A DNA stretch of 64,000 nucleotides from a virus: positions 1-64,000 of IMG/VR virus record IMGVR_UViG_3300045970_000027; one strand, written 5' to 3'. Position numbers and translations under genes: made by a program. A model generated the notes under the pieces. The model saw only the letters and a list, made by a program, of their open reading frames with translations. It was not told the origin of the DNA and made no database searches. Of the stretch, positions 1-64,000 are shown in pieces. How positions within the stretch are numbered: position 1 is the first letter of the stretch; every line of letters begins with the position of its first letter.

Positions 1-286
1 TGATCAGCGAGCACTGGCAGACGTCGCCGTCGAGGTAGCAGCGCATCTCGGCTGAGATGTCCTTCATCCGAAGGAGGTAGGCCTCATCTACGGCGGGGCA
101 CAACTCGTCGTGTACCGGTCGCGGCCCCCAGAGGAGGGTATGCGTGCTGATGTCCTCCCCCTTCACATCGTCCAACGGGCAGGACGTATGCACGAAGACA
201 CCGAGGCGGGAGTGGTAGACCCACCCCAGTGACTCCCGCATCGGCTTCTCACAAACGGCACAGTTGTCATTCTCGTTAGGCTGCAT
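1..286 (-). CDS. Hypothetical Cys/His protein, truncated by window edge; C-terminal HDELC...CQC module
   Basis: Hand translation from ATG 286: MQPNENDNCAVCEK...HDELCP...CYLDGDVCQCSLI, open to position 1; overlaps end of 276..530. Confidence 0.6.
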   Translation of the reverse strand, partial: MQPNENDNCAVCEKPMRESLGWVYHSRLGVFVHTSCPLDDVKGEDISTHTLLWGPRPVHDELCPAVDEAYLLRMKDISAEMRCYLDGDVCQCSLI

Positions 287-530
287 CAGCCTTCCTTTCG
301 GCGGCGCGATAGTCGGTGAACGCTTGGTCGATGAAGGTGTTCGGGCAGGACGTCACGGACGGCTGGTACGTATTACCGCAGTCTCCGCACTCCCACGACA
401 CCGCGAGGATGCCCTGCAGGTAGCCGTCGGAGTAGCCGTGCGCGAACGCGATGATCTCGGGGGTCTGCTTCACGGTGTGAAGACCACCACCAGTTCGCCA
501 CACGACGAGTCCTCGTTGAGGACCGTCCAC
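276..530 (-). CDS. Hypothetical protein with CxxC (WECGDCG)
   Basis: ORF track; packed in leftward operon; start uncertain. Confidence 0.5.
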   Translation of the reverse strand: MDGPQRGLVVWRTGGGLHTVKQTPEIIAFAHGYSDGYLQGILAVSWECGDCGNTYQPSVTSCPNTFIDQAFTDYRAAERKADAA

Positions 531-859
531 GGACTGAACGTCCCGTTGTCCTCGGAGACCCAGCAGTATGTCGGGTCGGGGACCACACCGTCCTTGCGTG
601 TGACACGGTGGTGCCTACTGCCACAGCCCTCACACCTGATGATGCTGCCGATGGGAGGCTCGGGGATCGGTGCCCTCTTGAGGACCTTGATGTCCCAGAC
701 GTCGGTCGCGTGGTAGTGGTCCATGAAGCCGTCGTCACAGGTGATCCGGAGAGTGTTAGGCGTCCTGCCCTGCTCCTCGGTGACGAAGCCACGGTAGACG
801 ACCTCAACGAAGTCGCCCTGCTTCAGGCCGCCGATAGCGGCCACGATGTTGGCGCTCAC
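470..859 (-). CDS. Hypothetical protein
   Basis: ORF 470..970 trimmed to GTG 859, which overlaps the upstream stop (GTGA). Confidence 0.55.
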   Translation of the reverse strand: MSANIVAAIGGLKQGDFVEVVYRGFVTEEQGRTPNTLRITCDDGFMDHYHATDVWDIKVLKRAPIPEPPIGSIIRCEGCGSRHHRVTRKDGVVPDPTYCWVSEDNGTFSPWTVLNEDSSCGELVVVFTP

Positions 860-1023
860 TTGACCACCAGAACGATCTGCCCGTTGACGTTGCAGAGGGA
901 GGTGCTGATGACGGTCCCGCTGATGGCGGCGCAGTAGCCGTTCGTGTAGCCCTGCATGAGGCCGACCCATCCGATGAAGGCGGCGAGGGCGAGGGCGAGG
1001 ATGATCACGACGAGGCCGCCCAT
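856..1023 (-). CDS. Small membrane protein (55 aa)
   Basis: Hand translation MGGLVVIILALALAAFIGWVGL...; AGGGGA RBS; coupled stop/start. Confidence 0.55.
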   Translation of the reverse strand: MGGLVVIILALALAAFIGWVGLMQGYTNGYCAAISGTVISTSLCNVNGQIVLVVK

Positions 1024-1107
1024 CAGAGTCCCCTCCCTGCGCGGAAGCCGATGAGGTAGGAGACGAGGGCGATCCCGAAGCCCGTGAAGAAGAAGGGCCA
1101 GTTCACG

Positions 1108-1389
1108 TCAGCGGCCATGCCTTGCGTGCGTACGACCGCCGCCGACGGCGTTACGACGCCATCCCTGCGGGTAGTAGCCGAGGCCGAAGTCGGGGGTGAC
1201 CCCGTACGCCGACGGGTCGAACGTCGCAGGGAAGCGAGCGGTCGCTGCGTCCAACCGGTGAGGCTTCGTCTGGCACTGCCAGAGGTTGGCGTAGTGGGGG
1301 GCCGTACACGTCCCCGTGGTGGCAGCCTGCGCGGGTGTAGCGGCGGTGAGCAGCCCTAGCGTCAGGGCTGCGGCTAGCAGAAGTTTCAT
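1108..1389 (-). CDS. Secreted hypothetical protein
   Basis: MKLLLAAALTLGLLTAATPAQA signal peptide; AAGGGGA RBS. Confidence 0.55.
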   Translation of the reverse strand: MKLLLAAALTLGLLTAATPAQAATTGTCTAPHYANLWQCQTKPHRLDAATARFPATFDPSAYGVTPDFGLGYYPQGWRRNAVGGGRTHARHGR

Positions 1390-1431
1390 GGTTCCCCTTG
1401 GTAGAGAGACTGTTGTCTCGACGTACAGCAA

Positions 1432-1460
1432 AGGCTACATGATGACTGCTCGTAGTGCAA
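1432..1460 (-). promoter_or_regulatory. sigma70/SigA-like promoter
   Basis: TTGCAC-N17-TAGCCT on minus strand, upstream of the 1389 gene. Confidence 0.55.
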
Positions 1461-1596
1461 CCACTGCGACACCGTGTCGTGGTATCGGCTGGTCGTATAG
1501 GGGAGACTTAGTCGCCCGTTAGTCAGGCTCCACGCTACTGGCGGTAGAAGTACGGGATACCCCGCAGAAGTACGGGATCGTTAGTCAGACTCTCTC

Positions 1597-2577
1597 TTAC
1601 CAGAGTCCGGCCTGAGTCGCCTTCGGGGCGGGGGCCTGCTTGCTTCTCGCGTCTATCTCCTGCGAGTGGGTGAACTCATGGAAGCGTCCGGCCTGACTAC
1701 GTGCGTTGACGAGTGGCTGCCGCTCGGAGAGGGACTCATTCGTCCACTTCTCGGGCTTCGGCTTGGCTGCTCGCAGGGCACCACGGATGAAGTTGCCTCC
1801 ACGCTGGAGGTCGGCGTCAGTCAGACCCTCCGACCCCCCCGTCCGGTGAGCATCGGAGAGGAAGTCGTGGTCGGCAACCGCGTTGTCGTGGCCGCCGTCG
1901 AAGCCGTACGTATTCCGGTACTCGTTCTTCGGGGCCTTGATGAGGCCCTTGTCAGCCAGATTGTGGACGAGTCTGGTCGAATGCTCGCTGAGGTCGCCTG
2001 ATGCCTTCGGTGGCTTCCCTGTCGTACGCAACGAGTGCTCGCTCAGGACGCCGAGGAGAGAGGTCGCCATATGCTTCCCCTCCTTGGACGCCCATAGGGT
2101 GTCGACCTTCCACGGCTTGGCAGGCTCCGACTCGACCATGTAGCCCTGCTGGTTGCCGTGGTTGTCCGTGTCGTAGTTGTATGAGGCATCGGGGTCGGCT
2201 ACCTGATGCCGGTCGCGGCGACGGATCATCGAGGCAGACGCGACCTCGGACCCCTTCCCTCTCCATGCGACCGTCGTGGTATCGCTGATGATGCCGCGAC
2301 GTTCGCGCTTGAAGGCGTCGAACTGCTGCGACTTCGGGCTGGAGGTCTGGGCAGTCTGGGCGGCGTGAGTCCCGAGGAGTTCGTGCTCCCAGTCGGCCAA
2401 CTCGGGACCGTCAGCGGTCGGGAGACCGGCGTGCGGGTCGAGGCCGAGTCGCGGACGGGCGGGGGCTACAGAGCGGACGGCCCCACGAACCGTCCCCGTA
2501 CCGGCAGGCGGCTGGCTGAACCGTGCCTGACCGTTCTCGTCTATCCAGCGAGCAGCCGGACGTCGCGTCTCAGTCAC
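1597..2577 (-). CDS. Hypothetical protein, possible GNAT-like central domain
   Basis: 326-aa ORF coupled to 2574..2849; segment VDTLW..EGKHMATSLL..SGDLSEHS loosely GNAT-like. Confidence 0.6.
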   Translation of the reverse strand: MTETRRPAARWIDENGQARFSQPPAGTGTVRGAVRSVAPARPRLGLDPHAGLPTADGPELADWEHELLGTHAAQTAQTSSPKSQQFDAFKRERRGIISDTTTVAWRGKGSEVASASMIRRRDRHQVADPDASYNYDTDNHGNQQGYMVESEPAKPWKVDTLWASKEGKHMATSLLGVLSEHSLRTTGKPPKASGDLSEHSTRLVHNLADKGLIKAPKNEYRNTYGFDGGHDNAVADHDFLSDAHRTGGSEGLTDADLQRGGNFIRGALRAAKPKPEKWTNESLSERQPLVNARSQAGRFHEFTHSQEIDARSKQAPAPKATQAGLW

Positions 2578-2849
2578 TTGACGTTCCCGCCATCGAACTC
2601 GTCACGACGGGTGACGGTGACCTCCCCGAACCGCTTCCCCTCGTAGCCACCGGTCGGGCGTTCTACTGGTGCCTTCTTGAGGTCGGGGATGTTCTTGGCT
2701 TGGGCGGCCCGCTTGTTGACCGGCTTCGGTCCCTTCGCTACCTGCTTCTGCCGCTTGGCTACTCTGGCTAGCCGCTCCTGCTCCTGACGGGCGTACATCC
2801 CCTTCGCGACGGCTGAGTTCATCTGCCCGATGGTCGGATCGAAGGTCAT
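2574..2849 (-). CDS. Basic hypothetical protein
   Basis: 91-aa ORF with 4-bp overlaps at both ends. Confidence 0.65.
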   Translation of the reverse strand: MTFDPTIGQMNSAVAKGMYARQEQERLARVAKRQKQVAKGPKPVNKRAAQAKNIPDLKKAPVERPTGGYEGKRFGEVTVTRRDEFDGGNVK

Positions 2850-3838
2850 GAGGCTCCCTTGATGGCAGCGTCCTGCCGGTTGATGACGCGGTTCTCGTAC
2901 TGGCGAACGCCTTCGAAGTGGGGTGCCCCGTACTCCGTCCGGAGGAAGCGACGGCCGGGAGCCGCGAACTGGCGGGCGTTCTCCATTCCGGGGAGGGACG
3001 GGTTCGCGTGCTGGAAGGCGGCCTTCGTCTCGTCGGTATCCACATGCCCGCCACCGGGGAGGTTCGGGTTATGGACGGCAGCGGCCAACGCGGAGTCCAA
3101 GGACGTATGCGTCTTCCTCGCCCCGTCGTACGACTGCCGGAAGCCGTCCCCCCTCGTCAAGGTCGGGTAGGGGGTCTGGTAGTTCGGCAACTGCTTCAGG
3201 CGGCGGGGAGTGTGCTTGACGGAGAAGTCGTCGGCGTACGCCTCCTCGACCCCCTGCTTCTCAGGCGTGTCGTAGATAGAGGAGGGCTGGTACTTGTCCC
3301 AAGAGTCGGCATGCCCCAACTCATGGGTGAGGACGTGCGACCGCTTCTCGTCACGGTTGATGGCACCGAGGGCGACCATGATCTGCGAGTGGCCACCACC
3401 CGAGACCGGGTTGATGTACGTCCCGGCCGCCCTGCCGTCCCCCCGCTTGAGGGCGTGGTCGTCGTCCTGCACGACCTTCACGTCGACCTTCTCGTTCTTC
3501 GGCATCGGGGCGGTCGTCCGAGAGATGAGGTCGTGGACCTCCCGCCTCGCGGCTGCCCGCCTACCCTTCGTCTCCCCGGTAGACGTCCCGTCAGGGTTGC
3601 TCGTCAGCCAGCCCTTACCGTCATCCATCGCGAGTGCGTCCGCGTGGACGAAGTCGACCGCTCCTCGGACCTCGTCCTGCCTCGCTGGCGAGAAGCCCTT
3701 AGGACCCGCCTGAGTGCGGGGACGCTGGCTGACCCCGAAGAGGGTCCCCTGAGAGCCGTGCTGCTGGCCGATGTTGGATCGGAGGTCGTACTTGAAGCCG
3801 CGATCAGCCGGTTCGGCGTCTTTCGGGGCTGCAGTCAT
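2846..3838 (-). CDS. Zincin-like metallopeptidase-domain protein
   Basis: LTHELGH (HExxH) followed by EEAYADDF; leaderless ATG 6 nt below a phage-type promoter. Confidence 0.65.
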   Translation of the reverse strand: MTAAPKDAEPADRGFKYDLRSNIGQQHGSQGTLFGVSQRPRTQAGPKGFSPARQDEVRGAVDFVHADALAMDDGKGWLTSNPDGTSTGETKGRRAAARREVHDLISRTTAPMPKNEKVDVKVVQDDDHALKRGDGRAAGTYINPVSGGGHSQIMVALGAINRDEKRSHVLTHELGHADSWDKYQPSSIYDTPEKQGVEEAYADDFSVKHTPRRLKQLPNYQTPYPTLTRGDGFRQSYDGARKTHTSLDSALAAAVHNPNLPGGGHVDTDETKAAFQHANPSLPGMENARQFAAPGRRFLRTEYGAPHFEGVRQYENRVINRQDAAIKGAS

Positions 3839-3844
3839 GTAACA

Positions 3845-3879
3845 AGGATCGCAACAGGGAGAGACAGAGTCTGGCTAAA
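3845..3879 (-). promoter_or_regulatory. Phage-specific promoter class, copy 1 of 8
   Basis: TTTAGCC-N22-GATCCT-N6-ATG. Confidence 0.6.
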
Positions 3880-4974
3880 AGGAGGGCTACTGCCTCAGGA
3901 CGGGAGACCTCAACCCTGATCTGCTAGGGGAGGTAGGTGGCTCTGTGGGCCTGCCTGACTGGCGGCTCCGCATGGTTGCCGCCACAAGCATAACCTGCTT
4001 GTCTGGCTAGAACATGCTCAAGTAAGCGACGGCATTTCACCTCGCCTAACCACCTATACCCTATAGGAGGGGTATGGAGGGGTAGGAGGGGTCACTTCTC
4101 ATCCTAGACTCCGATGGCCCCGATGTCTAATCGGCTGCAAGTAGGGGCTACTACGGCCTCGTTGGCTCGTTTGCCCCCTTGGCGCGTGGGCTACTGCCTT
4201 CGGGTCGGGGGGCTGTCTACGGCTGCGCTCTGGCCAGACCATGCGTGCGGGCGACTTAAGGGTGGGGGGCCTCGCGATTCCTCATACATACCAAGCCTTC
4301 TGACTCGCAGTCAGATGGTCGAGGGCTGAGAGTTGTTGCAGCGCAACGACTTTCGGCTGCTGGCTGGCTGGCTTGGTGGTCGCGTGGTGGCAGGCTCGGC
4401 TACTGGGCTGGCGGTGGCTGGGCCTGTGGGAGTACGGCCAGAGCAGGGAGGCATGGCCGAGATGTGAGCAAGTGACCAGCAGGCCAGCCAGCCAGCCGAG
4501 TGATCAGCCAGCCCGATGGCCCGATGAGCCGTGAGAACGAGGTACCCAACTCTCAACCTGTAGTCGAGACTTGTAGCAGGAGAGACAGACATACCGGACA
4601 CCTGTCCCGCATAGAGGAACGGGTAGATGTGGCCTGCGTCACATTGTGTACCCCGAGTTACAGGCTGATCAGCCATCCGAGGCCTGAGAGGGCCTACATC
4701 GGCAGTTTCAGGGGCCTGAGAGGGAGGCAGTACCCACCGAGGGTGGCTAGATGGCGACAGGAGCCACGCTGACAGTCTGGCTAGAGGGGAGGGTCTCTCT
4801 CTACCTCTCTACTCTCCTATCCCCTTAGAGACCCTTACAGGGGCTTCACAGTGTGAACGGCCCACCCCCGACGCCCTCCCGGCGCGGGAGGGCTCCCACT
4901 CATGAGGCCTGCAGGAGGGACACGGGCTGCATATGGGAGTTGCACCTGTCACGGGTACGTGGTTCGATTCTCTT

Positions 4975-5700
4975 GTACGACAGAGCAGCGCCAGCGCCGC
5001 CCCCCACTCGCGGGGATGACCTCAGGCCAGCGCCCCGCTCACCAGCACCGCCGGGTACGCCACCACCACACGGGGCCGGATGAGGGCACGGGCCTCCTCT
5101 CCGAGACACCACCGCCAGCGTGGCCCCGAGTATGGACGGTGAAGGACCAAGCGAGAGCCTGTTAGTGGCTCGCCAGCCGAGTACGACAGACGGCAGGGGT
5201 CTCCGAGAGGTAACCGAGGCAGCAGCAAGCCAGCCCAGCAAGACGGGGCAGGGGAAGCAGCGGAGCCGAGGGTAGGGGTAGGAGGCGCTGAGTGAGAGGC
5301 CACAGCGACTACAGGATGCAGCGAGGTTGAGTCACCGGGAACCTCCGCAAGGGATACGGCCTTGCGAGCGACTCCAGCAGCGGGACGAACAGCAACGAGA
5401 GCCATGCGCTCACGATCCCGAGCATGACCCGAGGGGTACGACCTAGTACGACAGAGAGGCCAGCACGACCGGCAGCCACCTTGGGCGACAGGCCAGACCA
5501 ACGCACCGTGTCTGAGACAACGGGCGAACACCACCAGAGAGGCCAAGCCTCACCAGCGCCTTCGGGCCAACACTCGCACCGGTTCGCGAGGGTGGAACAC
5601 CTACAGCAACGTGGCAGGGGCTGGCCTTCCGGCTGGCCCCTGCCCGCTGCGGTGGCTCTCTGACACTTCAGAGGGCGACCGGAGCGACAGACCACACACA
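4975..5700 (+). ncRNA. Candidate large structured non-coding RNA or long structured leader
   Basis: No credible CDS; T-poor; several stems, with C(UUCG)G, GCAA and GAGA tetraloops; family not recognised. Confidence 0.4.
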
Positions 5701-5719
5701 CCAAACAGAGGGAGTCACC

Positions 5720-6373
5720 ATGACCACGACCACCACGACCACGACCGAGACCGACCTCTTCGCCCGCGCCACGCTCGCCGCCCTCCTCTTCAAGAACACC
5801 AAGAGCGCGAACCGCGAGGCAGCCGAGGCAGCCTTCCGCGAGTCAGCCGTCGCGACCTACAACGCGCTGGCTGGCAAGTCAGCCAAGAGCGCGTCCAAGT
5901 TGGCCGAGGCCAACAAGGCTGCAGGCGCTGGCTACGGCTCGCCCGCCGCCATCGGCTTCCACTCGATGACCGGACGCGCGCTGACCCACCTCTCGGCCCC
6001 GGTCGATGAGGACGGCAACGAGGGCACGTTCTCAGCCCAGCGCATCCAGACCCTCATCAAGAAGGTCGGACAGGAGACCGCGAAGCGCCTCATCGGCAAG
6101 GCGTCCGATCTCGGCGACCTCGCCACCAAGTTGGGCGAGGCGTACGAGGCCCCGACCGTCGACATCGTCAAGGCGCTGCAGGCCGCACTCGACCTCATTG
6201 CCAGCGTCGAGGAGCAGCGCCTCCTTGGTCACGCTCTCCCGGCTACCGCCGACGCCATCGTCGCCGCCTGCCAGACCTCGCTCGACAACGTCGTGCTGGG
6301 TGCGACCCCGATCCAGACCGAGATCGTCGGCAGCGTGTCCGAGGAGTTCCTCGCCGCCCTCTCCTCCAACTAG
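5720..6373 (+). CDS. Hypothetical protein, first gene of the rightward arm
   Basis: 217 aa; GAGGGAG RBS; GC3-rich codons. Confidence 0.85.
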   Translation: MTTTTTTTTETDLFARATLAALLFKNTKSANREAAEAAFRESAVATYNALAGKSAKSASKLAEANKAAGAGYGSPAAIGFHSMTGRALTHLSAPVDEDGNEGTFSAQRIQTLIKKVGQETAKRLIGKASDLGDLATKLGEAYEAPTVDIVKALQAALDLIASVEEQRLLGHALPATADAIVAACQTSLDNVVLGATPIQTEIVGSVSEEFLAALSSN

Positions 6374-6381
6374 CAAGGATC

Positions 6382-6415
6382 GCCCCGGTGTGCGCTCACA
6401 GATCGGCACCGGGGC
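6382..6415 (+). terminator. Stem-loop after gene 5720
   Basis: GCCCCGGTG...CACCGGGGC. Confidence 0.5.
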
Positions 6416-6449
6416 ACGTCAGTCGTTCACACCGTGAAAGGGAGTCACC

Positions 6450-6557
6450 ATGACCACACTCGCCGCCGCCTTCGCCGCCGCCTTCGAAGCCAAGACAGGC
6501 AAGACCTCGTCCGAGGCCAACGCCGCCGTCCTCCGCGCCATGCACGGTGCCAAGTGA
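6450..6557 (+). CDS. 35-aa peptide MTTLAAAFAAAFEAKTGKTSSEANAAVLRAMHGAK
   Basis: Same GGGAGTCACCATGACCAC start context as gene 5720; stop overlaps next GTG. Confidence 0.6.
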   Translation: MTTLAAAFAAAFEAKTGKTSSEANAAVLRAMHGAK

Positions 6558-6736
6558 CGGCCCGTCCTGCCCTCGTCAACGTCACCGGGCACACTCGCGC
6601 CGGGGATGAGGGTCGCGAACTCGTCTGCCCAGACTGCGGCAGCACCTGCCGCGTCTACCACTTCTCATGGTCAGCCATCTGGTGCGTGACCTGCGACCAG
6701 ATGGTCGTGAAGACCGACTGGCTCACCACCTCCTGA
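6554..6736 (+). CDS. Small zinc-ribbon protein
   Basis: CPDC...CVTC; GTG start overlaps upstream stop. Confidence 0.6.
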   Translation: MTARPALVNVTGHTRAGDEGRELVCPDCGSTCRVYHFSWSAIWCVTCDQMVVKTDWLTTS

Positions 6737-6746
6737 AGGGACCAGC

Positions 6747-7193
6747 ATGAGCAAGCAGACCGCCGTCATCTTCGACATGGACGGCACGCTCGCCGACGTC
6801 CGGAGCATCCGGCACTTCGTCCTGACCAAGCCGAAGGACTTCACCTCGTTCCACAACGAGAGCGTGACCGTCCCGCCGCACGACTGGGTGGTCGATGCCG
6901 CCAAGGCGTGTCATGCCAACGGGGTCGCCGTCATCATCGTCACCGCTCGCCGGTCGATCTGGGCGCGACAGACAGGCATGTGGCTCGCTCTCAACGACGT
7001 CCCGAGTGACGCCATCTTCATGCGTCCCGAGTGGGACCACCGTCCCGACGTCGAGGTCAAGCGCGACATCCTCGCGGAGATCCGCGAGAGGTGGGACGTC
7101 GTCCACGCGTTCGATGACAACCCCAGCATCATTGCCCTCTGGAGGTCGGAGGGTATCGGAGTCACCACCGTCCCCGGTTGGAGTACAGAGTGA
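6747..7193 (+). CDS. HAD 3'-phosphatase (polynucleotide kinase phosphatase-domain-like)
   Basis: FDMDGTLA motif I, VTAR, MRP..D.RPD..VK, AFDDNP motif IV. Confidence 0.85.
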   Translation: MSKQTAVIFDMDGTLADVRSIRHFVLTKPKDFTSFHNESVTVPPHDWVVDAAKACHANGVAVIIVTARRSIWARQTGMWLALNDVPSDAIFMRPEWDHRPDVEVKRDILAEIRERWDVVHAFDDNPSIIALWRSEGIGVTTVPGWSTE

Positions 7194-7474
7194 GCACCGC
7201 AACAAACAACCGCCCCATCGACACCAGCCGCAAGATGCAGGAGTGGGTCCTCCCCAAGGGCGACACCCACACCTTCATGCAGGCATACGTCGGCGAGACC
7301 CACTCGACGGTCGTCTTCTTCACCCGTGAGCGTGCGTCAGCCATACGCGTCCCCTTCTTTGAGGACCGCTGCAGCGACCTGCAGGATGACGGCTTCGTCG
7401 TCTTCTACCACCGTGTCAGCAACGCCGACATCACCGCCTACCTCACCGACGTTCACACCGTGAAAGGAAACTAG
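7190..7474 (+). CDS. Hypothetical protein
   Basis: ORF track, GTGA coupling. Confidence 0.6.
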   Translation: MSTATNNRPIDTSRKMQEWVLPKGDTHTFMQAYVGETHSTVVFFTRERASAIRVPFFEDRCSDLQDDGFVVFYHRVSNADITAYLTDVHTVKGN

Positions 7475-7476
7475 CC

Positions 7477-7854
7477 ATGCGTCCTGAGTTCCTCATCCAG
7501 CAACTGGTCGACCCGCAGGTCATCATCTCCGACCTGATGGCACACGCCGTCGTCGCCGCCATGCTCAAGGACGATGACATTGCCGAGCGTACGACGGCAG
7601 CCATCGTCGCCATGACCGGCTTCTCCGACCAGCAGGTCAGGCATGCCGTCCTCACACAGGCTCGCGCGCTGGCTGAGATGCCCGAGCCGGACGACGGCAA
7701 CGGGGACGGCGAGGACTGCGAGACCTGCCCGGTCAAGGACCTCTGCCCCGACTCGACCGCCGAGAAGGATGCGCTCGCCGCTGACTTCGATTTCGCCGCC
7801 TTCGCCGCCGACGTGCTGGACGACATCGACAACCTCCCCGAGGTGACCGAGTGA
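7477..7854 (+). CDS. Acidic hypothetical protein with CxxC
   Basis: ORF track; AAGGA RBS. Confidence 0.7.
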   Translation: MRPEFLIQQLVDPQVIISDLMAHAVVAAMLKDDDIAERTTAAIVAMTGFSDQQVRHAVLTQARALAEMPEPDDGNGDGEDCETCPVKDLCPDSTAEKDALAADFDFAAFAADVLDDIDNLPEVTE

Positions 7855-8198
7855 AGCCGCGCTACACCGTCGCCAAGCCTCCCCGCGTCCATGAGGTCGC
7901 CAAGGCCGTTCACTGGGCGAGCAAGGACATGATGAACTTCCTCCGCTACAAGTACGGCCTGACGATCCTCTCGGCCAGCAGCCCCGTCCCCCTCCCCGTC
8001 GCCATCGACCTCGTCAACAACGTCTGGAGGGAGAGGAGCGCCCCTCAGCGCCACATCACTCTGGCTGGCACTCAGGCTGATGGCACCATCGGTGCCGACT
8101 GCTCCTGTGGCTGGTCGGTCCGAATCGACTCGCTCACCTACGCCGCAGAACACGCCAACCTTCACCTCACCCTCTCCAACAACAGGGAGTCGCAATGA
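7851..8198 (+). CDS. Protein with translation initiation factor 2 N-terminal (IF2_N)-like domain and a C-terminal Cys/His site
   Basis: RVHEVAK...SKDMM...SASSPV.LPVA resembles actinobacterial IF2 N-terminus (RVHELAK...SK...SASS). Confidence 0.6.
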   Translation: MKPRYTVAKPPRVHEVAKAVHWASKDMMNFLRYKYGLTILSASSPVPLPVAIDLVNNVWRERSAPQRHITLAGTQADGTIGADCSCGWSVRIDSLTYAAEHANLHLTLSNNRESQ

Positions 8199-8779
8199 CT
8201 GAGTACCTCGTCACCTACCGGAACGTCATGAAGGCCGTCACCGGGATGCCGAACGTCGGCCCCGAGCGCCAGATGGTCTTCAACGTGGTCTCCATGGCTG
8301 CCCTCTTCGCCGAGATGCGTATGTACGAGCGGGTCGTGGTCGACGTCGTCCTCTACGAGGACAGCGACGACAAGCCGGTCGTCCATGCCTCCCCGAGGCC
8401 AGCCGCCACAAACACGCCGCCTGCCCCGACCCCGCGCGACGTCCTCCACGCCATCGTCAAGTTCGTAGAGGTGCTCGATACCAACACGGCCGAGCGCTTC
8501 TCGACTGCCTACCCCAACCTCAAGCCGCCCACTCACGGCACCGAGCGTGGTCGTCGCTTCGTCAAGGTCGTACGGTCAGACGCTGGAGGTCAAGGCCAGC
8601 GCTTCGCGGAGTGTTTCGTAGACCTCACCAACGGTGACGTCATCAAGGCCGCTGGCTGGGCTGGCCCACAGCGTGACCGTGAAGGCAACCTCGCCGTCCG
8701 GTACAACCTGCTGGACGACGCAAGCCGCGACAGCCTGTACGCCAAGGCTGGCAAGGTCAGTGGCTACCTCTACGCCTGA
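8195..8779 (+). CDS. Conserved phage hypothetical protein
   Basis: C-terminal FVD..NGDV.KAAGW..P motif, recalled from large phage genomes. Confidence 0.7.
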   Translation: MTEYLVTYRNVMKAVTGMPNVGPERQMVFNVVSMAALFAEMRMYERVVVDVVLYEDSDDKPVVHASPRPAATNTPPAPTPRDVLHAIVKFVEVLDTNTAERFSTAYPNLKPPTHGTERGRRFVKVVRSDAGGQGQRFAECFVDLTNGDVIKAAGWAGPQRDREGNLAVRYNLLDDASRDSLYAKAGKVSGYLYA

Positions 8780-8833
8780 CCCTGTCACTCCAACTAACAC
8801 TCCGACTGACATTCACACTGTGAAAGGAAACTG

Positions 8834-9070
8834 ATGGTTGACACCGAGACCACACCCAAGCCGAGCCTGACCGCACACGACAGGTGCTGCGCTACCGCGA
8901 ACGGGACCGAGGCCGCACAGGTCATCGTGACCATCGGTGAGGGTGAGCCGCTCCTCTTCTGCGGCCATCACTACGACAAGCATGCAGCCGCGCTGGACAC
9001 CTTCGGCGCGGTCGTCATCGACACCCGCAACACGACGCCGACCAACCGGCAGCAGGGAGACCACCAGTGA
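8834..9070 (+). CDS. Small actinobacterial-type Cys/His protein
   Basis: LTAHDRC...AQV...LLFCGHH motif. Confidence 0.75.
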   Translation: MVDTETTPKPSLTAHDRCCATANGTEAAQVIVTIGEGEPLLFCGHHYDKHAAALDTFGAVVIDTRNTTPTNRQQGDHQ

Positions 9071-9648
9071 CCTACAACCGATTCGCCAAGCGCCGTGTCA
9101 TCCCTGCGGCTGAGATCGTCGCCTACCTCGACGCCAACCCCGAGTTCAAGGCTCTGGAGAAGAGCGGCGTCGGCATCCTGCAGGACTTCTGGTTCAACAT
9201 CCACAAGTGGGGGAAGTTGACGCCGAAGCAGGAGGAGGTCGCCCGCCGCATCCTGACTGAGAACGCCGAGAAGGAGGCGAACAAGGAGACCAAGCGCGCC
9301 GAGGTCATCGAGGCCATCCGTACGGGCGCGATCCAAGGCGTGCCAGCCGGTCGTGAGCGTCGTGTCGAGGGCGAGGTTCTCGGCATGAAGTGGCGCGACA
9401 CCGCGTTCGGGACCGTCCTCAAGATGAGGGTCAAGGCCGACGAGGGATGGACTATCTACGGGACCGTCCCCGCTCGCTGGCACGACAACCCCGACGAGGA
9501 CGAGAACCTCCACCCCGGCGACAAGGTCGCCTTCTACGCAGAACTCAGCGCTGCCGAGGACGACCCGTCCTTCGGCTTCTACAAGCGACCGAAGATGTTC
9601 AAGCGAACCTTCGCCGCTCCCTTCGTCAAGGAAGAGGTAACAGCGTGA
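9067..9648 (+). CDS. Hypothetical protein, probable OB-fold C-terminus
   Basis: 193 aa; VEGEV...FG..LKM...YGTVP...GDKV.F.A...FGFYKRP. Confidence 0.7.
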   Translation: MTYNRFAKRRVIPAAEIVAYLDANPEFKALEKSGVGILQDFWFNIHKWGKLTPKQEEVARRILTENAEKEANKETKRAEVIEAIRTGAIQGVPAGRERRVEGEVLGMKWRDTAFGTVLKMRVKADEGWTIYGTVPARWHDNPDEDENLHPGDKVAFYAELSAAEDDPSFGFYKRPKMFKRTFAAPFVKEEVTA

Positions 9649-9821
9649 CCGAGCAGGACGAGTACAACTACCCCGAGTACGGACAAGGCTGGCGGTCCAT
9701 CCTCTGCCGTGTCTACAACGGCAACATCGGCTGGCGCATCCTCTCGCTCGTCCGACTGGACAGTGCGTTCTACGACCTCCACCGGAAGTACTGCCCAGAC
9801 CTTGAGGACTGGGAACGGTGA
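9645..9821 (+). CDS. Hypothetical protein
   Basis: GAGG RBS + GTG, coupled to upstream stop. Confidence 0.55.
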   Translation: MTEQDEYNYPEYGQGWRSILCRVYNGNIGWRILSLVRLDSAFYDLHRKYCPDLEDWER

Positions 9822-9918
9822 GCCGCAACAAACTCACCCGCGCCGACCGTCAGGCCGCGTGGGCCATCCCGCTGCTGGTACTCACCGCAGCGTTCCTCAC
9901 CTACCTCTGGAGGTAGCA

Positions 9919-10245
9919 ATGACCACCATCTACACCGTCGTCCTGCGGGTCGACAAGCACGACGACTTCAATGACATCGTCCCCGGCTACGACAGCGAGG
10001 ACTGCATCGAGGTCTGGGGCATCTTCACCAACCGCGAGGATGCCTACGCCTTCCGCGCCGAGTGCGACAAGGTCTACGTCGAGCGGCTCAAGGCATACGG
10101 TCGCTTCTCGCCCTACGGCCACATCACGTTCGATGTGCAGATCCCCCGCTGGGATGACAGCCGCTCCACCGAGGTCGGCTACAACCGCGTGTACAACGCC
10201 CAGCGCGCCGTCCTCAACTACTTCCCCGAGGACGACGATGACTGA
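9919..10245 (+). CDS. Hypothetical protein
   Basis: GGAGG RBS + ATG 9919. Confidence 0.7.
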   Translation: MTTIYTVVLRVDKHDDFNDIVPGYDSEDCIEVWGIFTNREDAYAFRAECDKVYVERLKAYGRFSPYGHITFDVQIPRWDDSRSTEVGYNRVYNAQRAVLNYFPEDDDD

Positions 10246-10588
10246 GACCATCACGGTCATCCAACTCACCACGCCGTGTGGGTTCTGCATGACAGGAGCG
10301 CACACCAACTGCCGCATCGAGACCAGCCCGTGGTTCGGGAAGGTCTGGCGCTGCGGCTGCGAGTGTGACAAGTCGAAGGTCGAGCGCGTTCACACTGTGA
10401 ACGTTCCGACCATGCGGCCTGCTCGCGTGGTCGCCCTCCCCGAGGTCGAGCCAGCACCAGCACCAGTCAGCAAGCGACAGCGCCGCAAGGATGCCAAGGT
10501 CACCGCCGCAGCACAGGAAGTGCTGGACGAGATCATGGCGAGCGACGAGGTCCAAGACGAACTGAGGAAGTTCGATGATCAGCCCTGA
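10238..10588 (+). CDS. Cys-rich hypothetical protein
   Basis: CGFC..H..C...CGCEC. Confidence 0.65.
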   Translation: MTETITVIQLTTPCGFCMTGAHTNCRIETSPWFGKVWRCGCECDKSKVERVHTVNVPTMRPARVVALPEVEPAPAPVSKRQRRKDAKVTAAAQEVLDEIMASDEVQDELRKFDDQP

Positions 10589-10772
10589 GGAACAGATCGA
10601 CCTCCGGATGCTCTCCATCCTCGCCTTCACGGCGAGAGAGGGTCCACTCCACTCCGAGTTGGAAGACTTCCCAGTCTGGAAGCGAGCAGCCGTAGCGGTC
10701 ACGCCACGGCAGCACCGCTGGCGGTGGTCGGTGTACGCACCGATCATCTCCTGCCTGTACGACACGCTGTAA
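10575..10772 (+). CDS. Hypothetical protein
   Basis: ORF track; GAGG RBS. Confidence 0.5.
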   Translation: MISPEEQIDLRMLSILAFTAREGPLHSELEDFPVWKRAAVAVTPRQHRWRWSVYAPIISCLYDTL

Positions 10773-10784
10773 CTCGCACGGCAC

Positions 10785-10813
10785 TTCTCAATGTCAGATC
10801 ACCCTGCTAGGGT
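10785..10813 (+). promoter_or_regulatory. sigma70-like promoter for the AAA/VWA pair
   Basis: TTCTCA-N17-TAGGGT with extended-10 TG. Confidence 0.45.
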
Positions 10814-10856
10814 GTAACTCCTCCCACACACCGAGCACACACGACAGGAGCACCAC

Positions 10857-12302
10857 ATGTCATTCGCCCTCTTCATCGAGACCGAGGCCACCCCACAGGG
10901 CAAGCCGCAGTACCTCGTCTTCCCGGCCAAGCCGGACGAGGCCGTCATCTTCTCCCGCATCACCGATGGCGGCAAGAAGGGCCTCAACGTCTGGAGGCCT
11001 GCCACCGCTATCAGCGAGACCCTCACGCTCACCCGTGAGCCGGTAGCCGTCGTCGTGACGAGCGCTGACGTCCTCCAGTACACGGTGACCGGCTTCCCGA
11101 AGGGGACGGCCACCAAGGCGCTCGCCGCCTTCCCGAGGTCACCCGAGACCACGGTCACGGTCGCCGATCTCGGTGACATCGTCCAGCGGGTGGCGACCTC
11201 CGACCTCACCCTGAACGCGTACATCCTCGACGGTCGCCGCGTGCGTCCGGTCGTCTTCGCGACCACACCGACACCGACCCCGTCCGGTGTCGTCACCCCT
11301 GCTGGTGCTGCCACCCCGGCCCCGCCCATCGAGGTCATCGTGCAGGACCCCGAGACGAAGGTCACCACGATCACCGTGCAGGCGACCCAGCCGACGCACG
11401 TCGTCCGGATGGCGCTCGTCCCCGACATCAAGGAGGCCAAGCGGTACATCCACCGCAAGGTCTCCGGTGTCTCGGACTTCTCGATCCTCGACTACGCCCG
11501 AGCGAACGGCCTCAACTGCCTCCTCTACGGACCGACTGGCTCTGCCAAGACGACCGTCGCGCGAGCGTTCGCGGCCAAGAACAACATGCCCGTCTTCATG
11601 GTCTCGGGGACGGTCTCACTTGAGGCATCGGCTCTCTTCGGTCGGTACATCCCCGACGGTGTCGGCGGCTTCGTCTGGCAGGACGGTGGCGTCACCGAAC
11701 TCGCCCGCAATGGTGGGATGCTGATTCTGGATGAGGTCAACTTCATCCCCAGCAAGATCGCCACGGTCCTCTTCAGCCTTCTGGCCGAGACCACCCGCTC
11801 GCTGACCCTGCTCGACCATAAGGGCGAGACCATCATGGCTCACCCCGATCTCATGATCGTCGCGACGATGAACCCGAACTACGTCGGGACGCAGGAGATG
11901 AACCAAGCCTTCCGCAACCGCTTCTCGTTGCAGATGGCGTGGGGCTACGACGACAAGGTCGAGAAGGTCCTCGTCCCCTTCAAGGCCCTCCGCGAACTCG
12001 CTGCCCAACTCCGTGAGTCGGAGGCAAAGCAGGAGATCATGACGCCGATCCCGACCAACGCGCTCATGGACTTCATCGAGATCAGCAAGGGTCTCGGCCT
12101 CGACTTCGCCATCAGCAACTTCCTCGCGAGGTTCGCTGATGACGAGATCAAGAAGGTCACCCTCGTCGTGGACGCACACCGCCTCAACATCGAGTCCGAC
12201 CTCTCCAAGGTCGCCCTCCCCGATGTCGAGGTCGATGAGGAAGAGGCAGCCGTCACGGTCGACCCCCTGCGCTCGCTGGCAGACATCGACCTCTCCCTCT
12301 AG
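10857..12302 (+). CDS. MoxR/CbbQ/CobS-family AAA+ ATPase
   Basis: Walker A GPTGSAKT, WQDG, Walker B LILDEVN, ATMNPNY.GT..MNQAFRNRF. Confidence 0.9.
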   Translation: MSFALFIETEATPQGKPQYLVFPAKPDEAVIFSRITDGGKKGLNVWRPATAISETLTLTREPVAVVVTSADVLQYTVTGFPKGTATKALAAFPRSPETTVTVADLGDIVQRVATSDLTLNAYILDGRRVRPVVFATTPTPTPSGVVTPAGAATPAPPIEVIVQDPETKVTTITVQATQPTHVVRMALVPDIKEAKRYIHRKVSGVSDFSILDYARANGLNCLLYGPTGSAKTTVARAFAAKNNMPVFMVSGTVSLEASALFGRYIPDGVGGFVWQDGGVTELARNGGMLILDEVNFIPSKIATVLFSLLAETTRSLTLLDHKGETIMAHPDLMIVATMNPNYVGTQEMNQAFRNRFSLQMAWGYDDKVEKVLVPFKALRELAAQLRESEAKQEIMTPIPTNALMDFIEISKGLGLDFAISNFLARFADDEIKKVTLVVDAHRLNIESDLSKVALPDVEVDEEEAAVTVDPLRSLADIDLSL

Positions 12303-12309
12303 CACGACC

Positions 12310-12346
12310 GGGGGCGTTCACAGTGTGAAAGCCGTGAGCGCCCCCG
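12310..12346 (+). terminator. Stem-loop enclosing a 13-bp motif copy
   Basis: GGGGGCGTTCAC...GTGAGCGCCCCC. Confidence 0.45.
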
Positions 12347-12374
12347 CCACAAACTCCTGACAGGAAGGCACACC

Positions 12375-14366
12375 ATGACTCAGTACGCCCCAATGCACAA
12401 CAGCCACTGGAAGGCTGGCAAGCAGTCGGAGGAGGAGATCCTCACCAAGCAGCAGCAGATCCGCGAGCGGCTCCTCTCAGTGACGGGGATCTACCAAGGT
12501 GCCGACCGCATCCTGACCGGCGAGAGGCTGCAGGTATGCCTGCAGGACGCCCCCGGCTCCCCGGCCGCATGGACTGACGGGACGACGATCTTCTTCAACA
12601 CGTCGGTCATCGAGAGTGTCGACGCCAACTCGATCCCCCGCATGCACGGGATGAACTTCCATGAGTTGGCCCACGTCCTCTACTCCCCCCGCAAGGGGAC
12701 CTCGCTCGTCTTCTGGATCATGGACAACGGCTACAAGCGTGCGGCCAACGTCCTTGAGGACCAGCGGATCGAGACCCTGCTCACCACCCGCTACCCGAGC
12801 ACGTCACCTTGGCTTCAGGCGACCGTGCTTCGGTGGGTACTGGTCGGTGGCGTAACCGATACCGGCTACCTCTGGGTGCGTGGACGCAAGTACCTCGACG
12901 GTCGCGTGCGTGGCGCTCTCCGCGCTGCCTTCGCCCGTCAGGATCTCCTCCCCGAGGTCGACGCCATCGTGGACGAGTACCGCACTCTCGCCTTCCCGGC
13001 CGACTACGAGAAGGCCAAGCCCCTCATCGAGCGCTACGCCGAGATCCTCCGCGAGGTCAACCCGCCTCAGAACGAAGACGGCCCCAGCGGTTGTGAGGGT
13101 CGCCCCGTCGACATCGACAAGGGACGCCCGAAGGGGCAGACCGAGCAGAAGCAGACCCGCGACAAGGCGAAGGATGGTGAGGACGAGGTCGAGCCTCAGC
13201 CGAAGCCTGAGTCGAAGGATGAGGACGCCGACGAGGCTGACGAGTCCGAAGGTCAAGGCGACGAGCAGGGCGACGAGTCCGATGAGGGCGACGAGTCCGA
13301 GGGTCAGGGTCAGGGCGACGCCGAGGGCGACGAGGCAGGAGAGGCTGGCGAGCCCAGCGACTCCGGCGAGTCTGACTCAGAGTCTGGCAAGGGTGAGCAG
13401 TCTGGCAAGGGCCAGAAGGGTCAGTCCGAGTCGGCCGACGCCAACGATGCCGAGCCTTCGGGTAACGCTGCTGGCAACGGGGCTGGCTCCAAGGAGAACA
13501 TCCTCAGGAACATCTGCGAGGACGTCCTCGATGAGATCCTCAACAGCGACGTCGTCAAGGAAGACATCCGGCAGACCCAGCGCACCCTGCGTGGGCTGAC
13601 CGGCTCCGACATCCTTGAGCGTGCGTCGTGGACTCCGCAGGAGCCGAACGTCGAGTTCGGTCTCAAGTTCGGGGAACTCTTCCGCTCCCTGAGCCGCCTC
13701 CTGCAGCAGGCCGATCCCGGCTGGCACGACCGTCAGGCGTCCGGCCGGATCAACGTCGACCGCTTCACCCGTGAGAAGGATTACGGGTCGGCGTTCGATA
13801 CGTGGGACGACGGTGTCCATGAGGCGTCCTCACTTGAGGTCGTCATTGCGGTTGACGAGTCGGGTTCGATGAACTCAGTTCGCAACCAGTCGATCTCGGC
13901 GATGTGGGTTCTCAAGCGCGCACTCGACAAGATCGGTGCGTCGGCGACCGTCCTCACGTTCGATGACTCCTCTCGCATCCTCTACCACCGGACCGAGCGG
14001 GCGACGACCGACGTGCGGTACTCGTTCCACGCTGGTGGGACGAACCCGGTCGACGCCTTCTCGCAGGCCGCTCGCATCTTCGCTGGCTCCGACAAGGCCC
14101 AGAAGGTGCTGATCGTCTTCACCGATGGTGAGTGGTACGCCGACTCCGATGAGGACGGCGTGTCGAGCGAGGAGTACATAGCGCGGCTCAACAGCGCTGG
14201 CGTCATCACCGCTCTCGGCTTCATCAAGTCGGGTGGCTACGGGAACTACGGGTCCAACAACAGCCACGGTGTGCAGATGCACCAGTCGGTGACTGTGGAC
14301 GACCTCGTCCCCTTCGTCAGCGGGATCGTCACCGAGTCGATCCGGCGCACGATGCGTCGTCGCTAG
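12375..14366 (+). CDS. CobT-like VWA protein (HExxH N-domain, acidic linker, VWA/MIDAS)
   Basis: HELAH, NVLEDQRIE, D/E/G/S-rich linker, VDESGSM, GGT, FTDGE. Confidence 0.9.
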   Translation: MTQYAPMHNSHWKAGKQSEEEILTKQQQIRERLLSVTGIYQGADRILTGERLQVCLQDAPGSPAAWTDGTTIFFNTSVIESVDANSIPRMHGMNFHELAHVLYSPRKGTSLVFWIMDNGYKRAANVLEDQRIETLLTTRYPSTSPWLQATVLRWVLVGGVTDTGYLWVRGRKYLDGRVRGALRAAFARQDLLPEVDAIVDEYRTLAFPADYEKAKPLIERYAEILREVNPPQNEDGPSGCEGRPVDIDKGRPKGQTEQKQTRDKAKDGEDEVEPQPKPESKDEDADEADESEGQGDEQGDESDEGDESEGQGQGDAEGDEAGEAGEPSDSGESDSESGKGEQSGKGQKGQSESADANDAEPSGNAAGNGAGSKENILRNICEDVLDEILNSDVVKEDIRQTQRTLRGLTGSDILERASWTPQEPNVEFGLKFGELFRSLSRLLQQADPGWHDRQASGRINVDRFTREKDYGSAFDTWDDGVHEASSLEVVIAVDESGSMNSVRNQSISAMWVLKRALDKIGASATVLTFDDSSRILYHRTERATTDVRYSFHAGGTNPVDAFSQAARIFAGSDKAQKVLIVFTDGEWYADSDEDGVSSEEYIARLNSAGVITALGFIKSGGYGNYGSNNSHGVQMHQSVTVDDLVPFVSGIVTESIRRTMRRR

Positions 14367-14372
14367 CAGTCA

Positions 14373-14398
14373 GGGGGTGCGTCAACCGGCGCACCCCC
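14373..14398 (+). terminator. Stem-loop after VWA gene
   Basis: GGGGGTGCG...CGCACCCCC. Confidence 0.55.
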
Positions 14399-14425
14399 AA
14401 CCCTTCACAGTGTGAAAGGAATGTC

Positions 14426-14647
14426 ATGTCAGACCCGAGGTACGCCGATAGGTACGCGTACGACTACATCCCATCCATCCAGCCGCTGCCTACTGACAAC
14501 GCGCAGCAGTTCACCGTCCCGTTCAACGACCCGCGCTCGTTCGGGCGACCGACCGGGGATCCGTACCACAACAGCGGGGTCGACCCCGTCATGTTCGGTC
14601 TCGGGTTCTTCACCATGACCGCGATCATCAACTCCTTCCGTAGATAG
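14426..14647 (+). CDS. Small protein with hydrophobic C-terminus
   Basis: AAGGA RBS; ORF track. Confidence 0.55.
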   Translation: MSDPRYADRYAYDYIPSIQPLPTDNAQQFTVPFNDPRSFGRPTGDPYHNSGVDPVMFGLGFFTMTAIINSFRR

Positions 14648-14747
14648 CCGCCACAAACGCGCCGCTCCAGCGGGGTCATCAGGGGCAGCACCTGACGGCG
14701 CACCATACGTAAGCCATTCACACTGTGAACGAAAGAGAGGGAGCATC

Positions 14748-15497
14748 GTGAAGATCGCAGAACTGAAGGTCGGGGACATCGTGCAGGTCTCCGGTACCGC
14801 GTCCAACTACAACTGCATCATCCTCGCCATCGGCCGCTGGGAGGCAAAGCCGTGGGAGGCCGACCCCAAGAGTGGTGGCTACGTCAAGCATACGTTCGCC
14901 GTGCGCGGCCGTGAGTACACGACCCAGCAGTGGTTCACCCACGACGCCAGCCTGACCCGCGACCGAGTGGTCTTGGCCGAGATGCGCGATGGTGGGTACG
15001 TCATCTCCAAGTCTGCCGCCGTAGTCCGCTACCCCGTCACCGATGACGACCGCATCCATACGATCCTGCATGGGGAGGCTGCGGCCAACGCGGAGGCGCT
15101 GAAGAACGATGCGATCAACGAAGTCCTCAGGTCGATGGTCAGCACCAAGATGGAGGTCCTCGCGGCCGTCGCAGGCTTCTCCAATAGGGATGCCGAGGGT
15201 TGGATGCACCGGTACAACAACCCGTTCTACGAGTTCCTGTCCGCCCTCAGGACGAAGGAGGACTTCATCCAGCAGATGTTCCTCCTCTGGATGAAGTACT
15301 CGCAGGCACGCGGGGAGACCATCAACGGGCTCGACCCGGCCGACCTCATCGAGCAGTACACCGATGTGATCAAGGAGCACCGGGCCATGACGGCCGAGCG
15401 GCCAGCCCTACTACAGAAGGCACGCGAGACCGCTGGCGTGCAGATCGGCTCAGACGAGTGGAACGCCCCCCTCACCCTCGATGGAGTAGCAGCATGA
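14748..15497 (+). CDS. Hypothetical protein
   Basis: 249 aa; GAGGGAG RBS. Confidence 0.8.
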   Translation: MKIAELKVGDIVQVSGTASNYNCIILAIGRWEAKPWEADPKSGGYVKHTFAVRGREYTTQQWFTHDASLTRDRVVLAEMRDGGYVISKSAAVVRYPVTDDDRIHTILHGEAAANAEALKNDAINEVLRSMVSTKMEVLAAVAGFSNRDAEGWMHRYNNPFYEFLSALRTKEDFIQQMFLLWMKYSQARGETINGLDPADLIEQYTDVIKEHRAMTAERPALLQKARETAGVQIGSDEWNAPLTLDGVAA

Positions 15498-15838
15498 ACG
15501 ACGACATCTTCGATCCATGGCCTACGACCGACAGCCTCGCGGAGTACAGGACCGTGATCGCCGCCATTGGTGCGTACAAGACCCCAGATGCCGGGAACGC
15601 CCTGCCTCCCCGCCAACTGCGGAAGTCACCGGACGACGAGTTCAACATCACCTTCATCGTCACCGTCAAGCGTGGGGACAAGAAGGGTGGCGTGGTCGAC
15701 CTCAACAACCGTCTAGTCAGGGAGGCACTCTCCACTCTGGCTAACGCCTACTTTGAGGGTGGGGAGACCATCGAGGGACTCGATAGCCACCCGTCGATCC
15801 TCGACACGCGGGTCTTCCCGGCGGGGCGTACGTCGTGA
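15494..15838 (+). CDS. Hypothetical protein
   Basis: GGAG RBS, ATGA coupling. Confidence 0.65.
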   Translation: MNDDIFDPWPTTDSLAEYRTVIAAIGAYKTPDAGNALPPRQLRKSPDDEFNITFIVTVKRGDKKGGVVDLNNRLVREALSTLANAYFEGGETIEGLDSHPSILDTRVFPAGRTS

Positions 15839-16344
15839 GCAGGGAGGTGGTCATCAAGTTCACCGTCTCCTTCCCTGAGGACGCGTTCTACGACTCGGAT
15901 GACAAGGAGATGTACGAGTACGCGCTACGGCACCTCGCCCGTTCGTTCTTCGATGCCGAGGGTGACATCCGAGCCGCCATGGCTAACGATAGGTGGGGTG
16001 CCGAGTGGTCGTGGCGGGAGGCCGACCGGTATACGTACGAAGAACTCGACCGAACGCCTCCACAACCACCGGCCGTCCTCACCACCTCAGCGGTGCAGAG
16101 CGCCGTCCAGAAGTTGAGGCAGCAGTCGTACGCCCAGATGTACCAACCCGCTGTCATCGGTGCCGACTTGTCGCACCTCATCGGGCACAACATGAGCGTC
16201 TACCTCGACCAGTACTCCGCTGCCGTCGAGCGCGAGGCCCCACCTGTCTTCGACCCGAACCGTATCGGTGAACTACTGGCCGAGAAGAAGGGGAAGACCT
16301 ACCCCGGCAAGACCGTCAAGTTCAACAGGAAGGGAAGCAAATGA
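15835..16344 (+). CDS. Hypothetical protein
   Basis: 169 aa, coupled. Confidence 0.7.
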   Translation: MSREVVIKFTVSFPEDAFYDSDDKEMYEYALRHLARSFFDAEGDIRAAMANDRWGAEWSWREADRYTYEELDRTPPQPPAVLTTSAVQSAVQKLRQQSYAQMYQPAVIGADLSHLIGHNMSVYLDQYSAAVEREAPPVFDPNRIGELLAEKKGKTYPGKTVKFNRKGSK

Positions 16345-16730
16345 GCGAGCGACCAGAAGTAGACCCAATCGACTACCTGCTGGCTGACCTCCACCGCGTC
16401 CTCTGCGGAGAGGGTGTCCACATGGGGCCGTGCCCCAACCCGCTGGCAGAGCAGGTCCTGCACAGGCCGTCCACGCGAATCTGGCTGGAGCGCGTCGTGT
16501 CCGGTGCCCGTGCTGATGAGCGTGAGAACTGGGAGCCGATGGTCCAAGCCCTGACCGACGAACTGCTGGCTAAGGATCAACCGCCAGATCCGAGCATGGG
16601 CGCTCAGTACCTCGCTGGCGTCAAGGCTGCGCGCGACGCGGTGGCTGCCACTGAACTGCGGGTGTTACACGCCAAGGGTGACGCCCTCGCCGCTATCGAC
16701 GGCCTTGGGGCTAGCGAGTCGCCTCTGTGA
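16341..16730 (+). CDS. Hypothetical protein carrying the AGVKAARDAV..ALAAIDG module
   Basis: C-terminus shared with 18572, 20532 and 21092 genes. Confidence 0.65.
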   Translation: MSERPEVDPIDYLLADLHRVLCGEGVHMGPCPNPLAEQVLHRPSTRIWLERVVSGARADERENWEPMVQALTDELLAKDQPPDPSMGAQYLAGVKAARDAVAATELRVLHAKGDALAAIDGLGASESPL

Positions 16731-17049
16731 ACTGGACGATGAGGGCCTCAGGTACACGACCCTTCTCGTTGACCTCGATCCCGTTCCTCTTCGCCCACTC
16801 CCGCACGTCCTTGGTGTCAACCTTCACACGACGAGGGGAAGGCGCACTGAGCGCCTCAGGTCTCGGTGAGGTGTCGGCACCAAGGCGGCGGGCTTTGGGG
16901 ATGAACGACTCGATCAGGTCGATCAGGTCACCACCATGCTTCTCGCATAGGTCGGCCTCGTAGAACGCCGACTGCCAGCCCAGCCTCACGGGATCCCGGT
17001 TAGTGGGGGCCTCGCATACGTCACAGATTCTCATCAACCTAGTAGCCAT
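16711..17049 (-). CDS. lsr2: Lsr2-family nucleoid/xenogeneic-silencer-like protein
   Basis: YEADL dimerisation motif; VREWAKRNGIEVNEKGRVP AT-hook domain; ATG 17049. Confidence 0.85.
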   Translation of the reverse strand: MATRLMRICDVCEAPTNRDPVRLGWQSAFYEADLCEKHGGDLIDLIESFIPKARRLGADTSPRPEALSAPSPRRVKVDTKDVREWAKRNGIEVNEKGRVPEALIVQFTEATR

Positions 17050-17064
17050 AAAGGAGATCAAACC

Positions 17065-17274
17065 ATGTCCGACCTCATGGATACGACCGCAGTAGCAAAC
17101 TACGTCGGTCTGAAACGAGAGACCGTCCGCTGGTACCACAAGTTCGACAAGATGCCGCCAGCCGACAAGTACTTCGGCCGCTCCCCCGTCTGGGAGAAGA
17201 CGACCATCGACCAGTGGGTAATCGACCGCGACACCGTTCACACCGTGAACGACAACGAGGAGGAGGAGTCATGA
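17065..17274 (+). CDS. AlpA/excisionase-like HTH DNA-binding protein
   Basis: LMDTTAVANYVGLKRETVRWY...P.P...GRSPVW....IDQW; AAGGAG RBS. Confidence 0.75.
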   Translation: MSDLMDTTAVANYVGLKRETVRWYHKFDKMPPADKYFGRSPVWEKTTIDQWVIDRDTVHTVNDNEEEES

Positions 17275-17609
17275 AGAAGTTCGTAATCGCTGTAGCACTC
17301 GCCGCTGCCTCTCTGACGGCCTGCGCTGGAACACCGACTGCCACCGTGACAGTCACCGAGACGGCCGCGCCTGTTCCTGACGCCCCTGTCTACACCGAGG
17401 AGCCGTTCACTCTGGAGTACATGGAGCGGCTCTGGCAGTACTCCAACGACGACGACCGTACTGGGGTATGCGCCAGTTTCATCATGACGCCCGAAGATGC
17501 GTGGGCTGGCTTCGATACCAAGCAGCGCTCGATCCAGCCACCGCCCTACATCACCATCGACCAGTTCTACGACTTCTTCAATAGAAAGTGTGGTGTCAGC
17601 AATGAGTAA
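17271..17609 (+). CDS. Lipoprotein
   Basis: MKKFVIAVALAAASLTAC lipobox; GGAGGAG RBS. Confidence 0.8.
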   Translation: MKKFVIAVALAAASLTACAGTPTATVTVTETAAPVPDAPVYTEEPFTLEYMERLWQYSNDDDRTGVCASFIMTPEDAWAGFDTKQRSIQPPPYITIDQFYDFFNRKCGVSNE

Positions 17610-18015
17610 CCATGTTGGTCTCCCAGTCATCGAGGTCACCGATACCGTCATCCCGGTAGGTAAGCCGAAGGGGAAGGTCACCTCGCTCGTCAAGACCGTC
17701 CTCTACTCCAACGGGGATACCGTCTACCGGTGTTCCGAGTGCGAGCGGGAGTTCCCGAAGTACATCTCCGTCATCGGGCACCTCAAGGCCCACCGCGACC
17801 GTAAGAGGTTGCGGGAGACGAGCGAGGTCCGGAAGGCCATCGAGATCCTGCAGAAGGTGGCCGAGCAGCCGACTCCGTCCGAGATCGCGAAGGTCATGAG
17901 GGAGAACAACAGCCTCAAGACCCGCCTCCGGAAGGAGCAGGCGGCTCGTCGTCAGGCCGAGAAGGATCTCCGCTACCTGCGGTCGTTCCTCCGTCAGGCG
18001 GTGGAGGCGGCATGA
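17602..18015 (+). CDS. C2H2 zinc-finger + coiled-coil protein
   Basis: YRCSECEREFPKYISVIGHLKAH. Confidence 0.7.
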   Translation: MSNHVGLPVIEVTDTVIPVGKPKGKVTSLVKTVLYSNGDTVYRCSECEREFPKYISVIGHLKAHRDRKRLRETSEVRKAIEILQKVAEQPTPSEIAKVMRENNSLKTRLRKEQAARRQAEKDLRYLRSFLRQAVEAA

Positions 18016-18575
18016 GTGAGATGTTCGTAGACGGACGTGACGATGGTCCGTGGGTCAAGGCCAAGGACGCCGAGGCCGCTGTCGCAGCAGCCCGACTAGA
18101 GGGTCGCAAGATGGCGATAGAGGAGAACCTTCCGATCTGGGAAACCGATGTCGCAGCAGCCCGAGCGGAGGGGCCAAAGGTCGGATACCACTCGCAGCGA
18201 TGTCAGCACTGCGATCACATCAGAGCAGCACACGCGCTGACCGCGAGCGGGTGTCTCGGTCACGCCCTGCCCGGTAGGCCGGGAGCCGAGTGCCCGTGCA
18301 GCGAGTTTGAGGGAGACAGCAGAATGAGTAAGCATCTGCCCGAGTGCCCTTGCGATATCTCGCTGAGCCAGTTCTGCATCTGTGATCGTCTGCGTACAGC
18401 CGAGCAGCGGGGCTACAAGCGCGGCATGGACGTGAACTACGACGGCAACATCAAGGCCGCGTTCGCTGACGGTCTGGAGGCTGCGCTGGAAGTTATCAGC
18501 CCGTGGGCCGATCTTGGACCCGCTGGGGCGCAGGCGTATCTCGATGTCGCCAAGTTGTTGGAGGGGAAGCCATGA
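18012..18575 (+). CDS. Composite hypothetical protein; internal in-frame start at 18324 begins an HLPEC..CIC module
   Basis: ORF track; GAGGGAG RBS before ATG 18324. Confidence 0.65.
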   Translation: MSEMFVDGRDDGPWVKAKDAEAAVAAARLEGRKMAIEENLPIWETDVAAARAEGPKVGYHSQRCQHCDHIRAAHALTASGCLGHALPGRPGAECPCSEFEGDSRMSKHLPECPCDISLSQFCICDRLRTAEQRGYKRGMDVNYDGNIKAAFADGLEAALEVISPWADLGPAGAQAYLDVAKLLEGKP

Positions 18576-18781
18576 GCGACCATCTGCCCGAGTGCAGTAG
18601 GCACGGGCTTGCCGAGGACTATCTGCGCGGAAACCAGTGCATCTGTGCCCGACTACGTTGGGCCGAACAACGCACGTTGAAGGCTGCTCGGGAAGCCGTC
18701 GCCGTCGCACTCGCATCTGGCTACCCCGACCCCGAGGCCATGCGCCAAGCCCTTGCCGCTATCGACGCGGTCGTCCCGTAG
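18572..18781 (+). CDS. HLPEC..CIC family small protein
   Basis: MSDHLPEC...CICARLR...ALAAIDA; GAGGGGA RBS. Confidence 0.7.
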   Translation: MSDHLPECSRHGLAEDYLRGNQCICARLRWAEQRTLKAAREAVAVALASGYPDPEAMRQALAAIDAVVP

Positions 18782-18923
18782 CCCCGGTGGCAGGTCGCGG
18801 CAATGGTCTGGTGGTTCGCCATCTGACTATTGCCGCCGACCTGTGGAGAACCTACCATCAGGGTGCCACCTTGGTGGTGAGGCGTTGGGCATGCGGAAGC
18901 GAGAGGTGGTGAGGGGATGAACC

Positions 18924-18983
<60 letters not shown>

Positions 18984-19100
18984 CAACCAACCCATACCCA
19001 ATGGCGTTCCACCCGGTCGGAGGCACCTTCCGGTGTCTACGGCTGGACAACGAGTCTCGCCACCATGGTGACGAACCCACGATAATAGGAGTGAAGTCAC

Positions 19101-20234
19101 ATGGTCTACACAGCAGCACGTAACGGTCGCTACACCGCGTACTACCTCGACGCCCTAGGTCGTCGTCGGTCTGCCGGTACGTTCGACACGGAGGGTGAGG
19201 CCCTCATCAGGGCAGCCGATGCCGAACGCAACCCCGGCACTCCTACCCACGGTGTGGCCAGCCAGAGGTACGCCGACTACATCGAGGCGTGGTTCCTGAC
19301 CGACTCCGTCCTCCCGGTCACGATGAACGGGTATGAGACCCACCTGAGGAAGCACGTCCTCCCCCTCATCGGGCACATGCCGGTCGGGGCGATCACCATT
19401 CACACTGTGAAAGGGGCTCTGGCTGACATCCGTAGTAAGGGGGCCAGTTCTCATACGGTGGCTCAATGCAAGGCGGCCATCGGCTCGTCATTCAAGCCTC
19501 TCGTCCCTACCGTCGTACTGGCCAACCCGACCCACGGCATCAAGATCCCGATCCCGCCGTCGAAGCCGTTCGACCTCGTTGACGAGGAGACGTTCGGTGC
19601 CATCCTCGCCAACCTCCCTACTCAGGGTTCCCGCCTCTTCGCCCTCTTCCTCGTCGCTACCGGCACACGGTTCGGGGAGGCGTCCGAGGTCCGCGTCCGC
19701 GACTTCAACTTCCGGACGAACGAGGTGGCCATCGTCCGTCGTGCGTCACAGGTCGGCTCTCGTCGGAACCGGGGCTCCCGCTACGCGGTGGTCGAGGGGA
19801 CGAAGGGTGGCATCTCCCGTGGCCGCTACCTCCCCGTCCCAGCCGAGGTCGCCACCATGATCGAGGACTGGGTCCGAGGTCTATCTGCCGACTCCCTCGT
19901 CTTCCCGAAGGACCGTGTCCTGTCGAACGCCCGTGCGAGGCGGTCTGCCACAAACGTGACCGGCCACCTCCCGAACGATAGGTGGAGGAAGGTCTGGAGG
20001 AAGGCCATCGAGGCTGCCGGTCTCGACTGGTACCCGAGGACGCACGACCTACGGCATGCCTACGCGACCAATCTGGTTGCGGAAGGTGTGAGCCTCCCCG
20101 AGACGAAGGACCTACTTGGCCACGCCAACATCATCACGACCATGAAGTACCAGCACGCAGTCGACCGCCAACGGAGCAAGGCCAGCAAGGCCGTCTCCGA
20201 CTTCATCCGAAAGGCAAACCATGGCACCCCGTAA
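19101..20234 (+). CDS. int: Tyrosine integrase
   Basis: TGTRFGE, TKGG, HDLRH, LGH..I.TT.KY catalytic set; next to attP. Confidence 0.93.
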   Translation: MVYTAARNGRYTAYYLDALGRRRSAGTFDTEGEALIRAADAERNPGTPTHGVASQRYADYIEAWFLTDSVLPVTMNGYETHLRKHVLPLIGHMPVGAITIHTVKGALADIRSKGASSHTVAQCKAAIGSSFKPLVPTVVLANPTHGIKIPIPPSKPFDLVDEETFGAILANLPTQGSRLFALFLVATGTRFGEASEVRVRDFNFRTNEVAIVRRASQVGSRRNRGSRYAVVEGTKGGISRGRYLPVPAEVATMIEDWVRGLSADSLVFPKDRVLSNARARRSATNVTGHLPNDRWRKVWRKAIEAAGLDWYPRTHDLRHAYATNLVAEGVSLPETKDLLGHANIITTMKYQHAVDRQRSKASKAVSDFIRKANHGTP

Positions 20235-20535
20235 GCAGAAGGTCGAGCACCGCTTCGTCATCATCAAGGAGAACCTGCCGGGGTCGGCATACCTCCTACT
20301 TCACAACCTCAGCGTCCCACTGGTGAGAGACGTCAGTGGGGTACTTCGGCTAGACCTAGACGAGTTGGACAAGTCGTTCCAGATGTCGGCGTGGACTAGT
20401 CTGGCTAACGCCAAGCGGTATGCGGCACAGCAGGTCAACCGGAAGTCCCTCCGCTGGGAGGAGACAGACGACGTCGTACACGCCCCAGACGCCGAGGTCT
20501 GGAAGGTCACGTTCATCGAGAAGGTGGAGTCATGA
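20221..20535 (+). CDS. Hypothetical protein
   Basis: ORF track; AAGG RBS. Confidence 0.7.
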   Translation: MAPRKQKVEHRFVIIKENLPGSAYLLLHNLSVPLVRDVSGVLRLDLDELDKSFQMSAWTSLANAKRYAAQQVNRKSLRWEETDDVVHAPDAEVWKVTFIEKVES

Positions 20536-20861
20536 CCTACACGGCTGATTCACCGCTCATCCCCGAGCATCTGCCCGACTGCCTGATGACGACACCGGGC
20601 GAGCATGGGGACTTCTACGCCGAGTGCATCTGCGACCGTCTGCGTGCAGCCGAGCAACAGGCAACTGCGAAGGCGCATGAGTTCTGCTTCCAGAAGGACA
20701 ACCATGAAGCCTTTGACGCTGGCGTGAAGGCGGAACGGGACCGCATCCGTAAGGGCGTGGACGAGTTGCAAACACCGTTGTGGTTTGAGTCGGTTATGGC
20801 CGTGATCGACGGTCCACATTGGGCGCCAACACCGAAAGTGAGAGGGAGCAGGGATGACTGA
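20532..20861 (+). CDS. HLPDC..CICDRLR family protein
   Basis: Paralogous motifs; GGAG RBS. Confidence 0.7.
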   Translation: MTYTADSPLIPEHLPDCLMTTPGEHGDFYAECICDRLRAAEQQATAKAHEFCFQKDNHEAFDAGVKAERDRIRKGVDELQTPLWFESVMAVIDGPHWAPTPKVRGSRDD

Positions 20862-21102
20862 GCACGGAGCAGAAGAGGACATCACCGTTGAGGAACTGGT
20901 CGCTGGGGTGATCGGTGAGACAGCCGGATATGTGTCGCTGTGCTGGGACCCGAAGCCGACTGGCGTGTTCGACAGCACCTTGGCGAGTGCCGCCGTGGAC
21001 AAGGCCGTTCAGCGCATCCTGTCGCTGCTGGCAGAGGCCGAAGCACGGCCTTCCGTTTGGGCGCCAACACCGAAAGTGAGAGGGAGCAGGGATGACTGAG
21101 CA
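20819..21102 (+). repeat. 46-bp perfect direct repeat (20819-20864, 21057-21102)
   Basis: TTGGGCGCCAACACCGAAAGTGAGAGGGAGCAGGGATGACTGAGCA x2. Confidence 0.95.
20854..21099 (+). CDS. Hypothetical protein bracketed by the 46-bp repeats
   Basis: IGE..G.VSLCW.PKPTGVFDS..A motif. Confidence 0.7.
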   Translation: MTEHGAEEDITVEELVAGVIGETAGYVSLCWDPKPTGVFDSTLASAAVDKAVQRILSLLAEAEARPSVWAPTPKVRGSRDD

Positions 21103-21376
21103 TCTGCCAGAGTGCCCATACTCTGCGCCTTGCCCCGCTGAGTGGCGCAACGCTCAGACGATCAAGGCCGAAGGGTTGCCCGTCCCGCATCGGATCGTTT
21201 CGGGATCGTCCGGTCGGTGCGTGGAGTGTGACGCGGGCGACTGCATCTGCTACGAGACTCGTCAGGCGTTCGCTGCTGGCGTGCAGGCTGCCCATGACGC
21301 GGTGGACAACGCACTCCGACCGGGGGCAGTAGGACGACTGACAGCCCTTGCCGCTATCGACGCACTCAAGCAGTGA
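21092..21376 (+). CDS. HLPEC..CIC family protein
   Basis: MTEHLPEC...CIC...AGVQAAHDAV...ALAAIDAL. Confidence 0.7.
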   Translation: MTEHLPECPYSAPCPAEWRNAQTIKAEGLPVPHRIVSGSSGRCVECDAGDCICYETRQAFAAGVQAAHDAVDNALRPGAVGRLTALAAIDALKQ

Positions 21377-21382
21377 GACAGC

Positions 21383-21422
21383 AAAGCCCCCCAGCCCTGA
21401 GCAATCGGGACTGGGGGGCTTT
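21383..21422. terminator. Bidirectional intrinsic terminator between the convergent arms
   Basis: AAAGCCCCCCAG...CTGGGGGGCTTT. Confidence 0.8.
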
Positions 21423-21429
21423 CCTGTTT

Positions 21430-23367
21430 CTACTCCTTGATCAGGTCTACGACCTCACACCCATCAGCGCTGCAGGCCAGCGTCTGGTTCCCGACCGTCC
21501 CGTCCACCGTCTCGTAGAACCCGAGGTCTGCCCAACGGATCTCCTTCGGGAAGGCGGTCTTCGCCTTCGCGTACTGCTCGATGTCGATGGGCTGGTATGG
21601 AGCCTGAGCGTACGTATGGTCGCTGAACGGGAGGAACGAGATGCCGGTCACCTTGTCGAAGTTGCGGTAGACCCACGATGCAACGTCCAGCCACTCGTCA
21701 TCCCTGACGTTGACCGTCACGCTGACCGAGTGGTCGGCCCAGAACTCACGGTAGACCAGCCAGAGTGCCAGATGGTCGAGCGCGGAGACCTCGTCTCTCG
21801 TCACTGCTCCCTTCGGTGCTGCAACTGGGAATGAGAAGACCATCGTGTCGTCAGGCTTCATGACGTCAGGCTCGCAGGGGACTCCCGACTCCTTCATCAA
21901 CTGGGTGATCGGGTCGGTAGTCGATCCGCGAACCGTGCGGGTGTAGTACTCGCTATGCCACGGGTGGATACCCGAGGATACCCCCGTCAACTGGCTGACC
22001 GTCCCGCTCGGCTTGACCGTCGTCACTGCGACTGACGGGTTGATGCCGACCTTGACCGACTCCTTCTGGTTCACCTTCTGGGCCAACTTGCGGAGTTCGG
22101 TCAGGCGATGTGGTAGCCGGACGTCGTTCGGGTTGTTCATCATCTTGTTCCCGTAGATCCCGGTCAGGCTCACACCGAGGAGACGCTCCTCCTCCGCATT
22201 CTCCTTCCAGTCGTCACGGATGCCGTGGAAGTCAGTCAGAGTAGACTGCCACGTTCCCAGAATGGCGGCGATCCTCACCTTCCGTCTCAGGTCGGAGAGA
22301 CTGTCCTCACCCCGTATAACGACTTCCGTTAGATTGCAGACCCCCATATCGCGGAGGGTGATCTCAGCGCACGGGTTCGTACCCTCGATCTTGGATCCGT
22401 CGCGTCCGATCTTGTCTGCTGCCGCCCGCGCGCCAGCCAGATTGAAGATGCCGCGCTCCCCCGACTGCGACTCGATGAGGTTGCGCCACTCGCGCAGGAA
22501 CTGCGGCATGCTCGGCCGCTCGACGTACGTAGCCGAGTTGTTAGCCAGAGCGCGCTCGCCGTGGTTCTCCCACCAGTTTCCTGACTTAGCCTTCGCCATC
22601 TCAAAGTCGTTGAGGTCGGAGAGGCTGATCAAGGCAGACCGACGCACGCCACCCGAGACGACGATGTCGCCGACCTTGCACATCAGGTCGTGGCACTCGA
22701 TGGGAGAGAGTCGGCGACCCTTCGCCTTCTTGAACGTATCCACCGTGAACCGGAACAGTTGGTCGAGAGGACCGGGGCCAGAGGCTCGGCCTCCGAACGT
22801 CTTGAGGCGTGCCCCCTTCGGACGGATGAGGCCGAGATCCCATGTCATCTCATTGCCTTGGTATAGGTTCGCCAGCAAGGCAGCGTAAGCGGACGCCCAT
22901 CCCTCCTTGCTGTCATCCACGATGATGCAGCCACCGGGTGCCCAGTTCTCAGGGATGATCGGCAACTGCTCGGTGTGACGGCGAGCGACGGAGAAGCCGA
23001 CTCCGGTCCCGTGGGTCAGGATGAGGAGGGCCTCGCTGAACGCGTGCAGGTCGTTGACGGCGATGAAGGAGCAGTTGTACGCCGCGATGTGGTTGCGGGT
23101 GAGCGCGGGACCGGCCGTCATCAGGGCGCGCATGCTGGGCATGACTTCCAGATTCAGGATCGCGTCCTCGACCTCACAGAAGACCGAGTCGTTCGCGTCG
23201 TACCCGTAGTTCTCGACCAGATGCCACCGCATGAAGTCGATGTAGCGGGCGACCGTCTCCGACCACGTCTCGCGGCGGTTGAGGTCTTCACGCCAGCGGG
23301 CGTAGCGACTGAGCGCAATGAAGTTGGAGTACGGGTTGGACAGGGAGCCAGAAGGGTCAAGTGTCAT
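21430..23367 (-). CDS. nrdJ: Class II (adenosylcobalamin-dependent) ribonucleotide reductase
   Basis: PSMR, YNC, GTGVGFS, GG.ASGP, GGVRRSA, TNPCAEI, CNL, KPSGT, C-terminal Cys pair; no nrdB partner in window. Confidence 0.92.
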   Translation of the reverse strand: MTLDPSGSLSNPYSNFIALSRYARWREDLNRRETWSETVARYIDFMRWHLVENYGYDANDSVFCEVEDAILNLEVMPSMRALMTAGPALTRNHIAAYNCSFIAVNDLHAFSEALLILTHGTGVGFSVARRHTEQLPIIPENWAPGGCIIVDDSKEGWASAYAALLANLYQGNEMTWDLGLIRPKGARLKTFGGRASGPGPLDQLFRFTVDTFKKAKGRRLSPIECHDLMCKVGDIVVSGGVRRSALISLSDLNDFEMAKAKSGNWWENHGERALANNSATYVERPSMPQFLREWRNLIESQSGERGIFNLAGARAAADKIGRDGSKIEGTNPCAEITLRDMGVCNLTEVVIRGEDSLSDLRRKVRIAAILGTWQSTLTDFHGIRDDWKENAEEERLLGVSLTGIYGNKMMNNPNDVRLPHRLTELRKLAQKVNQKESVKVGINPSVAVTTVKPSGTVSQLTGVSSGIHPWHSEYYTRTVRGSTTDPITQLMKESGVPCEPDVMKPDDTMVFSFPVAAPKGAVTRDEVSALDHLALWLVYREFWADHSVSVTVNVRDDEWLDVASWVYRNFDKVTGISFLPFSDHTYAQAPYQPIDIEQYAKAKTAFPKEIRWADLGFYETVDGTVGNQTLACSADGCEVVDLIKE

Positions 23368-23398
23368 AGGAGCCTTACCTCGGAGTTACGGAAGGGGA

Positions 23399-23590
23399 TC
23401 AGGCAGAGCGGAGAGAGTCCGCAAACTGCTGCAGTGCGGCGGCGCTATACGTATCGCCTACGGTGGTCAGGATCGCTGCGTCACCCTCAAGCCTCTTGAT
23501 GATCCGGTCGCGCTCGGAACGTCGTACTGACGACTCATCGGTCTCAATATCGTTACCGCAGTTCCAGCACCGGATCACAGTAAGGCCCAA
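23399..23590 (-). CDS. Small CxxC protein
   Basis: ORF track. Confidence 0.5.
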   Translation of the reverse strand: MGLTVIRCWNCGNDIETDESSVRRSERDRIIKRLEGDAAILTTVGDTYSAAALQQFADSLRSA

Positions 23591-23687
23591 TCGTCGCAGG
23601 TATCACACCACCACTCGCCGGTCTCGGCATCGAAGTCCCACGTCCGCTCCCCGCAGAGTCTGCAGGTCTTGAACGATCCGTAGTTCT

Positions 23688-24293
23688 TCATGATGTCTCT
23701 TCCGGAGCCCTTACAGTAGACGGATTGGGGCGTGGAGTAAAGCCGGACAGGGAAGAAGTCTTCTCCAAGTAGTTGGCAAGTGCTCGGAGAGTGGCTGGAT
23801 CGTCCTTGGCACACCCGAGTGCTACGTTGCAGGACCGGCACAACAGCCCCCGTACGCACTTGCCGCACGACTTCTGGCCGGGGCAGCAGGCGTGGTCGTG
23901 GTCGATGTGGCACGAATCGTTGATCGGTGTGTGACAGGTGGCGCACTGGTGGTTCTGGTCAGCCAGCATCTGGTCGAAGTCCTCTCTCGACAGGTGGTAC
24001 TTGCTGAATCGGAGGGCCTCCCCGTACGACCGGTACTTGGCCTTGGAGTACTTCCGTGTCGATGTGAAGTGGGTGCCCCCGCTGTTGAGTGCCTTGCGGC
24101 TGTCTGGGTGGAAGCCTCGACCGTACTTGGCGACGTGCTCTCTGACAGCATCGTTGCGTTCACGGTGTGAACACTTCTTGCAGACTTCCTTCGACCAGAG
24201 GTCGTCAAACTTGGACTCCAACAGGGCCAGTCCGCAGGACTGACACGTTCGACGCGCCAGAGTCACTATGAACAACTCCACACCGTCGCTCAC
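23688..24293 (-). CDS. Endonuclease VII-family (His-Me finger) nuclease
   Basis: Q...CATC...HIDHDH.CC...CG.CVRGLLC..CN..LG...DD. Confidence 0.88.
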   Translation of the reverse strand: MSDGVELFIVTLARRTCQSCGLALLESKFDDLWSKEVCKKCSHRERNDAVREHVAKYGRGFHPDSRKALNSGGTHFTSTRKYSKAKYRSYGEALRFSKYHLSREDFDQMLADQNHQCATCHTPINDSCHIDHDHACCPGQKSCGKCVRGLLCRSCNVALGCAKDDPATLRALANYLEKTSSLSGFTPRPNPSTVRAPEETS

Positions 24294-25816
24294 TTGTCGT
24301 CTCCTAGGAACTGCTGGATGACCGTCGTGGACTCAATCTGCGGAATCTGAGCCTCCTGCTCCTTGAGGTTGGCGACCCGATCACCGAAGATCGCGCTCAG
24401 TACGCCAGCACTCCCCGACCTCTCCATCGTGATCTTCATGATGTCCTTGTTCTCTTCCAACTTCTTGAGTGATTCGACCATCTTGAAGAGCCGATCCATC
24501 TCTTGACCGACGTTCGGGTCTGGGTATCCACCATTCAGTTCTTCACCAAAACGAGCGAAAGCGACCCTAGAACCCTGCATTTCGATAAGTGCTTGGAGGA
24601 GAGAGGCCAACTGCTCCCTAGTCTGGATGGAGACAGGTAACTTGAACGCGCAGGCCGAGTTGGCCTTGAAGGCAGGACAGTTGGCGGCTACGAAGCATGT
24701 ATTGCACTGCCGGAACGACGCCTCTGAGGATGTGATAAAGGGTGCGTAGCCAACGACATCTCGGCCATCCTCGTCCTTTACAACTACCTCCCTAGCCTCG
24801 ACCCCAAGGACCGGAAGATAGGCCGTCTCCGAGGCTGTGCGAGGCTCGGGGACCCTGCTGACGTTCCTACTGTCGGGGTCCCTATGACCAACACCCGCGA
24901 CCTCGGATCCGCTTTGGCCGCTCATACCCCCCATCCCTGTGAACAACATCTCCGACAGGTCTGAGTTGTCATCCGGCTGGCCACCACCCTCGATCACGCG
25001 GAACGGGCGGGTGGTCGGCTTCTTCTTGTCCATGTCGATCTCCAGTTGCTGGTACGACCAAATGGCGAGGCGGGTGACCTCCTTGTTGTCGTCGGCCATG
25101 ATCGCCTCGTAGTCGAGACCGGCCTGCTCGATGACCGCCTTGTAGCGGGGGCGAGCCTGTTCCTTCATCTTCGCCGGGTAGCGAACGAGACGCGTTCCGT
25201 CCCAGACGATGGTCTCCCCACGCCGCATGCCGCTCTGCCAAGAACCGGTAGCAGCCGTCGTCAGCGGGCTCTGGCTGAGTGACTCTGGTGACGCGATGCC
25301 GATCCCATGCCACGACGTCCCCAGCCTCGCTGTCGCACTCCGCATGTGGCCGCTGATCTGGTGGCTCGGGGTGAGGAGGGCATCGAAGTTCGGGACGGCG
25401 ATCTCGGCGTACTCCTCGGTCAGTTCGACCAGATCGCGGAAGCCTAGGTCGGGACGCCAGATAGGCCAGAACCTCTCCTCCAACTCCAACCAGAACGGGC
25501 GCTGCTGGCGAACGAAGTCGGGGTCGATGTCAGGGCCGTTGAACTCGACCGCAGCAGCAATGTCATCCATGTTGCTGATGACGAAGTCTTGGTAGTCGGC
25601 TGCGAAGGTCTCATGGTCGTCCTTCACCTCCGTGATGCCGGGGTGGACGACAATCAGACTGTTCTCTGGGAAGTAGTCTGAGAAGGAGAACTTCTTGGTC
25701 TTCGGGAAGCCGCGTGCTACGGCTCGCGAGTACGAGAAGCCGAACGTGGTCACGCCCATATCGACCAGCAACTTCTTGTTAGACCCGACCTCCGCGCCGA
25801 GCCAGACTAGTTTCAT
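24290..25816 (-). CDS. 508-aa protein, possible degenerate tRNA-guanine-transglycosylase-like barrel + Cys cluster
   Basis: FSY, PIW, WHGIG, PL.TA.TGSW pattern; CNTC..ANCP....SAC. Confidence 0.5.
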   Translation of the reverse strand: MKLVWLGAEVGSNKKLLVDMGVTTFGFSYSRAVARGFPKTKKFSFSDYFPENSLIVVHPGITEVKDDHETFAADYQDFVISNMDDIAAAVEFNGPDIDPDFVRQQRPFWLELEERFWPIWRPDLGFRDLVELTEEYAEIAVPNFDALLTPSHQISGHMRSATARLGTSWHGIGIASPESLSQSPLTTAATGSWQSGMRRGETIVWDGTRLVRYPAKMKEQARPRYKAVIEQAGLDYEAIMADDNKEVTRLAIWSYQQLEIDMDKKKPTTRPFRVIEGGGQPDDNSDLSEMLFTGMGGMSGQSGSEVAGVGHRDPDSRNVSRVPEPRTASETAYLPVLGVEAREVVVKDEDGRDVVGYAPFITSSEASFRQCNTCFVAANCPAFKANSACAFKLPVSIQTREQLASLLQALIEMQGSRVAFARFGEELNGGYPDPNVGQEMDRLFKMVESLKKLEENKDIMKITMERSGSAGVLSAIFGDRVANLKEQEAQIPQIESTTVIQQFLGDDK

Positions 25817-26301
25817 TCGAAGTTCGCCAAGTCTGGGTCCTTGATCCGGTAGTCGACCGCCTTCATGGCCTGCTGGCGGTTGGTCTCAGCCACGATCTCT
25901 CCCCAAGGCCGGACACCCTTCGGTGCGTCTGGCCGGAACTCTGGCCGGATGTATGCCGGGGTCGTGACGAGGATGGCCGGGATCCCGAGACGCATGGCCT
26001 CGGCCACCATCATCGGGTCGGCATCGACGTAGAACTCGATGCTCCCCCTAGTTCTGGCTACCTTGATCTGGCGCGACCTGAGTTGCTCATCGGGGTCGAG
26101 ATTGACGTTGCTGTCGATGAGGTCGTCAAAGTCGGGCATCTTGTTCATGGCCATCCACGTCTCGGCGTTCTTCCGCTCCATGTCGGAAATGATGACGACT
26201 CTGGCTATCGACTTGAATGCCCTGTAGACGATCAGTCCATCAGGAAGGAACTCTCCGGTGTCGCTGCGGAGCACACCAGTCATGTTCATGACGATGTTCA
26301 T
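25813..26301 (-). CDS. Degenerate HAD-fold protein
   Basis: IVMNMTGVLR in place of DxDG motif I; FYVDADP motif IV-like. Confidence 0.55.
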   Translation of the reverse strand: MNIVMNMTGVLRSDTGEFLPDGLIVYRAFKSIARVVIISDMERKNAETWMAMNKMPDFDDLIDSNVNLDPDEQLRSRQIKVARTRGSIEFYVDADPMMVAEAMRLGIPAILVTTPAYIRPEFRPDAPKGVRPWGEIVAETNRQQAMKAVDYRIKDPDLANFE

Positions 26302-26304
26302 GGC

Positions 26305-27264
26305 TCAGTAGGCCGACCTAGGATTGCTGGCTCGGCGAATGAGTGTCTCGGTGTCGGGAAGTTCCATCCCGTACGTCTCAAAGTCCTCGCGGTCTTTGGC
26401 CGAGTCGGCGTACTGCTTGAGCCGCCGCATCGAGTGGACGACACCGTTCGCCTTGCCAGACTGCCAGCGGTAGTTGGCAAAGTCAGAGTAGCCGTGGCCA
26501 GCCGGACTGAAGGCCGCCTTACGACCTGCGTGGATCTCTTCGAAGAGACCGGACGCAGCACCGAGTACGACGTTCAGGTTGTTCTCCGCATTGGTGCGAT
26601 GAGCCGGGTTCTGCGCGCCACGGATCTGGCGAAGGATGTCGCCGTACGTACGGACGATCTTCTCCCCGCGTGCGCGGTCGGCCTCGATGGACATCTCCCA
26701 CGACGGGTGGACGTAGTGGTGGGGGTTCCTCTGGGGGACCTTGGCCCACTCGTCCTCGGTGCAGTCGTACGCCGCGTACGGGTTGATGAAGTTGATCCCG
26801 TTGGTGGATGCGGTCACGCCTGCGTTGACGTAGATGGTGACCTCGTACGTTCCGACGCCTAGTGCAACGGCAGCGACCTCGGGGTACAACTCATGGACGA
26901 AGTCCTCGTTGAGCGTTCTGGCAATCTCAGAGTCGCTGTGCCCGGTGTATGACGGATTAGCGTGCCTAAACTCAATGTAGTTGAGGCCAAGCAGGACGTC
27001 GAGGTCACCCGGCTCGCGGGCGGCCGACCACTGGTAGGAGACACCTGAGCCAGCGATCCAGACGCGGCACCACGTCTCGGACGAGTTGAAACGCTCCCGC
27101 AGGAAGTCGTGGACGGTCTGCAGGATGAACATGCGGATCTGGGGCTTGAGGTGGCTGCCTTCGAAGAGGCTGGGGTCGAGACCGTCATCTGGGTCTGCGA
27201 AGTACGACGTCGAGCCAGCGGTCATCTCCTCTGGTGCGAGATCGTCGTAGTCGTAGGAAGCCAT
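26305..27264 (-). CDS. Pol-beta-superfamily nucleotidyltransferase
   Basis: IAGS..SYQW....GDLDV signature. Confidence 0.75.
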   Translation of the reverse strand: MASYDYDDLAPEEMTAGSTSYFADPDDGLDPSLFEGSHLKPQIRMFILQTVHDFLRERFNSSETWCRVWIAGSGVSYQWSAAREPGDLDVLLGLNYIEFRHANPSYTGHSDSEIARTLNEDFVHELYPEVAAVALGVGTYEVTIYVNAGVTASTNGINFINPYAAYDCTEDEWAKVPQRNPHHYVHPSWEMSIEADRARGEKIVRTYGDILRQIRGAQNPAHRTNAENNLNVVLGAASGLFEEIHAGRKAAFSPAGHGYSDFANYRWQSGKANGVVHSMRRLKQYADSAKDREDFETYGMELPDTETLIRRASNPRSAY

Positions 27265-27268
27265 GTCC

Positions 27269-27478
27269 CTAGGATTCCTCAGTTTCACCCGTCAGTCTGG
27301 GCCTAATGATCTTCTTGGTGGTCGAATCCCCACCATCACCGGGTGCCAGTGGTGTCATATACCCGCAGTCGGCGTGTGCTGCTGCGAAGCGCGTGGTGAG
27401 CATCCAGACCGCGTTGTCGTCCTCGCTGTCGATGGAGAGGATGGACTCGCAGAAGCCGCAGTTCATCTCGGCGTACAT
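27269..27478 (-). CDS. Small Cys/His protein
   Basis: ORF track, coupled. Confidence 0.6.
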   Translation of the reverse strand: MYAEMNCGFCESILSIDSEDDNAVWMLTTRFAAAHADCGYMTPLAPGDGGDSTTKKIIRPRLTGETEES

Positions 27479-27738
27479 CAGTCGGCTCTCTTAGCCAGAG
27501 CGTCGGCAACCCGCTCGGAGACGGTCGGTGGGATGGGCTGCGCGAGGGCTGACTCAATCAACATTCGGCTTGCTAGGCGTGAGACAGCCGCTCCGTAGAT
27601 CTCGACGTCAGTCAGAGTAGCCTTATGCTTCACGACAACCGACGGGATGCTGTCTCCATGGACGCTGATGTTGCCGGTCTCGTCTACTACGACGTAGAAG
27701 GCGGTGATGACGGAAGTCGGGACGGGCTGCTCAGTCAT
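27478..27738 (-). CDS. Hypothetical protein
   Basis: GGAG RBS + ATG 27738. Confidence 0.65.
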   Translation of the reverse strand: MTEQPVPTSVITAFYVVVDETGNISVHGDSIPSVVVKHKATLTDVEIYGAAVSRLASRMLIESALAQPIPPTVSERVADALAKRAD

Positions 27739-28276
27739 TGTAATCTCCACGCTTGGCACGGGCCTTCTGCATGACGGTCGACTGGACCGGGCAGAACTGG
27801 CAGAGGTAGTTCTTCGGACCGGGGGCGCTCTTCGGATCAGGCAGGCCTGCATCCTTGCGCTCGGCTTTCGTGTTCGGGAGGAGGATCTTCTTGTCAGACA
27901 TCCAGTCAGGACATCCGTTGTCTGGCCGAAGGTGCTTCTGGTAGCAGACCATGGCGTCTTCTTTGAAGGTGTCCTTGGTCGCGTAGAACTCCTTGTCGAA
28001 CTCATCGAGTCCCTTAGAGCCGCCGCCGAGGATCTGGTTGACGATCTGCTTACGGGTGCTCTCGTTCTCCCACGCCATCTTGGGGACACGGAAGAGGTGG
28101 CCCTTATGGGGCTCACCGGACGGGAAGATGTGGCGCTCTACGAGGATGTCCAGCAGGACGTCCTTCTCGACAGGGCCGTTGTAGAGGGGTAGTTCCTGAA
28201 ACGTCTTGCAGACGAGACAGAAGAGGACCCTGATCTCTGGGCTGTTCTTTACACCGGGTGGAGTGATCAGCGACAT
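27731..28276 (-). CDS. Cys-containing hypothetical protein
   Basis: 181 aa; AGGAG RBS; phage-type promoter upstream. Confidence 0.8.
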   Translation of the reverse strand: MSLITPPGVKNSPEIRVLFCLVCKTFQELPLYNGPVEKDVLLDILVERHIFPSGEPHKGHLFRVPKMAWENESTRKQIVNQILGGGSKGLDEFDKEFYATKDTFKEDAMVCYQKHLRPDNGCPDWMSDKKILLPNTKAERKDAGLPDPKSAPGPKNYLCQFCPVQSTVMQKARAKRGDYND

Positions 28277-28374
28277 GTAGTTGCTCCTGCTAGTAGCGGT
28301 TACACCTGACCCTATGACGCCAAGAACGGCCCGTCTCGGTAAAGACGGGCCGCGCTTGTCCTAAGGCAGGAAGA

Positions 28375-28599
28375 TCAGAACAGGGTGTTAGTCACCTTGT
28401 CGGGGGCCTCCGAGTTCGGGAAGCCGTAGCCCCAGAACGGGTGGAGAGTGGCGCGCTCACGCTGGGTAAGGGCGGTACCCTCAGCGTTACGCTCTTCGGC
28501 CAGAGCCGTGTTCGGACGGACCTTACGGTAGCGGCCGTCGGTCGTACCCTCGCGGAGGTTTGCGTTCATGGAACGCGAAGAGTTGACAGCCATGGTCAC
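28375..28599 (-). CDS. Hypothetical protein
   Basis: ORF track. Confidence 0.65.
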   Translation of the reverse strand: MTMAVNSSRSMNANLREGTTDGRYRKVRPNTALAEERNAEGTALTQRERATLHPFWGYGFPNSEAPDKVTNTLF

Positions 28600-28805
28600 T
28601 TTCCAATCATGTCGACGGAGTGCTTCTTCTTCTTGTCAGAGAAGCAGTCTGGGCAGATGCTTCCGAGGTAGAGGGCGACAGCCGGGTTGATCAGGCTGCC
28701 GCAGTCGGTGCAGGTCTGGGACCCGTTGTAGATGGTTGCGAGGATCTGGTCGTACGGCTGGCCCCCCATGAGGTCAACCGGGAAACTCGGATCGTCTGTA
28801 TCCAT
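28596..28805 (-). CDS. Zinc-ribbon protein
   Basis: CTDC...CPDC; GGAGG RBS. Confidence 0.7.
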   Translation of the reverse strand: MDTDDPSFPVDLMGGQPYDQILATIYNGSQTCTDCGSLINPAVALYLGSICPDCFSDKKKKHSVDMIGK

Positions 28806-28813
28806 GCCACCTC

Positions 28814-29197
28814 CTAGCCAAGCGCGTTACGACTGGAACCTTCGTAGCCAGCCGGACCGCCAGAGAACCACGCGGTACGCGGCTCGGTGTAGTTACGGTC
28901 TACGTCGATGATGTCAAGAATCCCCGGCACGTAGGGGTCATACCCGAAGCGGGGAGGGAAGAGGTCTACCTGTGGGAGTGGGGTCCTGACTATCCCCAAC
29001 AGTTCACTGCCGGGGAGTGTGTTAGCCGCGATGGCCTGTTGGCAGAGGCGCTCCTGATTGGAGGCGAACGGGCCTAGGTACGACCAGCGTGGGCCTAACG
29101 GTCGGGGCTCGATCTCAGGGACCCACGGCCGCTCTCGGTTGTACGCGCCATCATTGCCGCTGCCACGGACCTTGCGGCTGTCGTCTACGCCTGCCAT
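28814..29197 (-). CDS. Hypothetical protein
   Basis: ORF track. Confidence 0.7.
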   Translation of the reverse strand: MAGVDDSRKVRGSGNDGAYNRERPWVPEIEPRPLGPRWSYLGPFASNQERLCQQAIAANTLPGSELLGIVRTPLPQVDLFPPRFGYDPYVPGILDIIDVDRNYTEPRTAWFSGGPAGYEGSSRNALG

Positions 29198-29224
29198 ACT
29201 TGTTACACCACCTTAGGAGACATC

Positions 29225-29416
29225 GTGATCGAACTGACCGCAGAAGAGTACGCGACCATCTACGAGGCTCTTCGCCTTGTCAACGCGCCGTACGGCAACG
29301 ACGAGGTCGCTCACATCGTCGCCATGGAGGCGAAGGCGTGGACCGCCATCAAGACGGCTACACATAGGGCTGGCCTTGACGATGTATCCCGACCTTCCGG
29401 GGCTTACCAGTCTTAG
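29225..29416 (+). CDS. Small counter-oriented hypothetical protein
   Basis: AGGAG RBS + GTG. Confidence 0.5.
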   Translation: MIELTAEEYATIYEALRLVNAPYGNDEVAHIVAMEAKAWTAIKTATHRAGLDDVSRPSGAYQS

Positions 29417-30137
29417 TCGGAGTCGACTTCTCAAACGCCTTCCCGCTCTCCCAGTTCACGCTCTGAACTTGGAACGGCTTGAGGTTGAGGCCGTGCTCCT
29501 CGTTGATCGACTGGGTAGCGCCACGGTAGGCGTCCTCAAAGTGCTCGTACCGCGTCGGCTTCCCGGTCTTGAGTGCCGCGCTCCCGATACCGCGATCCAT
29601 CTCCCACGGCTGCATCCGGTTCGCTGCCATGTCATGGGCGCGGCCGTCGATGGTGACGTGGGTATCCTCCAGCGCGATGTTATGCGCGAACGAGTTCGTC
29701 TTCGGTGCCGAGTTGCGCGGGAGGACGGTGTCCACATGCTCACCCTGCATGATGCGGTGGGCCTTGAGGAGGTTGCCCTGACCGGCGCGGCTGATGCTCA
29801 TACCGGCTAGCGGGGAGCGGTCGCCGTTGGCGATGTCCTTCCACTGCGCCGACTTGATGTGCTTCAGTTCGCTGAAGGCGTCGATGTTGTGGTTGTCCCA
29901 GTCCATGTTGGGAGACACAGCCGCAACGACACCAGCGCCACCGAGTTCGGTCATCGACGTCCCGCGAATGCCCTTCCGGACAGCGTCGTTGACGGCGGGG
30001 TACCAGTCGGGGGCGGTATGCCGGATGTGCTCGGGCGCTTGGTTGTACGCCGTATGGACGTTCTGCACCAACTGCTTGAACTGACGCGGGTCACCGCTGT
30101 CGATGTTCGGGTAGTCGGACTTCTGAGACTTAGCCAT
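29358..30137 (-). CDS. HhH-glycosylase-like phage protein (DUF7178-like)
   Basis: WY...GVVAAVSP..W..N...KT.SF..NI...VTID..A...QS..W. Confidence 0.65.
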   Translation of the reverse strand: MAKSQKSDYPNIDSGDPRQFKQLVQNVHTAYNQAPEHIRHTAPDWYPAVNDAVRKGIRGTSMTELGGAGVVAAVSPNMDWDNHNIDAFSELKHIKSAQWKDIANGDRSPLAGMSISRAGQGNLLKAHRIMQGEHVDTVLPRNSAPKTNSFAHNIALEDTHVTIDGRAHDMAANRMQPWEMDRGIGSAALKTGKPTRYEHFEDAYRGATQSINEEHGLNLKPFQVQSVNWESGKAFEKSTPTKTGKPRKVGIHRQGQPYV

Positions 30138-30142
30138 CTACA

Positions 30143-30658
30143 TCACACCCACGTAGGTCGGAGTCGGGAGAACTGACCACGTCGCTGGGGGTTGATGGTG
30201 TTCGGAATGAAGTTGGGGATGTCGGCCTTGCCGTCATTCACTAACTTCGTGGGAGGGGTAGTGATGCCGGTAGCGACGGTCTTGCGGCCTTTCAGTTCGT
30301 TCTTGATGCCGGTCTCGTTGCTCCAGATCGACGGCCATACGTAGTCGCCGGGGTCGATGCGCTCACCCTTGTGAACGCCTCTCTGGTAAGAGCGCTGGTT
30401 GACACGCGACTTGACGGTGTCGAGGACCTCATCGGAGATCGCGTACGGCTTCCCCTTGTCATCCCGCCGAGAGCGGATCGTCCCGAGGTAGCCATCGGGG
30501 TACTGCGCGTGGGGAGTCGACCCCGTTCCCATGCGAGCGCCGTCGATGTCGGAGCGGGCAGACGCAACACCGCCGCCGCCGTAGTTGAAGGATCCAAAGA
30601 CGCCGCCAGCACCCAACGATTGCCAGTTCTGGCTGGCACTCAAGTTATTGTATGGCAT
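30143..30658 (-). CDS. Hypothetical protein
   Basis: Leaderless ATG below a phage-type promoter. Confidence 0.75.
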   Translation of the reverse strand: MPYNNLSASQNWQSLGAGGVFGSFNYGGGGVASARSDIDGARMGTGSTPHAQYPDGYLGTIRSRRDDKGKPYAISDEVLDTVKSRVNQRSYQRGVHKGERIDPGDYVWPSIWSNETGIKNELKGRKTVATGITTPPTKLVNDGKADIPNFIPNTINPQRRGQFSRLRPTWV

Positions 30659-30701
30659 GACTACATGGTCGCAAGCCAGAGTAACGGAGTCTGGTTAAAG
30701 G

Positions 30702-31250
30702 CTAGACGTACGTCTCTTCGATGTTCTTGGCGTCGAAGATGGCGCGCTCACCGCGCTGCTTGGCGTACTTGACCGCAGACCTCTTCGCAGTCTCCCCGCC
30801 ACGGAAGACGGACGATGCGTCCATGACGGCGTTCCCATCCTCAGCCCAACCACCAGCGTAGGCGGCAGGCCACTTCTTCCCGTCGGTAGTCTGACCAGCC
30901 TTGCGGTCGATGTTGTTGCCTTCGACGCTGAGGAGGTGGCCGAGCGCGTGGTTGTCGTTGAACTGGGCACCCATGAGATGGCTGTTGATCGGGACCGACT
31001 TCTCGGGTACGCGGGTTCCCGTGCGCGGGTCTGCTGCTCCCCCGACGCCGTACCACTGGGACTCACCGACAGGGAGCGGCTTGTTACCCGGCTCCGGTCG
31101 CATGGTCACGCCGCCGCCCTTGACAGCCTCAGCGTATGTGTGCGCGTGGTCTACATACTTCTGCTCAACCGCCGGGTCGTAAGACTTCTGCAGCGGGGAG
31201 TCGATATGGGCGCTAGCCAGCGCGGTCAGACGAGATCCTTCAACGGCCAT
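30702..31250 (-). CDS. Hypothetical protein
   Basis: Leaderless ATG 31250; GGW....MDAS.......A.....Q.GE.AIFD. Confidence 0.7.
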   Translation of the reverse strand: MAVEGSRLTALASAHIDSPLQKSYDPAVEQKYVDHAHTYAEAVKGGGVTMRPEPGNKPLPVGESQWYGVGGAADPRTGTRVPEKSVPINSHLMGAQFNDNHALGHLLSVEGNNIDRKAGQTTDGKKWPAAYAGGWAEDGNAVMDASSVFRGGETAKRSAVKYAKQRGERAIFDAKNIEETYV

Positions 31251-31310
31251 ACCACAATGGTGCGACAATCTATACTTGGAAACAGCCTAAAGGTGTGGCA
31301 CCATGTACAC

Positions 31311-31514
31311 ATGGTCATTACAACGGTGCATCCGACAGACAAGGGCGATGAGATCTTCGCGAACTGCACTAAGTGTGGGGTGTACGAGCCGGTGGGTCCG
31401 TTATTGACTGACCCAGACTGGATAATCGAGTGGGCCACCGACGACTGGACTGAGTCCCACGTCTGTGAGGGCACGCAGCCGTCAGGCTTCGCTGCCGCCG
31501 AGTTCCCCGTGTAG
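31311..31514 (+). CDS. Small counter-oriented CxxC protein
   Basis: C-terminal part of ORF 30936..31514. Confidence 0.4.
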   Translation: MVITTVHPTDKGDEIFANCTKCGVYEPVGPLLTDPDWIIEWATDDWTESHVCEGTQPSGFAAAEFPV

Positions 31515-31844
31515 GTAGTACCAGCCGTACGAGTTGCTCCAGCCAGTCTGCACACTGTGCATCCCGTCATACGTGATCCGTGTGGCGAAGATGGAGGACT
31601 CGTAGTAGTGGGGTGGATAGTCCTCTGGGTCAACGAGTGAGCCGTCGTCGTAGTAGAGCGCGAACGTCGGAAGCGTCCCTCTCTCCTTGATCTCGCAGAC
31701 GGCATCGTCAGGGAATCCGTATGTGGCCTTGGCCAGCGTGAACGCGAGTAGAAGTCTGCCCTTGGTGGACTCGACCAGTGAGGGGTCTGGTCCCGTGTCC
31801 TCTAGTGGGAATCGCAAGTTGAGAGCCTGACCATACTCAGGCAT
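31482..31844 (-). CDS. Hypothetical protein
   Basis: ORF track, coupled. Confidence 0.55.
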   Translation of the reverse strand: MPEYGQALNLRFPLEDTGPDPSLVESTKGRLLLAFTLAKATYGFPDDAVCEIKERGTLPTFALYYDDGSLVDPEDYPPHYYESSIFATRITYDGMHSVQTGWSNSYGWYYLHGELGGSEA

Positions 31845-32805
31845 CGGCGGCTACGAACTCTTGTCCTTGGTACACGGCCCAGCCCGCCTGAATGTGGATC
31901 GTATCGAGCACGTACTTCGGGTCGCGGTCGTTGAAATGTAGGACGAGCATTCCCTGCTGCCAGTCTTCCCAGTTCGTGATGACCTTCCCGTTGAGATCGA
32001 CCGCACCCTTCACACCGGGGACGGCACCATCGACGCGGCAGAGGCAGCCGGGAGTGGCGGCGAACATTCTGACTGGGCCGTGCCGGTCCTGCTGCGTGGT
32101 GTGATGAACCTCGATGCGGTGGATATGGCCGAAGATCGTGGAGGTCCGGTCGCCTCTCGCGTAAGCGCTAGCAGTAGACGCCGAAGACCTCACGATGCTC
32201 CCGTGAACGGCCTTGATGTGGTCGTTGAACCAGTACTTCCGAGCCGGGTAGCCGTCGAGGTACTTGACCCCTAAGTCGTCTGTCCGCAGCAGGAACGGGG
32301 CGGTGACGACCGCGAACTCGTCAGGCATGTTGGCCCGCTTGAGTCCGGCCGACTGCATGTTGAACTTCATGACTGAGTCGGAGATCCGCTTGTCGTGGTT
32401 CCCCTCCAGTACGACGATCTCCGACCGGGGGGCCGTCGCGCGCTGCTTGGCTAGCCAGAGATGCCCAGCGTCGATGGCGGCCTGTGTCGTCTGCTGCCAC
32501 GCCGTGTGCTGGTCGTACCGGCTGTGTGCGGGGAGGTCGAGGAAGTCCCCCAGATTGAGGACGGTATCGACATGGGTCTCGTTGACGACAGCCGCGAGGA
32601 TCTGAGTGGCGACGTCGATGGCGTACGGATCGTGGAACGGGTCGAGGACACCGTCCACGTTTCGGTAGCCGAACTGCGGGTCTGGGAGGACGACCGCAGT
32701 CTTCCAGCCCTTGAGCAGGACTGGGACCTTCTTGGGAGCCTTGGCAGGCTGGACGACAGTGGGCTTGGCGTTGTTGACGAACGCTTGTGAGTACATGTGA
32801 TCCAT
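31837..32805 (-). CDS. Calcineurin-like metallophosphoesterase
   Basis: PDPQ, GDFLD, GNHD, HG, GHIH. Confidence 0.88.
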   Translation of the reverse strand: MDHMYSQAFVNNAKPTVVQPAKAPKKVPVLLKGWKTAVVLPDPQFGYRNVDGVLDPFHDPYAIDVATQILAAVVNETHVDTVLNLGDFLDLPAHSRYDQHTAWQQTTQAAIDAGHLWLAKQRATAPRSEIVVLEGNHDKRISDSVMKFNMQSAGLKRANMPDEFAVVTAPFLLRTDDLGVKYLDGYPARKYWFNDHIKAVHGSIVRSSASTASAYARGDRTSTIFGHIHRIEVHHTTQQDRHGPVRMFAATPGCLCRVDGAVPGVKGAVDLNGKVITNWEDWQQGMLVLHFNDRDPKYVLDTIHIQAGWAVYQGQEFVAADA

Positions 32806-32827
32806 TCAGTGGGGTCCGTGTGTGTAC

Positions 32828-33100
32828 TTACGAGTCGAAGTTGTAGACGCTTCCGGCATTTCGCTTTGTGTATGGCTGCGGCAGTGATGCGCCGTTGCGG
32901 TGGGTGCGCCATGAGGTCGTGACGCTGACGCTGTCGGCGGTCTTCGCGCTGTAGGGGGCGACGTCGGAGACACCCTGATGTACGGGGTGAGCCGCGCCCA
33001 TCTGGTTGACGTTCGGGCTGTCGTCGTCAGACCACGCACCTACGGACGGCTCGGTGTGGTGAGCCGTACCGAACTGCTGTGCTGATCCGGAGCCGGACAT
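32828..33100 (-). CDS. Hypothetical low-complexity protein
   Basis: Coupled to 33100..33549. Confidence 0.55.
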   Translation of the reverse strand: MSGSGSAQQFGTAHHTEPSVGAWSDDDSPNVNQMGAAHPVHQGVSDVAPYSAKTADSVSVTTSWRTHRNGASLPQPYTKRNAGSVYNFDS

Positions 33101-33549
33101 CAGTAGCCTGCGTAGGCCCCGCTGGAGCCATCAACGAACGAGTCGCCACGCTGGATGGCAGACGGGACGATGTGGCCGTTCGCGGTGGTAGCGCCTGCCG
33201 ACGGGTCGATCATCGGAGGCGTAGACGAGGTGACCGTATGGGCCGCACCGAGGGTCTCCTGCGAGACGTTGGCGCGGTGGCCGGTCGGAGGGGTCGGGTC
33301 GCCAGCAGCCGTGTTCCCCTTGACGCGGAGGTCTCCCCGCAGGGGCGGGACGGCCGGGGCGTGCGCGAAGGCCTCGATGGCGCTGTTGCCCATCGGGACT
33401 CGGGGGGAGCCAATGCGAGCCATGCCAGCAAGGGCCTCTTCGGGGGTGGGGAGATTCACGCGTCCTCCTTTAGGAGCAGACCAGATGTGCGCCGAGGGAG
33501 CGCCCATGCGACGTCGGATTGCATGTCCTGCACTACGCCAATCAGCCAT
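33100..33549 (-). CDS. Hypothetical protein
   Basis: AAGGAG RBS; phage-type promoter. Confidence 0.7.
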   Translation of the reverse strand: MADWRSAGHAIRRRMGAPSAHIWSAPKGGRVNLPTPEEALAGMARIGSPRVPMGNSAIEAFAHAPAVPPLRGDLRVKGNTAAGDPTPPTGHRANVSQETLGAAHTVTSSTPPMIDPSAGATTANGHIVPSAIQRGDSFVDGSSGAYAGY

Positions 33550-33610
33550 GGGAAGGCTCCTTTCGCACTACCACCACGGTAGGTACGAGAGGTCGTGCTG
33601 TCTGGGCTAA

Positions 33611-33904
33611 CTAGTGAACAGTCACCGAGAAGAGAATCGCCGAGATCGTGCCGTCCCGAGACTCGATGCTGGTGAAGCCGGGGACGCAGGAGAGGTCGTA
33701 CCCGCGAGGAGCCACGTACCCCCGCGCGATGGCGATGGCCTTGACTGCCTGATTCACGGAGCCTGCGCCGACTGCTCGCAGTTTGACGCTCTTCGTCTCG
33801 TACAGTGCGTGAGCAATCGCCGAGGCGACTGACTGGGGATTCGATCCCGCGCTGACGCGGAGTGGCTGATCCTCGGAGGAACCAGCAGCGGTTGATTCGG
33901 TCAT
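33611..33904 (-). CDS. spoVS: Stage V sporulation protein S family (Alba-like) protein
   Basis: LRVSAGSNPQSVASAIA...AVGAGSVNQAVKAIAIARG.VAP.G.DL.C.PGF. Confidence 0.9.
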   Translation of the reverse strand: MTESTAAGSSEDQPLRVSAGSNPQSVASAIAHALYETKSVKLRAVGAGSVNQAVKAIAIARGYVAPRGYDLSCVPGFTSIESRDGTISAILFSVTVH

Positions 33905-33972
33905 GTCGATACCTTGGGGTCCGTTGGGTGTTCGGTTCTACCAAGGTATTAGTCAGAGTTGGCATGGTCAGG

Positions 33973-34557
33973 CTAAACCCTCGCCGCGTCGCGGAACTTC
34001 GGATCCTGCATCTTCTCGATTGACTCCCGCTGGGAAGCGGTATCCCATCCTCCACGGGCGATTCTGGCGATGACGTATGAGTCGGCCATGTTGTCATCCG
34101 AGAACTCCACGCCCCACCGCTTGTACACCGCGAGCATGACCTCGCTCTTCTTGGCGGTCCCCTTATCGGTGGCGTACTTCTTGACCACAGTTGGGGGGAC
34201 CATCAGCGGGAAGCGGTGGTCAAACGGCATGTTCTGGTAGCACCACAATTTGACGACGGCTGCCAGTTCACCAAGAACCGCAGCACTCTGGCTGTGGAAC
34301 ACCCCAGACTCGATAGCGATGTTGAGTGGGTGGTGCCCAGCATCGGTGATTGTGGAGTACTTCTCCGACAGCCAGTTACTGATGTCGATGAGGCGTTCGA
34401 TACCCCGATGCTCGGAGGTGTAGACCCACGACTCAAAGTGATCGCTCTTGGCAGCGATAACCGTTAGGGCGAAGCCAGTCAGGCTTGGGTCGATGCCGAT
34501 GTAGACCGGTGACGGAAGTTGGGTCAGCAGGCCGCCGTCTACGTGGTTCCTAGCCAC
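33973..34557 (-). CDS. ruvC: RuvC-like Holliday junction resolvase
   Basis: IGIDPSLTG, IAIE, P..VKKYAT..G.A.K, DDN.ADS. Confidence 0.82.
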   Translation of the reverse strand: MARNHVDGGLLTQLPSPVYIGIDPSLTGFALTVIAAKSDHFESWVYTSEHRGIERLIDISNWLSEKYSTITDAGHHPLNIAIESGVFHSQSAAVLGELAAVVKLWCYQNMPFDHRFPLMVPPTVVKKYATDKGTAKKSEVMLAVYKRWGVEFSDDNMADSYVIARIARGGWDTASQRESIEKMQDPKFRDAARV

Positions 34558-35131
34558 GGGCTTCCTTCCATCGAGCGATGACGTCGAGGGCGAGGTAGCC
34601 CATGAGGTCGAGGCCGGGGTACTCGCCGTCTCCCCCATCGTCAGCCATACCGTTCTTGAGGCGGTTGACCTTGTCGTCCATCCGTACCGCCATGCGCTGC
34701 CGCGTGGTCAGTCCGGTAGTGAAGACCTCGATGGGGTTGAGTGCCGAGTCGCCATACCGCTGGTTCTTCAGCAGGAGGAGGGTTGTCAGGGCGATCCCGA
34801 CCTCAGCGATCTGGCGCTGCGTGCTGTCTCCCCCGAGAAGGAGGACACCGCCTATCGCCTCAAGACCCTGCTGGGGGGTCCACCCATCGGGCAGACCCTC
34901 CCAGTCAGAGTAGGGACGGGACTCGTTACTGAGGACGGGGGCGACCTGCGTCTCCTTCATGGTGTGAACGACGCTGGTCAGTTTGCCGAGGATGCGGGTC
35001 ACCTTGGTGCCGCACTCAGGGCAGGTTCCCTTGGCGAAACGTCGACCGTTCGTCTCTTCTACACGGCGGTCCTCGATGTACCAGACCTCCTTGCACTTGA
35101 CGCAGTAGGCCTCGTCCTCAGTGCTGCTCAT
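34550..35131 (-). CDS. Zn-ribbon (DUF5679-like) fused to nucleotide-modification-associated domain (Nmad1/DUF1599-like)
   Basis: YCVKCK...GTCPECGTK; KNQRYGDS...VRMDDK..RL...DL.GY. Confidence 0.7.
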   Translation of the reverse strand: MSSTEDEAYCVKCKEVWYIEDRRVEETNGRRFAKGTCPECGTKVTRILGKLTSVVHTMKETQVAPVLSNESRPYSDWEGLPDGWTPQQGLEAIGGVLLLGGDSTQRQIAEVGIALTTLLLLKNQRYGDSALNPIEVFTTGLTTRQRMAVRMDDKVNRLKNGMADDGGDGEYPGLDLMGYLALDVIARWKEARG

Positions 35132-35505
35132 GCCGCGATGGCCACCGTGTTCAGGTTCTCCGCTGCACCGAGCGTGCGCCATATGGCGACCGGACGGCTG
35201 CCACCGCCAGTACGGGTCGCCTTCGTGAAGTAGCCGGTCGTGTCGACCAGACCGTTCTTCGCCATATGGCGCAGCATCGGGCCGAGGATGCGGTGGTCGA
35301 TCTGGGCCTTCGGGAGGGTGCCCTTCTCAACGGCCTTGTCGATCTCGGCCCAGATGTGGTCCATCGTGAAGGTCGAGTGGCGGCGGGTGGTCCGGTTGAT
35401 CGCCGTGAAGACGACGCGGAGCCACTCCTGCTGGACGGCATCGTACGAGCCGTACTTGTGCTTGTTCGCGTGGATGAACGACTTGGTAAGCATGGAAGGG
35501 GTCAT
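35128..35505 (-). CDS. Hypothetical (possible winged-helix) protein
   Basis: AGGAG RBS; ORF track. Confidence 0.7.
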   Translation of the reverse strand: MTPSMLTKSFIHANKHKYGSYDAVQQEWLRVVFTAINRTTRRHSTFTMDHIWAEIDKAVEKGTLPKAQIDHRILGPMLRHMAKNGLVDTTGYFTKATRTGGGSRPVAIWRTLGAAENLNTVAIAA

Positions 35506-35518
35506 GGTGCCAGTTCTC

Positions 35519-35680
35519 CTAGTACTCGTAGTTTTCGTAGTTGAGGCTGCGAACGATGCCGATCTTGGAAGCGATGGCCATGATCTTCTTGAGGTCGGGC
35601 TCCTCGGAGACCTCGACTCGGAGGTTGAGGTACATCGTGGTCTTGCTCTCTGTCGGTTCTTCGATGGGTGAGACGGTCAT
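35519..35680 (-). CDS. 53-aa hypothetical protein
   Basis: AAGGAG RBS + ATG 35680; hand translation. Confidence 0.6.
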   Translation of the reverse strand: MTVSPIEEPTESKTTMYLNLRVEVSEEPDLKKIMAIASKIGIVRSLNYENYEY

Positions 35681-35692
35681 GCGTTGTTCTCC

Positions 35693-36166
35693 TTAGAAGG
35701 TTCTGCGACGGGTTGTATTCGATGTGCGACGGGTTAGTTCCCGACTGACGAGCGCAGTGTCACGCTCGATGTTGTTGGCCATGGCCTCGATCAACTTGCG
35801 GTATGCGTGTAGTTCCTCGACCGACTCTTTGAGAGCCAAGACGTCAGGGTCGGTAGCGACCTCAGCGCGAGCGAACGTCACGCGGTTCTCGCTCTTGCCC
35901 GTCCCCCGCAGCATCTTTGTCTGCTCCAAGATGGACAAGCGCTTCTCATACGAGCGCTCGTCCACTTGGGAGCAGGAGACCTGCACGGCGATGAAGTCGG
36001 CGTAGGCGGTTAACTTGCTGTAGAGGACCATCAGGGCCTCATCACCCAGATCCGTGATGTCGGCTGGGAGACTGGGGATGTCGTACAGAGGCTTAGCCGG
36101 GACCTTGATGCCCTGAGACTCAAGGGCGCTCACGGCTGCCTGCGACTGGGTGTTGGCGTACAGCAT
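35693..36166 (-). CDS. Coiled-coil hypothetical protein (possible recombination mediator)
   Basis: ATG 36166 coupled to the Cas4-like gene. Confidence 0.65.
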   Translation of the reverse strand: MLYANTQSQAAVSALESQGIKVPAKPLYDIPSLPADITDLGDEALMVLYSKLTAYADFIAVQVSCSQVDERSYEKRLSILEQTKMLRGTGKSENRVTFARAEVATDPDVLALKESVEELHAYRKLIEAMANNIERDTALVSRELTRRTSNTTRRRTF

Positions 36167-37047
36167 CAGCCCACCAACTCTGAGAAGGGAGCGCACGCCT
36201 TGCAGGAGCCGGTGGTGCTCTGGCTGCAAGTCGGGGCTACATGTGACGTCCTGACGGCGTACTGGATGTCGAACGCGGTATCCAGCATGTCCTTGGCGAT
36301 GTCGGCGTTCCGCTGGACGACGAACTCCTTGTAGGCCTGATTGAGTTTCAGTTCCATGATGAAGACGATCTCGTTGGGTGCCGGGTACTCCAGTAGGCCC
36401 TTCGCCTCCATCATGTGGGCGATCTCAAGGTAGAGGAAGCCCTGACGGAGGTAGGTCGGGAATGGGCGACGGATGTTCTTCCATGCCGTCTCAACGTCGG
36501 TGTCGATGATGAGGGCTGGCTGCTCCATCCGGATCGTGCCGGGGCCGACGCTCTTGACCTCTAGGAAGAAGTCGGCACCGAGACCGCGCACCCAGCCGTC
36601 AGCGTGACCGGCCAGCAGGAGGTCGTCGTCAATGAGTCCGACCTCGGCGTACTTGAGGAGGTCAGAGCCGCAGGAGTGGCAGTGGAACGGGGACTGCGCC
36701 CAGAACGTGTGGTGGCAGTTCAGGCACTTCCACTTCCCGTAGAGGTTTCCCATCTCACCGATACGACTCTGCCACTTCGCGTGGATGGCGTGGCCCTCAT
36801 CGAAGATGTTCTGCAGCCGAAGGTTCGGGTTGTCCTCGACCGGGGCCTTGCCGACGACCTTGAAGTAGTAGGCGCGAGCGCAGAAGTCGCGCTTGCAGAG
36901 ATCGGAAGGATGGATGACGTCAGTGCGACGGTCTTCCTTCGGCCGAGAGATGAGGTACCTCTCGATGGGTCCGATCAGCCGTGTGTCGTGCTTCTTAGTG
37001 TCGAGGTACTTGCTTAATGAACTGCTTGGCTTTGAGGCCGCCATCAT
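36166..37047 (-). CDS. Cas4-like PD-(D/E)xK exonuclease
   Basis: HPSDL..C.R, G..IH, GHADG, EVKS, Q...Y, C-terminal C...CxxC. Confidence 0.82.
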   Translation of the reverse strand: MMAASKPSSSLSKYLDTKKHDTRLIGPIERYLISRPKEDRRTDVIHPSDLCKRDFCARAYYFKVVGKAPVEDNPNLRLQNIFDEGHAIHAKWQSRIGEMGNLYGKWKCLNCHHTFWAQSPFHCHSCGSDLLKYAEVGLIDDDLLLAGHADGWVRGLGADFFLEVKSVGPGTIRMEQPALIIDTDVETAWKNIRRPFPTYLRQGFLYLEIAHMMEAKGLLEYPAPNEIVFIMELKLNQAYKEFVVQRNADIAKDMLDTAFDIQYAVRTSHVAPTCSQSTTGSCKACAPFSELVG

Positions 37048-37402
37048 TCTCCATCACCCATTGTTTGAACGTGGTGTTCTTGAGTCGAAGTGCCTTGAAC
37101 TTACGGAGGAGGTGGGATCGTTCACGGTGTGAAAGGCCGCCCCAGATCCCGTGGGTGTCTTCCATCTGGACGGCGTGCAAGAGGCACTCCTTGCGTACGG
37201 AGCACTCTGGGTCCCCCTCGCCGGTCCCCCAGCAGATGGCCTTGGCCTCGTCTGCGATGGTCTTGTAGAGGGCCTTGTCACGGGGCGGGTAGAAGATGTC
37301 GCCGACCTGCGGCGTCCCGTCTTCCCCGGCGTAGAGGTAGGTCGTGTCCCGGCTGATGCACTTGGAGGTGTATCGCCATGCCCATTCTGGCTCGTAGTCC
37401 AC
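36995..37402 (-). CDS. whiB: WhiB-family transcription factor
   Basis: Four Cys (AKAIC..CSVRKECL) and GIWGGLS.RER; GGGAG RBS + GTG 37402. Confidence 0.88.
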   Translation of the reverse strand: MDYEPEWAWRYTSKCISRDTTYLYAGEDGTPQVGDIFYPPRDKALYKTIADEAKAICWGTGEGDPECSVRKECLLHAVQMEDTHGIWGGLSHRERSHLLRKFKALRLKNTTFKQWVMENDGGLKAKQFIKQVPRH

Positions 37403-37487
37403 TGGTCTCCCATTGAAGTCGCGTATATGGCGGCATCGGCAGGGCAGTAGGACTGGCGTCCTGTGTAACACGGGGTGGCAGTAGGGG

Positions 37488-37799
37488 TCACAGACCCTCA
37501 CCTGTTTCAGTGAGGTAGTCATCCTCAAGAAGGATGAAGTAGTTCTTGCCGCCGAGGGCGACAGCGAAGAGCGGGATGCGACTGGCCATGATGGCCTGCT
37601 TCTCCAGTTTGACGAGGTCCTCAGCCTTCAGGCTGTACGACTTGGCAGCAGTGAACTTGTGCTCCACCAAGTACTTCTCGGACCTCACGTCGCCCTTCCT
37701 CGACCAGAACGCACCTGAGGCGGCGACGGTAGTTCCACCAAGAGTCTTGGCGAGCCGCTTCTCATGCTTCTGACTCTCCTTGAGTCCTTGGGGCTTCAC
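37488..37799 (-). CDS. Small PD-(D/E)xK nuclease (Hjc-like)
   Basis: HEKRLAK..GG....SGA....KGDV.....VEHK. Confidence 0.75.
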   Translation of the reverse strand: MKPQGLKESQKHEKRLAKTLGGTTVAASGAFWSRKGDVRSEKYLVEHKFTAAKSYSLKAEDLVKLEKQAIMASRIPLFAVALGGKNYFILLEDDYLTETGEGL

Positions 37800-37826
37800 G
37801 TACGGAGGCCTCGGGTCATGGCGCTA

Positions 37827-37855
37827 ACTGTAGTACAGACTTGCACCACATGCAA
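37827..37855 (-). promoter_or_regulatory. sigma70-like promoter
   Basis: TTGCAT-N17-TACAGT. Confidence 0.6.
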
Positions 37856-37881
37856 CACCCCGAGGCCTCCGCGTGTCGTGA

Positions 37882-38301
37882 TTACGTGCCGCTGCAGTAC
37901 GTCCCGTGCCACGCTCTAATCCCGCCACGCTCGATGCTGTGTATGAAGACAGCGTCTTGTGCGTACGGTGGCGCAGCAGACGCAGGCATGTACGCCCACG
38001 GCTTTGCGAGTGGTGTGAATCGAGCATTGCCAGTCCACGTCGACTGGATCATTTGGTAGGCCCCGGCGGCCGATGAGACACGGCGGTTTGGGTAGCGGGC
38101 CTTGTAGTGCCCCGCGTTGATCGACTCATGCCGACGAATGCAGTACCCGAGGTCTCGGATCCATTTCGGCTTACCGTGCCACACCTTGGTGGCTCCGGAG
38201 TCGTTCCACATGTTGGGGGTGCTAACTACGACAGGTTGACTTTCGTGTGCGACCTGCGGCGCGAATATGAGACTTGCTGTGAAGAACAGTGGTGCCCACA
38301 T
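37882..38301 (-). CDS. Secreted Rpf/SceD-like lytic transglycosylase
   Basis: Signal peptide; CI..HES, GAYQ....TW, A..AP...QD, G..AW..C; AAGGTGAG RBS. Confidence 0.8.
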   Translation of the reverse strand: MWAPLFFTASLIFAPQVAHESQPVVVSTPNMWNDSGATKVWHGKPKWIRDLGYCIRRHESINAGHYKARYPNRRVSSAAGAYQMIQSTWTGNARFTPLAKPWAYMPASAAPPYAQDAVFIHSIERGGIRAWHGTYCSGT

Positions 38302-38347
38302 AGGCTCACCTTTCGTCAGACGACAGGGACAAGGGTTCGGATTCCGA

Positions 38348-39397
38348 TCATGCAGCCACCTCCTCTGGGGTACGGGGTTCATCGGGGGTCGTGAGGGCCA
38401 ACTGGCGCAGTTCCTCAGCAAGAGTGATGTCCTCGCGGACGGCGTTGATGATGCCGTCGACGCCCTGCCACTTGTCGTCCTTGTAGTAGTACCAAGCACC
38501 CCTTCGGGTGATGATCTCCTTGACGAGGCAGAGGGCGACGATCTCCTTGCCGAAGTCGATCTCACCGGGAAGGCACTGCCCACCCTCATCGAAGTACATG
38601 TCGATGAAGGCGACACGGTGGGGCGGGGCCGACTTGTTCTTGAGAGTCCGAAGACGCATACTCTGGCCAATCCGCTTCTTGTTGCCTGACGGGCCGATCT
38701 CGATCCACTCGTCGCGCTTGACCTCAGTACGGGTGAAGTAGGCGTAGTCCTTTCCGACACCACCGGGAGTCGTACGGGGGTCGCCATGCATGACGCCGAT
38801 CTTGAAGCGCCACTGGTTGACCATGATGCCGATGATCGGCCGCTCTGACTCGGTCAACGAGCGCTGCATGGCCGCGCCGACCTTACGGAAGAACTTGTTG
38901 GTCAGCATGGCCCCACGACCGATGGTCAGTTCGTCCATCCCCTTGGCGACCTCAGGAGAGGGTGTCAGGGCGGGGTAGGAGTCGATGACGATGCAGTCGA
39001 CCGCCTTACTCTCCGCGAACGCGAGGCAGGCATCGTAGGCCTCCTCCATGACGGTTGTCTCAACCACGATCACGCGAGTTGGGTCGACCCCACAGGTGAT
39101 GGCCCAGTCGGCTACCCACGGCTCTGCCGCTACCCAGACTGCGGTGTAGTCGGGGTCCTTAGCCTGATTGTGGGCGATCATCTTCATGGCGAGGTACGAC
39201 TTACCGTGACTCGGCTCTCCTACGAGTTCATGCCATTGGTTGACAGGGAAGCCTCCACCAAGGATGTAGTCGTAGGTTACGGATCCAGTACTGACACGAC
39301 CACCGAACTCTGTGATGTCGGACGCCACGACGAGGACGTCGCCACCCAACTTCTTGTTGAGGTCGGCGATGATCTTCTTGGCCTCTGGGCTGATCAC
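38348..39397 (-). CDS. recA: RecA/UvsX-like recombinase
   Basis: STGS..D..LGGG.P, Walker A GEPSHGKS, IVIDS, NQ.R.KIG..GDP.TTPGG, KNK. Confidence 0.92.
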   Translation of the reverse strand: MISPEAKKIIADLNKKLGGDVLVVASDITEFGGRVSTGSVTYDYILGGGFPVNQWHELVGEPSHGKSYLAMKMIAHNQAKDPDYTAVWVAAEPWVADWAITCGVDPTRVIVVETTVMEEAYDACLAFAESKAVDCIVIDSYPALTPSPEVAKGMDELTIGRGAMLTNKFFRKVGAAMQRSLTESERPIIGIMVNQWRFKIGVMHGDPRTTPGGVGKDYAYFTRTEVKRDEWIEIGPSGNKKRIGQSMRLRTLKNKSAPPHRVAFIDMYFDEGGQCLPGEIDFGKEIVALCLVKEIITRRGAWYYYKDDKWQGVDGIINAVREDITLAEELRQLALTTPDEPRTPEEVAA

Positions 39398-39639
39398 TTG
39401 ATGTCCTCCACGGTGATGGCTCCTTCTGGGATGGTCGCGCTTATGAGTGCGTCGCTGACCTTGAAGTTCACGGTCTTGACGAGGCCTGACGGGAGGTTGA
39501 TGTCGATGTTCAGGGTCACCGTGTCGTTCTCGTAGACGTACGTCTTGTAGTTGGTCAAGAGCCAGCCCGTTCGGGGATCACCGTTAGACAGTCTCTTCTT
39601 ACGCTCTCGCTTGGTCTCCTTTCGGAGGTGGATGATCAT
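39394..39639 (-). CDS. Hypothetical protein
   Basis: Coupled ORF. Confidence 0.6.
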   Translation of the reverse strand: MIIHLRKETKRERKKRLSNGDPRTGWLLTNYKTYVYENDTVTLNIDINLPSGLVKTVNFKVSDALISATIPEGAITVEDIK

Positions 39640-39998
39640 GGGGTCGGTAGTCCTTGCATCTCTCGTCCTTCGGTGTAGCCGCAGGAGTAACAGCGCGGGG
39701 GAACCTTCGCCATCCCGGTCTGGCTAACCACTGCGGCGCTATTGGCTCGGGAGAAGAAGAGGTCGCTCCCGCACATCGGGCAGTTGGACGACTCCGTACG
39801 AGCCGCCTCTCCACCCCTCCACTGCATGGCGGCATCGAACGTGTTCTCGATGGTCACTTGGATGTCCTGCTGCCTCTGCTGCGGCTGTGCTGGGGGCTGG
39901 TACTGGGGCCGCTGGGTTACCGGAGGTCCCGGTCGGTACGCAGGGGGCGCTGCAGGCTGCGGGTTCCCCATCTTGTTGGCCCACCAACTACTGCTCAC
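39636..39998 (-). CDS. Pro/Gln-rich zinc-ribbon protein
   Basis: CPMC...CYSC; coupled. Confidence 0.7.
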   Translation of the reverse strand: MSSSWWANKMGNPQPAAPPAYRPGPPVTQRPQYQPPAQPQQRQQDIQVTIENTFDAAMQWRGGEAARTESSNCPMCGSDLFFSRANSAAVVSQTGMAKVPPRCYSCGYTEGREMQGLPTP

Positions 39999-40555
39999 GC
40001 TGCCCGCCCCTTCGGCTTCTCGTCGTCCTTGACAGTCGCCTTGAAGAGGCTGTTGGAGGCTGTATGGAAGACGACGACACCTTCGGGGTCCATGAAGCCG
40101 GGAGAGGCCACCGAGCCGAACTCAGACAGGAGGTCGAGTTGGTGGTCCACGGCCCCCGTGGTGAACGGTCCCTCGTACAGGATGGGGACTGCACGGAGGC
40201 ATGGGACGAGGTGGCCGATGGTCTCAGGGGTCCACCGAGACACGTTGAAGAGCGAGAACCGCTTCTCCGTCAGGCCGTACCCGCGCTGGACACCCTGACC
40301 CCACCACTCTCCGAAGTGGAGTCCTTCACCCAGAGTCTCAGCCAGTTCCCAGCGATTCTGGTCGACCCACTTCGCGAACCCGTGGTTGTCGTCGGACGGA
40401 GTGATGATCCGCTTGCGGGACTGGGCTACCACGATGGGGAAGCCGCCCTGATCGTAGGTGATGTTGATCGCGGCGTTCGTGCCGTCGATCTTCTCGGTGA
40501 TAACGATCTCCCGGTTGAGGCGGGGGATCTTAGGGAATGGAACGAAGTCAGTCAT
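39995..40555 (-). CDS. Minimal Rnl2-like RNA ligase (adenylyltransferase domain)
   Basis: TEKIDGTN, FGEWWG, F.LF, VPILY.G, EGVV, FK. Confidence 0.85.
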   Translation of the reverse strand: MTDFVPFPKIPRLNREIVITEKIDGTNAAINITYDQGGFPIVVAQSRKRIITPSDDNHGFAKWVDQNRWELAETLGEGLHFGEWWGQGVQRGYGLTEKRFSLFNVSRWTPETIGHLVPCLRAVPILYEGPFTTGAVDHQLDLLSEFGSVASPGFMDPEGVVVFHTASNSLFKATVKDDEKPKGRAA

Positions 40556-40980
40556 GCTGTCGCCTTGTCGTATGAGTAGGAGATGAGGCCGAGGTCGTGC
40601 AGTTGGGTGAGCGTGCCGCGTAGGGTCGCCATCGTGACCTTTGAGAAGAGGTCGACCATGTGCTCGGTCTCCTCTGGATCGGCACTCTGGTCAGACATCG
40701 TCATGTAGTACTGGATGACGCTGTCGGACATGACACTCGCGAAGACGGCTAGCAGAGGTGCGAGAGGAGTGAGGCTGAAGATCCTCTCGGAGGACTCCTC
40801 TATCTCGACCTCGACGTCGTCCAGTGGTGGGAGGCCCATCAGTGTGCTCAACTGCTGCGCTTCCGAGATCCCGCTGTCGAGCAGGAAGCGGTGCAGCATG
40901 AGGGGAACGTTGACCTGCTTGACGACGTGGGCCGCCTGCACGGCCGTTATGGGCTTGGCCTTGCGCTTGAAGATACTCAT
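40552..40980 (-). CDS. Hypothetical protein
   Basis: Coupled ORF. Confidence 0.7.
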   Translation of the reverse strand: MSIFKRKAKPITAVQAAHVVKQVNVPLMLHRFLLDSGISEAQQLSTLMGLPPLDDVEVEIEESSERIFSLTPLAPLLAVFASVMSDSVIQYYMTMSDQSADPEETEHMVDLFSKVTMATLRGTLTQLHDLGLISYSYDKATA

Positions 40981-42995
40981 TTTCCTTTACCCCAAGTCTC
41001 TGCGATCTTGACGTCTGCGATGAGTGGGACCTTGAGGAAGGTGATTCCCTCCATGGCCTTACGGATGGCCTCTGCGGTCTCGTCCGCGAGGTGGGTCGGA
41101 GTGGTCGTAACCAACTCGTCATGGATCGTCAGAACGAGGTGAGCCTCGTCTGGGATCATCTTGCTAGCGCGTACTAGTGCCATCTTCATGATGTCGGCCG
41201 CGCTGCCTTGGATCAGCGTGTTGAAGCACTGACGCTCGGCCTTGGCTACCTGCCACCAGACGTCGCTCTTGAGGTCGGGGAGGTAACGACGGCGACCGGT
41301 GATCGTGGCGACGAACGGGACGGGGATCTGCTTCTTGGCCGTACGAATGCTAAGGGCCTTGAGCATGTCGATGTTCTTGAACTTGTGCGAGAACTCGTAT
41401 AGGAGTTCCTTAGCCTCATCGACAGAGCAGCCGATCTGGCTGGCGATCTTGTCGGGGCCGACTCCGTACGCGATGGAGAGGACGAGGACCTTGCCAGCCT
41501 TTCGGTCGACCCCCATCGTGTCGCCGATGGTCGTGTAGATGTCACCACCCGACATGTAGTTCTCGACCATGATCGGGTCCTTGCTGAAGGAGGCGATGAT
41601 GCGTGGCTCGATCTGGCTGTAGTCGGCGACGACCAGCGTCTCCCCCTCGGGAGCGATGAAGAGGTTGCGGATCAACTTCCCGTAGTCCGTGCTGGCGTTG
41701 GGGACGTTCTGCAGGTTCGGGTTCCGGCTGGAGAAGCGGCCGGTCGCCGCACCGATCTGGTTGAAGTCGGTATGCAGGCGGCCACGGTCGAGCAGTGCGT
41801 CCTGAATGGACGTGCGTGACTTACCGTTCACAGTGTGAATGCGGGTACCCCCGAGGTAGGGGATGACGTACGTACTGCTGAGTTTGGCGAGGTCGGAGTG
41901 CTCCAGCATGGCGTCAACGAGGATGTCTGTATCCCGCAAGGCCTCCAGCGCTTCCGCAGACGTGCTGTAGTCGTGCAGGGTGAGCGTCTCCTTGTTGCGC
42001 TTCCTCTCCCGGCCTTTGTCAGTCAGGATCTTCGCCTGCAGACCACGACCACCCTCCTTCTTCGGGAGGAAGAGGAGTTCGCCCTTCTCCTTGGTCGCAT
42101 TGAGGTTGAACTGCCTACCGGCGATGCGGAAGACCTTCTCCTTCGCCTGTGCGATGTCGATCTCCAACCGCTTGGCCAGATCCTCAAGAGACTCGGTGTC
42201 GAGAGGTGTTCCGGTCAGTCTCATCAGGGTGACGACGGGGAGGACGTCCATCTCTAGCGCGAAGACCTTGCGTAGGCTGTCGCGCTCGATGAGAGGCTCC
42301 ATGGCCTGCCACGCCTTGACGGTGGCGACGACGTCGAGGTGTGCGTACTTGGCTACCTCAGTGAAGCCGTGCGCCTCGATCTCCTTGCCGACGCCCTTGA
42401 CCATCTCGACCCCGGCGTACTTCTTGGCTACATCCTTGAGGTTGAAGCCGTACCCCTTGTCGGAGTCGATGAGGAAGGCAGTGACCATCGTGTCGGCATA
42501 CGGTCCGGCTGGGATGCCGCCGATGTACTTGGCAACCGAGCCAAGGTCGAACGCGAGGTTGTGGCCGACCTTCAGCATGTCCGACATGAAGAGAGGCTTG
42601 AGGGCGGTGAACGTCTCCGTACGGGTCAACTGCTCGGGGGCGTCAGTCCAGACCGTCTGCGCCTTCTTGATGTCGGTGCTGTAGTCGGTCTTGCGGGGGT
42701 CGAGTCCACGCGACATGCGGTCGCGGAGGTCCTGCGAGTCCTTGAGAGCCATGATGTGCTCAACGAACTCACCGTGGGGATGCCCCATCGGGATGACGCA
42801 GGAGAAGAAGTCGTTTGCGAGGGCGATCCATGTGACGTTGTTACGCCACGTATCACCACGGTGGTCGCCCATCGTCTCGACGTCGAACGCCAAGAACTGG
42901 CCGGTTGAGAGTAGTTCGACTGCGCGGTCTAGGCCAGCGCGGTCGGTGACGAGGACGTAGTCCTCAAGTCGAGTCGGTTCAAGAACAGCAAGCAC
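40977..42995 (-). CDS. polA: Family A DNA polymerase with 3'-5' exonuclease
   Basis: FDVET, GHNL.FD, YA..D; TGRFSSRNPNLQN, ADYSQIEPR, R..GK....I.YG, N..IQGSAAD, IHDEL. Confidence 0.95.
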   Translation of the reverse strand: MLAVLEPTRLEDYVLVTDRAGLDRAVELLSTGQFLAFDVETMGDHRGDTWRNNVTWIALANDFFSCVIPMGHPHGEFVEHIMALKDSQDLRDRMSRGLDPRKTDYSTDIKKAQTVWTDAPEQLTRTETFTALKPLFMSDMLKVGHNLAFDLGSVAKYIGGIPAGPYADTMVTAFLIDSDKGYGFNLKDVAKKYAGVEMVKGVGKEIEAHGFTEVAKYAHLDVVATVKAWQAMEPLIERDSLRKVFALEMDVLPVVTLMRLTGTPLDTESLEDLAKRLEIDIAQAKEKVFRIAGRQFNLNATKEKGELLFLPKKEGGRGLQAKILTDKGRERKRNKETLTLHDYSTSAEALEALRDTDILVDAMLEHSDLAKLSSTYVIPYLGGTRIHTVNGKSRTSIQDALLDRGRLHTDFNQIGAATGRFSSRNPNLQNVPNASTDYGKLIRNLFIAPEGETLVVADYSQIEPRIIASFSKDPIMVENYMSGGDIYTTIGDTMGVDRKAGKVLVLSIAYGVGPDKIASQIGCSVDEAKELLYEFSHKFKNIDMLKALSIRTAKKQIPVPFVATITGRRRYLPDLKSDVWWQVAKAERQCFNTLIQGSAADIMKMALVRASKMIPDEAHLVLTIHDELVTTTPTHLADETAEAIRKAMEGITFLKVPLIADVKIAETWGKGK

Positions 42996-43096
42996 ACGAT
43001 TTCCTTTGGCAGGGTGGCAGATGGAGGGGTGGGTGCGGGGACTGGACAGGGGGGGCAGCCCCCGCACCCGTGCAGCGCGGCTAGGGAAGGGGGTAC

Positions 43097-43759
43097 CTAG
43101 CGGCTGCTGACCTCACTCGCGATCTTCTCTAGTTCGCCCCGAGAGGTGAACGAGATGACCGCAGAGGTGAGGGGTTCGAAGGTGTCGACAACCTGCTCGA
43201 CCTCGACCTGATCGACACCCCAGTCCTCGCCAAGATCGCGAGCCTTGACCGGAAGGGTCTGGTACGACGTCTGCTTGTTGTCTCCGGTCTTGGAGCACGA
43301 CCAGTAGATACGGTCGAGCGGACCGGTCTTCGGGTCCTTATCAAGGCTGGCCAACTGCTTGACCAGAGTGGGGCTGGCGACCAGCGATTCGACAACGGCC
43401 TCCTCAGCGGAGAGGTTGACGACGCTGAAGGCGATCTTCGGGCGCGGGATGTCACCGATCTTGCAGAGCGGGCAGTCGGCACCGAGGCAAGTGAACGACT
43501 TCTTGCCCTTCCGCTCGATCCAGTGCTGGTCGTACACGGCGAACGGCTTGGAGTCGAGGAACTTCACCAACTGCTTCTGCTCGGTGAACTTGAACTCGTT
43601 GGTGAACTTTCCGGTCGACTCGGACGCCTTGAGAGCGGCCTCCCAGCCGGACTGGATGATGCCGGGACGCTCGGTGGACTCGTTCTCGTTCTCGTCAAGG
43701 AACAGTTCGGTATCGGCGACGTAATCGTCGCCCTTGTTGATGTACTGGGCAAGGGCCAT
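43097..43759 (-). CDS. Probable single-stranded DNA-binding protein
   Basis: QHW...FTC...CPLC motif; next to polymerase; AGGAG RBS. Confidence 0.7.
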   Translation of the reverse strand: MALAQYINKGDDYVADTELFLDENENESTERPGIIQSGWEAALKASESTGKFTNEFKFTEQKQLVKFLDSKPFAVYDQHWIERKGKKSFTCLGADCPLCKIGDIPRPKIAFSVVNLSAEEAVVESLVASPTLVKQLASLDKDPKTGPLDRIYWSCSKTGDNKQTSYQTLPVKARDLGEDWGVDQVEVEQVVDTFEPLTSAVISFTSRGELEKIASEVSSR

Positions 43760-43771
43760 GGTGCGTATCTC

Positions 43772-44215
43772 CTAGTTGGCAGTATCGGTAAGGGCAGTCC
43801 ATCGCTCAAAGATGGCGATGGTGAGGTCGTCGTGCTGGTTCCACTCGACGCGAGCGGCACCGAGGAGGCCACGCTTGTGGAACTCCTGCACTGCTATGTC
43901 GATCAGGCCCCGTGTAAAGACGCGCTTACCGGGGACGGTCTTACCAGCGCGGGCGGCACTGGGAAGTCTGTAGGGACTCTTCGGGATGTACGCCTTGCGC
44001 TCCCAGAGTCGGATGGTGACGGGTGACTTTCCGAGGGCGTTAGCCAGAGCGCCGAGCAGGAAGAACTCGGTGTCCACCCCGCCCAACTTCTTGATGATCG
44101 GCTTCGCGTCCCACGCAGGCTCCTCGACGCTGGCGGTCGCCTCACGGCGAGTCTTCTTGCTACCGGGGTAGCGGGAGTCGAGGTCTGCGAACTCCTTGTC
44201 GATGTCGTAGGTCAC
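43772..44215 (-). CDS. MerR-like HTH DNA-binding protein
   Basis: GALANALGKSPVTIRLWE....IP......R.FT. Confidence 0.7.
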   Translation of the reverse strand: MTYDIDKEFADLDSRYPGSKKTRREATASVEEPAWDAKPIIKKLGGVDTEFFLLGALANALGKSPVTIRLWERKAYIPKSPYRLPSAARAGKTVPGKRVFTRGLIDIAVQEFHKRGLLGAARVEWNQHDDLTIAIFERWTALTDTAN

Positions 44216-44409
44216 GCGCAGTCAGCCCAGATGAGAAGACCGCCGCCACCGACTACTGCGGTGATGAGCGCGGTGACCAACGAGACCTGAACGAGGTTGG
44301 AAGCCGTCTGGGACTCGGTGACGGCCCATGTGTACCCGGCGGCAAGGCCGACCAGAACGTTGACCGCCAAGATGGCGGTAACGACCCAGAGGGCGACTTT
44401 GAATGCCAT
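44212..44409 (-). CDS. Two-TM membrane protein
   Basis: Hydrophobic 65 aa. Confidence 0.6.
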   Translation of the reverse strand: MAFKVALWVVTAILAVNVLVGLAAGYTWAVTESQTASNLVQVSLVTALITAVVGGGGLLIWADCA

Positions 44410-44844
44410 CTACTTGACCTTCAATGCCCAGACGACCTTCTTGGGGAAGATCGCGTCGACGTCGTCCTCGGTCAGTTCGTCAGCGAAGACGGCCGCGTAG
44501 ACGGCGTCCTGATCAACGACCTGAACGGTCTTGTAGCAGGTATCCTCGACCCCGCGAGCGGCGAAGATGTCAGCAGCCGCTTCCTCGTCAAGGCCACGGG
44601 AGACGCGGCACTCGCCCTGCAAGGCAGTGACGCCGTCGATCTCCTCACCGAGTTCCAGCCAGTAGTGGCCCTGATCGTCCACGTACCCGGCGTACTTGAT
44701 CGTCTCCATGAGAGCGTCGCGGAGTTCCTTCTGACGCTTGGATGCACGGTCGGCCTCAGCCTTGACCATGTTGTACTCACGGATCTGTGCGGCCGTGATG
44801 TCGACCGGCTTTGCCTCTCGGCTGGTGTTCGAAACGCGTGCCAT
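44410..44844 (-). CDS. Conserved phage hypothetical protein
   Basis: AAGGGAG RBS; TTGCAT-N17-TACTGT promoter at ~44872-44900. Confidence 0.75.
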   Translation of the reverse strand: MARVSNTSREAKPVDITAAQIREYNMVKAEADRASKRQKELRDALMETIKYAGYVDDQGHYWLELGEEIDGVTALQGECRVSRGLDEEAAADIFAARGVEDTCYKTVQVVDQDAVYAAVFADELTEDDVDAIFPKKVVWALKVK

Positions 44845-44958
44845 GCTCTCCCTTTCGTTTCTGTAACCCAGACAGTACACGCTGGTGCCAGATCATGCAA
44901 GTCTTTGGGGGGTGTGTCTTTCGTTCGTGTACCCCACGCTACAGGAGGGGTCTGACAG

Positions 44959-46536
44959 TCAGGGCTGGACGTCTCGCAGGAACTGGGCGAGAGCGCCGAC
45001 AGTCATATCGACGCCGCCCTCCTCGTTGATGCCTTCCCCGTCCACCACGGCGCTCGCTACAGCGTTCTTCTGCTGGAGCATCGCGTACTGCCGCTCCTCG
45101 ATGGACTCGCTGATGAGGAGGTCCTGAATGACGATGCTGGGCCACTTGGATGAGGCGCGTTTGATGCGGCCGTTCCTCTGGGTAGCGAGACCCGCGCTCC
45201 ACGGGAGGTCGTAGTTGATCAGCATGTTGGCCTGTGGGAGGTCGACCCCGTACCCACCCGCGTCGGTACTGACTAGCACTCTGACAAGGGGGTCTGTCTG
45301 GAACTCGACCTTCGCGGCCTCTTTCTCCTTGGCCGACATCTTGCCGGTGTAAACGACCCCACCTACGGTCTCACGGATCGTGTCAGCCATCTGGACGTAC
45401 GAGCAGAAGATGACGACCTTCGCGTCTGGGTCGGAGTCGAGGTGGTCCTCTACTAGACCTTTCAGGACCGGTAGTTTCACGGCCTTCGCCTTATCCACCG
45501 CGATAGCCAGACTCTCGTCCTCGTCCAGCAACTCCCAGAGGAACCTCGACCCTTCATCGCGTCTCATCGGGTCGTAGATGGACGCACTGTGCTCCAGAAG
45601 ACGGGGGTCGTCGCAGAGCATCTTGAGTGCGGTCACCTTAGCCATGATCCGACCCATGGCCTCATCCCCCGGCGTGAACCCAGATCCACCATGCCCGTAG
45701 TGGGCCATGACGTCGAACGACGAGCCGAACGTCCCCTGAACGTCCTGCAGGTCGTCCTCCAGCATCGTGGCGATGTGTCGGTAGACGCGAGCGGAGTTCC
45801 GGTCCAGCGGGACGAAGATCGGATCCTTGTGGATCGTGTCGGGGAGGTAGGGGGCGACATCAGGGTCGGTCTGCGACTTCCTGACTAACGCGTCCTTGAG
45901 CCGCTCATGCAACTTGGAGAGGTTGCGGTACCGCTCGACCGCTCCCCACTTGTTCCGGACGATGAAGGTAGAGTCGAAGAGGTCGAACCGCGAGCCGAGG
46001 ACCGTGGGGTCGATGGCCTGAAACAGACTGTAGAGTTCCTCGGGCTTCCCATTCTCAATCGGAGTACCCGTCAGGCCGTACCGGATCGGGATGCTCTTGA
46101 CGAGGTCCTTGACGTGCTTGGATCGCTTGGAGCGGAACGCCTTGATGGCGGTGGCCTCGTCCAGAACGATGGCGTCGTAGTTCTGCTTCTTGATGATGTC
46201 CCAGTCGTTGACGACCTGCTCGTAGTTGACGATGGTGTAGTCGTACGTCGGGGCGATCACGTACTGGGTCTCGCGGGTCATCTTGCTGCCGTCGATGACG
46301 ATGGAGCAGGAGTCGGAGAACTTGGCGATCTCCTTCTGCCACTGGAACTTCAGGCTGGAGAGGGCTACAACTAGTACGGCACCGCTGATCTGGTTTTCGT
46401 CTCGCAACTGCTCCAGTGCGGCGATAGTCAGGACCGTCTTACCGAGGCCGAGGTCGTAGGCGACGAGGACCTTCTTCCGGTCGACCATCTTGTCGACGGC
46501 CTCATTCTGGTACGGGAGCAGGGTGCCTGTGAACAT
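44959..46536 (-). CDS. SNF2-family helicase
   Basis: LLPYQ, GLGKT, LDEA, LTGTPIEN, GGYGVDL, DLPW, QRNGRI.R. Confidence 0.93.
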   Translation of the reverse strand: MFTGTLLPYQNEAVDKMVDRKKVLVAYDLGLGKTVLTIAALEQLRDENQISGAVLVVALSSLKFQWQKEIAKFSDSCSIVIDGSKMTRETQYVIAPTYDYTIVNYEQVVNDWDIIKKQNYDAIVLDEATAIKAFRSKRSKHVKDLVKSIPIRYGLTGTPIENGKPEELYSLFQAIDPTVLGSRFDLFDSTFIVRNKWGAVERYRNLSKLHERLKDALVRKSQTDPDVAPYLPDTIHKDPIFVPLDRNSARVYRHIATMLEDDLQDVQGTFGSSFDVMAHYGHGGSGFTPGDEAMGRIMAKVTALKMLCDDPRLLEHSASIYDPMRRDEGSRFLWELLDEDESLAIAVDKAKAVKLPVLKGLVEDHLDSDPDAKVVIFCSYVQMADTIRETVGGVVYTGKMSAKEKEAAKVEFQTDPLVRVLVSTDAGGYGVDLPQANMLINYDLPWSAGLATQRNGRIKRASSKWPSIVIQDLLISESIEERQYAMLQQKNAVASAVVDGEGINEEGGVDMTVGALAQFLRDVQP

Positions 46537-46772
46537 CAGGCTGTCTCCCTAGGGTCTTCGGTTACTCCATGGACAAGTGCGCCGCAGGAGACGCAGGCCA
46601 TCTCAGTGAAGCGGCCTGCGATCTCCCTCTCCTCTGCCTCGGGGTCGAACCAGACGATGGCGTGGAAGACGTTGCTCCCGCACGCGCACTCCTTGGTCGG
46701 ACCGAGGAATAGGAGGTCGGGACCAGTAGTGGCCGTCTCGTAGAAGAGGTCGTAGATCGGCTTCGGTGTCAC
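46536..46772 (-). CDS. Zinc-ribbon protein
   Basis: GPT..C.CG....C..CG. Confidence 0.6.
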   Translation of the reverse strand: MTPKPIYDLFYETATTGPDLLFLGPTKECACGSNVFHAIVWFDPEAEEREIAGRFTEMACVSCGALVHGVTEDPRETA

Positions 46773-46839
46773 TTCATCCTCATTGCGACTGCCGTAAGGA
46801 CTGCTCCGACAGTGACGGCTACTACGAAGATGAAGGCGG

Positions 46840-47778
46840 TCAAGAGATCGCTCGCTCACCGTACGCGCGGGACTTGGCGTTCTTGATCCCGTGCTCGATC
46901 TCAGTCAGAGTCATGTCGCCGGGGTCCTTGGCGGTTGTCTGGCTGTAGTCGAAGAAGCGGACGTTGCGGAGGATTCCCTTTGACGCGCTCAGCATGAACA
47001 GCGCGGCGCGCTTGCCAGCCGGGTCGATGAACGGGTTGTCGAGGGCGAAGATGGTCTCCTCGGCAGCGCTCATCAGCGCGATCTGCGCGAGGGATAGGTG
47101 GGCACCGTACGTGGAGACCGCTCCCGTCACCCCGGCACTGGCCAGCCGGACTGCGTCGAGAGGGGACTCGACCACGATCAACCGGCCGCCCGTGAAGACG
47201 TCGTAGCCGAACAGCGAGCGCGACTTCTTGACGTTGGTCGGGTAATTGCGGAAGACCCGCTCGGTCTCACTCTTCTCCTGCCAACCCATGAGGTGGCCGT
47301 GGTAGGGGTCTCTGATCGGGGTTATCCAGAGTTCGTTGCGGTAGTCCCACTTCACGCCGTACAAGTCGCAGGCGGCTGCTGACAATTGGCGACGATGGCG
47401 TGCCCACTTCGGCGGCTCGTTGAAGCCTGCCAGCCGTGTCTCGCTCATGATCGCCGGTCGGGGGACGTAGATGTCCGCACCGGGGACCCGTGCGAGGGAC
47501 GTCACCAGATCGGGCTTGATCGTCAGTGTCTTCGCGGTGTCGAAGTCGACTCCCTTGATGTCGGCGATGAGCGTGATGATGCTGCCCTTATAGCCGCAGG
47601 AGAAGCAGTTGAAGAGGCCTGTGATGACGTTGACCGACCACGACGGGTGGGCATCCTCGCGGCCCGTCCGCTGGAGGTGCATCGGGCATGCCGCCGTCAA
47701 CTCGTCACCGTAGACGTTACCGGTGATGCCTAGGGCGTCCAGTGTGCTCTCGACGTCGATCACCGGGGACCCCACCAC
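46840..47778 (-). CDS. DnaG-type primase (CHC2 finger + Toprim)
   Basis: CPMH..D.HPS.....CFSCG; VVESPLD; LDN..D.AG; KDPGD. Confidence 0.9.
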   Translation of the reverse strand: MVGSPVIDVESTLDALGITGNVYGDELTAACPMHLQRTGREDAHPSWSVNVITGLFNCFSCGYKGSIITLIADIKGVDFDTAKTLTIKPDLVTSLARVPGADIYVPRPAIMSETRLAGFNEPPKWARHRRQLSAAACDLYGVKWDYRNELWITPIRDPYHGHLMGWQEKSETERVFRNYPTNVKKSRSLFGYDVFTGGRLIVVESPLDAVRLASAGVTGAVSTYGAHLSLAQIALMSAAEETIFALDNPFIDPAGKRAALFMLSASKGILRNVRFFDYSQTTAKDPGDMTLTEIEHGIKNAKSRAYGERAIS

Positions 47779-47913
47779 TCGGACGCCGATGGTAGGTGCG
47801 AGGGTGGCTTGCGAAGACGGCTGATGATGTTCTGCTCCATGTTGTTCAGCCGCTCGGCCACGATCAGTGAGAGGTCGGCAACGATGGCGGTCTTGAGGCG
47901 GTTCAACTCCTCG

Positions 47914-48447
47914 TCAGTCACGCTCCATCAGCCTCTCGATGAGCGTCTCGATGCGGGTCAACTCGTCTGCGACCTGCTGGACGATCTCCTGCCTCAACTG
48001 GATGAGGTCGTCCTTGGTCACCGAGGACTTGTCTGCCACCGTGTTAGGGATGATCGGGTTCTTGGACTGCGTGATGGGGAGAGTTGGCTGGCTGTAGACG
48101 GTGGTGTGGTTGGCGGCGGTGGTGTACCCCGAGGTTGAGTTGTTCCCCGACTGCGTATACGTGTACGTGGGGGTGTCGGTTAGCCAGTGGCTCCTCTGTG
48201 GGTGCGACGACTTGGGGGAAGGGGGGCCGATGTAGTTGGCCACCTGATCGCAGAGGTCGGAAAGTCGCTTGGACTGGTGGATCATCTCTACGGTGATGTA
48301 GGTACCCGTCATGTTCTCGGCTGCCGAGACCTCGACACAGCGCCTCTTGGTGTCTATGAAGGTGACATACCCCTTGCGGGCCATCTCCGAGCAGAAGTAC
48401 TTGACAAGGAGTTCCTCGGGGGACTCCGTACGGATGAACGGCTTCAC
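47914..48447 (-). CDS. Hypothetical protein
   Basis: ORF track. Confidence 0.6.
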   Translation of the reverse strand: MKPFIRTESPEELLVKYFCSEMARKGYVTFIDTKRRCVEVSAAENMTGTYITVEMIHQSKRLSDLCDQVANYIGPPSPKSSHPQRSHWLTDTPTYTYTQSGNNSTSGYTTAANHTTVYSQPTLPITQSKNPIIPNTVADKSSVTKDDLIQLRQEIVQQVADELTRIETLIERLMERD

Positions 48448-48683
48448 CGCTGTCTCCGCAGTCGGCCGATCTCAGACTCGATGTCGAGAACTGTGATCGC
48501 GGTATGCAGGCCTCCTACAAACTCACGGTCCTTGACGCGGAGGTAGGAGACGACCGTGTCGATGACGACGTCGGCCACTCTCTCGTAGTGATCTCTGTCC
48601 TCAGGAAGGCAGGATGACCAGTCTGTCATCTGTGCGCCATCTGCGATGTACAGGACTTCGGCAATTTCGTTGGAAAGACTCAT
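48444..48683 (-). CDS. Hypothetical protein
   Basis: GGGAG RBS + ATG 48683. Confidence 0.6.
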   Translation of the reverse strand: MSLSNEIAEVLYIADGAQMTDWSSCLPEDRDHYERVADVVIDTVVSYLRVKDREFVGGLHTAITVLDIESEIGRLRRQR

Positions 48684-49990
48684 GATTCTCCCTGATCTGT
48701 AGCATCGAGTACCAGCCCATGGTACTGGGTCGGCAATGACGGTGTCCAGTGGCTCGCCGTAGCGCATCCCGTGCATGTGGTCTGGTCGATGTCGTCATCG
48801 TGGAAGCAGCCGGTATCCCAGCGCCAGACAAGAGTGACGGCCTCCTTGCCGCAGTGACGGCTCTCCTCGACCCGTAGTTCTCGGTGCTCCTCATCCCCGT
48901 CAATCGGCTGCAGAGCCAGAATGACGTCAGAGTCCTGAAAGAAGGAGGATGAGTAGCCGATGGAGTCGGCGGTCACCTTCCCGCCCTTCATCTTCCAGAG
49001 CAGGGTCTGCGTCGAGACGACGATGGGGATGTCGATACGGAGGGCGAGGTTCTTGAGTGACCGCGTGATGTTAGTCAGAGCCTGCGGCGTGTTCGACTCG
49101 TTCGTCTGCTCGTCCAGCATTAGGTAGACGCCGTCCACGAAGACCAGTTCGGGCTTTACCTTCTCGATCTTGGCGGCGAGCGCGGAGACCGTGATCCCCG
49201 ACTTGGCGTCGGAGAGCGTGAACTTGTTGGCCATCCCCATCGTGCGGGAGAGCATCGACTTGTAGTTGTTCTTCTCCCCCGCTGTCAGGTTCGCGCGCCG
49301 CATGCGCTGGAAGGAGATACGCGACCGCATGGCGTCATGCCGGATCTGCTGCTCGCTGTTCCTCATCTCAAACGACTGGAAGAGGATCGAGTGTCCGGCT
49401 TCGTGCATGTTGACGGCCATGGAGAGCGCCAACTGGCTCTTGCCAGTCTTCGGTGGCGCGATGATGGTGATCAACTGGCCACCACTCAGGCCTGCGGTCG
49501 CCTCGTCAATCTTCTTGAAGCCGGTAGGCAGCCCGAGTAGGCCACCACCGTGCGACTCCCGGTCCTCGTACTCCTTGAAGCGCTCCATCGGGTCTTTCTC
49601 AAGACTCATGTCGCTGGTGCCGGGAGTCGACTCGATATGGATCTCCGAGATCTGCTTCTCCAGCAGGACGATCACGGACTCATGGTCGTTGGTCGTCTGC
49701 AGTACCTCGATGGCAGCCTGCAGCGTGTCCTCGACGCGGACAGCGCGGCGGTGCTCAACGAACTTGTCGAGGATGTAGTCGAGGCTGTCCTCGACGTTCA
49801 GGAGGGCCAGCGTCGGGAACTCGGACTTCACCGAGACCGCAGTGGCGACCTCACCGTACTTGTTCCAGTGATCGACCGTCCACTTCCAGACCGCCTTGCA
49901 GTCGGGGTTCGTGAACCAGTCGGCTGTAACTCCAGCCTCCAGCAGGGATGTAATCGTCCTCTCCCTGATGGCCTTGCTGATTAAGCGCAA
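48680..49990 (-). CDS. dnaB: DnaB-like replicative helicase
   Basis: GLPTGF..ID..T.G, APPKTGKS, SFEM, VFVDG, LKNLA, QDSD. Confidence 0.9.
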   Translation of the reverse strand: MRLISKAIRERTITSLLEAGVTADWFTNPDCKAVWKWTVDHWNKYGEVATAVSVKSEFPTLALLNVEDSLDYILDKFVEHRRAVRVEDTLQAAIEVLQTTNDHESVIVLLEKQISEIHIESTPGTSDMSLEKDPMERFKEYEDRESHGGGLLGLPTGFKKIDEATAGLSGGQLITIIAPPKTGKSQLALSMAVNMHEAGHSILFQSFEMRNSEQQIRHDAMRSRISFQRMRRANLTAGEKNNYKSMLSRTMGMANKFTLSDAKSGITVSALAAKIEKVKPELVFVDGVYLMLDEQTNESNTPQALTNITRSLKNLALRIDIPIVVSTQTLLWKMKGGKVTADSIGYSSSFFQDSDVILALQPIDGDEEHRELRVEESRHCGKEAVTLVWRWDTGCFHDDDIDQTTCTGCATASHWTPSLPTQYHGLVLDATDQGES

Positions 49991-50009
49991 CTCCCACTCA
50001 GCCGCGATG

Positions 50010-50429
50010 TCAGATCACCCTCTCTAGTGTCCCCTTGTCAATGCCCCTGCTGCCGTACATGAGTTGGCGCTCTGGGATGTCCAGAACACCAAGAACGTCT
50101 GGCCTCCAAGGGAGTTCGTCCAGCAACTCGGCGACGTCCATGAAGGATGTCGAGTAGTTGATGGGGTGTGATCCCCGGCGGTCGAGTTCGTCAAGCCTTC
50201 GGTCTGCCTCCGACTGGTCTACCCCGAAGTTGACGAGTTCGACGCGGAGTGGTGCGCGCTGAGTGTAGCGCCAAAGCCAGTTCAAGGCTACACGGTCGAA
50301 TACACGGCGTGTCGTAACGCCGGTCGTAACTCCGAGGAACTTGCGAGGGACTTCTTCGACTACAGTCAGAGCGTCGTACGTCACCATGAGTCGGCGAGGA
50401 CTCTCGTTGGAGATATCACCATGCTCCAT
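50010..50429 (-). CDS. Hypothetical protein
   Basis: Coupled ORF in replication operon. Confidence 0.7.
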
Positions 50430-50719
50430 CAGATAACTTCAACCTTCCCGTACTTGACGACGAACTCGCGGAACTTGTCGGGCGTGCTCATCACGTCTTC
50501 GATGCTCTCGGCCTCGGCGGTCTCATGGACCATGAGCGGGTAGTTGCCATCGTTTCCGTCCATGCGGGCCTTGACGAACTTGAGATGGCGGCAGGACTTT
50601 CGGCCCTTGTAGGTCGGGCATGAGCACCGGACCTCTTGGCTATCGAGGTTGAGTTCGACCTCGTAGATAGCAGGCTGACGAGAGGACAGGAATACCTGAA
50701 GGATGCGCCAACCGGTCAT
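50429..50719 (-). CDS. SWIM zinc-finger protein
   Basis: CSCP......CRH. Confidence 0.75.
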
Positions 50720-50724
50720 GATGC

Positions 50725-51342
50725 TCACTCCTTTGTCCACGTTACCTCGGAGAAGGCCGACCGCATCTGGTAGTCGTCGGGTAGGCCCGAGAGGGAACGC
50801 GCAACTGGAGTCGAGATCACCGTGGGCAGGCCTCTGTCGTACCTGCGGCTCAGTACTCCTGAGATCAGGTTATCCGACCATCCGGATGCTGACTGGTGAT
50901 GCGTGCCGACGTCTTGGATCACCATGAGGTCTACCCAACGGTGGTCGCCCAGCCGCTCATCGGCGTTCGGGGACTCGGCCTCGACTAGGTCGTTCACCGT
51001 GAGGTAGAGCCCGCTCTTCGCCGCCCCCAAGACGAGCGCGGTCTGCAGGAGGGTGGCCGCGTAGAAGTGGCCACGGTCGTCGGGGGTGGTGAGCCATAGG
51101 CCCTTACCGACATGGTCGCGGATCTCGACGGCCTTGGCCGGGTCCTGTGTGACGATGAAGTTCCCCTGCATGAACATCTGGAAGTACGTCTTCAAGAAGT
51201 CCTTCGGGGTAGACGCCGCCATGGTCTTCTTGATCCTTGCCTCGTCTGCCCCACCCGCGTAGACGAACCTCGGCGGGATGTTCGCCTGTCGGACCAGTGA
51301 TACGACGCGAGCGTCTGTCGTGACTGCTACTTCTTGAACCAT
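50725..51342 (-). CDS. DnaC/IstB-like helicase-loader homolog with degenerate Walker motifs
   Basis: ANIP.RF, GKGL.L, DL.VIQDVG, RRY..GLPT.IST; GGAGG RBS. Confidence 0.65.
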   Translation of the reverse strand: MVQEVAVTTDARVVSLVRQANIPPRFVYAGGADEARIKKTMAASTPKDFLKTYFQMFMQGNFIVTQDPAKAVEIRDHVGKGLWLTTPDDRGHFYAATLLQTALVLGAAKSGLYLTVNDLVEAESPNADERLGDHRWVDLMVIQDVGTHHQSASGWSDNLISGVLSRRYDRGLPTVISTPVARSLSGLPDDYQMRSAFSEVTWTKE

Positions 51343-52202
51343 GAGACCTCCTGCTCCTGTAGGTGCTCGATGTACGCGGTAGACAGGCTGGCCTGCTTCC
51401 CGCGAAGAGTGTCGATGTTGCGCTGGATGTACGAGAGGAACAACTTGTAGGCCGGGAAGTCGTTGGAGATCTTGGCCGTCTCTCGGCTGTCGGCGAAGAA
51501 CTGGTCGAGCAGGGTGGCGCAGTCCTGAGGCGTGAGGCCTTCCTTCGCCCAGACCTTCAGCGCGAACATCAGGCTGTTGCCGCCAGTGTGGTTCCCCCGC
51601 AGGTTGGGTAGGTCGTGCCATGAGGCCGTTGTGGGCAGGTAGGCCTGAGAGACCCGCTGCCGGAAGTCGGCTACGACGTCGTCCATCGTCCACTGCTCGC
51701 GTGGGACGAGGTTGCGGAACTTCTGAGGCTTCTGCTTGACCGCCTTCGACTTCGGCTGAGGTCGCTCACCGATGAAGCCGACCCCGCCGATGTCATCCCC
51801 GTCGTCCTGCCACCGTGCCACGGTCGTCTCCTTGATCACTTCGATACCCTTGACGGGGGCAGCGCCCCCTACTACTGATTCTTTAGAATCAGTAGGAGCA
51901 TGACTAGTAGTCTGAGTAGTAGGTAGGTAGACCGAAGAGTTTCGCGCCATATCAGGCGCGACTCGCGCCACATTCGACTCATCTCGCGCCAGCACTTGGT
52001 ACGTCCCACGGACGATTACGGTCAGGATTCCGGCCTCAACGAGGGTGGAGATCACCCTCTGGGTAGCCCTCAGGGACATGCCGAAGTACTCGGCTACCTC
52101 AGCCGATCTGACGTTGAGAGGCTGGTCACCAGCCATGTCGAGCAGGATGTGCGCGACCTTGTAGGCGTCCCCCGGCAGTGCTGCCAGAGCAGGGTTGATC
52201 AT
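51327..52202 (-). CDS. HTH replication-initiator-like protein
   Basis: N-terminal wHTH (EVAEYFGMSLRATQRVISTLVEAG), S/T linker, upstream of loader and helicase. Confidence 0.6.
   Translation of the reverse strand: MINPALAALPGDAYKVAHILLDMAGDQPLNVRSAEVAEYFGMSLRATQRVISTLVEAGILTVIVRGTYQVLARDESNVARVAPDMARNSSVYLPTTQTTSHAPTDSKESVVGGAAPVKGIEVIKETTVARWQDDGDDIGGVGFIGERPQPKSKAVKQKPQKFRNLVPREQWTMDDVVADFRQRVSQAYLPTTASWHDLPNLRGNHTGGNSLMFALKVWAKEGLTPQDCATLLDQFFADSRETAKISNDFPAYKLFLSYIQRNIDTLRGKQASLSTAYIEHLQEQEVSWFKK
51872..51991. other. Candidate replication origin inside the initiator gene
   Basis: TCGCGCCA x3 at 21-bp spacing (51942, 51963, 51984); AT-rich 11-bp inverted repeat 51872-51895. Confidence 0.55.
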
Positions 52203-52249
52203 CTAGTAGTCCTTGTTGTGTCGTCTGTCGCGAGCGTTGCTTGTAGAGG

Positions 52250-52735
52250 TTACACCTTCTTGGCAGTCGAACGCGACCTACGGCGTGTCGTGAGTTCCGC
52301 GATCTCTGCGCGGACGGTCCGGAGGACGCGCTCGGTGACCGACTCGATGATGGCCTCGACGTCTACTTCCGGCTTCCCGATCTCCAGTTCCTTGAAGTCG
52401 TCTTCCATGTCGTAGACCGGGATGCCTCGGGCATTGAACCACTGGAGGTGGCGGTACATCTCGTCGGACTCGTCCCACGCCATGAAGACCATGTCGTCAA
52501 GTGACGCCATGATGGACATGCGGGTGTACGGGTCGGGGTCTTCAATGACCTCGGCGGCAGCCTCAAGTACATCGTCGCTAAGTTGAGCAATAACTCTTGT
52601 AATGACGATAACTGAAGCAGGAAGTTCGGGGATCCCACTAGTCAGACTCTCGTCAGACAAGACAATCTGGTTAAAGGAATCGGGCAAATAGGGCAGACCC
52701 GCCTCATCTAGTACTCCGTAGATGTAAAGCCTCAC
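52250..52735 (-). CDS. Hypothetical protein
   Basis: ORF track. Confidence 0.65.
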   Translation of the reverse strand: MRLYIYGVLDEAGLPYLPDSFNQIVLSDESLTSGIPELPASVIVITRVIAQLSDDVLEAAAEVIEDPDPYTRMSIMASLDDMVFMAWDESDEMYRHLQWFNARGIPVYDMEDDFKELEIGKPEVDVEAIIESVTERVLRTVRAEIAELTTRRRSRSTAKKV

Positions 52736-52765
52736 TATGGGTTCCTATACTTTTAGTGTTGTTAG

Positions 52766-53005
52766 TTACCGGACCCGTGCGACTACCGAGATAGCGCGGT
52801 CGATAAGTGAGATCACGCTGATCGTCGTGAACGACGCGGCGGCGGCGAAGATTGGGATGTCCCAGCCGGTGAAGCCGAACGCCCAGAGGCTGAGGGCTGA
52901 GACGACGAACGCGATGACCCCACGGTAGATCGAGAGGTACTGCCAGTAGTCGATTGCCGAGACTACGAAGCCTGCGGTGAGTGCTGCGATGAGAATCTGC
53001 TCCAT
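52766..53005 (-). CDS. Small multi-TM protein (holin-like)
   Basis: 79 aa, about three hydrophobic segments; leaderless phage-type promoter. Confidence 0.5.
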   Translation of the reverse strand: MEQILIAALTAGFVVSAIDYWQYLSIYRGVIAFVVSALSLWAFGFTGWDIPIFAAAASFTTISVISLIDRAISVVARVR

Positions 53006-53050
53006 GGTTCCAACCTTATGAACGTAGTCTTAGTCGGAAAGCGCTAAACC

Positions 53051-55063
53051 TCAGGAGTTCGCTGCGAGTGCGGTGACTGCGGCCCTGACCAGCGGGTCCT
53101 TGGAGTCCCAGAGCATGACTCTCCAGTCGACGCCGAGCGGGACGTAGTAGTCGAGGGTCTCGATCAGGCGTGCCAACTTGGTCGGTCGGCCGGGGTAGAG
53201 GATCGAGATCGACTTCGCGGCGACGTTAGACCAAGAGCCTTCGTTGCCCGTAGCATCGGCGACCGTCCCAGAGAAGAAGAGTGGGGAGTGGTCGGCCTGC
53301 TCGAAACAGATAGCGTCGAGGTTCACCGTCCCGGTACCAGTGAAGAGGACCTGCGCCTTGGCGGCTGTGGCCGGTGCCGTGAACGAGGACTCGTACCGCT
53401 GGAAGGTCGCCGTCAGCGCGGTGAGCGGGAGGGTCGACGTAGAGATCGTCACACCCCCACTCGTCTTCCAGACGATGCTGGCCGTACCTGTCGCCCCCAG
53501 ACCCTTAGCCCAGAGGGAGAGGGTGTACGGGACGAGTGGGGTTACCCCGACGTCGCCTTGACTAAGTGAGTACGCGGTAGTTCCCACAACACCGACGATC
53601 TTCCCGCAGCCTGTCCCGTAGACGTGAGACGTGCTGTCGATGGTGAGTGTCCCGGTGAGGGCTACCCAGTTCGCGAATGTCGCATCCTCAAACGAGGGGT
53701 CGTATATCAGGTTCACCCGTGCCGGGTCGCAGATGATGTTGACGGTCTGCGGGTCACGGTAGGCGAACACACCACCCACATAACTGGTGGTGCTAGTGAA
53801 CGACATCAGGTCGAGGTGGAGAGCATTGGTACTGGCACCCGTCAGCGTGATGGTCAACTTCGCGAAGGCGGCAGTGGCGGGGGCAACCGCCGTGTACGTG
53901 AGAGCGGCCCATGCTGCACTCGACGCCCGAGCGGTGTCGGTCGACGTCGAGACGGCGGCCCCGGTCTGGGTTAGCCACGTCACAGCCAGAGTTACAGTGG
54001 GAGTGCCTGAAACCCGCTTGTTGGGGACTTCGAACCTATACGTATGATTCCCTACAACAGGGATACACCGGAGTACGTCGGTGTTACTCGGGAGTGTGAT
54101 GACCTGTGATGCCGACGTAAGTGTGGCCAGTCCGACCCCGGCTTGGTTCCACGCCGAGGTAGACGACTCGTAGTTGTACAGACCTGACGGGTAGGTGACT
54201 GTCGTACCATTGACGACCGCCCTAGCCAGCGTCCCACCCGTGGTCGACCAGTTCCCGATGCTGGTCTCAAAGGAGGAGTCGTCCCTACTGAGGAACTTGT
54301 TCGGGCTGTCGGTGACGGTCGTCTGCCATCCGGTCAGGGCTTCGACGTAGGTGGCTATCCCGTTGAGGGTCCCCTTGTTCCGGTAGATGTACCCACCCTC
54401 GCGATGGAGTCTGGCAGAGGCGGCCGTCCCGATGGTGTACTCGGACGACATGCCGATGCCTTCGGCGTACGCGTTGTGCAGGCGGCGAATCGTCTGCTTC
54501 TCCCTCTTGTCGGGGAGGATCGAGTCGACTGCCGAGGCGAGTTCGTCGTACGTCAGCGTGAGCCCTGACAGGAAGCGGACGAGGTCGGAGTTCGGGTCGT
54601 GCGGAGTGATCGGGTTCCCGTCTGCAGACGTGTACACCGACGGGATCGCGTTGATCAGGTAGTCGGACGTCCCACGGTCGTACGGCAGGAGGACGGAGGT
54701 TGCCGCATCCTTGAACCACAGACCAGCCGAGTCCACCACAAACAGCGTGTAGTAGACCCATCCCGGTGTGAGCGGGACGTCGTTGTAGGTGATCGTGTCG
54801 GCGTAGTTGGTTACCCCGTCGGTGACGACGAACTCGGTAGCCGTGATGAGACCGGTGGAGACCGTGACCCCCGACATCGGGTGCTCGGCAGCACCGTTGT
54901 ACGTCCTGATCAGGTAGTACGTCTTCCCGACCTCAGCCGGGACACCGACGTTCACTTCGATCTTCGTGTAACTGATCGCTGTCGCGAGGAGGGTCGACCG
55001 CGTGATGCCCCGACCGCCGCCGTACTTGTAGTCGGAGTAACTGAACGTCCCATACCTAGCCAT
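53051..55063 (-). CDS. Baseplate/tail protein (P2 gpI-like segment + two carbohydrate-binding-like domains)
   Basis: YL...IP.VY, L.RFL, Y..KGT..GI...V.ALTG; two N.....SFE repeats. Confidence 0.75.
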   Translation of the reverse strand: MARYGTFSYSDYKYGGGRGITRSTLLATAISYTKIEVNVGVPAEVGKTYYLIRTYNGAAEHPMSGVTVSTGLITATEFVVTDGVTNYADTITYNDVPLTPGWVYYTLFVVDSAGLWFKDAATSVLLPYDRGTSDYLINAIPSVYTSADGNPITPHDPNSDLVRFLSGLTLTYDELASAVDSILPDKREKQTIRRLHNAYAEGIGMSSEYTIGTAASARLHREGGYIYRNKGTLNGIATYVEALTGWQTTVTDSPNKFLSRDDSSFETSIGNWSTTGGTLARAVVNGTTVTYPSGLYNYESSTSAWNQAGVGLATLTSASQVITLPSNTDVLRCIPVVGNHTYRFEVPNKRVSGTPTVTLAVTWLTQTGAAVSTSTDTARASSAAWAALTYTAVAPATAAFAKLTITLTGASTNALHLDLMSFTSTTSYVGGVFAYRDPQTVNIICDPARVNLIYDPSFEDATFANWVALTGTLTIDSTSHVYGTGCGKIVGVVGTTAYSLSQGDVGVTPLVPYTLSLWAKGLGATGTASIVWKTSGGVTISTSTLPLTALTATFQRYESSFTAPATAAKAQVLFTGTGTVNLDAICFEQADHSPLFFSGTVADATGNEGSWSNVAAKSISILYPGRPTKLARLIETLDYYVPLGVDWRVMLWDSKDPLVRAAVTALAANS

Positions 55064-55066
55064 GGA

Positions 55067-55606
55067 TTACCACTTGCCGATTGGGCAGGCCGCCCGTGCG
55101 AGGGACGTCTTCCACTTGGTCACACAGCCACACGCCGTGCAGATACCCAGTTTCAGGGATGGGCAGGGGGCGCAGATGTCAAGCCGGGACTGCTGGAGTT
55201 CGGCTGACGACTTCTCCTCGTTCGGGTTGAGGAGGTCCCACGGACGGACAGGCTTCGCAGTCGACACTGTGGTCGGTGAGGTGACCGTGATGAAGCCCTC
55301 CTCCTCCAGCATCACGAAGCCGTTGATGTGCGCGAACTTCGCCGTGTACTTCGTACGGCCGACTGGAATCCCCCACGTATCGGGTAGGTGGATCTCGGCA
55401 GTCATATTGGCGTCCCACTGACGGTTGACCAGAGTTACCTGAGTCCCGACCAAGAGACGATCAGACGTACCGTCGGGGTACTCAAGCAGGACGCTCGACT
55501 CGGGGAAGTCAAGCGTGAGACCATCACTCGTCGGGTAGAGACCGATGGGCGTCCACACGATGTCGAGCGGGTCGCCCTGCACCACTGCGTAGTGGTTCTT
55601 CTTCAT
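55067..55606 (-). CDS. Tail-associated protein with C-terminal 6-Cys domain
   Basis: RL.IC..CP.L..GIC..CGC....KT.L..A.CP.GKW. Confidence 0.65.
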   Translation of the reverse strand: MKKNHYAVVQGDPLDIVWTPIGLYPTSDGLTLDFPESSVLLEYPDGTSDRLLVGTQVTLVNRQWDANMTAEIHLPDTWGIPVGRTKYTAKFAHINGFVMLEEEGFITVTSPTTVSTAKPVRPWDLLNPNEEKSSAELQQSRLDICAPCPSLKLGICTACGCVTKWKTSLARAACPIGKW

Positions 55607-56202
55607 GAGACCTTCCACCATTCGTTTGTTCCTTGGGTATACCCACTGCCTTGCGGCGTGTAGTTGAGCGTGTAGTAGTTGTTGTAGTACCCCGCGTGGC
55701 AGACCCAGCCGCAGCAGTTGACTCCATCGCCGCAGCCGTTGAACGTCCCACAACCGCACTGCTGACCGGGAGGGCCGCAGTTGTCGAACGTCTGGTTCGT
55801 GCAGACGTAGTCACTGTGGTAGACGTCGTTGACGAGAGGCTGGTGGTCCATGTATGCCGCTGTCGACTGGGGCGCGTTGGACGCCCACCCTGCCGTGACA
55901 CTGAAGCGTGCGGTGGCCCCGGTGAGGGTGAACTGGTTGAGGGTCCCGTTCCACGTTGCCGTACCAGTACCGGTTAGGAGGGTCGGTGTGTAGACCGCGT
56001 TGGCTACCGGGTTGGTGACGCTGAAGACCAAGTTGCTGACGTACCCCGTGATGGGGGCGGTCGGCGGGATGCCGAGAGTGGTGACCCGCCAGACACCCGC
56101 CACCTTCTCGTAGACGGTCCCACCTGTATGCCAGACGCCACCGACCTTGGCGTAGACGTTTCCCGGCGTATGCCAGACGCCACCGACTTTGACGTAACTC
56201 AT
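55603..56202 (-). CDS. Tail fibre adhesin-like protein with Cys-rich tip
   Basis: Three Y.KV.GVW repeats at N-terminus; 8-Cys C-terminus. Confidence 0.7.
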   Translation of the reverse strand: MSYVKVGGVWHTPGNVYAKVGGVWHTGGTVYEKVAGVWRVTTLGIPPTAPITGYVSNLVFSVTNPVANAVYTPTLLTGTGTATWNGTLNQFTLTGATARFSVTAGWASNAPQSTAAYMDHQPLVNDVYHSDYVCTNQTFDNCGPPGQQCGCGTFNGCGDGVNCCGWVCHAGYYNNYYTLNYTPQGSGYTQGTNEWWKVS

Positions 56203-57293
56203 CAGACGTACACGATCCAGAGGTCTCCATCAGCCCCGGTCGCATTGGACGGAGCACCGGCAACGCTGGTGATCCAGACCTGACGTACGCCCGCGCTGAT
56301 GGCCGCAGTTGGGGATACGACGGTGACGGCACCCGTGAAGGTTGCTCCAGCCAGCGGTGCATATGTTCCAGAGAGGCCGGTGACCGCCGTCTGTGGGATG
56401 TTGGAGAGTGTGTTCAGCGAACCGTTGATCGTCTTGTTGGTCAGGGCCTGCGCGTCGGAGATGGTTGCTGCCTGCACACCCGCCTGCTGCAGTGTGGTCG
56501 CGTTGACTGTCCCACCACTGATCGTTGCACCAGTAGCCGTGAGGGTTCCTGTGAGCGTCCCTGCCGCGATGGCCGGTGCGGTCAGCGTCTTGTTAGTCAG
56601 GGTATCCGTGGTGGCCTTGCCTACGAGGGTATCTGTGGCTGCGGGGAGCGTGAGGGAAGTAGTCCCAGCAGCGGCTGTGGCCAGAAGTGTGGTCGTCCCT
56701 GATACCGAGCCGTTGAACTTCGCGCCCGTACCGCCGATGGTTGGCAGGGTCAGCGTCTTGTTGAGCAGGGTATCCGTGGTGGCTAGCCCTACCAGAGTGT
56801 CCGTGCTAGTAGGCAGCGTGAGGGTGGCTGCTCCCGCGTTGGTGAGGATAGTCGCGATCTTCGGCGCGGTCAGCGTCTTATTGGTCAACGTGTCGGTCGT
56901 CGCCTTGCCTACCAGCGTGTCGGCCGTTAAGGGGAACGTGACCGTGGCAGTTCCCGTGTTGGTCAAGACACTGTCGATCTTGGGGGTCGTCAGGGTCTTG
57001 TTGGTCAGGGTCTGCACCCCAGCCAGAGTCACCCCGGTAGACGCCGACGCCGTAGTGCTGCTCAGGAAGCCGAGGTTCGACTCGATGTTGGTCAGGCGCG
57101 CAGAGACCGACGCGTGTGTCGCCGGTACGGCCCAAGTGCTCCCCCATGCGGAAGAGAGGAGGCCAAGCCCGAGGGTGGACTGAGTCGCGTTGACCTCGTC
57201 CTGCAGGACGTTGACGTGGTCAGCCAGAACGGAGTCGACAAGGTCGGTCTTGGCGACGAAGACCTTCACCGAGGAAGGGAAGACTGCAGCCAT
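56202..57293 (-). CDS. Tail fibre protein
   Basis: TL(T/L)NKT x5 and DTLVG.ATTDTL x3; C-terminal G.DGDLWI. Confidence 0.8.
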   Translation of the reverse strand: MAAVFPSSVKVFVAKTDLVDSVLADHVNVLQDEVNATQSTLGLGLLSSAWGSTWAVPATHASVSARLTNIESNLGFLSSTTASASTGVTLAGVQTLTNKTLTTPKIDSVLTNTGTATVTFPLTADTLVGKATTDTLTNKTLTAPKIATILTNAGAATLTLPTSTDTLVGLATTDTLLNKTLTLPTIGGTGAKFNGSVSGTTTLLATAAAGTTSLTLPAATDTLVGKATTDTLTNKTLTAPAIAAGTLTGTLTATGATISGGTVNATTLQQAGVQAATISDAQALTNKTINGSLNTLSNIPQTAVTGLSGTYAPLAGATFTGAVTVVSPTAAISAGVRQVWITSVAGAPSNATGADGDLWIVYV

Positions 57294-57383
57294 CTGAACC
57301 GCCTAGTGGTCTGGGTATCTACCCCATTGTCGTGGACCGTTCACAGTGTGAAAGGGCTAAACCTCGGGGCTAGAAGGTCTCGC

Positions 57384-57704
57384 CTAAATGCCGTGCGCGG
57401 TGAGTCTCGCGAGGGCCGATGTCATCTGGGACTCCAAGGTCGTCAGACGGGTAATGAGGTTGTCGTACGCAGCGTCTCGCTTCACTGCTCCCAGCCAGAC
57501 TGGGTTGTCGTGGTCCCCCGCCTCAAAGAGGACCCAGACCTGCTGACCCGGCTTGGGTAGGACGACATACCCTGCCGGGACGACCGGCCAGACCCAGTCT
57601 GTTTCTGAGTCCCCCGATACTGCCGGGATGATGACCTTGATCCGGCCACTCGACGCGGGGTCACGCACGTCTCTGACTATGGCGCGGTAGACGCCAGACG
57701 TCAT
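57384..57704 (-). CDS. Baseplate spike OB-fold (gp5/gpV N-terminal-like)
   Basis: YRAIV...DP...GRIKV.IP, P..GQQVWV.FE.GD...PVW.G. Confidence 0.82.
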   Translation of the reverse strand: MTSGVYRAIVRDVRDPASSGRIKVIIPAVSGDSETDWVWPVVPAGYVVLPKPGQQVWVLFEAGDHDNPVWLGAVKRDAAYDNLITRLTTLESQMTSALARLTAHGI

Positions 57705-59254
57705 TAGGCACCACCTGTGGCCGTGACAGTGATCGTGCTCTCAGTCATCAGGAAGATCTCGGACTCGCCAGCGACGAGGTTGGTGACACCATCGGCGTCG
57801 GCAGTCTTCTTGAGGACGGTGACCACCACACTCTGGGTTACCCCGAGGGAGGAGACCAGCGCGATCAGGTCGGTAGTCAGGATCGTCGCCCCGAACCCGA
57901 TATTGCTGTAGTCGAACCGGTCGGCGATGGCCTGCCTGACGATGGTGACGACATCGGTGTTCAGGACACTTGTAAGAGAGGTGACCGTCAAGGTGACGCT
58001 CACCGGGGTGTACACCGGGTCAGTCAGTGTGAGCGCAGTTCCTGCCAGCATCCTGCCGGTGATGTAGGAAGACACCGCCGTCTTGAGGGTGGTGTACTCC
58101 GTCGTGATCGTCCACGGACCGGTTCCCACTCCACTGGCGTCGAGGTAGCCGGGTCGCAACTCGGCAGCCCCAGCATTCCGGCTAGGGGCGACGGTCAGGA
58201 TGACCGAACTGGGGACGGTTGACTGCGCGCTCGCCTTCCCACAGCCGGGAACCGAGAGAGCGAGATTCTGGTAGTCCTCTAGGGAGACCGCCCTGTTGTT
58301 AGAGCGGTACGCCTGCGCCGCGTTGAACCGGATAGACGAGAGGTCCTCAGGGTTCGCACCGCCAGTAGCCGCTACATCGTTGGTCACCGAGAGCGTTCCG
58401 ACGAGGACGGCTACCTGACCAGCGTTGAGGCCGGGGACTGACGTGACCTCGGTGACCGTCGTGCGTGAGACGTTTCCGTTCGTACCGTCTACCTTGCGGT
58501 AGGTCGTGTAGACGACGTGCCCCTGCGACGGAACCGCACCGGAGACTCCGTCCCCGAACTGGACGTACAGACCGCCGTACCCGTCGTCCACAACGCGGTA
58601 GACCCGGCTGGTCGGGCTGTAGTCGGCGAGGTGGGAGACGCGGGTCCATGGGTAGTAGTTGACGCCGTCGTAGATGTACACGCTGACGGAGTCCTTGACG
58701 ACGGTGTCACTCGGAAGGCGCAGGAACTGACTGGGAGCGCCCGTGCTGAGACCGAGGGAGTCTCCGTACCCGGTCGACCCGGTGACAGTCACCCCCTGCT
58801 GTGCCGCCACTGTGTTGGCCGAGGTTGCAGCCACAGTTACAGCAGCGGTCGTCTCAAACGGGATGTACAGGAGGACGTCACCCTTCTCGACTGCTGCCGT
58901 GACAACCGTCCCGCTAGGGATGGTGACAGGGGAGGCCGACGAGTTTGAGAACGTGAGGGTCACCGTGCTCCCGGTATACCCCGAGGGGTCGTACCCGAGG
59001 TCGCGAGCGAGTGCGAGGACAGAAGCGCGACGGGTCGCGGTTGACAGGGTTGACTCATTGGCTGCCCGGTCGATGTAGTAGGACAGGATGTCCCCGAGAT
59101 GGGCGAACGCCTCGACCATGACGACACCGAAGTCGGACGGGTCGGTAGCCTGCCACTCTGGGACGGCAGACTTGACGCGGGCGGTGAGGTCAGACCTCAG
59201 CGAGGCGAAGTCCCTCGATGTGTAGTCGATCTGGGTAGGAAGAATCTCAGCCAT
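57704..59254 (-). CDS. Baseplate J / gp6-like wedge protein
   Basis: IDYTSRDF, W...DPSDFG...E, FGDG..G..P, GG..PE...IR, RAVS..DY. Confidence 0.92.
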   Translation of the reverse strand: MAEILPTQIDYTSRDFASLRSDLTARVKSAVPEWQATDPSDFGVVMVEAFAHLGDILSYYIDRAANESTLSTATRRASVLALARDLGYDPSGYTGSTVTLTFSNSSASPVTIPSGTVVTAAVEKGDVLLYIPFETTAAVTVAATSANTVAAQQGVTVTGSTGYGDSLGLSTGAPSQFLRLPSDTVVKDSVSVYIYDGVNYYPWTRVSHLADYSPTSRVYRVVDDGYGGLYVQFGDGVSGAVPSQGHVVYTTYRKVDGTNGNVSRTTVTEVTSVPGLNAGQVAVLVGTLSVTNDVAATGGANPEDLSSIRFNAAQAYRSNNRAVSLEDYQNLALSVPGCGKASAQSTVPSSVILTVAPSRNAGAAELRPGYLDASGVGTGPWTITTEYTTLKTAVSSYITGRMLAGTALTLTDPVYTPVSVTLTVTSLTSVLNTDVVTIVRQAIADRFDYSNIGFGATILTTDLIALVSSLGVTQSVVVTVLKKTADADGVTNLVAGESEIFLMTESTITVTATGGA

Positions 59255-59622
59255 CAGTCAACCTCAATCACGATGCTTACAGAGTTGTCGGAGACACTGG
59301 AGTCGGGGATGCCGTACTTGATCTGAACCTCGACCTCGCCCGTATTGGAGGTCTCGGTCAGTTCCAGACCGAGGTACCTCAACTGGGGCAGCCACGTCTG
59401 GAAGGCAGAGGCGACATCGACATCGAGGACAGACTCGATAGCGTCAGTAGACCGGAAGAGGTGGATCGGGGTGGGGGTCCCGTAGTCTGGACGGTGCAGC
59501 CTTTCCCCAAGCGCGGTCGCCATGACGCTACGTACCCGGTCGGCCCAGATACGGCTCATGCTCGTCGTCGTCGCGATGTTCCCGTACCCATCGAGCCGGA
59601 AGGGGAGGCTAATCGTTCTCAT
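59254..59622 (-). CDS. gp25/gpW-like baseplate wedge (sheath initiator)
   Basis: ISLPF, T..GER..RPDYG, W.P. Confidence 0.88.
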   Translation of the reverse strand: MRTISLPFRLDGYGNIATTTSMSRIWADRVRSVMATALGERLHRPDYGTPTPIHLFRSTDAIESVLDVDVASAFQTWLPQLRYLGLELTETSNTGEVEVQIKYGIPDSSVSDNSVSIVIEVD

Positions 59623-59658
59623 GCTGTCATTCTTTCGTTTAATGGGGGGTTCTATCTG

Positions 59659-60879
59659 TTATACGGCTACCCATTGGGCTACCTTGCCGTCGGGGCGGTA
59701 CGTCATCCCCACCACAAACGACGGGCTGAGGATCTTCAACCGGCTGGCAGACCCAGTCATCGGGGACCAGCCCTGCTGCGCTTCCTGCGCGAGGTTCCGG
59801 TATCGGGTCGTGGGTGGGACGGACCTCTGAGGGCTGACCTCATCTGTGCTGATGATCGTCTCGCATGTGTATTCACCACGGGTGATCCGATGCGTGACAC
59901 TCTTGACGATCCAGTAGCCGGTAGCCGTCTTATCGTTAGTCGCCAAGTAGACCGGTCGGTACGGCGCGATGAAGGGGTCACCCTTACCGAAGACCCGTCC
60001 GTCGTACGCCATCATCCCTTGGTCGGCCATCCCCTTGGCGAGTAACTGTGCGTCGGCTCGACTATGCGCGATGATACTTGGGTTGTACTTCTCGTACGCC
60101 GGGATGGATGCCTTGCTCGACCGGACAGCCGAGCGAGGGGACTCTCGTACGGCTACTGGCTCTGTGTCATTTGGTCCAAGCGAGACCACGACAGCGGTAT
60201 CGGACTCATCATCTTCGTCGTCCGAGGTATTCCCGAGAAGGGTGTCGACATCGAGTACGGTCGTCGGGTACTGAGTTGCGACCGACGCGGTTGCCAGTAT
60301 GGGGGCGACACTGGAGAACGCCTTGATCATCTCCTTGAGCGGGAGGAAGTAGAGGGTCGTCCCTTCCGCACGCAGGACGTACCCGGTCGTCTTAGCCAAC
60401 TTGGTCAAGACTTCCCAGTACGTCTCCCCACCCTGAACGATCTGCTTCTTGCGTAGTCCGTGCTGCTTCGTGACGACCTTGAACCCCAGTCGCTTCCCGA
60501 TGTCCTGCGCTATCTCAGGTGCGGTGTGGTTCCTCCAAGTGTTCCTTGCCGTCGCCCTGAACTCTCGGCTGGCGGCAACACAGGTGATCTCTCGCTCGTA
60601 GTGGCTATCCTCTACGTGGGTGACCGGAGCGACCTTGCTGACGTAGCCCAAGAACATGGCTGACATCCCGTCCCCATCCCGGTATACGACCTGAATGGGG
60701 GTGTTCGGGTAGAGCGTGTCGAAGTACTCCGTAGACCGGGACCGGACAGTCAGGGTCAGGAGGTCGTGCTTGCGGATCTCTTGGTGTAGACGGAACTCGC
60801 GCCAGTCCATGGTGGCCGACGTATCGCTGAGAGGGAGGGTCACGCTGAACCCACCCTTGAACGTGGAGGTACGGCTCAT
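59659..60879 (-). CDS. Baseplate hub (gpD/VgrG-like late control protein)
   Basis: F.GYV, Q.GET.W..L..LA...GY, GDP...P..PV, GYWIV..V.H. Confidence 0.8.
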   Translation of the reverse strand: MSRTSTFKGGFSVTLPLSDTSATMDWREFRLHQEIRKHDLLTLTVRSRSTEYFDTLYPNTPIQVVYRDGDGMSAMFLGYVSKVAPVTHVEDSHYEREITCVAASREFRATARNTWRNHTAPEIAQDIGKRLGFKVVTKQHGLRKKQIVQGGETYWEVLTKLAKTTGYVLRAEGTTLYFLPLKEMIKAFSSVAPILATASVATQYPTTVLDVDTLLGNTSDDEDDESDTAVVVSLGPNDTEPVAVRESPRSAVRSSKASIPAYEKYNPSIIAHSRADAQLLAKGMADQGMMAYDGRVFGKGDPFIAPYRPVYLATNDKTATGYWIVKSVTHRITRGEYTCETIISTDEVSPQRSVPPTTRYRNLAQEAQQGWSPMTGSASRLKILSPSFVVGMTYRPDGKVAQWVAV

Positions 60880-61145
60880 CCGACAACTACCGAGGTACCG
60901 GCAACCAGACTAAGGGGGTCGATGGTCTCCCCGTTCGCATCGAGGATCATCCACCAGTTGCTCGACTTGTCAGCAAACCTTCTTCCCAGAGTGTCCAGCC
61001 GGTCACCCTCCCGCCAGTGGTAGACGCGGCTAGCCGCTATTGGGGTAACCGCCTCACGCATGACGGTAGGCCGGGTAACCCCAGACCGCTCGTCAAGGAT
61101 GAACTGGGCAGGGGTGGCCGCGTACCGGCTAGTCAGGTAGATCAT
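60876..61145 (-). CDS. LysM/tail X-like baseplate protein
   Basis: EGDRLD.L...F.....WW.I.DAN....P..L..G. Confidence 0.8.
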   Translation of the reverse strand: MIYLTSRYAATPAQFILDERSGVTRPTVMREAVTPIAASRVYHWREGDRLDTLGRRFADKSSNWWMILDANGETIDPLSLVAGTSVVVG

Positions 61146-61153
61146 GGGTAGTC

Positions 61154-62515
61154 CTAACTGGGCTCGGGGAAGCGGGCTGGGTGAACGTTCGGGTTGATCC
61201 TGCTGGAGTCCCACACGACAGGACTCTGTGCCGGAATCGTGAATGAGTTGAGCGGGTAGGCCACGCCAGACGCACTGGGCACCACGGTCGTGACCCCGTT
61301 CGATGTGGAGATGTAACCGTTCGGTTTTGGTGCGTACCCAGCAGTCGGAGTTCCCCCGAAGTAGGGGAGCGACCCCGGTCCGGTGTACGACCCGCCGCCG
61401 TCACTGGGGTACTCCGCGATGTCCTGCGTCGTAGTGTCCAGAGCCGGGTTGTTCGTACCGTCTGGGTACCTAGCGAAGGTGACTGAGACCTGCGTCCACA
61501 TTGGCACCATGCGAGTGTTGAACGAGAGGTGCTGGTACGAGATGCTCTGGACACGACCGAGGTAGCGCTGGCCGTGCCTGACCTTGCCGGGTGAGGCCCC
61601 CGCGTTGAAGTCGAGGATAGTGGGGACCCCGAAGGCAATGCCGACGTCTGCGGTCGTCCCACGGAGGAGGGTCTCCCACGGCTTCCCAAGGAGGGTACGG
61701 AAGAGGTACTCCATGTCGTAGAGCGTGCCTCGGGTGTAGATCCCCTCGATCTCCTCGTCGGTCAGTGGGCGGCCGTAGAAGTACGACATCGTGTCACGGT
61801 CGGGAACGTACAGGCCGGTATTGCTGAGGAACCACGCCTTCTTAGGTTCGTTCGCCAGTGCATTCTGGTAAGCACTCCAGTTCCTAGCCTTCCGGAGGCT
61901 GTTAACAAGTTTCTGCCACTTCGCGTGCTCCTTCTGGAATCGGGAGTTGGCGTTCTCACCGTACGCGAACCTCTGGATCAAGGCCATGTCCTCGATGCGG
62001 TTGAGGAAGATCGTGAACGAGACCACGGGCTGGCTATCGGCCGAGGGTGTGATCGGCATCGACTGGTCTGCCCCAGTCATGATGACGGTCGGGTTGATCT
62101 GAGTACTGCTGATCCCCATGGCGTGCTCGATGGTCGACGGGTTGTAGTGGAACCGGAAGCCGTACCTGTTCCCATCCCTGCCGGACGCCGACGGGTCCGT
62201 TGAGAGCGCGTAGTCCTTAGGGAACTGGACGTGCTGGAAGAGGACGCCCTTCCGCTCCCGACGCAGGCTCGCCCGGTCGGGACCCATGACCTGTGACCGG
62301 TGCGCGCTACCACTCCCCTCACTGAGAGTCGGGTCAGTAGTGTCGTCGTCTACGTAAGCGCCGGATGCAGCCCGGTGCATCGGTGGGTTGAAGAGGACTT
62401 CCTGCCACGACTTCGGCCACGCGCTAGCCGCCTTAACCGGGCGCTTAGCCGCGTTGGCCACAGTGGACGACGTAGACGACGCTGCCCCACTGCTAGGCGG
62501 CTCTGGGGCTCTCAT
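61154..62515 (-). CDS. Tail tube-initiator / CIS-tube-like protein
   Basis: F.F.YNP..I; GT.YD.EYL; G.V.SIS..H..F...MVP....V.V.F; follows tape measure. Confidence 0.65.
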   Translation of the reverse strand: MRAPEPPSSGAASSTSSTVANAAKRPVKAASAWPKSWQEVLFNPPMHRAASGAYVDDDTTDPTLSEGSGSAHRSQVMGPDRASLRRERKGVLFQHVQFPKDYALSTDPSASGRDGNRYGFRFHYNPSTIEHAMGISSTQINPTVIMTGADQSMPITPSADSQPVVSFTIFLNRIEDMALIQRFAYGENANSRFQKEHAKWQKLVNSLRKARNWSAYQNALANEPKKAWFLSNTGLYVPDRDTMSYFYGRPLTDEEIEGIYTRGTLYDMEYLFRTLLGKPWETLLRGTTADVGIAFGVPTILDFNAGASPGKVRHGQRYLGRVQSISYQHLSFNTRMVPMWTQVSVTFARYPDGTNNPALDTTTQDIAEYPSDGGGSYTGPGSLPYFGGTPTAGYAPKPNGYISTSNGVTTVVPSASGVAYPLNSFTIPAQSPVVWDSSRINPNVHPARFPEPS

Positions 62516-62727
62516 ACGTGACCTCCATTCAGGTAGCGGAGGTAGGTCAGGTCACCGGGGAACTCGTAGACCGACGTGTCAGCGCGAGTGGTGGAGAGTC
62601 CGGCTGCCATGTTCGCACCCGAGCGGTGGAGCGCCTCCAGAACAGCCTTGCTTCTCTGCGAGTAGAGGACCCCCGACAACGGGCTGGCTGGGCGGCGGGA
62701 TAGATCAACGATGTCAACCGTCTTCAT
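62512..62727 (-). CDS. Hypothetical protein
   Basis: ATGA coupling on both sides. Confidence 0.55.
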   Translation of the reverse strand: MKTVDIVDLSRRPASPLSGVLYSQRSKAVLEALHRSGANMAAGLSTTRADTSVYEFPGDLTYLRYLNGGHV

Positions 62728-64000
62728 CGGGTACGCATCCTCTCGTTCTTGGAGTCCTTCTTGAGTTCGCGCTTGACGATGTTCACAAGCCGCATGGCTT
62801 CATCGTTCGACGCGTTAGTCAGACTGACGTTGATAGTGACGTCCCCACCCCGCTTAGTACCCGAGAGCGCCTCATCGAGCGCCGCTCTGAACTGCTGGCC
62901 TTGGTACGCCGGGAGGACGGTCTCCCCAGCATGGAGTTGGGCGGTCTGGTCGTTGGTCACGTTGTACGCACCCTGCGAGTAGCCGGGGAGGTTGTGCTTG
63001 GTCCCCCACTTAGACGCGACGATGGCGTCGTACACCGCCTGCTGGTTACCACCAGACTTGAAGGCGTTGACGATCTCGTCGTAGCCGTATGCAGTGTGGT
63101 TCCCGCTAGTGAGCGTGTTCACCGTGGCGGTGATCCCAGAGTTCCAGTCGGAGTACGCCTTGATGCTCTTCTGGCTTGTTCCGGCCGAGCGTGACCCCGG
63201 CATGGACAACGTGGTGTTGAGCGGGTTGTACTTCGCGCTGTTGTGCCAGTTACCACCTTCGGCGGCCATCCACTTGAGCATGGCGGCCACGTTCGACTTC
63301 GACGTCGGGGCACCTATTCCGGAAAGGATGGCGGCAGCCACCTTCCTCTCCGACGCGCTCCCCTTGACGTTGGTTGTAGCCCCCGTCGTTCCTCCGAGAT
63401 CGCTGCCACCAGCAGACGTGGTGTTACCTGCCTCCCCCGTCTTGTTGGAGAGGGGGTCTATCTGACGGTAGTTGGGGGAACCAAAGATGCTCGACCCAGA
63501 CCCCAGCATGTTGGTCGACATCGGGTTAGCCATCGCGCTAGCCGACAGTCCGAGACCTTCAGGAAGGACGGGAGTTCCACTGGTCGTCGCAGGGGTAGCG
63601 CTCGCCGAACTGGCTGCCTGAGACGAGCCACCCACGGCTCCTGTAGCCGTCGTACGGCCTTGGAAGTACGGGGTGGTCCATCCGTAGTACTTACCGCCTA
63701 ACTGCCGTGACGCGTCCGACAGTGGCATGACGGTGGGGGTTCCACCGCCCTTGTGGGTGGTCGAAACCATGGCACCCTTAGCGCCGTATCCAGTGACGAT
63801 GGCGACGTGCCCACTCTTGCCGGTATCCCAGAAGACGAGTGACCCAACAGGAGGGTTGGTATCCCCCTGATGCCGGTAGCGGTCGGGCGTTGCCTGCCAG
63901 TGAGTGCGTGCGTCGGCATAGCCAGAGTGCTCAAGGCCGTACGCGTTCGCGACGTAGTGGTCGCAGAGGCCGGGGAACTTACCCTTCATGTTCTGCGAAG
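62724..64000 (-). CDS. Tape-measure protein C-terminus (5' truncated) with CHAP/NlpC-like and lysozyme-like domains
   Basis: GLC...V...GSLVFW...GHVAI; W..AEG...YNPLNT; GY..GA.......LH.GE.VLP. Confidence 0.8.
   Translation of the reverse strand, partial: SQNMKGKFPGLCDHYVANAYGLEHSGYADARTHWQATPDRYRHQGDTNPPVGSLVFWDTGKSGHVAIVTGYGAKGAMVSTTHKGGGTPTVMPLSDASRQLGGKYYGWTTPYFQGRTTATGAVGGSSQAASSASATPATTSGTPVLPEGLGLSASAMANPMSTNMLGSGSSIFGSPNYRQIDPLSNKTGEAGNTTSAGGSDLGGTTGATTNVKGSASERKVAAAILSGIGAPTSKSNVAAMLKWMAAEGGNWHNSAKYNPLNTTLSMPGSRSAGTSQKSIKAYSDWNSGITATVNTLTSGNHTAYGYDEIVNAFKSGGNQQAVYDAIVASKWGTKHNLPGYSQGAYNVTNDQTAQLHAGETVLPAYQGQQFRAALDEALSGTKRGGDVTINVSLTNASNDEAMRLVNIVKRELKKDSKNERMRTR

Follow-up and report, generated by a model that had tools for sequence, protein, structure and literature searches.

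A dispersed 13-bp palindromic site with operator-like features in an actinophage genome

Sequence, number and geometry of the site

The DNA analysed is a window of 64,000 nt (positions 1 to 64,000) from the virus record IMGVR_UViG_3300045970_000027, which in full has 84,305 bp (84.3 kb; G000 hereafter) and is only 88 % complete, with 12 % of the genome missing. The virus is an uncultured temperate actinophage with an integrase gene and an attP with a tRNA-Pro core. The stretch at 71.5-74.2 kb encodes a single 959-aa repeat protein on the minus strand.

Dispersed over genes and the gaps between them is the site TTCACACYGTGAA. All 15 exact copies reported in the window by a first-pass annotation were found at their positions (0 expected; none in 100 shuffled sequences), and its single-mismatch copy at 34956 is real. 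The full-genome scan that it proposed added copies at 71438 and 81077, giving 17 exact copies in the whole record against 0 expected.

The spacing within TTCAC-N-GTGAA is strict: N is 3 in all 17 occurrences and other spacers are absent from the whole record. The centre triplets are restricted to ACC, ACT, AGT and GGT (ACY/RGT). The central base pair is always C:G, whichever the orientation, and this fits recognition of duplex DNA. The 13-bp consensus, TTCACA-S-YGTGAA, can be read as a 6-1-6 or a 5-3-5 palindrome and is frequently extended to (C)GTTCACA-S-TGTGAAC(G). A literature search with the motif strings gave no paper, and an Rfam scan of the window matched no family.

Positions of the copies

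The leftmost copy (469..481, minus strand, ACC centre) stands at the head of a 183-nt gap, and its TGA is the stop codon of the gene at 470-970. The copy at 4845..4857 (minus) falls in a 1.9-kb non-coding region (3839-5719) between divergent arms. The next one (6426..6438, plus) belongs to an ordered series of stop codon, GC-rich hairpin (about 6382-6415), site, Shine-Dalgarno (SD) sequence and ATG at 6449. At 7452..7464 (plus) the site forms the last codons of the gene at 7178-7474 (VHTVK) and adjoins the SD of the gene at 7477, and an intergenic copy (8812..8824, plus) adjoins the SD of the DUF7455 gene at 8834-9070. A copy within the conserved ORF at 9971-10588 (10389..10401, plus; VHTVN) is followed by one inside a GGGGGCG...CGCCCCC hairpin at the AAA_5/VWA gene junction (12317..12329, minus), which has the same placement in the relatives L182 and L183. 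The copy at 14404..14416 (minus) begins 5 nt past a strong hairpin (14373-14398) and adjoins the SD of the gene at 14426, and the intergenic copy at 14717..14729 (plus) has a GTG (14748) 18 nt downstream. Another (17237..17249, plus) lies at the 3' end of a small HTH gene (VHTVN), 21 nt upstream of an ATG at 17271, and the copy at 19399..19411 (plus) lies within the tyrosine integrase gene (IHTVK, with the rare codons ATT and AAA).

Further right, the site is found within the endonuclease VII gene (24159..24171, minus), where SHRE is written TCA CAC CGT GAA, with one mismatch within the DUF5679 gene (34956..34968, minus; VHTMK), within the WhiB gene (37121..37133, minus), whose SHRER is kept in relatives with the motif spelling only in this phage, and within the DNA polymerase I gene (41827..41839, minus), where RIHTV stands against VTRV(T/I) in relatives. 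The last copy of the window (57340..57352, minus) lies within a promoter-like element (TTTAGCC...GACAAT), in its 23-nt spacer, where the first-pass annotation had placed it. The TTTAGCC box (57353..57361, minus) belongs to a phage-specific class, TTTAGC[CG]-N22/23-xAnnnT.

Placement and orientation

Non-coding DNA makes up 8.1 % of the genome but holds 8 of the 17 copies (P = 2e-5); the other nine touch genes. Gene boundaries account for 11/17 copies, and five are deep inside genes. A start codon is present 9-21 nt downstream of six of the 17 (P = 2e-5). Adjacency to a ribosome-binding site had been noted earlier for 6426, 7452, 8812, 14404 and 14717; it holds for all five and also for 17237. 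A fusion of site and SD, GTGAAAGGA, occurs in four to six copies. One 15-kb arm (4.8-19.4 kb; rightward, integrase-proximal) contains 11/17 copies and carries MoxR/VWA, Lsr2 and PNKP-phosphatase genes, while the replication and structural genes are sparse in copies.

Several copies adjoin or fall inside strong junction hairpins, and the hairpin claimed at 12317 is present (-32 kcal/mol). Of six minus-strand elements of the promoter-like class, three overlap a site (81077, 71438 and 57340), which falls within the spacer or around +6 to +18. Spacers of 23 nt hold the copies at 57340 and 81077, in registers that differ by 4 bp; other copies lie elsewhere. Sigma-70 consensus promoters and terminators at 3.8-21.5 kb were not more numerous than expected by chance.

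The asymmetric centre was previously said to point with transcription in 13 of 15 copies. The bias proved weaker, since the window has 12 co-oriented, two opposed and one unassignable copy and the whole genome has 12, four and one, respectively. It is confined to copies in genes (8:1), the intergenic copies being 4:3. Polarity is thus weak at the whole-genome count, and codon preference can explain it.

Site copies within genes

The (V/I)HTV(K/N) and SHRE reading frames described for the copies in genes were verified. Rare codons spell these copies. Both SHRE peptides (2/2) are encoded by the motif spelling, for which codon usage predicts 0.2 %, and so are all three xHTVx peptides (3/3), for which it predicts 0.7 %. 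Where the site appears in PolA and in a tail gene, the residues are altered relative to the relatives, and comparison with relatives showed that copies in genes arose by point substitution in place, not by insertion. This is clear sequence evidence that the site is maintained against codon usage, apparently by selection on the DNA over protein coding.

Related phages and variant sites

Conservation at homologous positions was found in part. Two junction copies are retained among relatives whose proteins are 54-66 % identical: the AAA_5/VWA junction hairpin bears the site in G000, L182 and L183, and the junction upstream of the gene at 79995-81041 bears it in L021, L033, L055 and L041. The WhiB copy is not kept in L002 and L004, which retain SHRER in other codons and lack the DNA motif. 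The copy at 57340 falls in a 29-bp stretch that is missing from L010.

Variant sites take the same placement in other lineages, namely TTYACACCGTRAA in L182/L183 and the 12-bp TTCA-N4-TGAA in L184/L185, which fits a co-evolving phage protein. The most frequent variant among relatives, TTCACACCGTAAA, breaks one stem pair. Relatives repeat the order stop, site, SD, ATG, and in L182/L183 the sense strand reads ACC at the centre of all nine copies. No close relatives were found among named phages, PolA being just 36-37 % identical to that of Streptomyces phages.

The same 15-bp core is present in nine copies in an unrelated 36-kb phage contig (G009), in which blastp and profile searches, including the wHTH and MerR-type families, detected no homolog of any candidate binder. 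Scans of IMG/VR with 15-mers gave mostly single chance matches, and a group of 17-kb contigs had merely one conserved gene segment in common.

Near-absence from bacterial chromosomes

The motif is phage-specific: five candidate-host genomes with the same attP tRNA-Pro core have 0 copies, and the maximum in any of 401 Actinomycetes genomes is two. Equal abundance in a host, which would have made it a host site, was not observed in these genomes. The chromosomal matches inspected look like ordinary sequence. In two related genomes and in a third, the motif covers a putative GTG start; the others have no context in common. The sequencing runs listed for the source are two pond-metagenome DNA runs and no RNA run.

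Candidate binding proteins

The three candidates named by the first-pass annotation are all of HTH type, and its statement that no classical immunity repressor is visible agrees with our scan of about 100 proteins, in which no CI-type protein was found. As binder we most favour a 147-aa protein (43772..44215, minus) with a predicted MerR-type winged HTH that hardly varies across the phage family. The protein itself has no Pfam match; among its 231 homologs, one has PF00376 and one is named 'HTH merR-type'. For its AF2 model (pLDDT 82.6), the best 19 VIA matches were almost without exception wHTH proteins of the MerR family, two of them excisionases, with middling Z values of 4.5-6.0 over 57-80 aligned residues, and the best Foldseek matches were of the MerR family but with E-values of at least 0.05. 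No effector domain is evident, and the predicted fold is common with RacA. MerR-family proteins recognise dyads within promoter spacers, and the targets of RacA are dispersed 14-bp palindromes (ram sites). The present sites differ from MerR operators in that promoter spacers hold just two of the 17 copies. As these two are 4 bp apart in register, a precise MerR-type spacer mechanism is unlikely.

The second candidate is a 69-aa Xis/HTH_17-like protein (17065..17274, plus) encoded next to Lsr2 and integrase and conserved in L182 and L184. The third, a winged-HTH protein (51327..52202, minus), heads the replication module, and relatives carry a site copy in this gene. Its case is weakened because the recognition helix differs between G000 and L001-L004 though the motif is identical. 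A lambda-O-like origin in the relatives' version of this gene was considered and rejected, as only one dyad is present there and none in the G000 gene. Alternatively, the binder could be encoded in the missing 12 % of the genome.

Comparison with known systems

The stoperators of cluster A mycobacteriophages (bound by L5 gp71 and Bxb1 gp69) are many 13-14-bp repressor-site copies found throughout the genome of a temperate actinophage, mostly in short gaps between genes; their proposed role is to halt transcription and keep the prophage silent (PMC4351075). The present site resembles them in having many dispersed copies (17 in 84.3 kb). Stoperators are asymmetric and have a single orientation relative to transcription, whereas our site is a palindrome in both orientations (12:4). 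No gp71-like repressor was noticed among the proteins scanned. The stoperator precedent drawn earlier therefore stands as an analogue and not as the same family.

The cluster O mycobacteriophage Corndog has 34 copies of a 17-bp dyad repeat, TGTTCGGNNNCCGAACA, with invariant inverted halves and a 3-bp spacer; one arm is denser, copies are both intergenic and in genes, and no clear polarity or known binder is reported (PMC4351075). Shared features are the inverted halves 3 bp apart and the mixture of intergenic (8 here) and genic (9 here) copies. The half-site sequence differs, as do the geometry (7-3-7 versus 5-3-5 or 6-1-6) and the copy number (34 versus 17), and the sites here also overlap promoter-like elements and adjoin ribosome-binding sites. 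The phage here has an integrase and attP, whereas a temperate lifestyle is not obvious in cluster O phages. Start-associated sequences (SAS) of cluster K are a 13-bp repeat tied to the translation starts of many genes (PMC4351075). These are asymmetric and essentially always start-linked, unlike the present site, of which 6/17 copies adjoin ribosome-binding sites and others are in promoters, in hairpins or deep in genes. Conserved inverted repeats (CIR) of the temperate actinophage phiC31, reportedly described by Ingham and colleagues in 1994, are said to be highly conserved palindromic operators in early-arm intergenic regions that are bound by the repressor (gene c). Their sequence and repressor family are probably unrelated to the site here.

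The resemblance to parS suggested earlier was not borne out. The 16-bp, spacer-free parS consensus GTTTCACGTGAAAC had no match even when 3 mismatches were allowed, and there was no ParB_N match among about 100 proteins scanned against Pfam, which cover part of the ORFs of the 88 %-complete record. The arrangements of CRP/FNR (TGTGA-N6-TCACA) and Rex (TGTGAA-N4-TTCACA) were absent save for one chance match with 1 mismatch; compared with these, the half-sites here are everted, with a 1-3 bp spacer.

Interpretation

On balance, the sequence patterns suggest that the sites are operators or roadblocks for a putative phage-encoded dimeric DNA-binding protein, a reading we hold with slightly better than even confidence. 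Phage specificity, strict geometry, the overriding of codon usage, conserved homologous junctions and overlap with promoter-like elements are as expected of such a site. They support indirectly the dimeric phage protein proposed at the outset; the parS link and the polarity were not supported. The bound protein would occlude the promoter-like elements of TTTAGCS type at 81077, 71438 and 57340 (three of six) and would block transcription at junctions and inside genes, above all in the 4.8-19.4 kb arm. In this way one regulator could set the expression of many transcription units, which would probably be silenced in the lysogen or at one infection stage. Against a silencer, copies are sparse in the replication and structural genes, where a lysogenic silencer should strike hardest. 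Other points that weigh against the main reading are that the scan revealed no classical immunity repressor, that some copies merge with the SD, that the MerR fold matches are middling, and that G009 has nine copies of the core but no homolog of a candidate binder was detected in it.

An element acting in RNA appears unlikely. Here the transcribed palindrome would form a small hairpin 5' of the ribosome-binding site, as a translational operator for an RNA-binding protein or as a processing or stability signal separating the cistrons of a polycistronic early mRNA. The six copies 9-21 nt before starts, the fusion GTGAAAGGA, the order stop, site, SD, ATG in relatives and the sense-strand ACC in 9/9 L182/L183 copies could all suggest such a role, and the many copies beside strong junction hairpins could mark mRNA 3' ends. 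However, the isolated hairpin has 5 bp and about -4 kcal/mol, not better than shuffled sequences (z +0.9 to +1.1). The stem sequence never co-varies, so it seems to be read as sequence and not as shape; the commonest variant in relatives (TTCACACCGTAAA) disrupts a stem pair. In G000 the intergenic copies point either way (4:3), five copies are deep within genes, and the two in promoter spacers are upstream of any transcript start.

That the phage has gathered consensus sites of a host DNA-binding protein (for example a global regulator or a nucleoid protein), for gene timing or titration, is quite unlikely. Several bacterial HTH families typically recognise TGTGA/TCACA half-sites, the phage shows no dedicated repressor, and the unrelated G009 has the same 15-bp core nine times with no shared DNA-binding protein detected. 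Yet the site is essentially absent from the candidate hosts and the 401 Actinomycetes genomes, where inspected matches look ordinary and without common context; related phages of the same gene order have other variants, including the 12-bp TTCA-N4-TGAA; the half-site arrangement is unlike that of CRP, Rex and parS; and the host of G009 may be outside the actinobacteria. Very unlikely, in our judgement, is a structural or recombinational signal, either centromere-like or condensation sites for a RacA/ParB-like anchor or boundary repeats promoting module exchange between related phages. The 11/17 copies at gene boundaries, the 29-bp indel at 57340 relative to L010, the predicted RacA-like fold of the best candidate binder and the 17-bp cluster O repeat that flanks an inserted gene (PMC4351075) speak for it. 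Against it, neither a ParB_N protein nor a parS-like sequence was found, copies are not grouped like a centromere, those in genes are point substitutions in place, and three coincide with promoter-like elements.

Significance

The operator or roadblock reading can be extended to a fuller picture that we consider doubtful as a whole. A large uncultured freshwater/pond actinophage family (myovirus-like, 80-100 kb) without a CI-type repressor would rely on a network of palindromic 'stoperators' and a conserved MerR-type protein; one dyad would act as a promoter-spacer operator, as a junction roadblock by terminator hairpins and as a rare-codon intragenic roadblock, and the site would have been re-tuned in sister phages (TTCA-N4-TGAA). 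Should the binder instead be a factor that G009 shares, the site would be the mark of a regulatory code used across phages.

This kind of site is already known. The stoperators and cluster O repeats are precedents and no new category is therefore opened, the family described here being distinct from both. Repeated operator-like sites are among the few handles on gene control in unculturable phages. Here a clean 13-bp site, DNA-level selection and positional conservation, along with three candidate binders and an associated promoter-like motif, open the regulatory circuit of a widespread group of freshwater actinophages to tests with synthetic DNA and purified proteins, and would give a compact palindromic operator/repressor pair for actinobacterial genetics.

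Number and geometry of the palindrome

The 13-bp site TTCAC-N3-GTGAA, also written TTCACA-S-YGTGAA, is a real, strongly selected and phage-specific palindrome. When the window was searched for TTCACACYGTGAA, 15 copies (named here by their start coordinates) were observed, compared with none in 100 dinucleotide-preserving shuffles. All 15 exact copies located in the first-pass annotation were recovered at their positions, together with its one-mismatch copy at 34956. Two extra exact copies, 71438 and 81077, lie beyond the window in the whole source record, an 84,305-bp IMG/VR virus entry with a CheckV completeness of 88 %, of which the window makes up bases 1-64000.

Throughout the record, the TTCAC and GTGAA halves are paired at a spacer of 3 bp only (n = 17), and no pair was found at spacers of 0-2, 4-6, 8 or 9 bp. 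The centre triplet of the 17 copies is restricted to ACC, ACT or their complements; the form in which Y is T gives a perfect 6-1-6 palindrome centred on a C:G pair. About half of the copies have the longer form CGTTCACA-S-TGTGAACG. With the exception of one coding repeat, the site is the top repeated 10- to 12-mer family of the genome.

Placement at gene junctions

Placement statistics were calculated with a curated gene map (120 genes; 92 % coding). Eight of the 17 copies are intergenic (P = 2e-5), and a start codon is located 9-21 nt 3' of the site in six of the 17 (P = 2e-5). The site is merged with the Shine-Dalgarno (SD) sequence as GTGAAAGGA in four copies. Copies 7452 and 17237 are found within the final codons of one gene, yet immediately 5' of the SD of the next, and the copy at 469 provides a stop codon. 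The region from 4.8 to 19.4 kb holds 11 copies, and most sizeable intergenic gaps there have one. Strong GC-rich hairpins adjoin or enclose copies 6426, 12317, 14404 and 81077; the hairpin placement of 12317 had been noted before, and this hairpin is of the GGGGGCG...CGCCCCC type and lies at the junction between the gene for an AAA_5 ATPase of the MoxR type and that for a VWA protein.

Another motif, TTTAGC[CG]-N22/23-xAnnnT, is present at six minus-strand positions, in each case preceding leftward genes (3879, 33977, 53048 and 57361 in the window; 71499 and 81102 in the record). In three cases this promoter-like element is 6-7 nt 5' of the start codon, suggesting leaderless mRNAs. The palindrome accompanies three of the six elements: copies 57340 and 81077 are inside the element spacer, as had been proposed for 57340, and copy 71438 is just 3' of the element, overlapping the initial codons of a GH5-like gene. 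Such a position is classical for an operator.

Copies within genes, orientation and nature of the target

The view that copies are written into coding sequence was borne out, as the motif encodes both SHRE peptides (2/2) and all xHTVx peptides (3/3) in the confident gene set. From genomic codon usage (TCA 9 %, CGT 18 %, GAA 18 %, GTT 9 %, ATT 7 % and AAA 4 %), the motif spelling is expected at 0.2 % for SHRE and 0.7 % for xHTVx. The selection is on the DNA and not on the encoded peptide. The WhiB peptide G-G-(L/M)-S-H-R-E-R is kept in the related contigs L002 and L004, and CTT TCA CAC CGT GAA is found in the phage alone. The PolA site reads RIHTV in the phage and VTRV(T/I) in relatives, and the tail gene of another relative, L010, has its own copy (VVHTVN) compared with VTHRIT in the phage. 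Thus, the in-gene copies are lineage-specific gains that are not conserved in position. Copy 57340 lies within a 29-bp stretch missing from L010.

The first-pass annotation had the site centre pointing with transcription in 13 of 15 assignable copies. Across the genome, 12 copies are co-oriented, four opposed and one unassignable; the polarity is seen in the in-gene copies (8:1) and not in the intergenic ones (4:3). ACC is the commonest Thr codon of the phage (43 % of Thr codons), and AGT and GGT, needed for the reverse orientation, were taken to be minor codons given a GC3 of about 80 %, so the in-gene bias is expected from codon preference. The sense strand is C- and A-rich. As the intergenic copies of the relatives L182 and L183 are co-oriented in 9/9 cases, some polarity of the site is conceivable.

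A target in RNA was also considered. The isolated site would fold into a hairpin of 5 bp at about -4 kcal/mol, which is not better than shuffles, the commonest variant among relatives disrupts one stem pair, and covariation was never seen in the site stem. The centre is C:G whichever the orientation, and two copies are 5' of any transcript start. For these reasons we favour duplex DNA, not RNA, as the target.

Conservation in relatives and in an unrelated contig

The same dyad was found in related contigs, from IMG/VR and from metagenomes, at 54-66 % identity in protein sequence. When homologous positions were compared, as the first-pass annotation had proposed, junction copies were conserved and in-gene copies were not. 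At the AAA_5/VWA junction, a GGGGGCG...CGCCCCC-type hairpin encloses the site in the phage, L182 and L183, and the variant site of these two relatives is TTYACACCGTRAA. At the junction 5' of gene 79995-81041, the site is kept in four contigs (L021, L033, L055 and L041) despite diverged surrounding intergenic DNA. Contigs L001-L004 have one copy each, at two different positions, in the poorly conserved linker of a winged-HTH gene homologous to 51327-52202. In the sister phages L184 and L185 (AAA_5 54-55 % identical), TTCA-N4-TGAA replaces the site in the same stop-site-SD-ATG order, with 12 copies in 14 kb of L184 compared with well under one expected.

An unrelated contig, IMGVR_UViG_3300009175_000040 (36 kb, 48.5 % GC), contains nine copies of GTTCACA-S-TGTGAAC, which extend to a 25-bp palindrome around the same 15-bp core. 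Seven of the nine are in short gaps between genes, mostly co-directional ones. No protein common to this contig and the phage was detectable except a distant DNA polymerase. The shared core results from convergence or else hints at a common factor.

Host genomes and integration site

The phage is a temperate phage of actinobacteria. Its attP core (18924-18985), directly upstream of the tyrosine integrase gene (19101-20234), matches the 3' 59-63 nt of tRNA-Pro(GGG) in many uncultured Actinomycetes, Nanopelagicales, Haloechinothrix and Dietzia genomes. ARAGORN called a full tRNA at the core, with a 5' part divergent from the host genes.

When five genomes bearing the attP core were searched, no copy of the site was found in 15 Mb. 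Among 401 Actinomycetes genomes, 26 have at least one copy and the maximum is two per genome. Equal abundance in the host, raised earlier as the sign of a host site, was thus not seen. The host matches inspected are in ordinary-looking sequence and have no shared context; the site is over a putative GTG start in three matches, of which two come from related genomes.

Candidate binding proteins

Neither a CI/Cro-type repressor nor ParB was found among about 100 proteins scanned, in line with the earlier remark that no classical immunity repressor is visible. Three HTH proteins are candidate binders of the site.

For the protein at 43772-44215, 231 homologs were found among contigs of uncultured phages, with an almost invariant segment (ALGKxxVTIRLWERxxYIPxxPYRL); one homolog has a Pfam MerR match and one is named 'HTH merR-type'. 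The matches of its AF2 model (pLDDT 82.6) are nearly all to MerR-family winged HTH domains, with Z scores of only 4.5-6.0, and a PDB-sequence profile search returned MerR and CadR matches only, all non-significant. The HTH is identical across the phages sharing the motif.

The protein at 17065-17274 (69 aa) is Xis/HTH_17-like, and it is conserved in L182 and L184 with Lsr2 and integrase as its neighbours. The phage and L182 have the same HTH, and that of L184 differs, parallel to the motif change. The protein may simply be the excisionase. A small MerR-like phage protein, D29 Gp36, was reported to act as a repressor (PMC12266134). In the winged HTH protein at 51327-52202, the recognition helix varies among phages with the same motif.

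The Lsr2-like gene (16711-17040, minus strand) is the sole clearly leftward gene in the rightward arm and is divergent from the Xis-like HTH gene, a pair also present in L182. By analogy, the Lsr2-like protein could be a prophage silencer, for which CgpS is the comparison.

Other features of the phage genome

No close relative was found among named phages. The baseplate proteins suggest a myovirus-like phage, and its genes also include those for WhiB, endonuclease VII, ribonucleotide reductase (RNR), DnaB, a helicase, RecA, primase and a capsid protein. Rightward genes form a block at 5.7-21.4 kb, and everything between 21.4 and 84.3 kb and between base 1 and 3.8 kb is leftward. A 1.9-kb stretch separating the divergent arms (3839-5719) is without a convincing ORF, has odd GCCAGCC-type repeats and gave no family in an Rfam search.

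The queuine tRNA-ribosyltransferase/DpdA-like transglycosylase gene (24290-25816, minus strand) adjoins those for endonuclease VII and RNR, and the phage DNA may contain 7-deazaguanine. A PNKP-type phosphatase domain (6747-7193) and an RNA ligase (39995-40555) may be an RNA-repair pair. The SpoVS-family protein (33611-33904, minus strand; Pfam 1e-29) shares about 80 % identity with those of L002 and L004 and is among the best-conserved genes of the family. Outside the window, a 959-aa protein (71495-74374, minus strand) has dozens of 14-aa R-x-T-T-W repeats, which appear as 18 CCCACGT[CA]GT copies on the plus strand. A 43-bp stretch (14925-14967) inside gene 14748-15497 is 95.5 % identical to the very beginning of Sinorhizobium phage phiLM21, beside the phiLM21 integrase; it is not tRNA-like and the similarity may be chance.

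Comparison with known repeated sites

We take the phiC31 CIR operators to be similar to the site. The resemblance to parS noted in the first-pass annotation did not hold, as the defining features of parS are lacking and so is ParB among the proteins scanned. The site likewise lacks the features that define CRP/Rex sites and the SAS of cluster K, which are start-linked, and unlike the stoperators of cluster A, which are asymmetric and in a single orientation, the site has neither feature. The closest published case is the 17-bp dyad repeat of cluster O (34 copies, function unknown), which shares the 3-bp spacer and the presence of both intergenic and in-gene copies, and which was set by its authors against the oriented stoperators and the SAS (PMC4351075).

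Taken together, the most likely reading of the site is the operator of a phage-encoded dimeric regulator. The site would work like an operator network outside the stoperator, parS, CRP/Rex and SAS families. Such repeated sites are already known, and the palindrome of this phage adds another.

Follow-up and report, generated by a model that had tools for sequence, protein, structure and literature searches.

What are the small cysteine-rich proteins encoded on both sides of an integrase gene in this phage, and how did their variable parts arise? The window analyzed here, a stretch of 64,000 nucleotides of viral DNA, carries four ORF modules that share HLP(E/D)C, a loop, and CIC. The original prediction described them as a His/Cys3 scaffold clamped by a metal, displaying a variable loop and diversified by recombination at anchors of microhomology. 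The features concerned are listed below, where the HMM E-values of members 1 to 4 are partly circular because the alignment behind the family HMM (A4) includes these four copies:

16341..16730, plus strand: gene 16341, a 129-aa partial paralogue with the C-terminal anchors only (AGVKAARDAV ... ALAAIDGL)
18012..18575, plus strand: fused ORF of 187 aa, two parts joined, with the family module from the ATG at 18324
18324..18575, plus strand: member 1, 83 aa if begun at the internal ATG (HMM E 3.6e-22)
18572..18781, plus strand: member 2, 69 aa, the shortest form that is complete (HMM E 4.7e-17)
18924..18994, minus strand: tRNA-Pro(GGG), adjoining the integrase
19101..20234, plus strand: tyrosine integrase (PF00589, E 3.2e-21), between the two gene clusters
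20532..20861, plus strand: member 3, 109 aa (HMM E 5.1e-27)
20819..20864, plus strand: 46-nt direct repeat, copy 1 (repeat family D3, 100% identity, spacing 238)
20854..21099, plus strand: chimeric gene 20854, 81 aa, between both repeat copies
21057..21102, plus strand: 46-nt direct repeat, copy 2, exact, leading into member 4
21092..21376, plus strand: member 4, 94 aa (HMM E 6.1e-9)

The four predicted plus-strand copies (18324, 18572, 20532, and 21092) were confirmed by six-frame translation. Across all 84,305 bases of the record there are exactly four HLP[ED]C sites (18333, 18581, 20568, and 21101), all on the plus strand and each with CIC downstream. The DNA pattern CATCTGCCNGANTGC matches four times in the window versus 0.00 expected from 100 shuffles, and the anchors first quoted as conserved at the DNA level correspond to repeat families D1, D2, D5, and D8. 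Member 1 reads MSKHLPEC, a 9-aa loop, and CICDRLRTAEQR; member 2 reads MSDHLPEC, a 14-aa loop, and CICARLRWAEQR ... ALAAIDAVVP. In member 3, nine extra N-terminal residues precede HLPDC, a 14-aa loop, and CICDRLRAAEQQ. Member 4 reads MTEHLPEC, a 42-aa loop with four extra Cys (one pair CVEC), and CIC, then AFAAGVQAAHDAV and ALAAIDALKQ. As predicted, RLRxAEQ follows CIC in three copies, as CIC(D/A)RLRxAEQ; member 4 has CIC without this helix anchor. The measured loops of 9, 14, 14, and 42 aa agree with the lower bound of the 9-38 aa first given and exceed its upper bound.

The tail said to be common to gene 16341 and the modules, AG(V)xAxxDAV...A(A/V)ID, is indeed shared. Gene 16341, which is not in A4, matches the family HMM at positions 54-97 only (the C-half; E about 1.3e-5 to 2.7e-5), carries DNA repeats D4, D5, D9, and D10, and has H-x3-C without CxC at its N-terminus. 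The HDELC..CQC sequence at the left edge is not a detectable copy: this minus-strand ORF, which runs off the window at base 1, carries the H-x3-C/C-x-C letters, but with an internal His, and gives no family HMM match at a threshold as loose as E ≤ 10. The record does hold a fifth member beyond the window, on the minus strand at record bases 75158-75415; it is divergent (HDPEC...CPFC, HMM E 5e-4).

The four modules are paralogues of a large unnamed family of proteins of about 70-130 aa from uncultured actinobacteriophages. Profile searches recovered a large, wide family. An exhaustive HMMER search seeded with the three canonical window copies, which thus defined the family, returned 217 representatives at E ≤ 1e-3, mostly metagenomic; a word-indexed profile search returned 212, none named beyond "hypothetical protein". 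No library match came from Pfam, PHROG, NCBIfam, or PADLOC; no characterized family matches, and there was no family match in 50,697 GenBank phage records. Only 1/401 actinobacterial-class genomes contains the family. The hosts appear actinobacteria-like from the Lsr2, WhiB, and DUF4192 genes. In the window, the family genes lie in regulatory or lysogeny-proximal regions and have an Lsr2-like gene, an HTH gene, and a C2H2 protein as neighbors; WhiB, RusA, Rad52-like, and glycosyltransferase genes are neighbors elsewhere. One related locus (L005) has three copies directly upstream of an integrase, like the window.

No other feature of the family is as well conserved as its His and three Cys. 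Hx3C...CxC is kept in 228/233 fetched proteins, with 4 to 39 aa between the ligands and a modal gap of 12 residues. Among these 228, the N-terminal anchor retains L in 217, P in 224, and E in 217, and the CIC-helix anchor reads C-I(199)-C-D(147)-R(148)-L(211)-R(210)-A(179)-C(166)/A(46)-E(200)-Q(141)-R(209). Codon comparisons at the window anchors (n=66) gave 41 identical, 15 synonymous, and 10 non-synonymous cases, which points to protein-level selection rather than untranslated ORFs, and the GC1/2/3 pattern is of the coding-sequence type.

The retained ligand set fits the proposed His/Cys3 clamp. Judged by these ligands, the family proteins are probably metal-binding, and the metal is most likely Zn; sequence cannot discriminate Zn from Fe-S. 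The metal site seems dispensable for some copies, because some array members have no Cys ligands (the genes at 1531 and 1940 of locus L021, and window gene 16341). Structure prediction yielded an N-terminal knuckle on a helical hairpin. AF2 modeled the 69-aa member 2 at pLDDT 81.9, with coil at 1-14 and helices at 25-48 and 54-67, its N-terminal region reaching moderate confidence only (pLDDT 64-74). In member 4, helices 52-74 and 80-93 were predicted at pLDDT >90 and residues 1-50 at 52-65. Fold searches returned generic helical matches only.

Modeling suggests that the family proteins probably form dimers. In runs that used our own alignment and Zn, both of which differ from the tool's calibration, the member 2 homodimer gave a median ipSAE of 0.54 versus 0.00 for the best control (three runs, 0.02, 0.55, and 0.54, one of them low); the ipSAE mark was calibrated on solved structures, where 20/30 one-chain pairs and 1/23 single-chain proteins reached it. 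Contact agreement was at least 8% and partner pLDDT at least 57. The predicted dimer is symmetric, with same-residue contacts at 24-24, 28-28, 31-31, 35-35, and 39-39, and its interface (residues 5-9, 22, 24, 27-47, and 56-67) contains the conserved anchors.

The loop is a swapped cassette. Loop types are identical in otherwise unrelated members. Where two proteins had loops at least 70% identical (105 pairs), their C-terminal parts were at most 30% identical in 51 pairs; where the C-terminal parts were at least 60% identical (26 pairs), the loops were at most 30% identical in 16. Both shares are inflated, as clustering of the protein sets at 50% and 90% identity removed concordant pairs. Most multi-member loop types (26/34) pair with at least two C-types, and 13/14 multi-member C-types pair with at least two loop types. 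A trio of DNA sequences is 71-83% identical only between the start codon and the end of the helix anchor, and an in-frame indel of 177 nt within a family gene distinguishes near-identical contigs. The pair counts, the trio, and the indel support well the proposal of shuffling at conserved anchors, and the loops are not invariant among relatives. The idea of a variable loop on a scaffold survives in part: the loop does vary (4-39 aa), but as discrete cassette types, and the C-terminal half is equally variable. We therefore reject hypermutated display on a constant scaffold.

The anchors of this exchange are not microhomologies, as had been suggested, but longer homologous blocks that extend from the tail anchor over the ribosome-binding site and ATGA into HLPEC. 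Of 30 distinct start contexts, 29 have the form (A/G)TGA, and in 9/30 a family tail anchor lies ≤30 nt before the start. Because the ribosome-binding site falls within the last codons and TGA overlaps the start, anchor conservation is partly DNA-level in cause, and a protein-level reason is not needed for all of it. At least two HMM matches occur in 13/27 records, a complete genome (G001) has three family copies, and L021 has about seven family genes in tandem. The relatives' family genes are therefore arranged in tandem with translational coupling, up to about seven per array.

Several window genes have the same kind of junction. The start of member 2 (ATGA) overlaps the stop of the ORF upstream, and member 3 has an ATGA overlap with ORF 20221-20535. 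The N-terminal part of ORF 18012-18575 is a second Cys/His module (KVGYHSQRCQHCDH...CPCSEFEGD, DNA 18154-18320) that reads without a stop into the family module at the internal ATG 18324, 7 nt downstream of a ribosome-binding-like GAGGGAGA. The only DNA similarity to loci L010 and L011 is here (18154/18177-18320, 84-87%), and in those loci the Cys/His module is a gene end (EFEGDQP, then stop) at the same GAGGGAGA site. A 145-168-nt module of the window is common to otherwise unrelated phages.

The 46-nt repeat also spans a gene junction: a gene end (WAPTPKVRGSRDD, then stop), a ribosome-binding site, and the start MTEH. It includes the last 14 codons of member 3 and supplies the first four (MTEH) and last 14 codons of gene 20854. 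The 192-nt body of this gene has weak matches to phrog_9132 (E 8.8e-6) and phrog_20553 (E 3.1e-5), phage families without known function. Contigs of runs X1 and X2 break at 20819..20864, which a repeat would lead one to expect. In both runs the gene 20854 body is bridged by a contig piece (20835-21086), and neither run's contigs differ from the family genes of the window. The tail of member 4 has 21 nt identical to 18748-18768 (D5). Between the clusters, the tRNA-Pro(GGG) zone is likely the attP region. Bases 18900-18951 are common to many other contigs of X1/X2 (depth 944), contig loose ends fall at 18899/18900 and 18951-18957, and 43 nt of the region match the end of Sinorhizobium phage phiLM21.

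We weighed other explanations of the conserved residues. The His and three Cys might ligate an iron-sulfur cluster, which would make these proteins redox- or NO-sensitive regulators that bind host transcription machinery in a WhiB-like manner. Three Cys plus one His can hold Fe-S clusters in CDGSH/mitoNEET proteins, which also have a CxC pair; a fifth Cys comes next in 166/228 members, WhiB genes lie near family genes in L005, L008, and L010, and the hosts look actinobacterial. We nevertheless find this reading unlikely, since 0/49 members match Pfam Whib or any Fe-S family at E ≤ 0.01, the fifth Cys is missing in 4/4 window copies, and the ligand order and spacing are unlike those of WhiB and CDGSH. 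Small zinc-finger-like regulators of DNA or RNA could likewise read nucleic acid through the invariant basic helix RLRxxEQR, with the dimer recognizing a two-fold-symmetric site. Three conserved Arg on the helix adjoining the metal site, the symmetry of the predicted dimer, and the regulatory or lysogeny-proximal location by Lsr2-like, HTH, and C2H2 genes favor such a role, which is quite unlikely given that the Arg, Glu, and Gln of RLRxxEQR are buried against HLPEC in the predicted dimer, that arrays of up to about seven genes with swapped halves are unusual in site-specific regulators, and that no DNA-binding family or fold matched.

It is very unlikely, in our judgment, that the anchors matter chiefly as DNA, serving as junctions for translational coupling or as hot spots of recombination that spread through arrays, and that the peptides have little function. 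The single conserved junction block, the exact 46-nt repeat, and gene 20854, with its family start and end around an unrelated body, fit that account. It does not fit the common synonymous changes at anchors whose residues are kept (15 versus 10 non-synonymous), the conservation of ligands in 228/233 proteins, the confident fold in the models, or the internal CIC-helix anchor, which is distant from the junctions yet the best conserved block. Still less credible, and disfavored here, is a loop that serves as a targeted hypervariable display surface through a mutagenic system such as a diversity-generating retroelement. Loop length and sequence do differ greatly among members, but the loops are discrete types found identically in otherwise unrelated proteins, and the contigs of both runs match the window's family genes without differences. 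The 84-kb record (88% complete) has no PF00078 reverse transcriptase, while control genomes scored positive; with discrete shared loop types, this led us to reject a retroelement target.

We favor a joint explanation, which we hold somewhat likelier to be right than wrong, in which these are translated, metal-clamped, dimerizing, anchor-recombined small accessory proteins of uncultured actinobacteriophages. Sequence and models show the layout: M-(S/T)-x-H-L-P-E-C and a cassette-like loop of 4-39 aa, C-I-C where a long helix (D-R-L-R-A-C/A-E-Q-R-V) begins, and a helical hairpin with two further anchors, G-x-x-A-A-R-D-A-V and A-L-A-A-I-D-A-L. The invariant His and three Cys would together coordinate a single metal ion, most likely Zn2+ (an HCCC site), that ties the N-terminus and loop to the helix. 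Two copies are predicted to pair symmetrically via their long helices, with the HLPEC segment of one resting on the RLRxxEQR helix of its partner; this contact would explain the near-invariance of the non-ligand residues in both motifs. Recombination acts in two places, the CICDRLR block and the junction block (the tail anchor and ribosome-binding site, the stop/start overlap, and the codons of HLPEC); it exchanges loops and C-terminal halves, alters copy number, and leaves fusions and partial copies. Its products in the window are gene 16341, ORF 18012-18575, and gene 20854 together with the 46-nt repeat.

The proteins may be non-structural small binders whose operons are early or lysogeny-proximal and whose targets are host or phage macromolecules; host takeover and counter-defense are examples of such a role. 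This role is proposed from context, because no fusion of the family to a known domain was found and no defense or counter-defense family matched. In PADLOC-DB 2.0, the family members and P0013, P0016, P0019, and P0023 had no match at E ≤ 0.01, bar a marginal NurA match of gene 20532 (E 0.0084, 0 stretches). Paralogues that share anchors could pair with one another. A doubtful extension is that, through a shared dimer interface, n genes can be combined into as many as n(n+1)/2 dimers, homodimers and heterodimers alike, which each present two swapped loop or C-terminal cassettes, with the repertoire renewed by exchange between co-occurring phages in an arms race against host defenses. If true, this would be a recombination-driven, metal-clamped phage binder system without a described counterpart.

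Most small early actinobacteriophage genes have no assigned function. The family described here has more than 200 sequence clusters and up to about seven copies per phage, no library name, and no presence in cultured-phage records. Its N-terminal motif is, to our knowledge, among the most sharply conserved in such genes, and the compact 69-aa member, which should be easy to express and solve, is a candidate representative of a new dimeric fold clamped by metal. The locus offers an unusually clear natural instance of intragenic cassette shuffling, with recombination homology supplied jointly by ribosome-binding site, stop/start overlap, and conserved codons. If the proteins are counter-defense or host-takeover factors, the family is a ready-made natural variant library.

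We compared the proteins, a new family of a known general kind, to known systems. TAZ domains (CBP/p300) use one His and three Cys per metal (HCCC), a ligand set conserved here around a putative metal. They too are small all-helical protein-binding modules with ligands at helix ends and a connecting loop, and their spacing resembles the family's H-x3-C start and modal 12-residue gap. Unlike TAZ, the family has one site rather than three, a C-x-C last pair, and a free loop length (4-39), and consists of phage proteins in tandem arrays that are predicted homodimers. Zinc-finger membership was rejected, with 0/49 members matching any Pfam zinc-finger family at E ≤ 0.01 and no match of the window copies to these models at E ≤ 0.1. 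WhiB-like Fe-S proteins of actinobacteria and actinophages are likewise small, Cys-rich, and found in early actinophage regions, with WhiB genes near family genes in three related loci. WhiB has four Cys at another spacing, whereas the family has His and three Cys at the extreme N-terminus. None of 49 members matches WhiB (PF02467), which neighboring true WhiB genes match at E 1e-7 to 3e-17. Zinc-binding anti-sigma (ZAS) proteins, with the motif H-x3-C-x2-C, share the H-x3-C start and are small helical regulators in actinobacteria. In contrast, the family has its remaining two ligands in a C-x-C pair 4-39 residues further on, and there is no Pfam match. The x2 position has no Cys in 4/4 window copies (HLPECPCD, HLPECSRH, HLPDCLMT, and HLPECPYS), which rejects ZAS identity.

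At the DNA level, Start-Associated Sequences are short blocks immediately 5' of start codons. In Cluster K mycobacteriophages, a conserved DNA block of this kind recurs at many gene starts per genome (PMC3203893), and the family resembles them in repeating a conserved block at gene starts. The family block differs in spanning the last codons, the ribosome-binding site, and the first eight codons of the next gene, and in encoding conserved residues. Phage genomes are mosaics formed by exchange at gene boundaries, as recognized by the Hendrix and Hatfull laboratories. The family shares sharp-bordered modules with unrelated flanks, here with borders at the ribosome-binding site or start codon. 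Unlike classical mosaicism, exchange here is also intragenic, at anchors within one small family, and produces combinations of N- and C-terminal halves.

The HLPEC...CIC proteins are small and helical and have an invariant His/Cys3 set; together they form a family that is conserved, under selection, present in multiple copies and mosaic. A six-frame translation of the whole record contains four HLP[ED]C matches, each in a plus-strand ORF and followed by CIC, and these are exactly the four modules named in the original prediction. The corresponding DNA pattern gave 4 matches against 0.00 expected, and the reported DNA conservation at the anchors was recovered as repeat families. The plus-strand frames of these copies have GC1/GC2/GC3 of the coding type, and their starts overlap the stops of upstream genes.

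Family members and the left-edge ORF
18324 (ATG), plus strand: member 1 module, inside ORF 18012-18575
18572-18781, plus strand: member 2 gene, 69 aa
20532-20861, plus strand: member 3 gene, 109 aa
21092-21376, plus strand: member 4 gene, 94 aa
75158-75415 of the record, minus strand: divergent fifth member outside the window (MAYVHDPEC...CPFCDSLR, HMM E 5e-4)
1-330, minus strand: ORF running off the window (MQPNENDNCAVCEKPM...HDELC...CQC), with several Cys/His pairs of its own

Loops in the four window copies are 9, 14, 14 and 42 residues long. The copy at 21092 lacks the RLRxAEQ helix anchor, and CxxC replaces CxC in the fifth member. Gene 16341 has only the C-terminal anchors in common with the family (HMM positions 54-97, E 2.7e-5). 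The left-edge ORF, initially taken for a distant copy, was rejected as a member after the family HMM gave no match at E<=10.

To find relatives, we built a profile from the three canonical copies and ran it exhaustively with HMMER against 1.84 billion representatives, which returned 217 proteins at E<=1e-3, none in a named family. A 49-member profile found 212 proteins in the word-indexed collection; every one of them comes from a metagenome or genome assembly, and no name goes beyond 'hypothetical protein'. The 69-aa protein alone matched only itself there. Pfam, PHROG, NCBIfam and PADLOC contain no family that matches, and a full-text literature search for 'HLPEC' found only unrelated texts and nothing in print on this motif. 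Among cultured phages (tblastn, 50,697 GenBank records), there was no match for gene 20532 (E<=1), for gene 16341 (E<=1) or for proteins P0038 (E<=0.1) and P0013 (E<=10); short queries and the low-complexity filter may mask weak matches in this search. The window DNA polymerase, used as a control query, matched 1430 of these records; its best matches, in Streptomyces phages, are only 36-37% identical. A pattern scan of viral contigs with three window copies confirmed 0 of 64 candidate stretches. With the single pattern CICDRLRAC, five candidate stretches in species-representative bacterial genomes yielded one locus, in an Actinomycetales MAG (G005) that is the sole carrier among 401 genomes of its class. 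The family genes of this MAG lie at both ends of one 43,036-base contig (C45), a layout that would suit a phage genome with circular permutation, binned together with the MAG, better than an integrated prophage. The HLPEC...CIC proteins make up a family that is new and unnamed, and of a general kind already known.

Conservation in the family extends well past the presumed ligands. H-x3-C...C-x-C is present in 228 of the 233 fetched proteins, with loops of 4 to 39 residues (mode 12). Among these 228, the N-terminal anchor reads H-L(217)-P(224)-E(217)-C and the helix anchor C-I(199)-C-D-R-L(211)-R(210)-A-C/A-E(200)-Q-R(209). Synonymous differences outnumber non-synonymous ones (15 against 10) in 66 codon comparisons at the window anchors, and selection therefore acts at the protein level.

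The proposal that the family diversifies by recombination at its anchors is well supported by mosaic comparisons of both protein and DNA. We compared 21,528 protein pairs. In the 105 pairs with loops at least 70% identical, the C-terminal parts were at most 30% identical in 51 and at least 60% identical in only 9. Conversely, loops were at most 30% identical in 16 of the 26 pairs whose C-terminal parts were at least 60% identical. After clustering, 26 of 34 multi-member loop types were joined to at least two C-types, and 13 of 14 multi-member C-types to at least two loop types. The 50% and 90% identity clustering of the databases inflates the discordant share; even so, divergence alone cannot produce identical loops of 12-19 residues on unrelated C-halves. 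Targeted hypermutation is unlikely because the record encodes no reverse transcriptase and the loops are discrete shared types. The original reading of a metal-clamped scaffold with a variable loop is partly supported: the clamp is plausible, but the loop is a swapped cassette and not a hypervariable display.

Recombination has left traces in the DNA as well. Three phages that share one loop type are 71-83% identical over the stretch that opens with the start codon and closes with the helix anchor, and only 21-47% identical on either side. Two related loci, L010 and L011, are 100% identical over 1119 nt and 99.5% identical over 615 nt, and a 177-nt in-frame indel inside a family gene (L010 5920-6096) separates them. 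In the extra L010 segment there are repeated (G)YE(Q/E)GQRD motifs, which many family members also have. The sole DNA similarity between our record and these two loci is an island of 145-168 nt, 84-87% identical, which covers a second Cys/His module.

Positions of the second Cys/His module
18154-18320 of the window: inside ORF 18012-18575, on the N-terminal side of the family module
6076-6241 of L010: C-terminal end of a family gene
6097-6241 of L011: C-terminal end of a family gene

This module (KVGY(H/Y)SQRCxHCDHIRAAHALTxSGCxGHALPGRPGAxCPCSEFEGD) has no Pfam match and shows 79-88% protein identity to these two viral contigs. The island ends at a ribosome-binding-like GAGGGAGA in the window and in L010 and L011. 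At this point the gene stops in the two loci, whereas the window ORF continues into MSKHLPEC. ORF 18012-18575 therefore arose by fusion, and translation of its family module may in addition begin at the module's own start.

The junctions between family genes are themselves conserved. An (A/G)TGA context was found at 29 of 30 distinct starts, and 9 of the 30 have the family tail anchor in the preceding 30 nt, its last codons supplying the ribosome-binding site. Every array junction therefore has one conserved block, composed of the tail anchor, the ribosome-binding site, the stop/start overlap and the HLPEC codons. Together with the CICDRLR block, it supplies the homology for unequal and inter-phage recombination. 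The freshest recombination trace in the window is an exact 46-nt junction repeat that flanks gene 20854.

The junction repeat and the gene it flanks
20819-20864: 46-nt junction repeat, first copy
20854-21099: chimeric gene, with junction sequence in its first four and its last fourteen codons
21057-21102: 46-nt junction repeat, second copy

The 192-nt body of the chimeric gene matches phrog_9132 (positions 63-118 of 200) and phrog_20553 (positions 304-358 of 471). These are internal parts of much longer phage families only, and by this comparison the body resembles a fragment of a domain that was captured. The region is reproduced with zero differences by contigs from two DNA runs, X1 and X2, both labelled pond metagenome. 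These contigs also span the body between the repeats, where the depth is close to that of the flanks: 26.6 against 33.8-39.4 for X1 and 6.6 against 6.66 for X2. In other contigs from these runs, anchors that belong to different window paralogues are joined across foreign loops. One such contig has the loop of protein P0022, so relatives that share anchor identity at the DNA level do co-occur.

At least two HMM matches were present in 13 of 27 records examined, and two complete genomes, of 69 kb and 43 kb, contain three copies and one copy. One related locus (L021) has about seven consecutive plus-strand genes with stops overlapping starts, among them a fusion of two modules, a gene with the C-half only, and two genes without the Cys ligands in which MTEHLP or MTEPLP is retained. 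Three copies lie immediately upstream of the integrase in L005, as in the window, and family genes precede a glycosyltransferase in L008 and L009. WhiB, HTH, RusA, Rad52-like and HNH genes are further neighbours in related loci. The neighbouring genes therefore place the family in non-structural, early or lysogeny-proximal operons.

The window covers the initial 64 kb of a viral record of 84,305 bases, with an estimated completeness of 88%. Its gene content, which has a class II ribonucleotide reductase, DNA polymerase A and baseplate J besides the genes listed below, marks it as a temperate actinobacterial phage, whose own host is uncultured.

Genes and sites around the family
16711-17241, minus strand: Lsr2-like gene (DNA-binding domain E 5.8e-11)
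within 18900-18994, minus strand: tRNA-Pro(GGG), beside the integrase and just upstream of it
19101-20234: tyrosine integrase gene

Positions 18900-18951 are common to many other contigs of both runs (depth about 944 and 436), and the sequences diverge beyond, the pattern that would be expected if an attP core here matches tRNA-Pro genes of the host. Megablast with the whole region found no close relatives; its sole match was a 43-nt tRNA stretch, to the end of Sinorhizobium phage phiLM21. The Lsr2-like gene is divergent from three small plus-strand genes (17065-17274, 17271-17609 and 17602-18015), of which one is an excisionase-like HTH gene, another encodes a predicted lipoprotein (MKKFVIAVALAAASLTAC...) and the third a C2H2 zinc-finger protein (zf-C2H2_6, E 4.4e-7). 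C2H2 fingers are unusual among phage proteins. Further upstream (10857-14366), an AAA_5 (MoxR/dynein-like) ATPase gene is followed by a gene for a 663-aa protein with a long acidic low-complexity middle and a C-terminal von Willebrand A domain.

We modeled the 69-aa member with AlphaFold2 and the family alignment (pLDDT 81.9). In the model, a coil at the N-terminus (1-14) and a short helix are followed by a hairpin that helices 25-48 and 54-67 form, with CIC at the start of the long helix. For member 21092, the hairpin scored > 90 and the long Cys-rich loop was uncertain (52-65). No solved structure matched in a PDB sequence search (best E 0.2), Foldseek found none at E<=1e-3 in PDB, and BFVD gave none at E<=1e-3. 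A wide VIA-align search gave generic helical pairs (best Z 5.5), and the ESM Atlas unnamed clusters alone, under 0.9. We infer that the His/Cys3 set (His4, Cys8, Cys23, Cys25) binds a metal, most likely Zn; Fe-S at these residues is a less likely occupant. An ATCUN site was also considered since most members would begin with X-X-His after Met removal: position 4 is His in 180 of 228 members, and 173 of these 180 have a small residue at position 2. We downgraded this idea because the overlapping TGA stop, present at 29 of 30 starts, also demands an A-initial second codon (AGY Ser, ACN Thr) and because member 20532 carries a 9-residue extension.

Structure prediction also suggests that the family proteins dimerise through their anchors. 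A homodimer prediction with Zn included gave a median of 0.54 (runs 0.02, 0.55, 0.54) against 0.00 for the best control. This passes a mark reached by 20 of 30 proteins solved as same-chain pairs and 1 of 23 solved as single chains, a calibration from which our custom alignment and small molecule depart. Contact agreement was at least 8% and partner pLDDT at least 57. In the predicted interface, the chains meet along their long helices with two-fold symmetry (contacts 24-24, 28-28, 31-31, 35-35 and 39-39), and the LPEC segment (residues 5-9) of one chain rests on the RLRxAEQR segment (residues 27-34) of its partner. Such a pairing would offer a reason for the near-invariance of anchor residues that are not ligands.

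No longer fused protein (231-2000 aa) was found, which is weak evidence by the search tool's own account, and 0 of 23 longer or two-module proteins had a Pfam domain. Neither fused domains hinting at a role nor matching defence, counter-defence or DNA-binding families were found. The family proteins would be putative accessory binders of host or phage factors, to which swapped cassettes would give different specificities. Among known systems, TAZ domains are described with an HCCC-type ligand set (PMC3105382). Although they are not TAZ members by sequence, the family proteins have a presumed ligand set of this same HCCC type.
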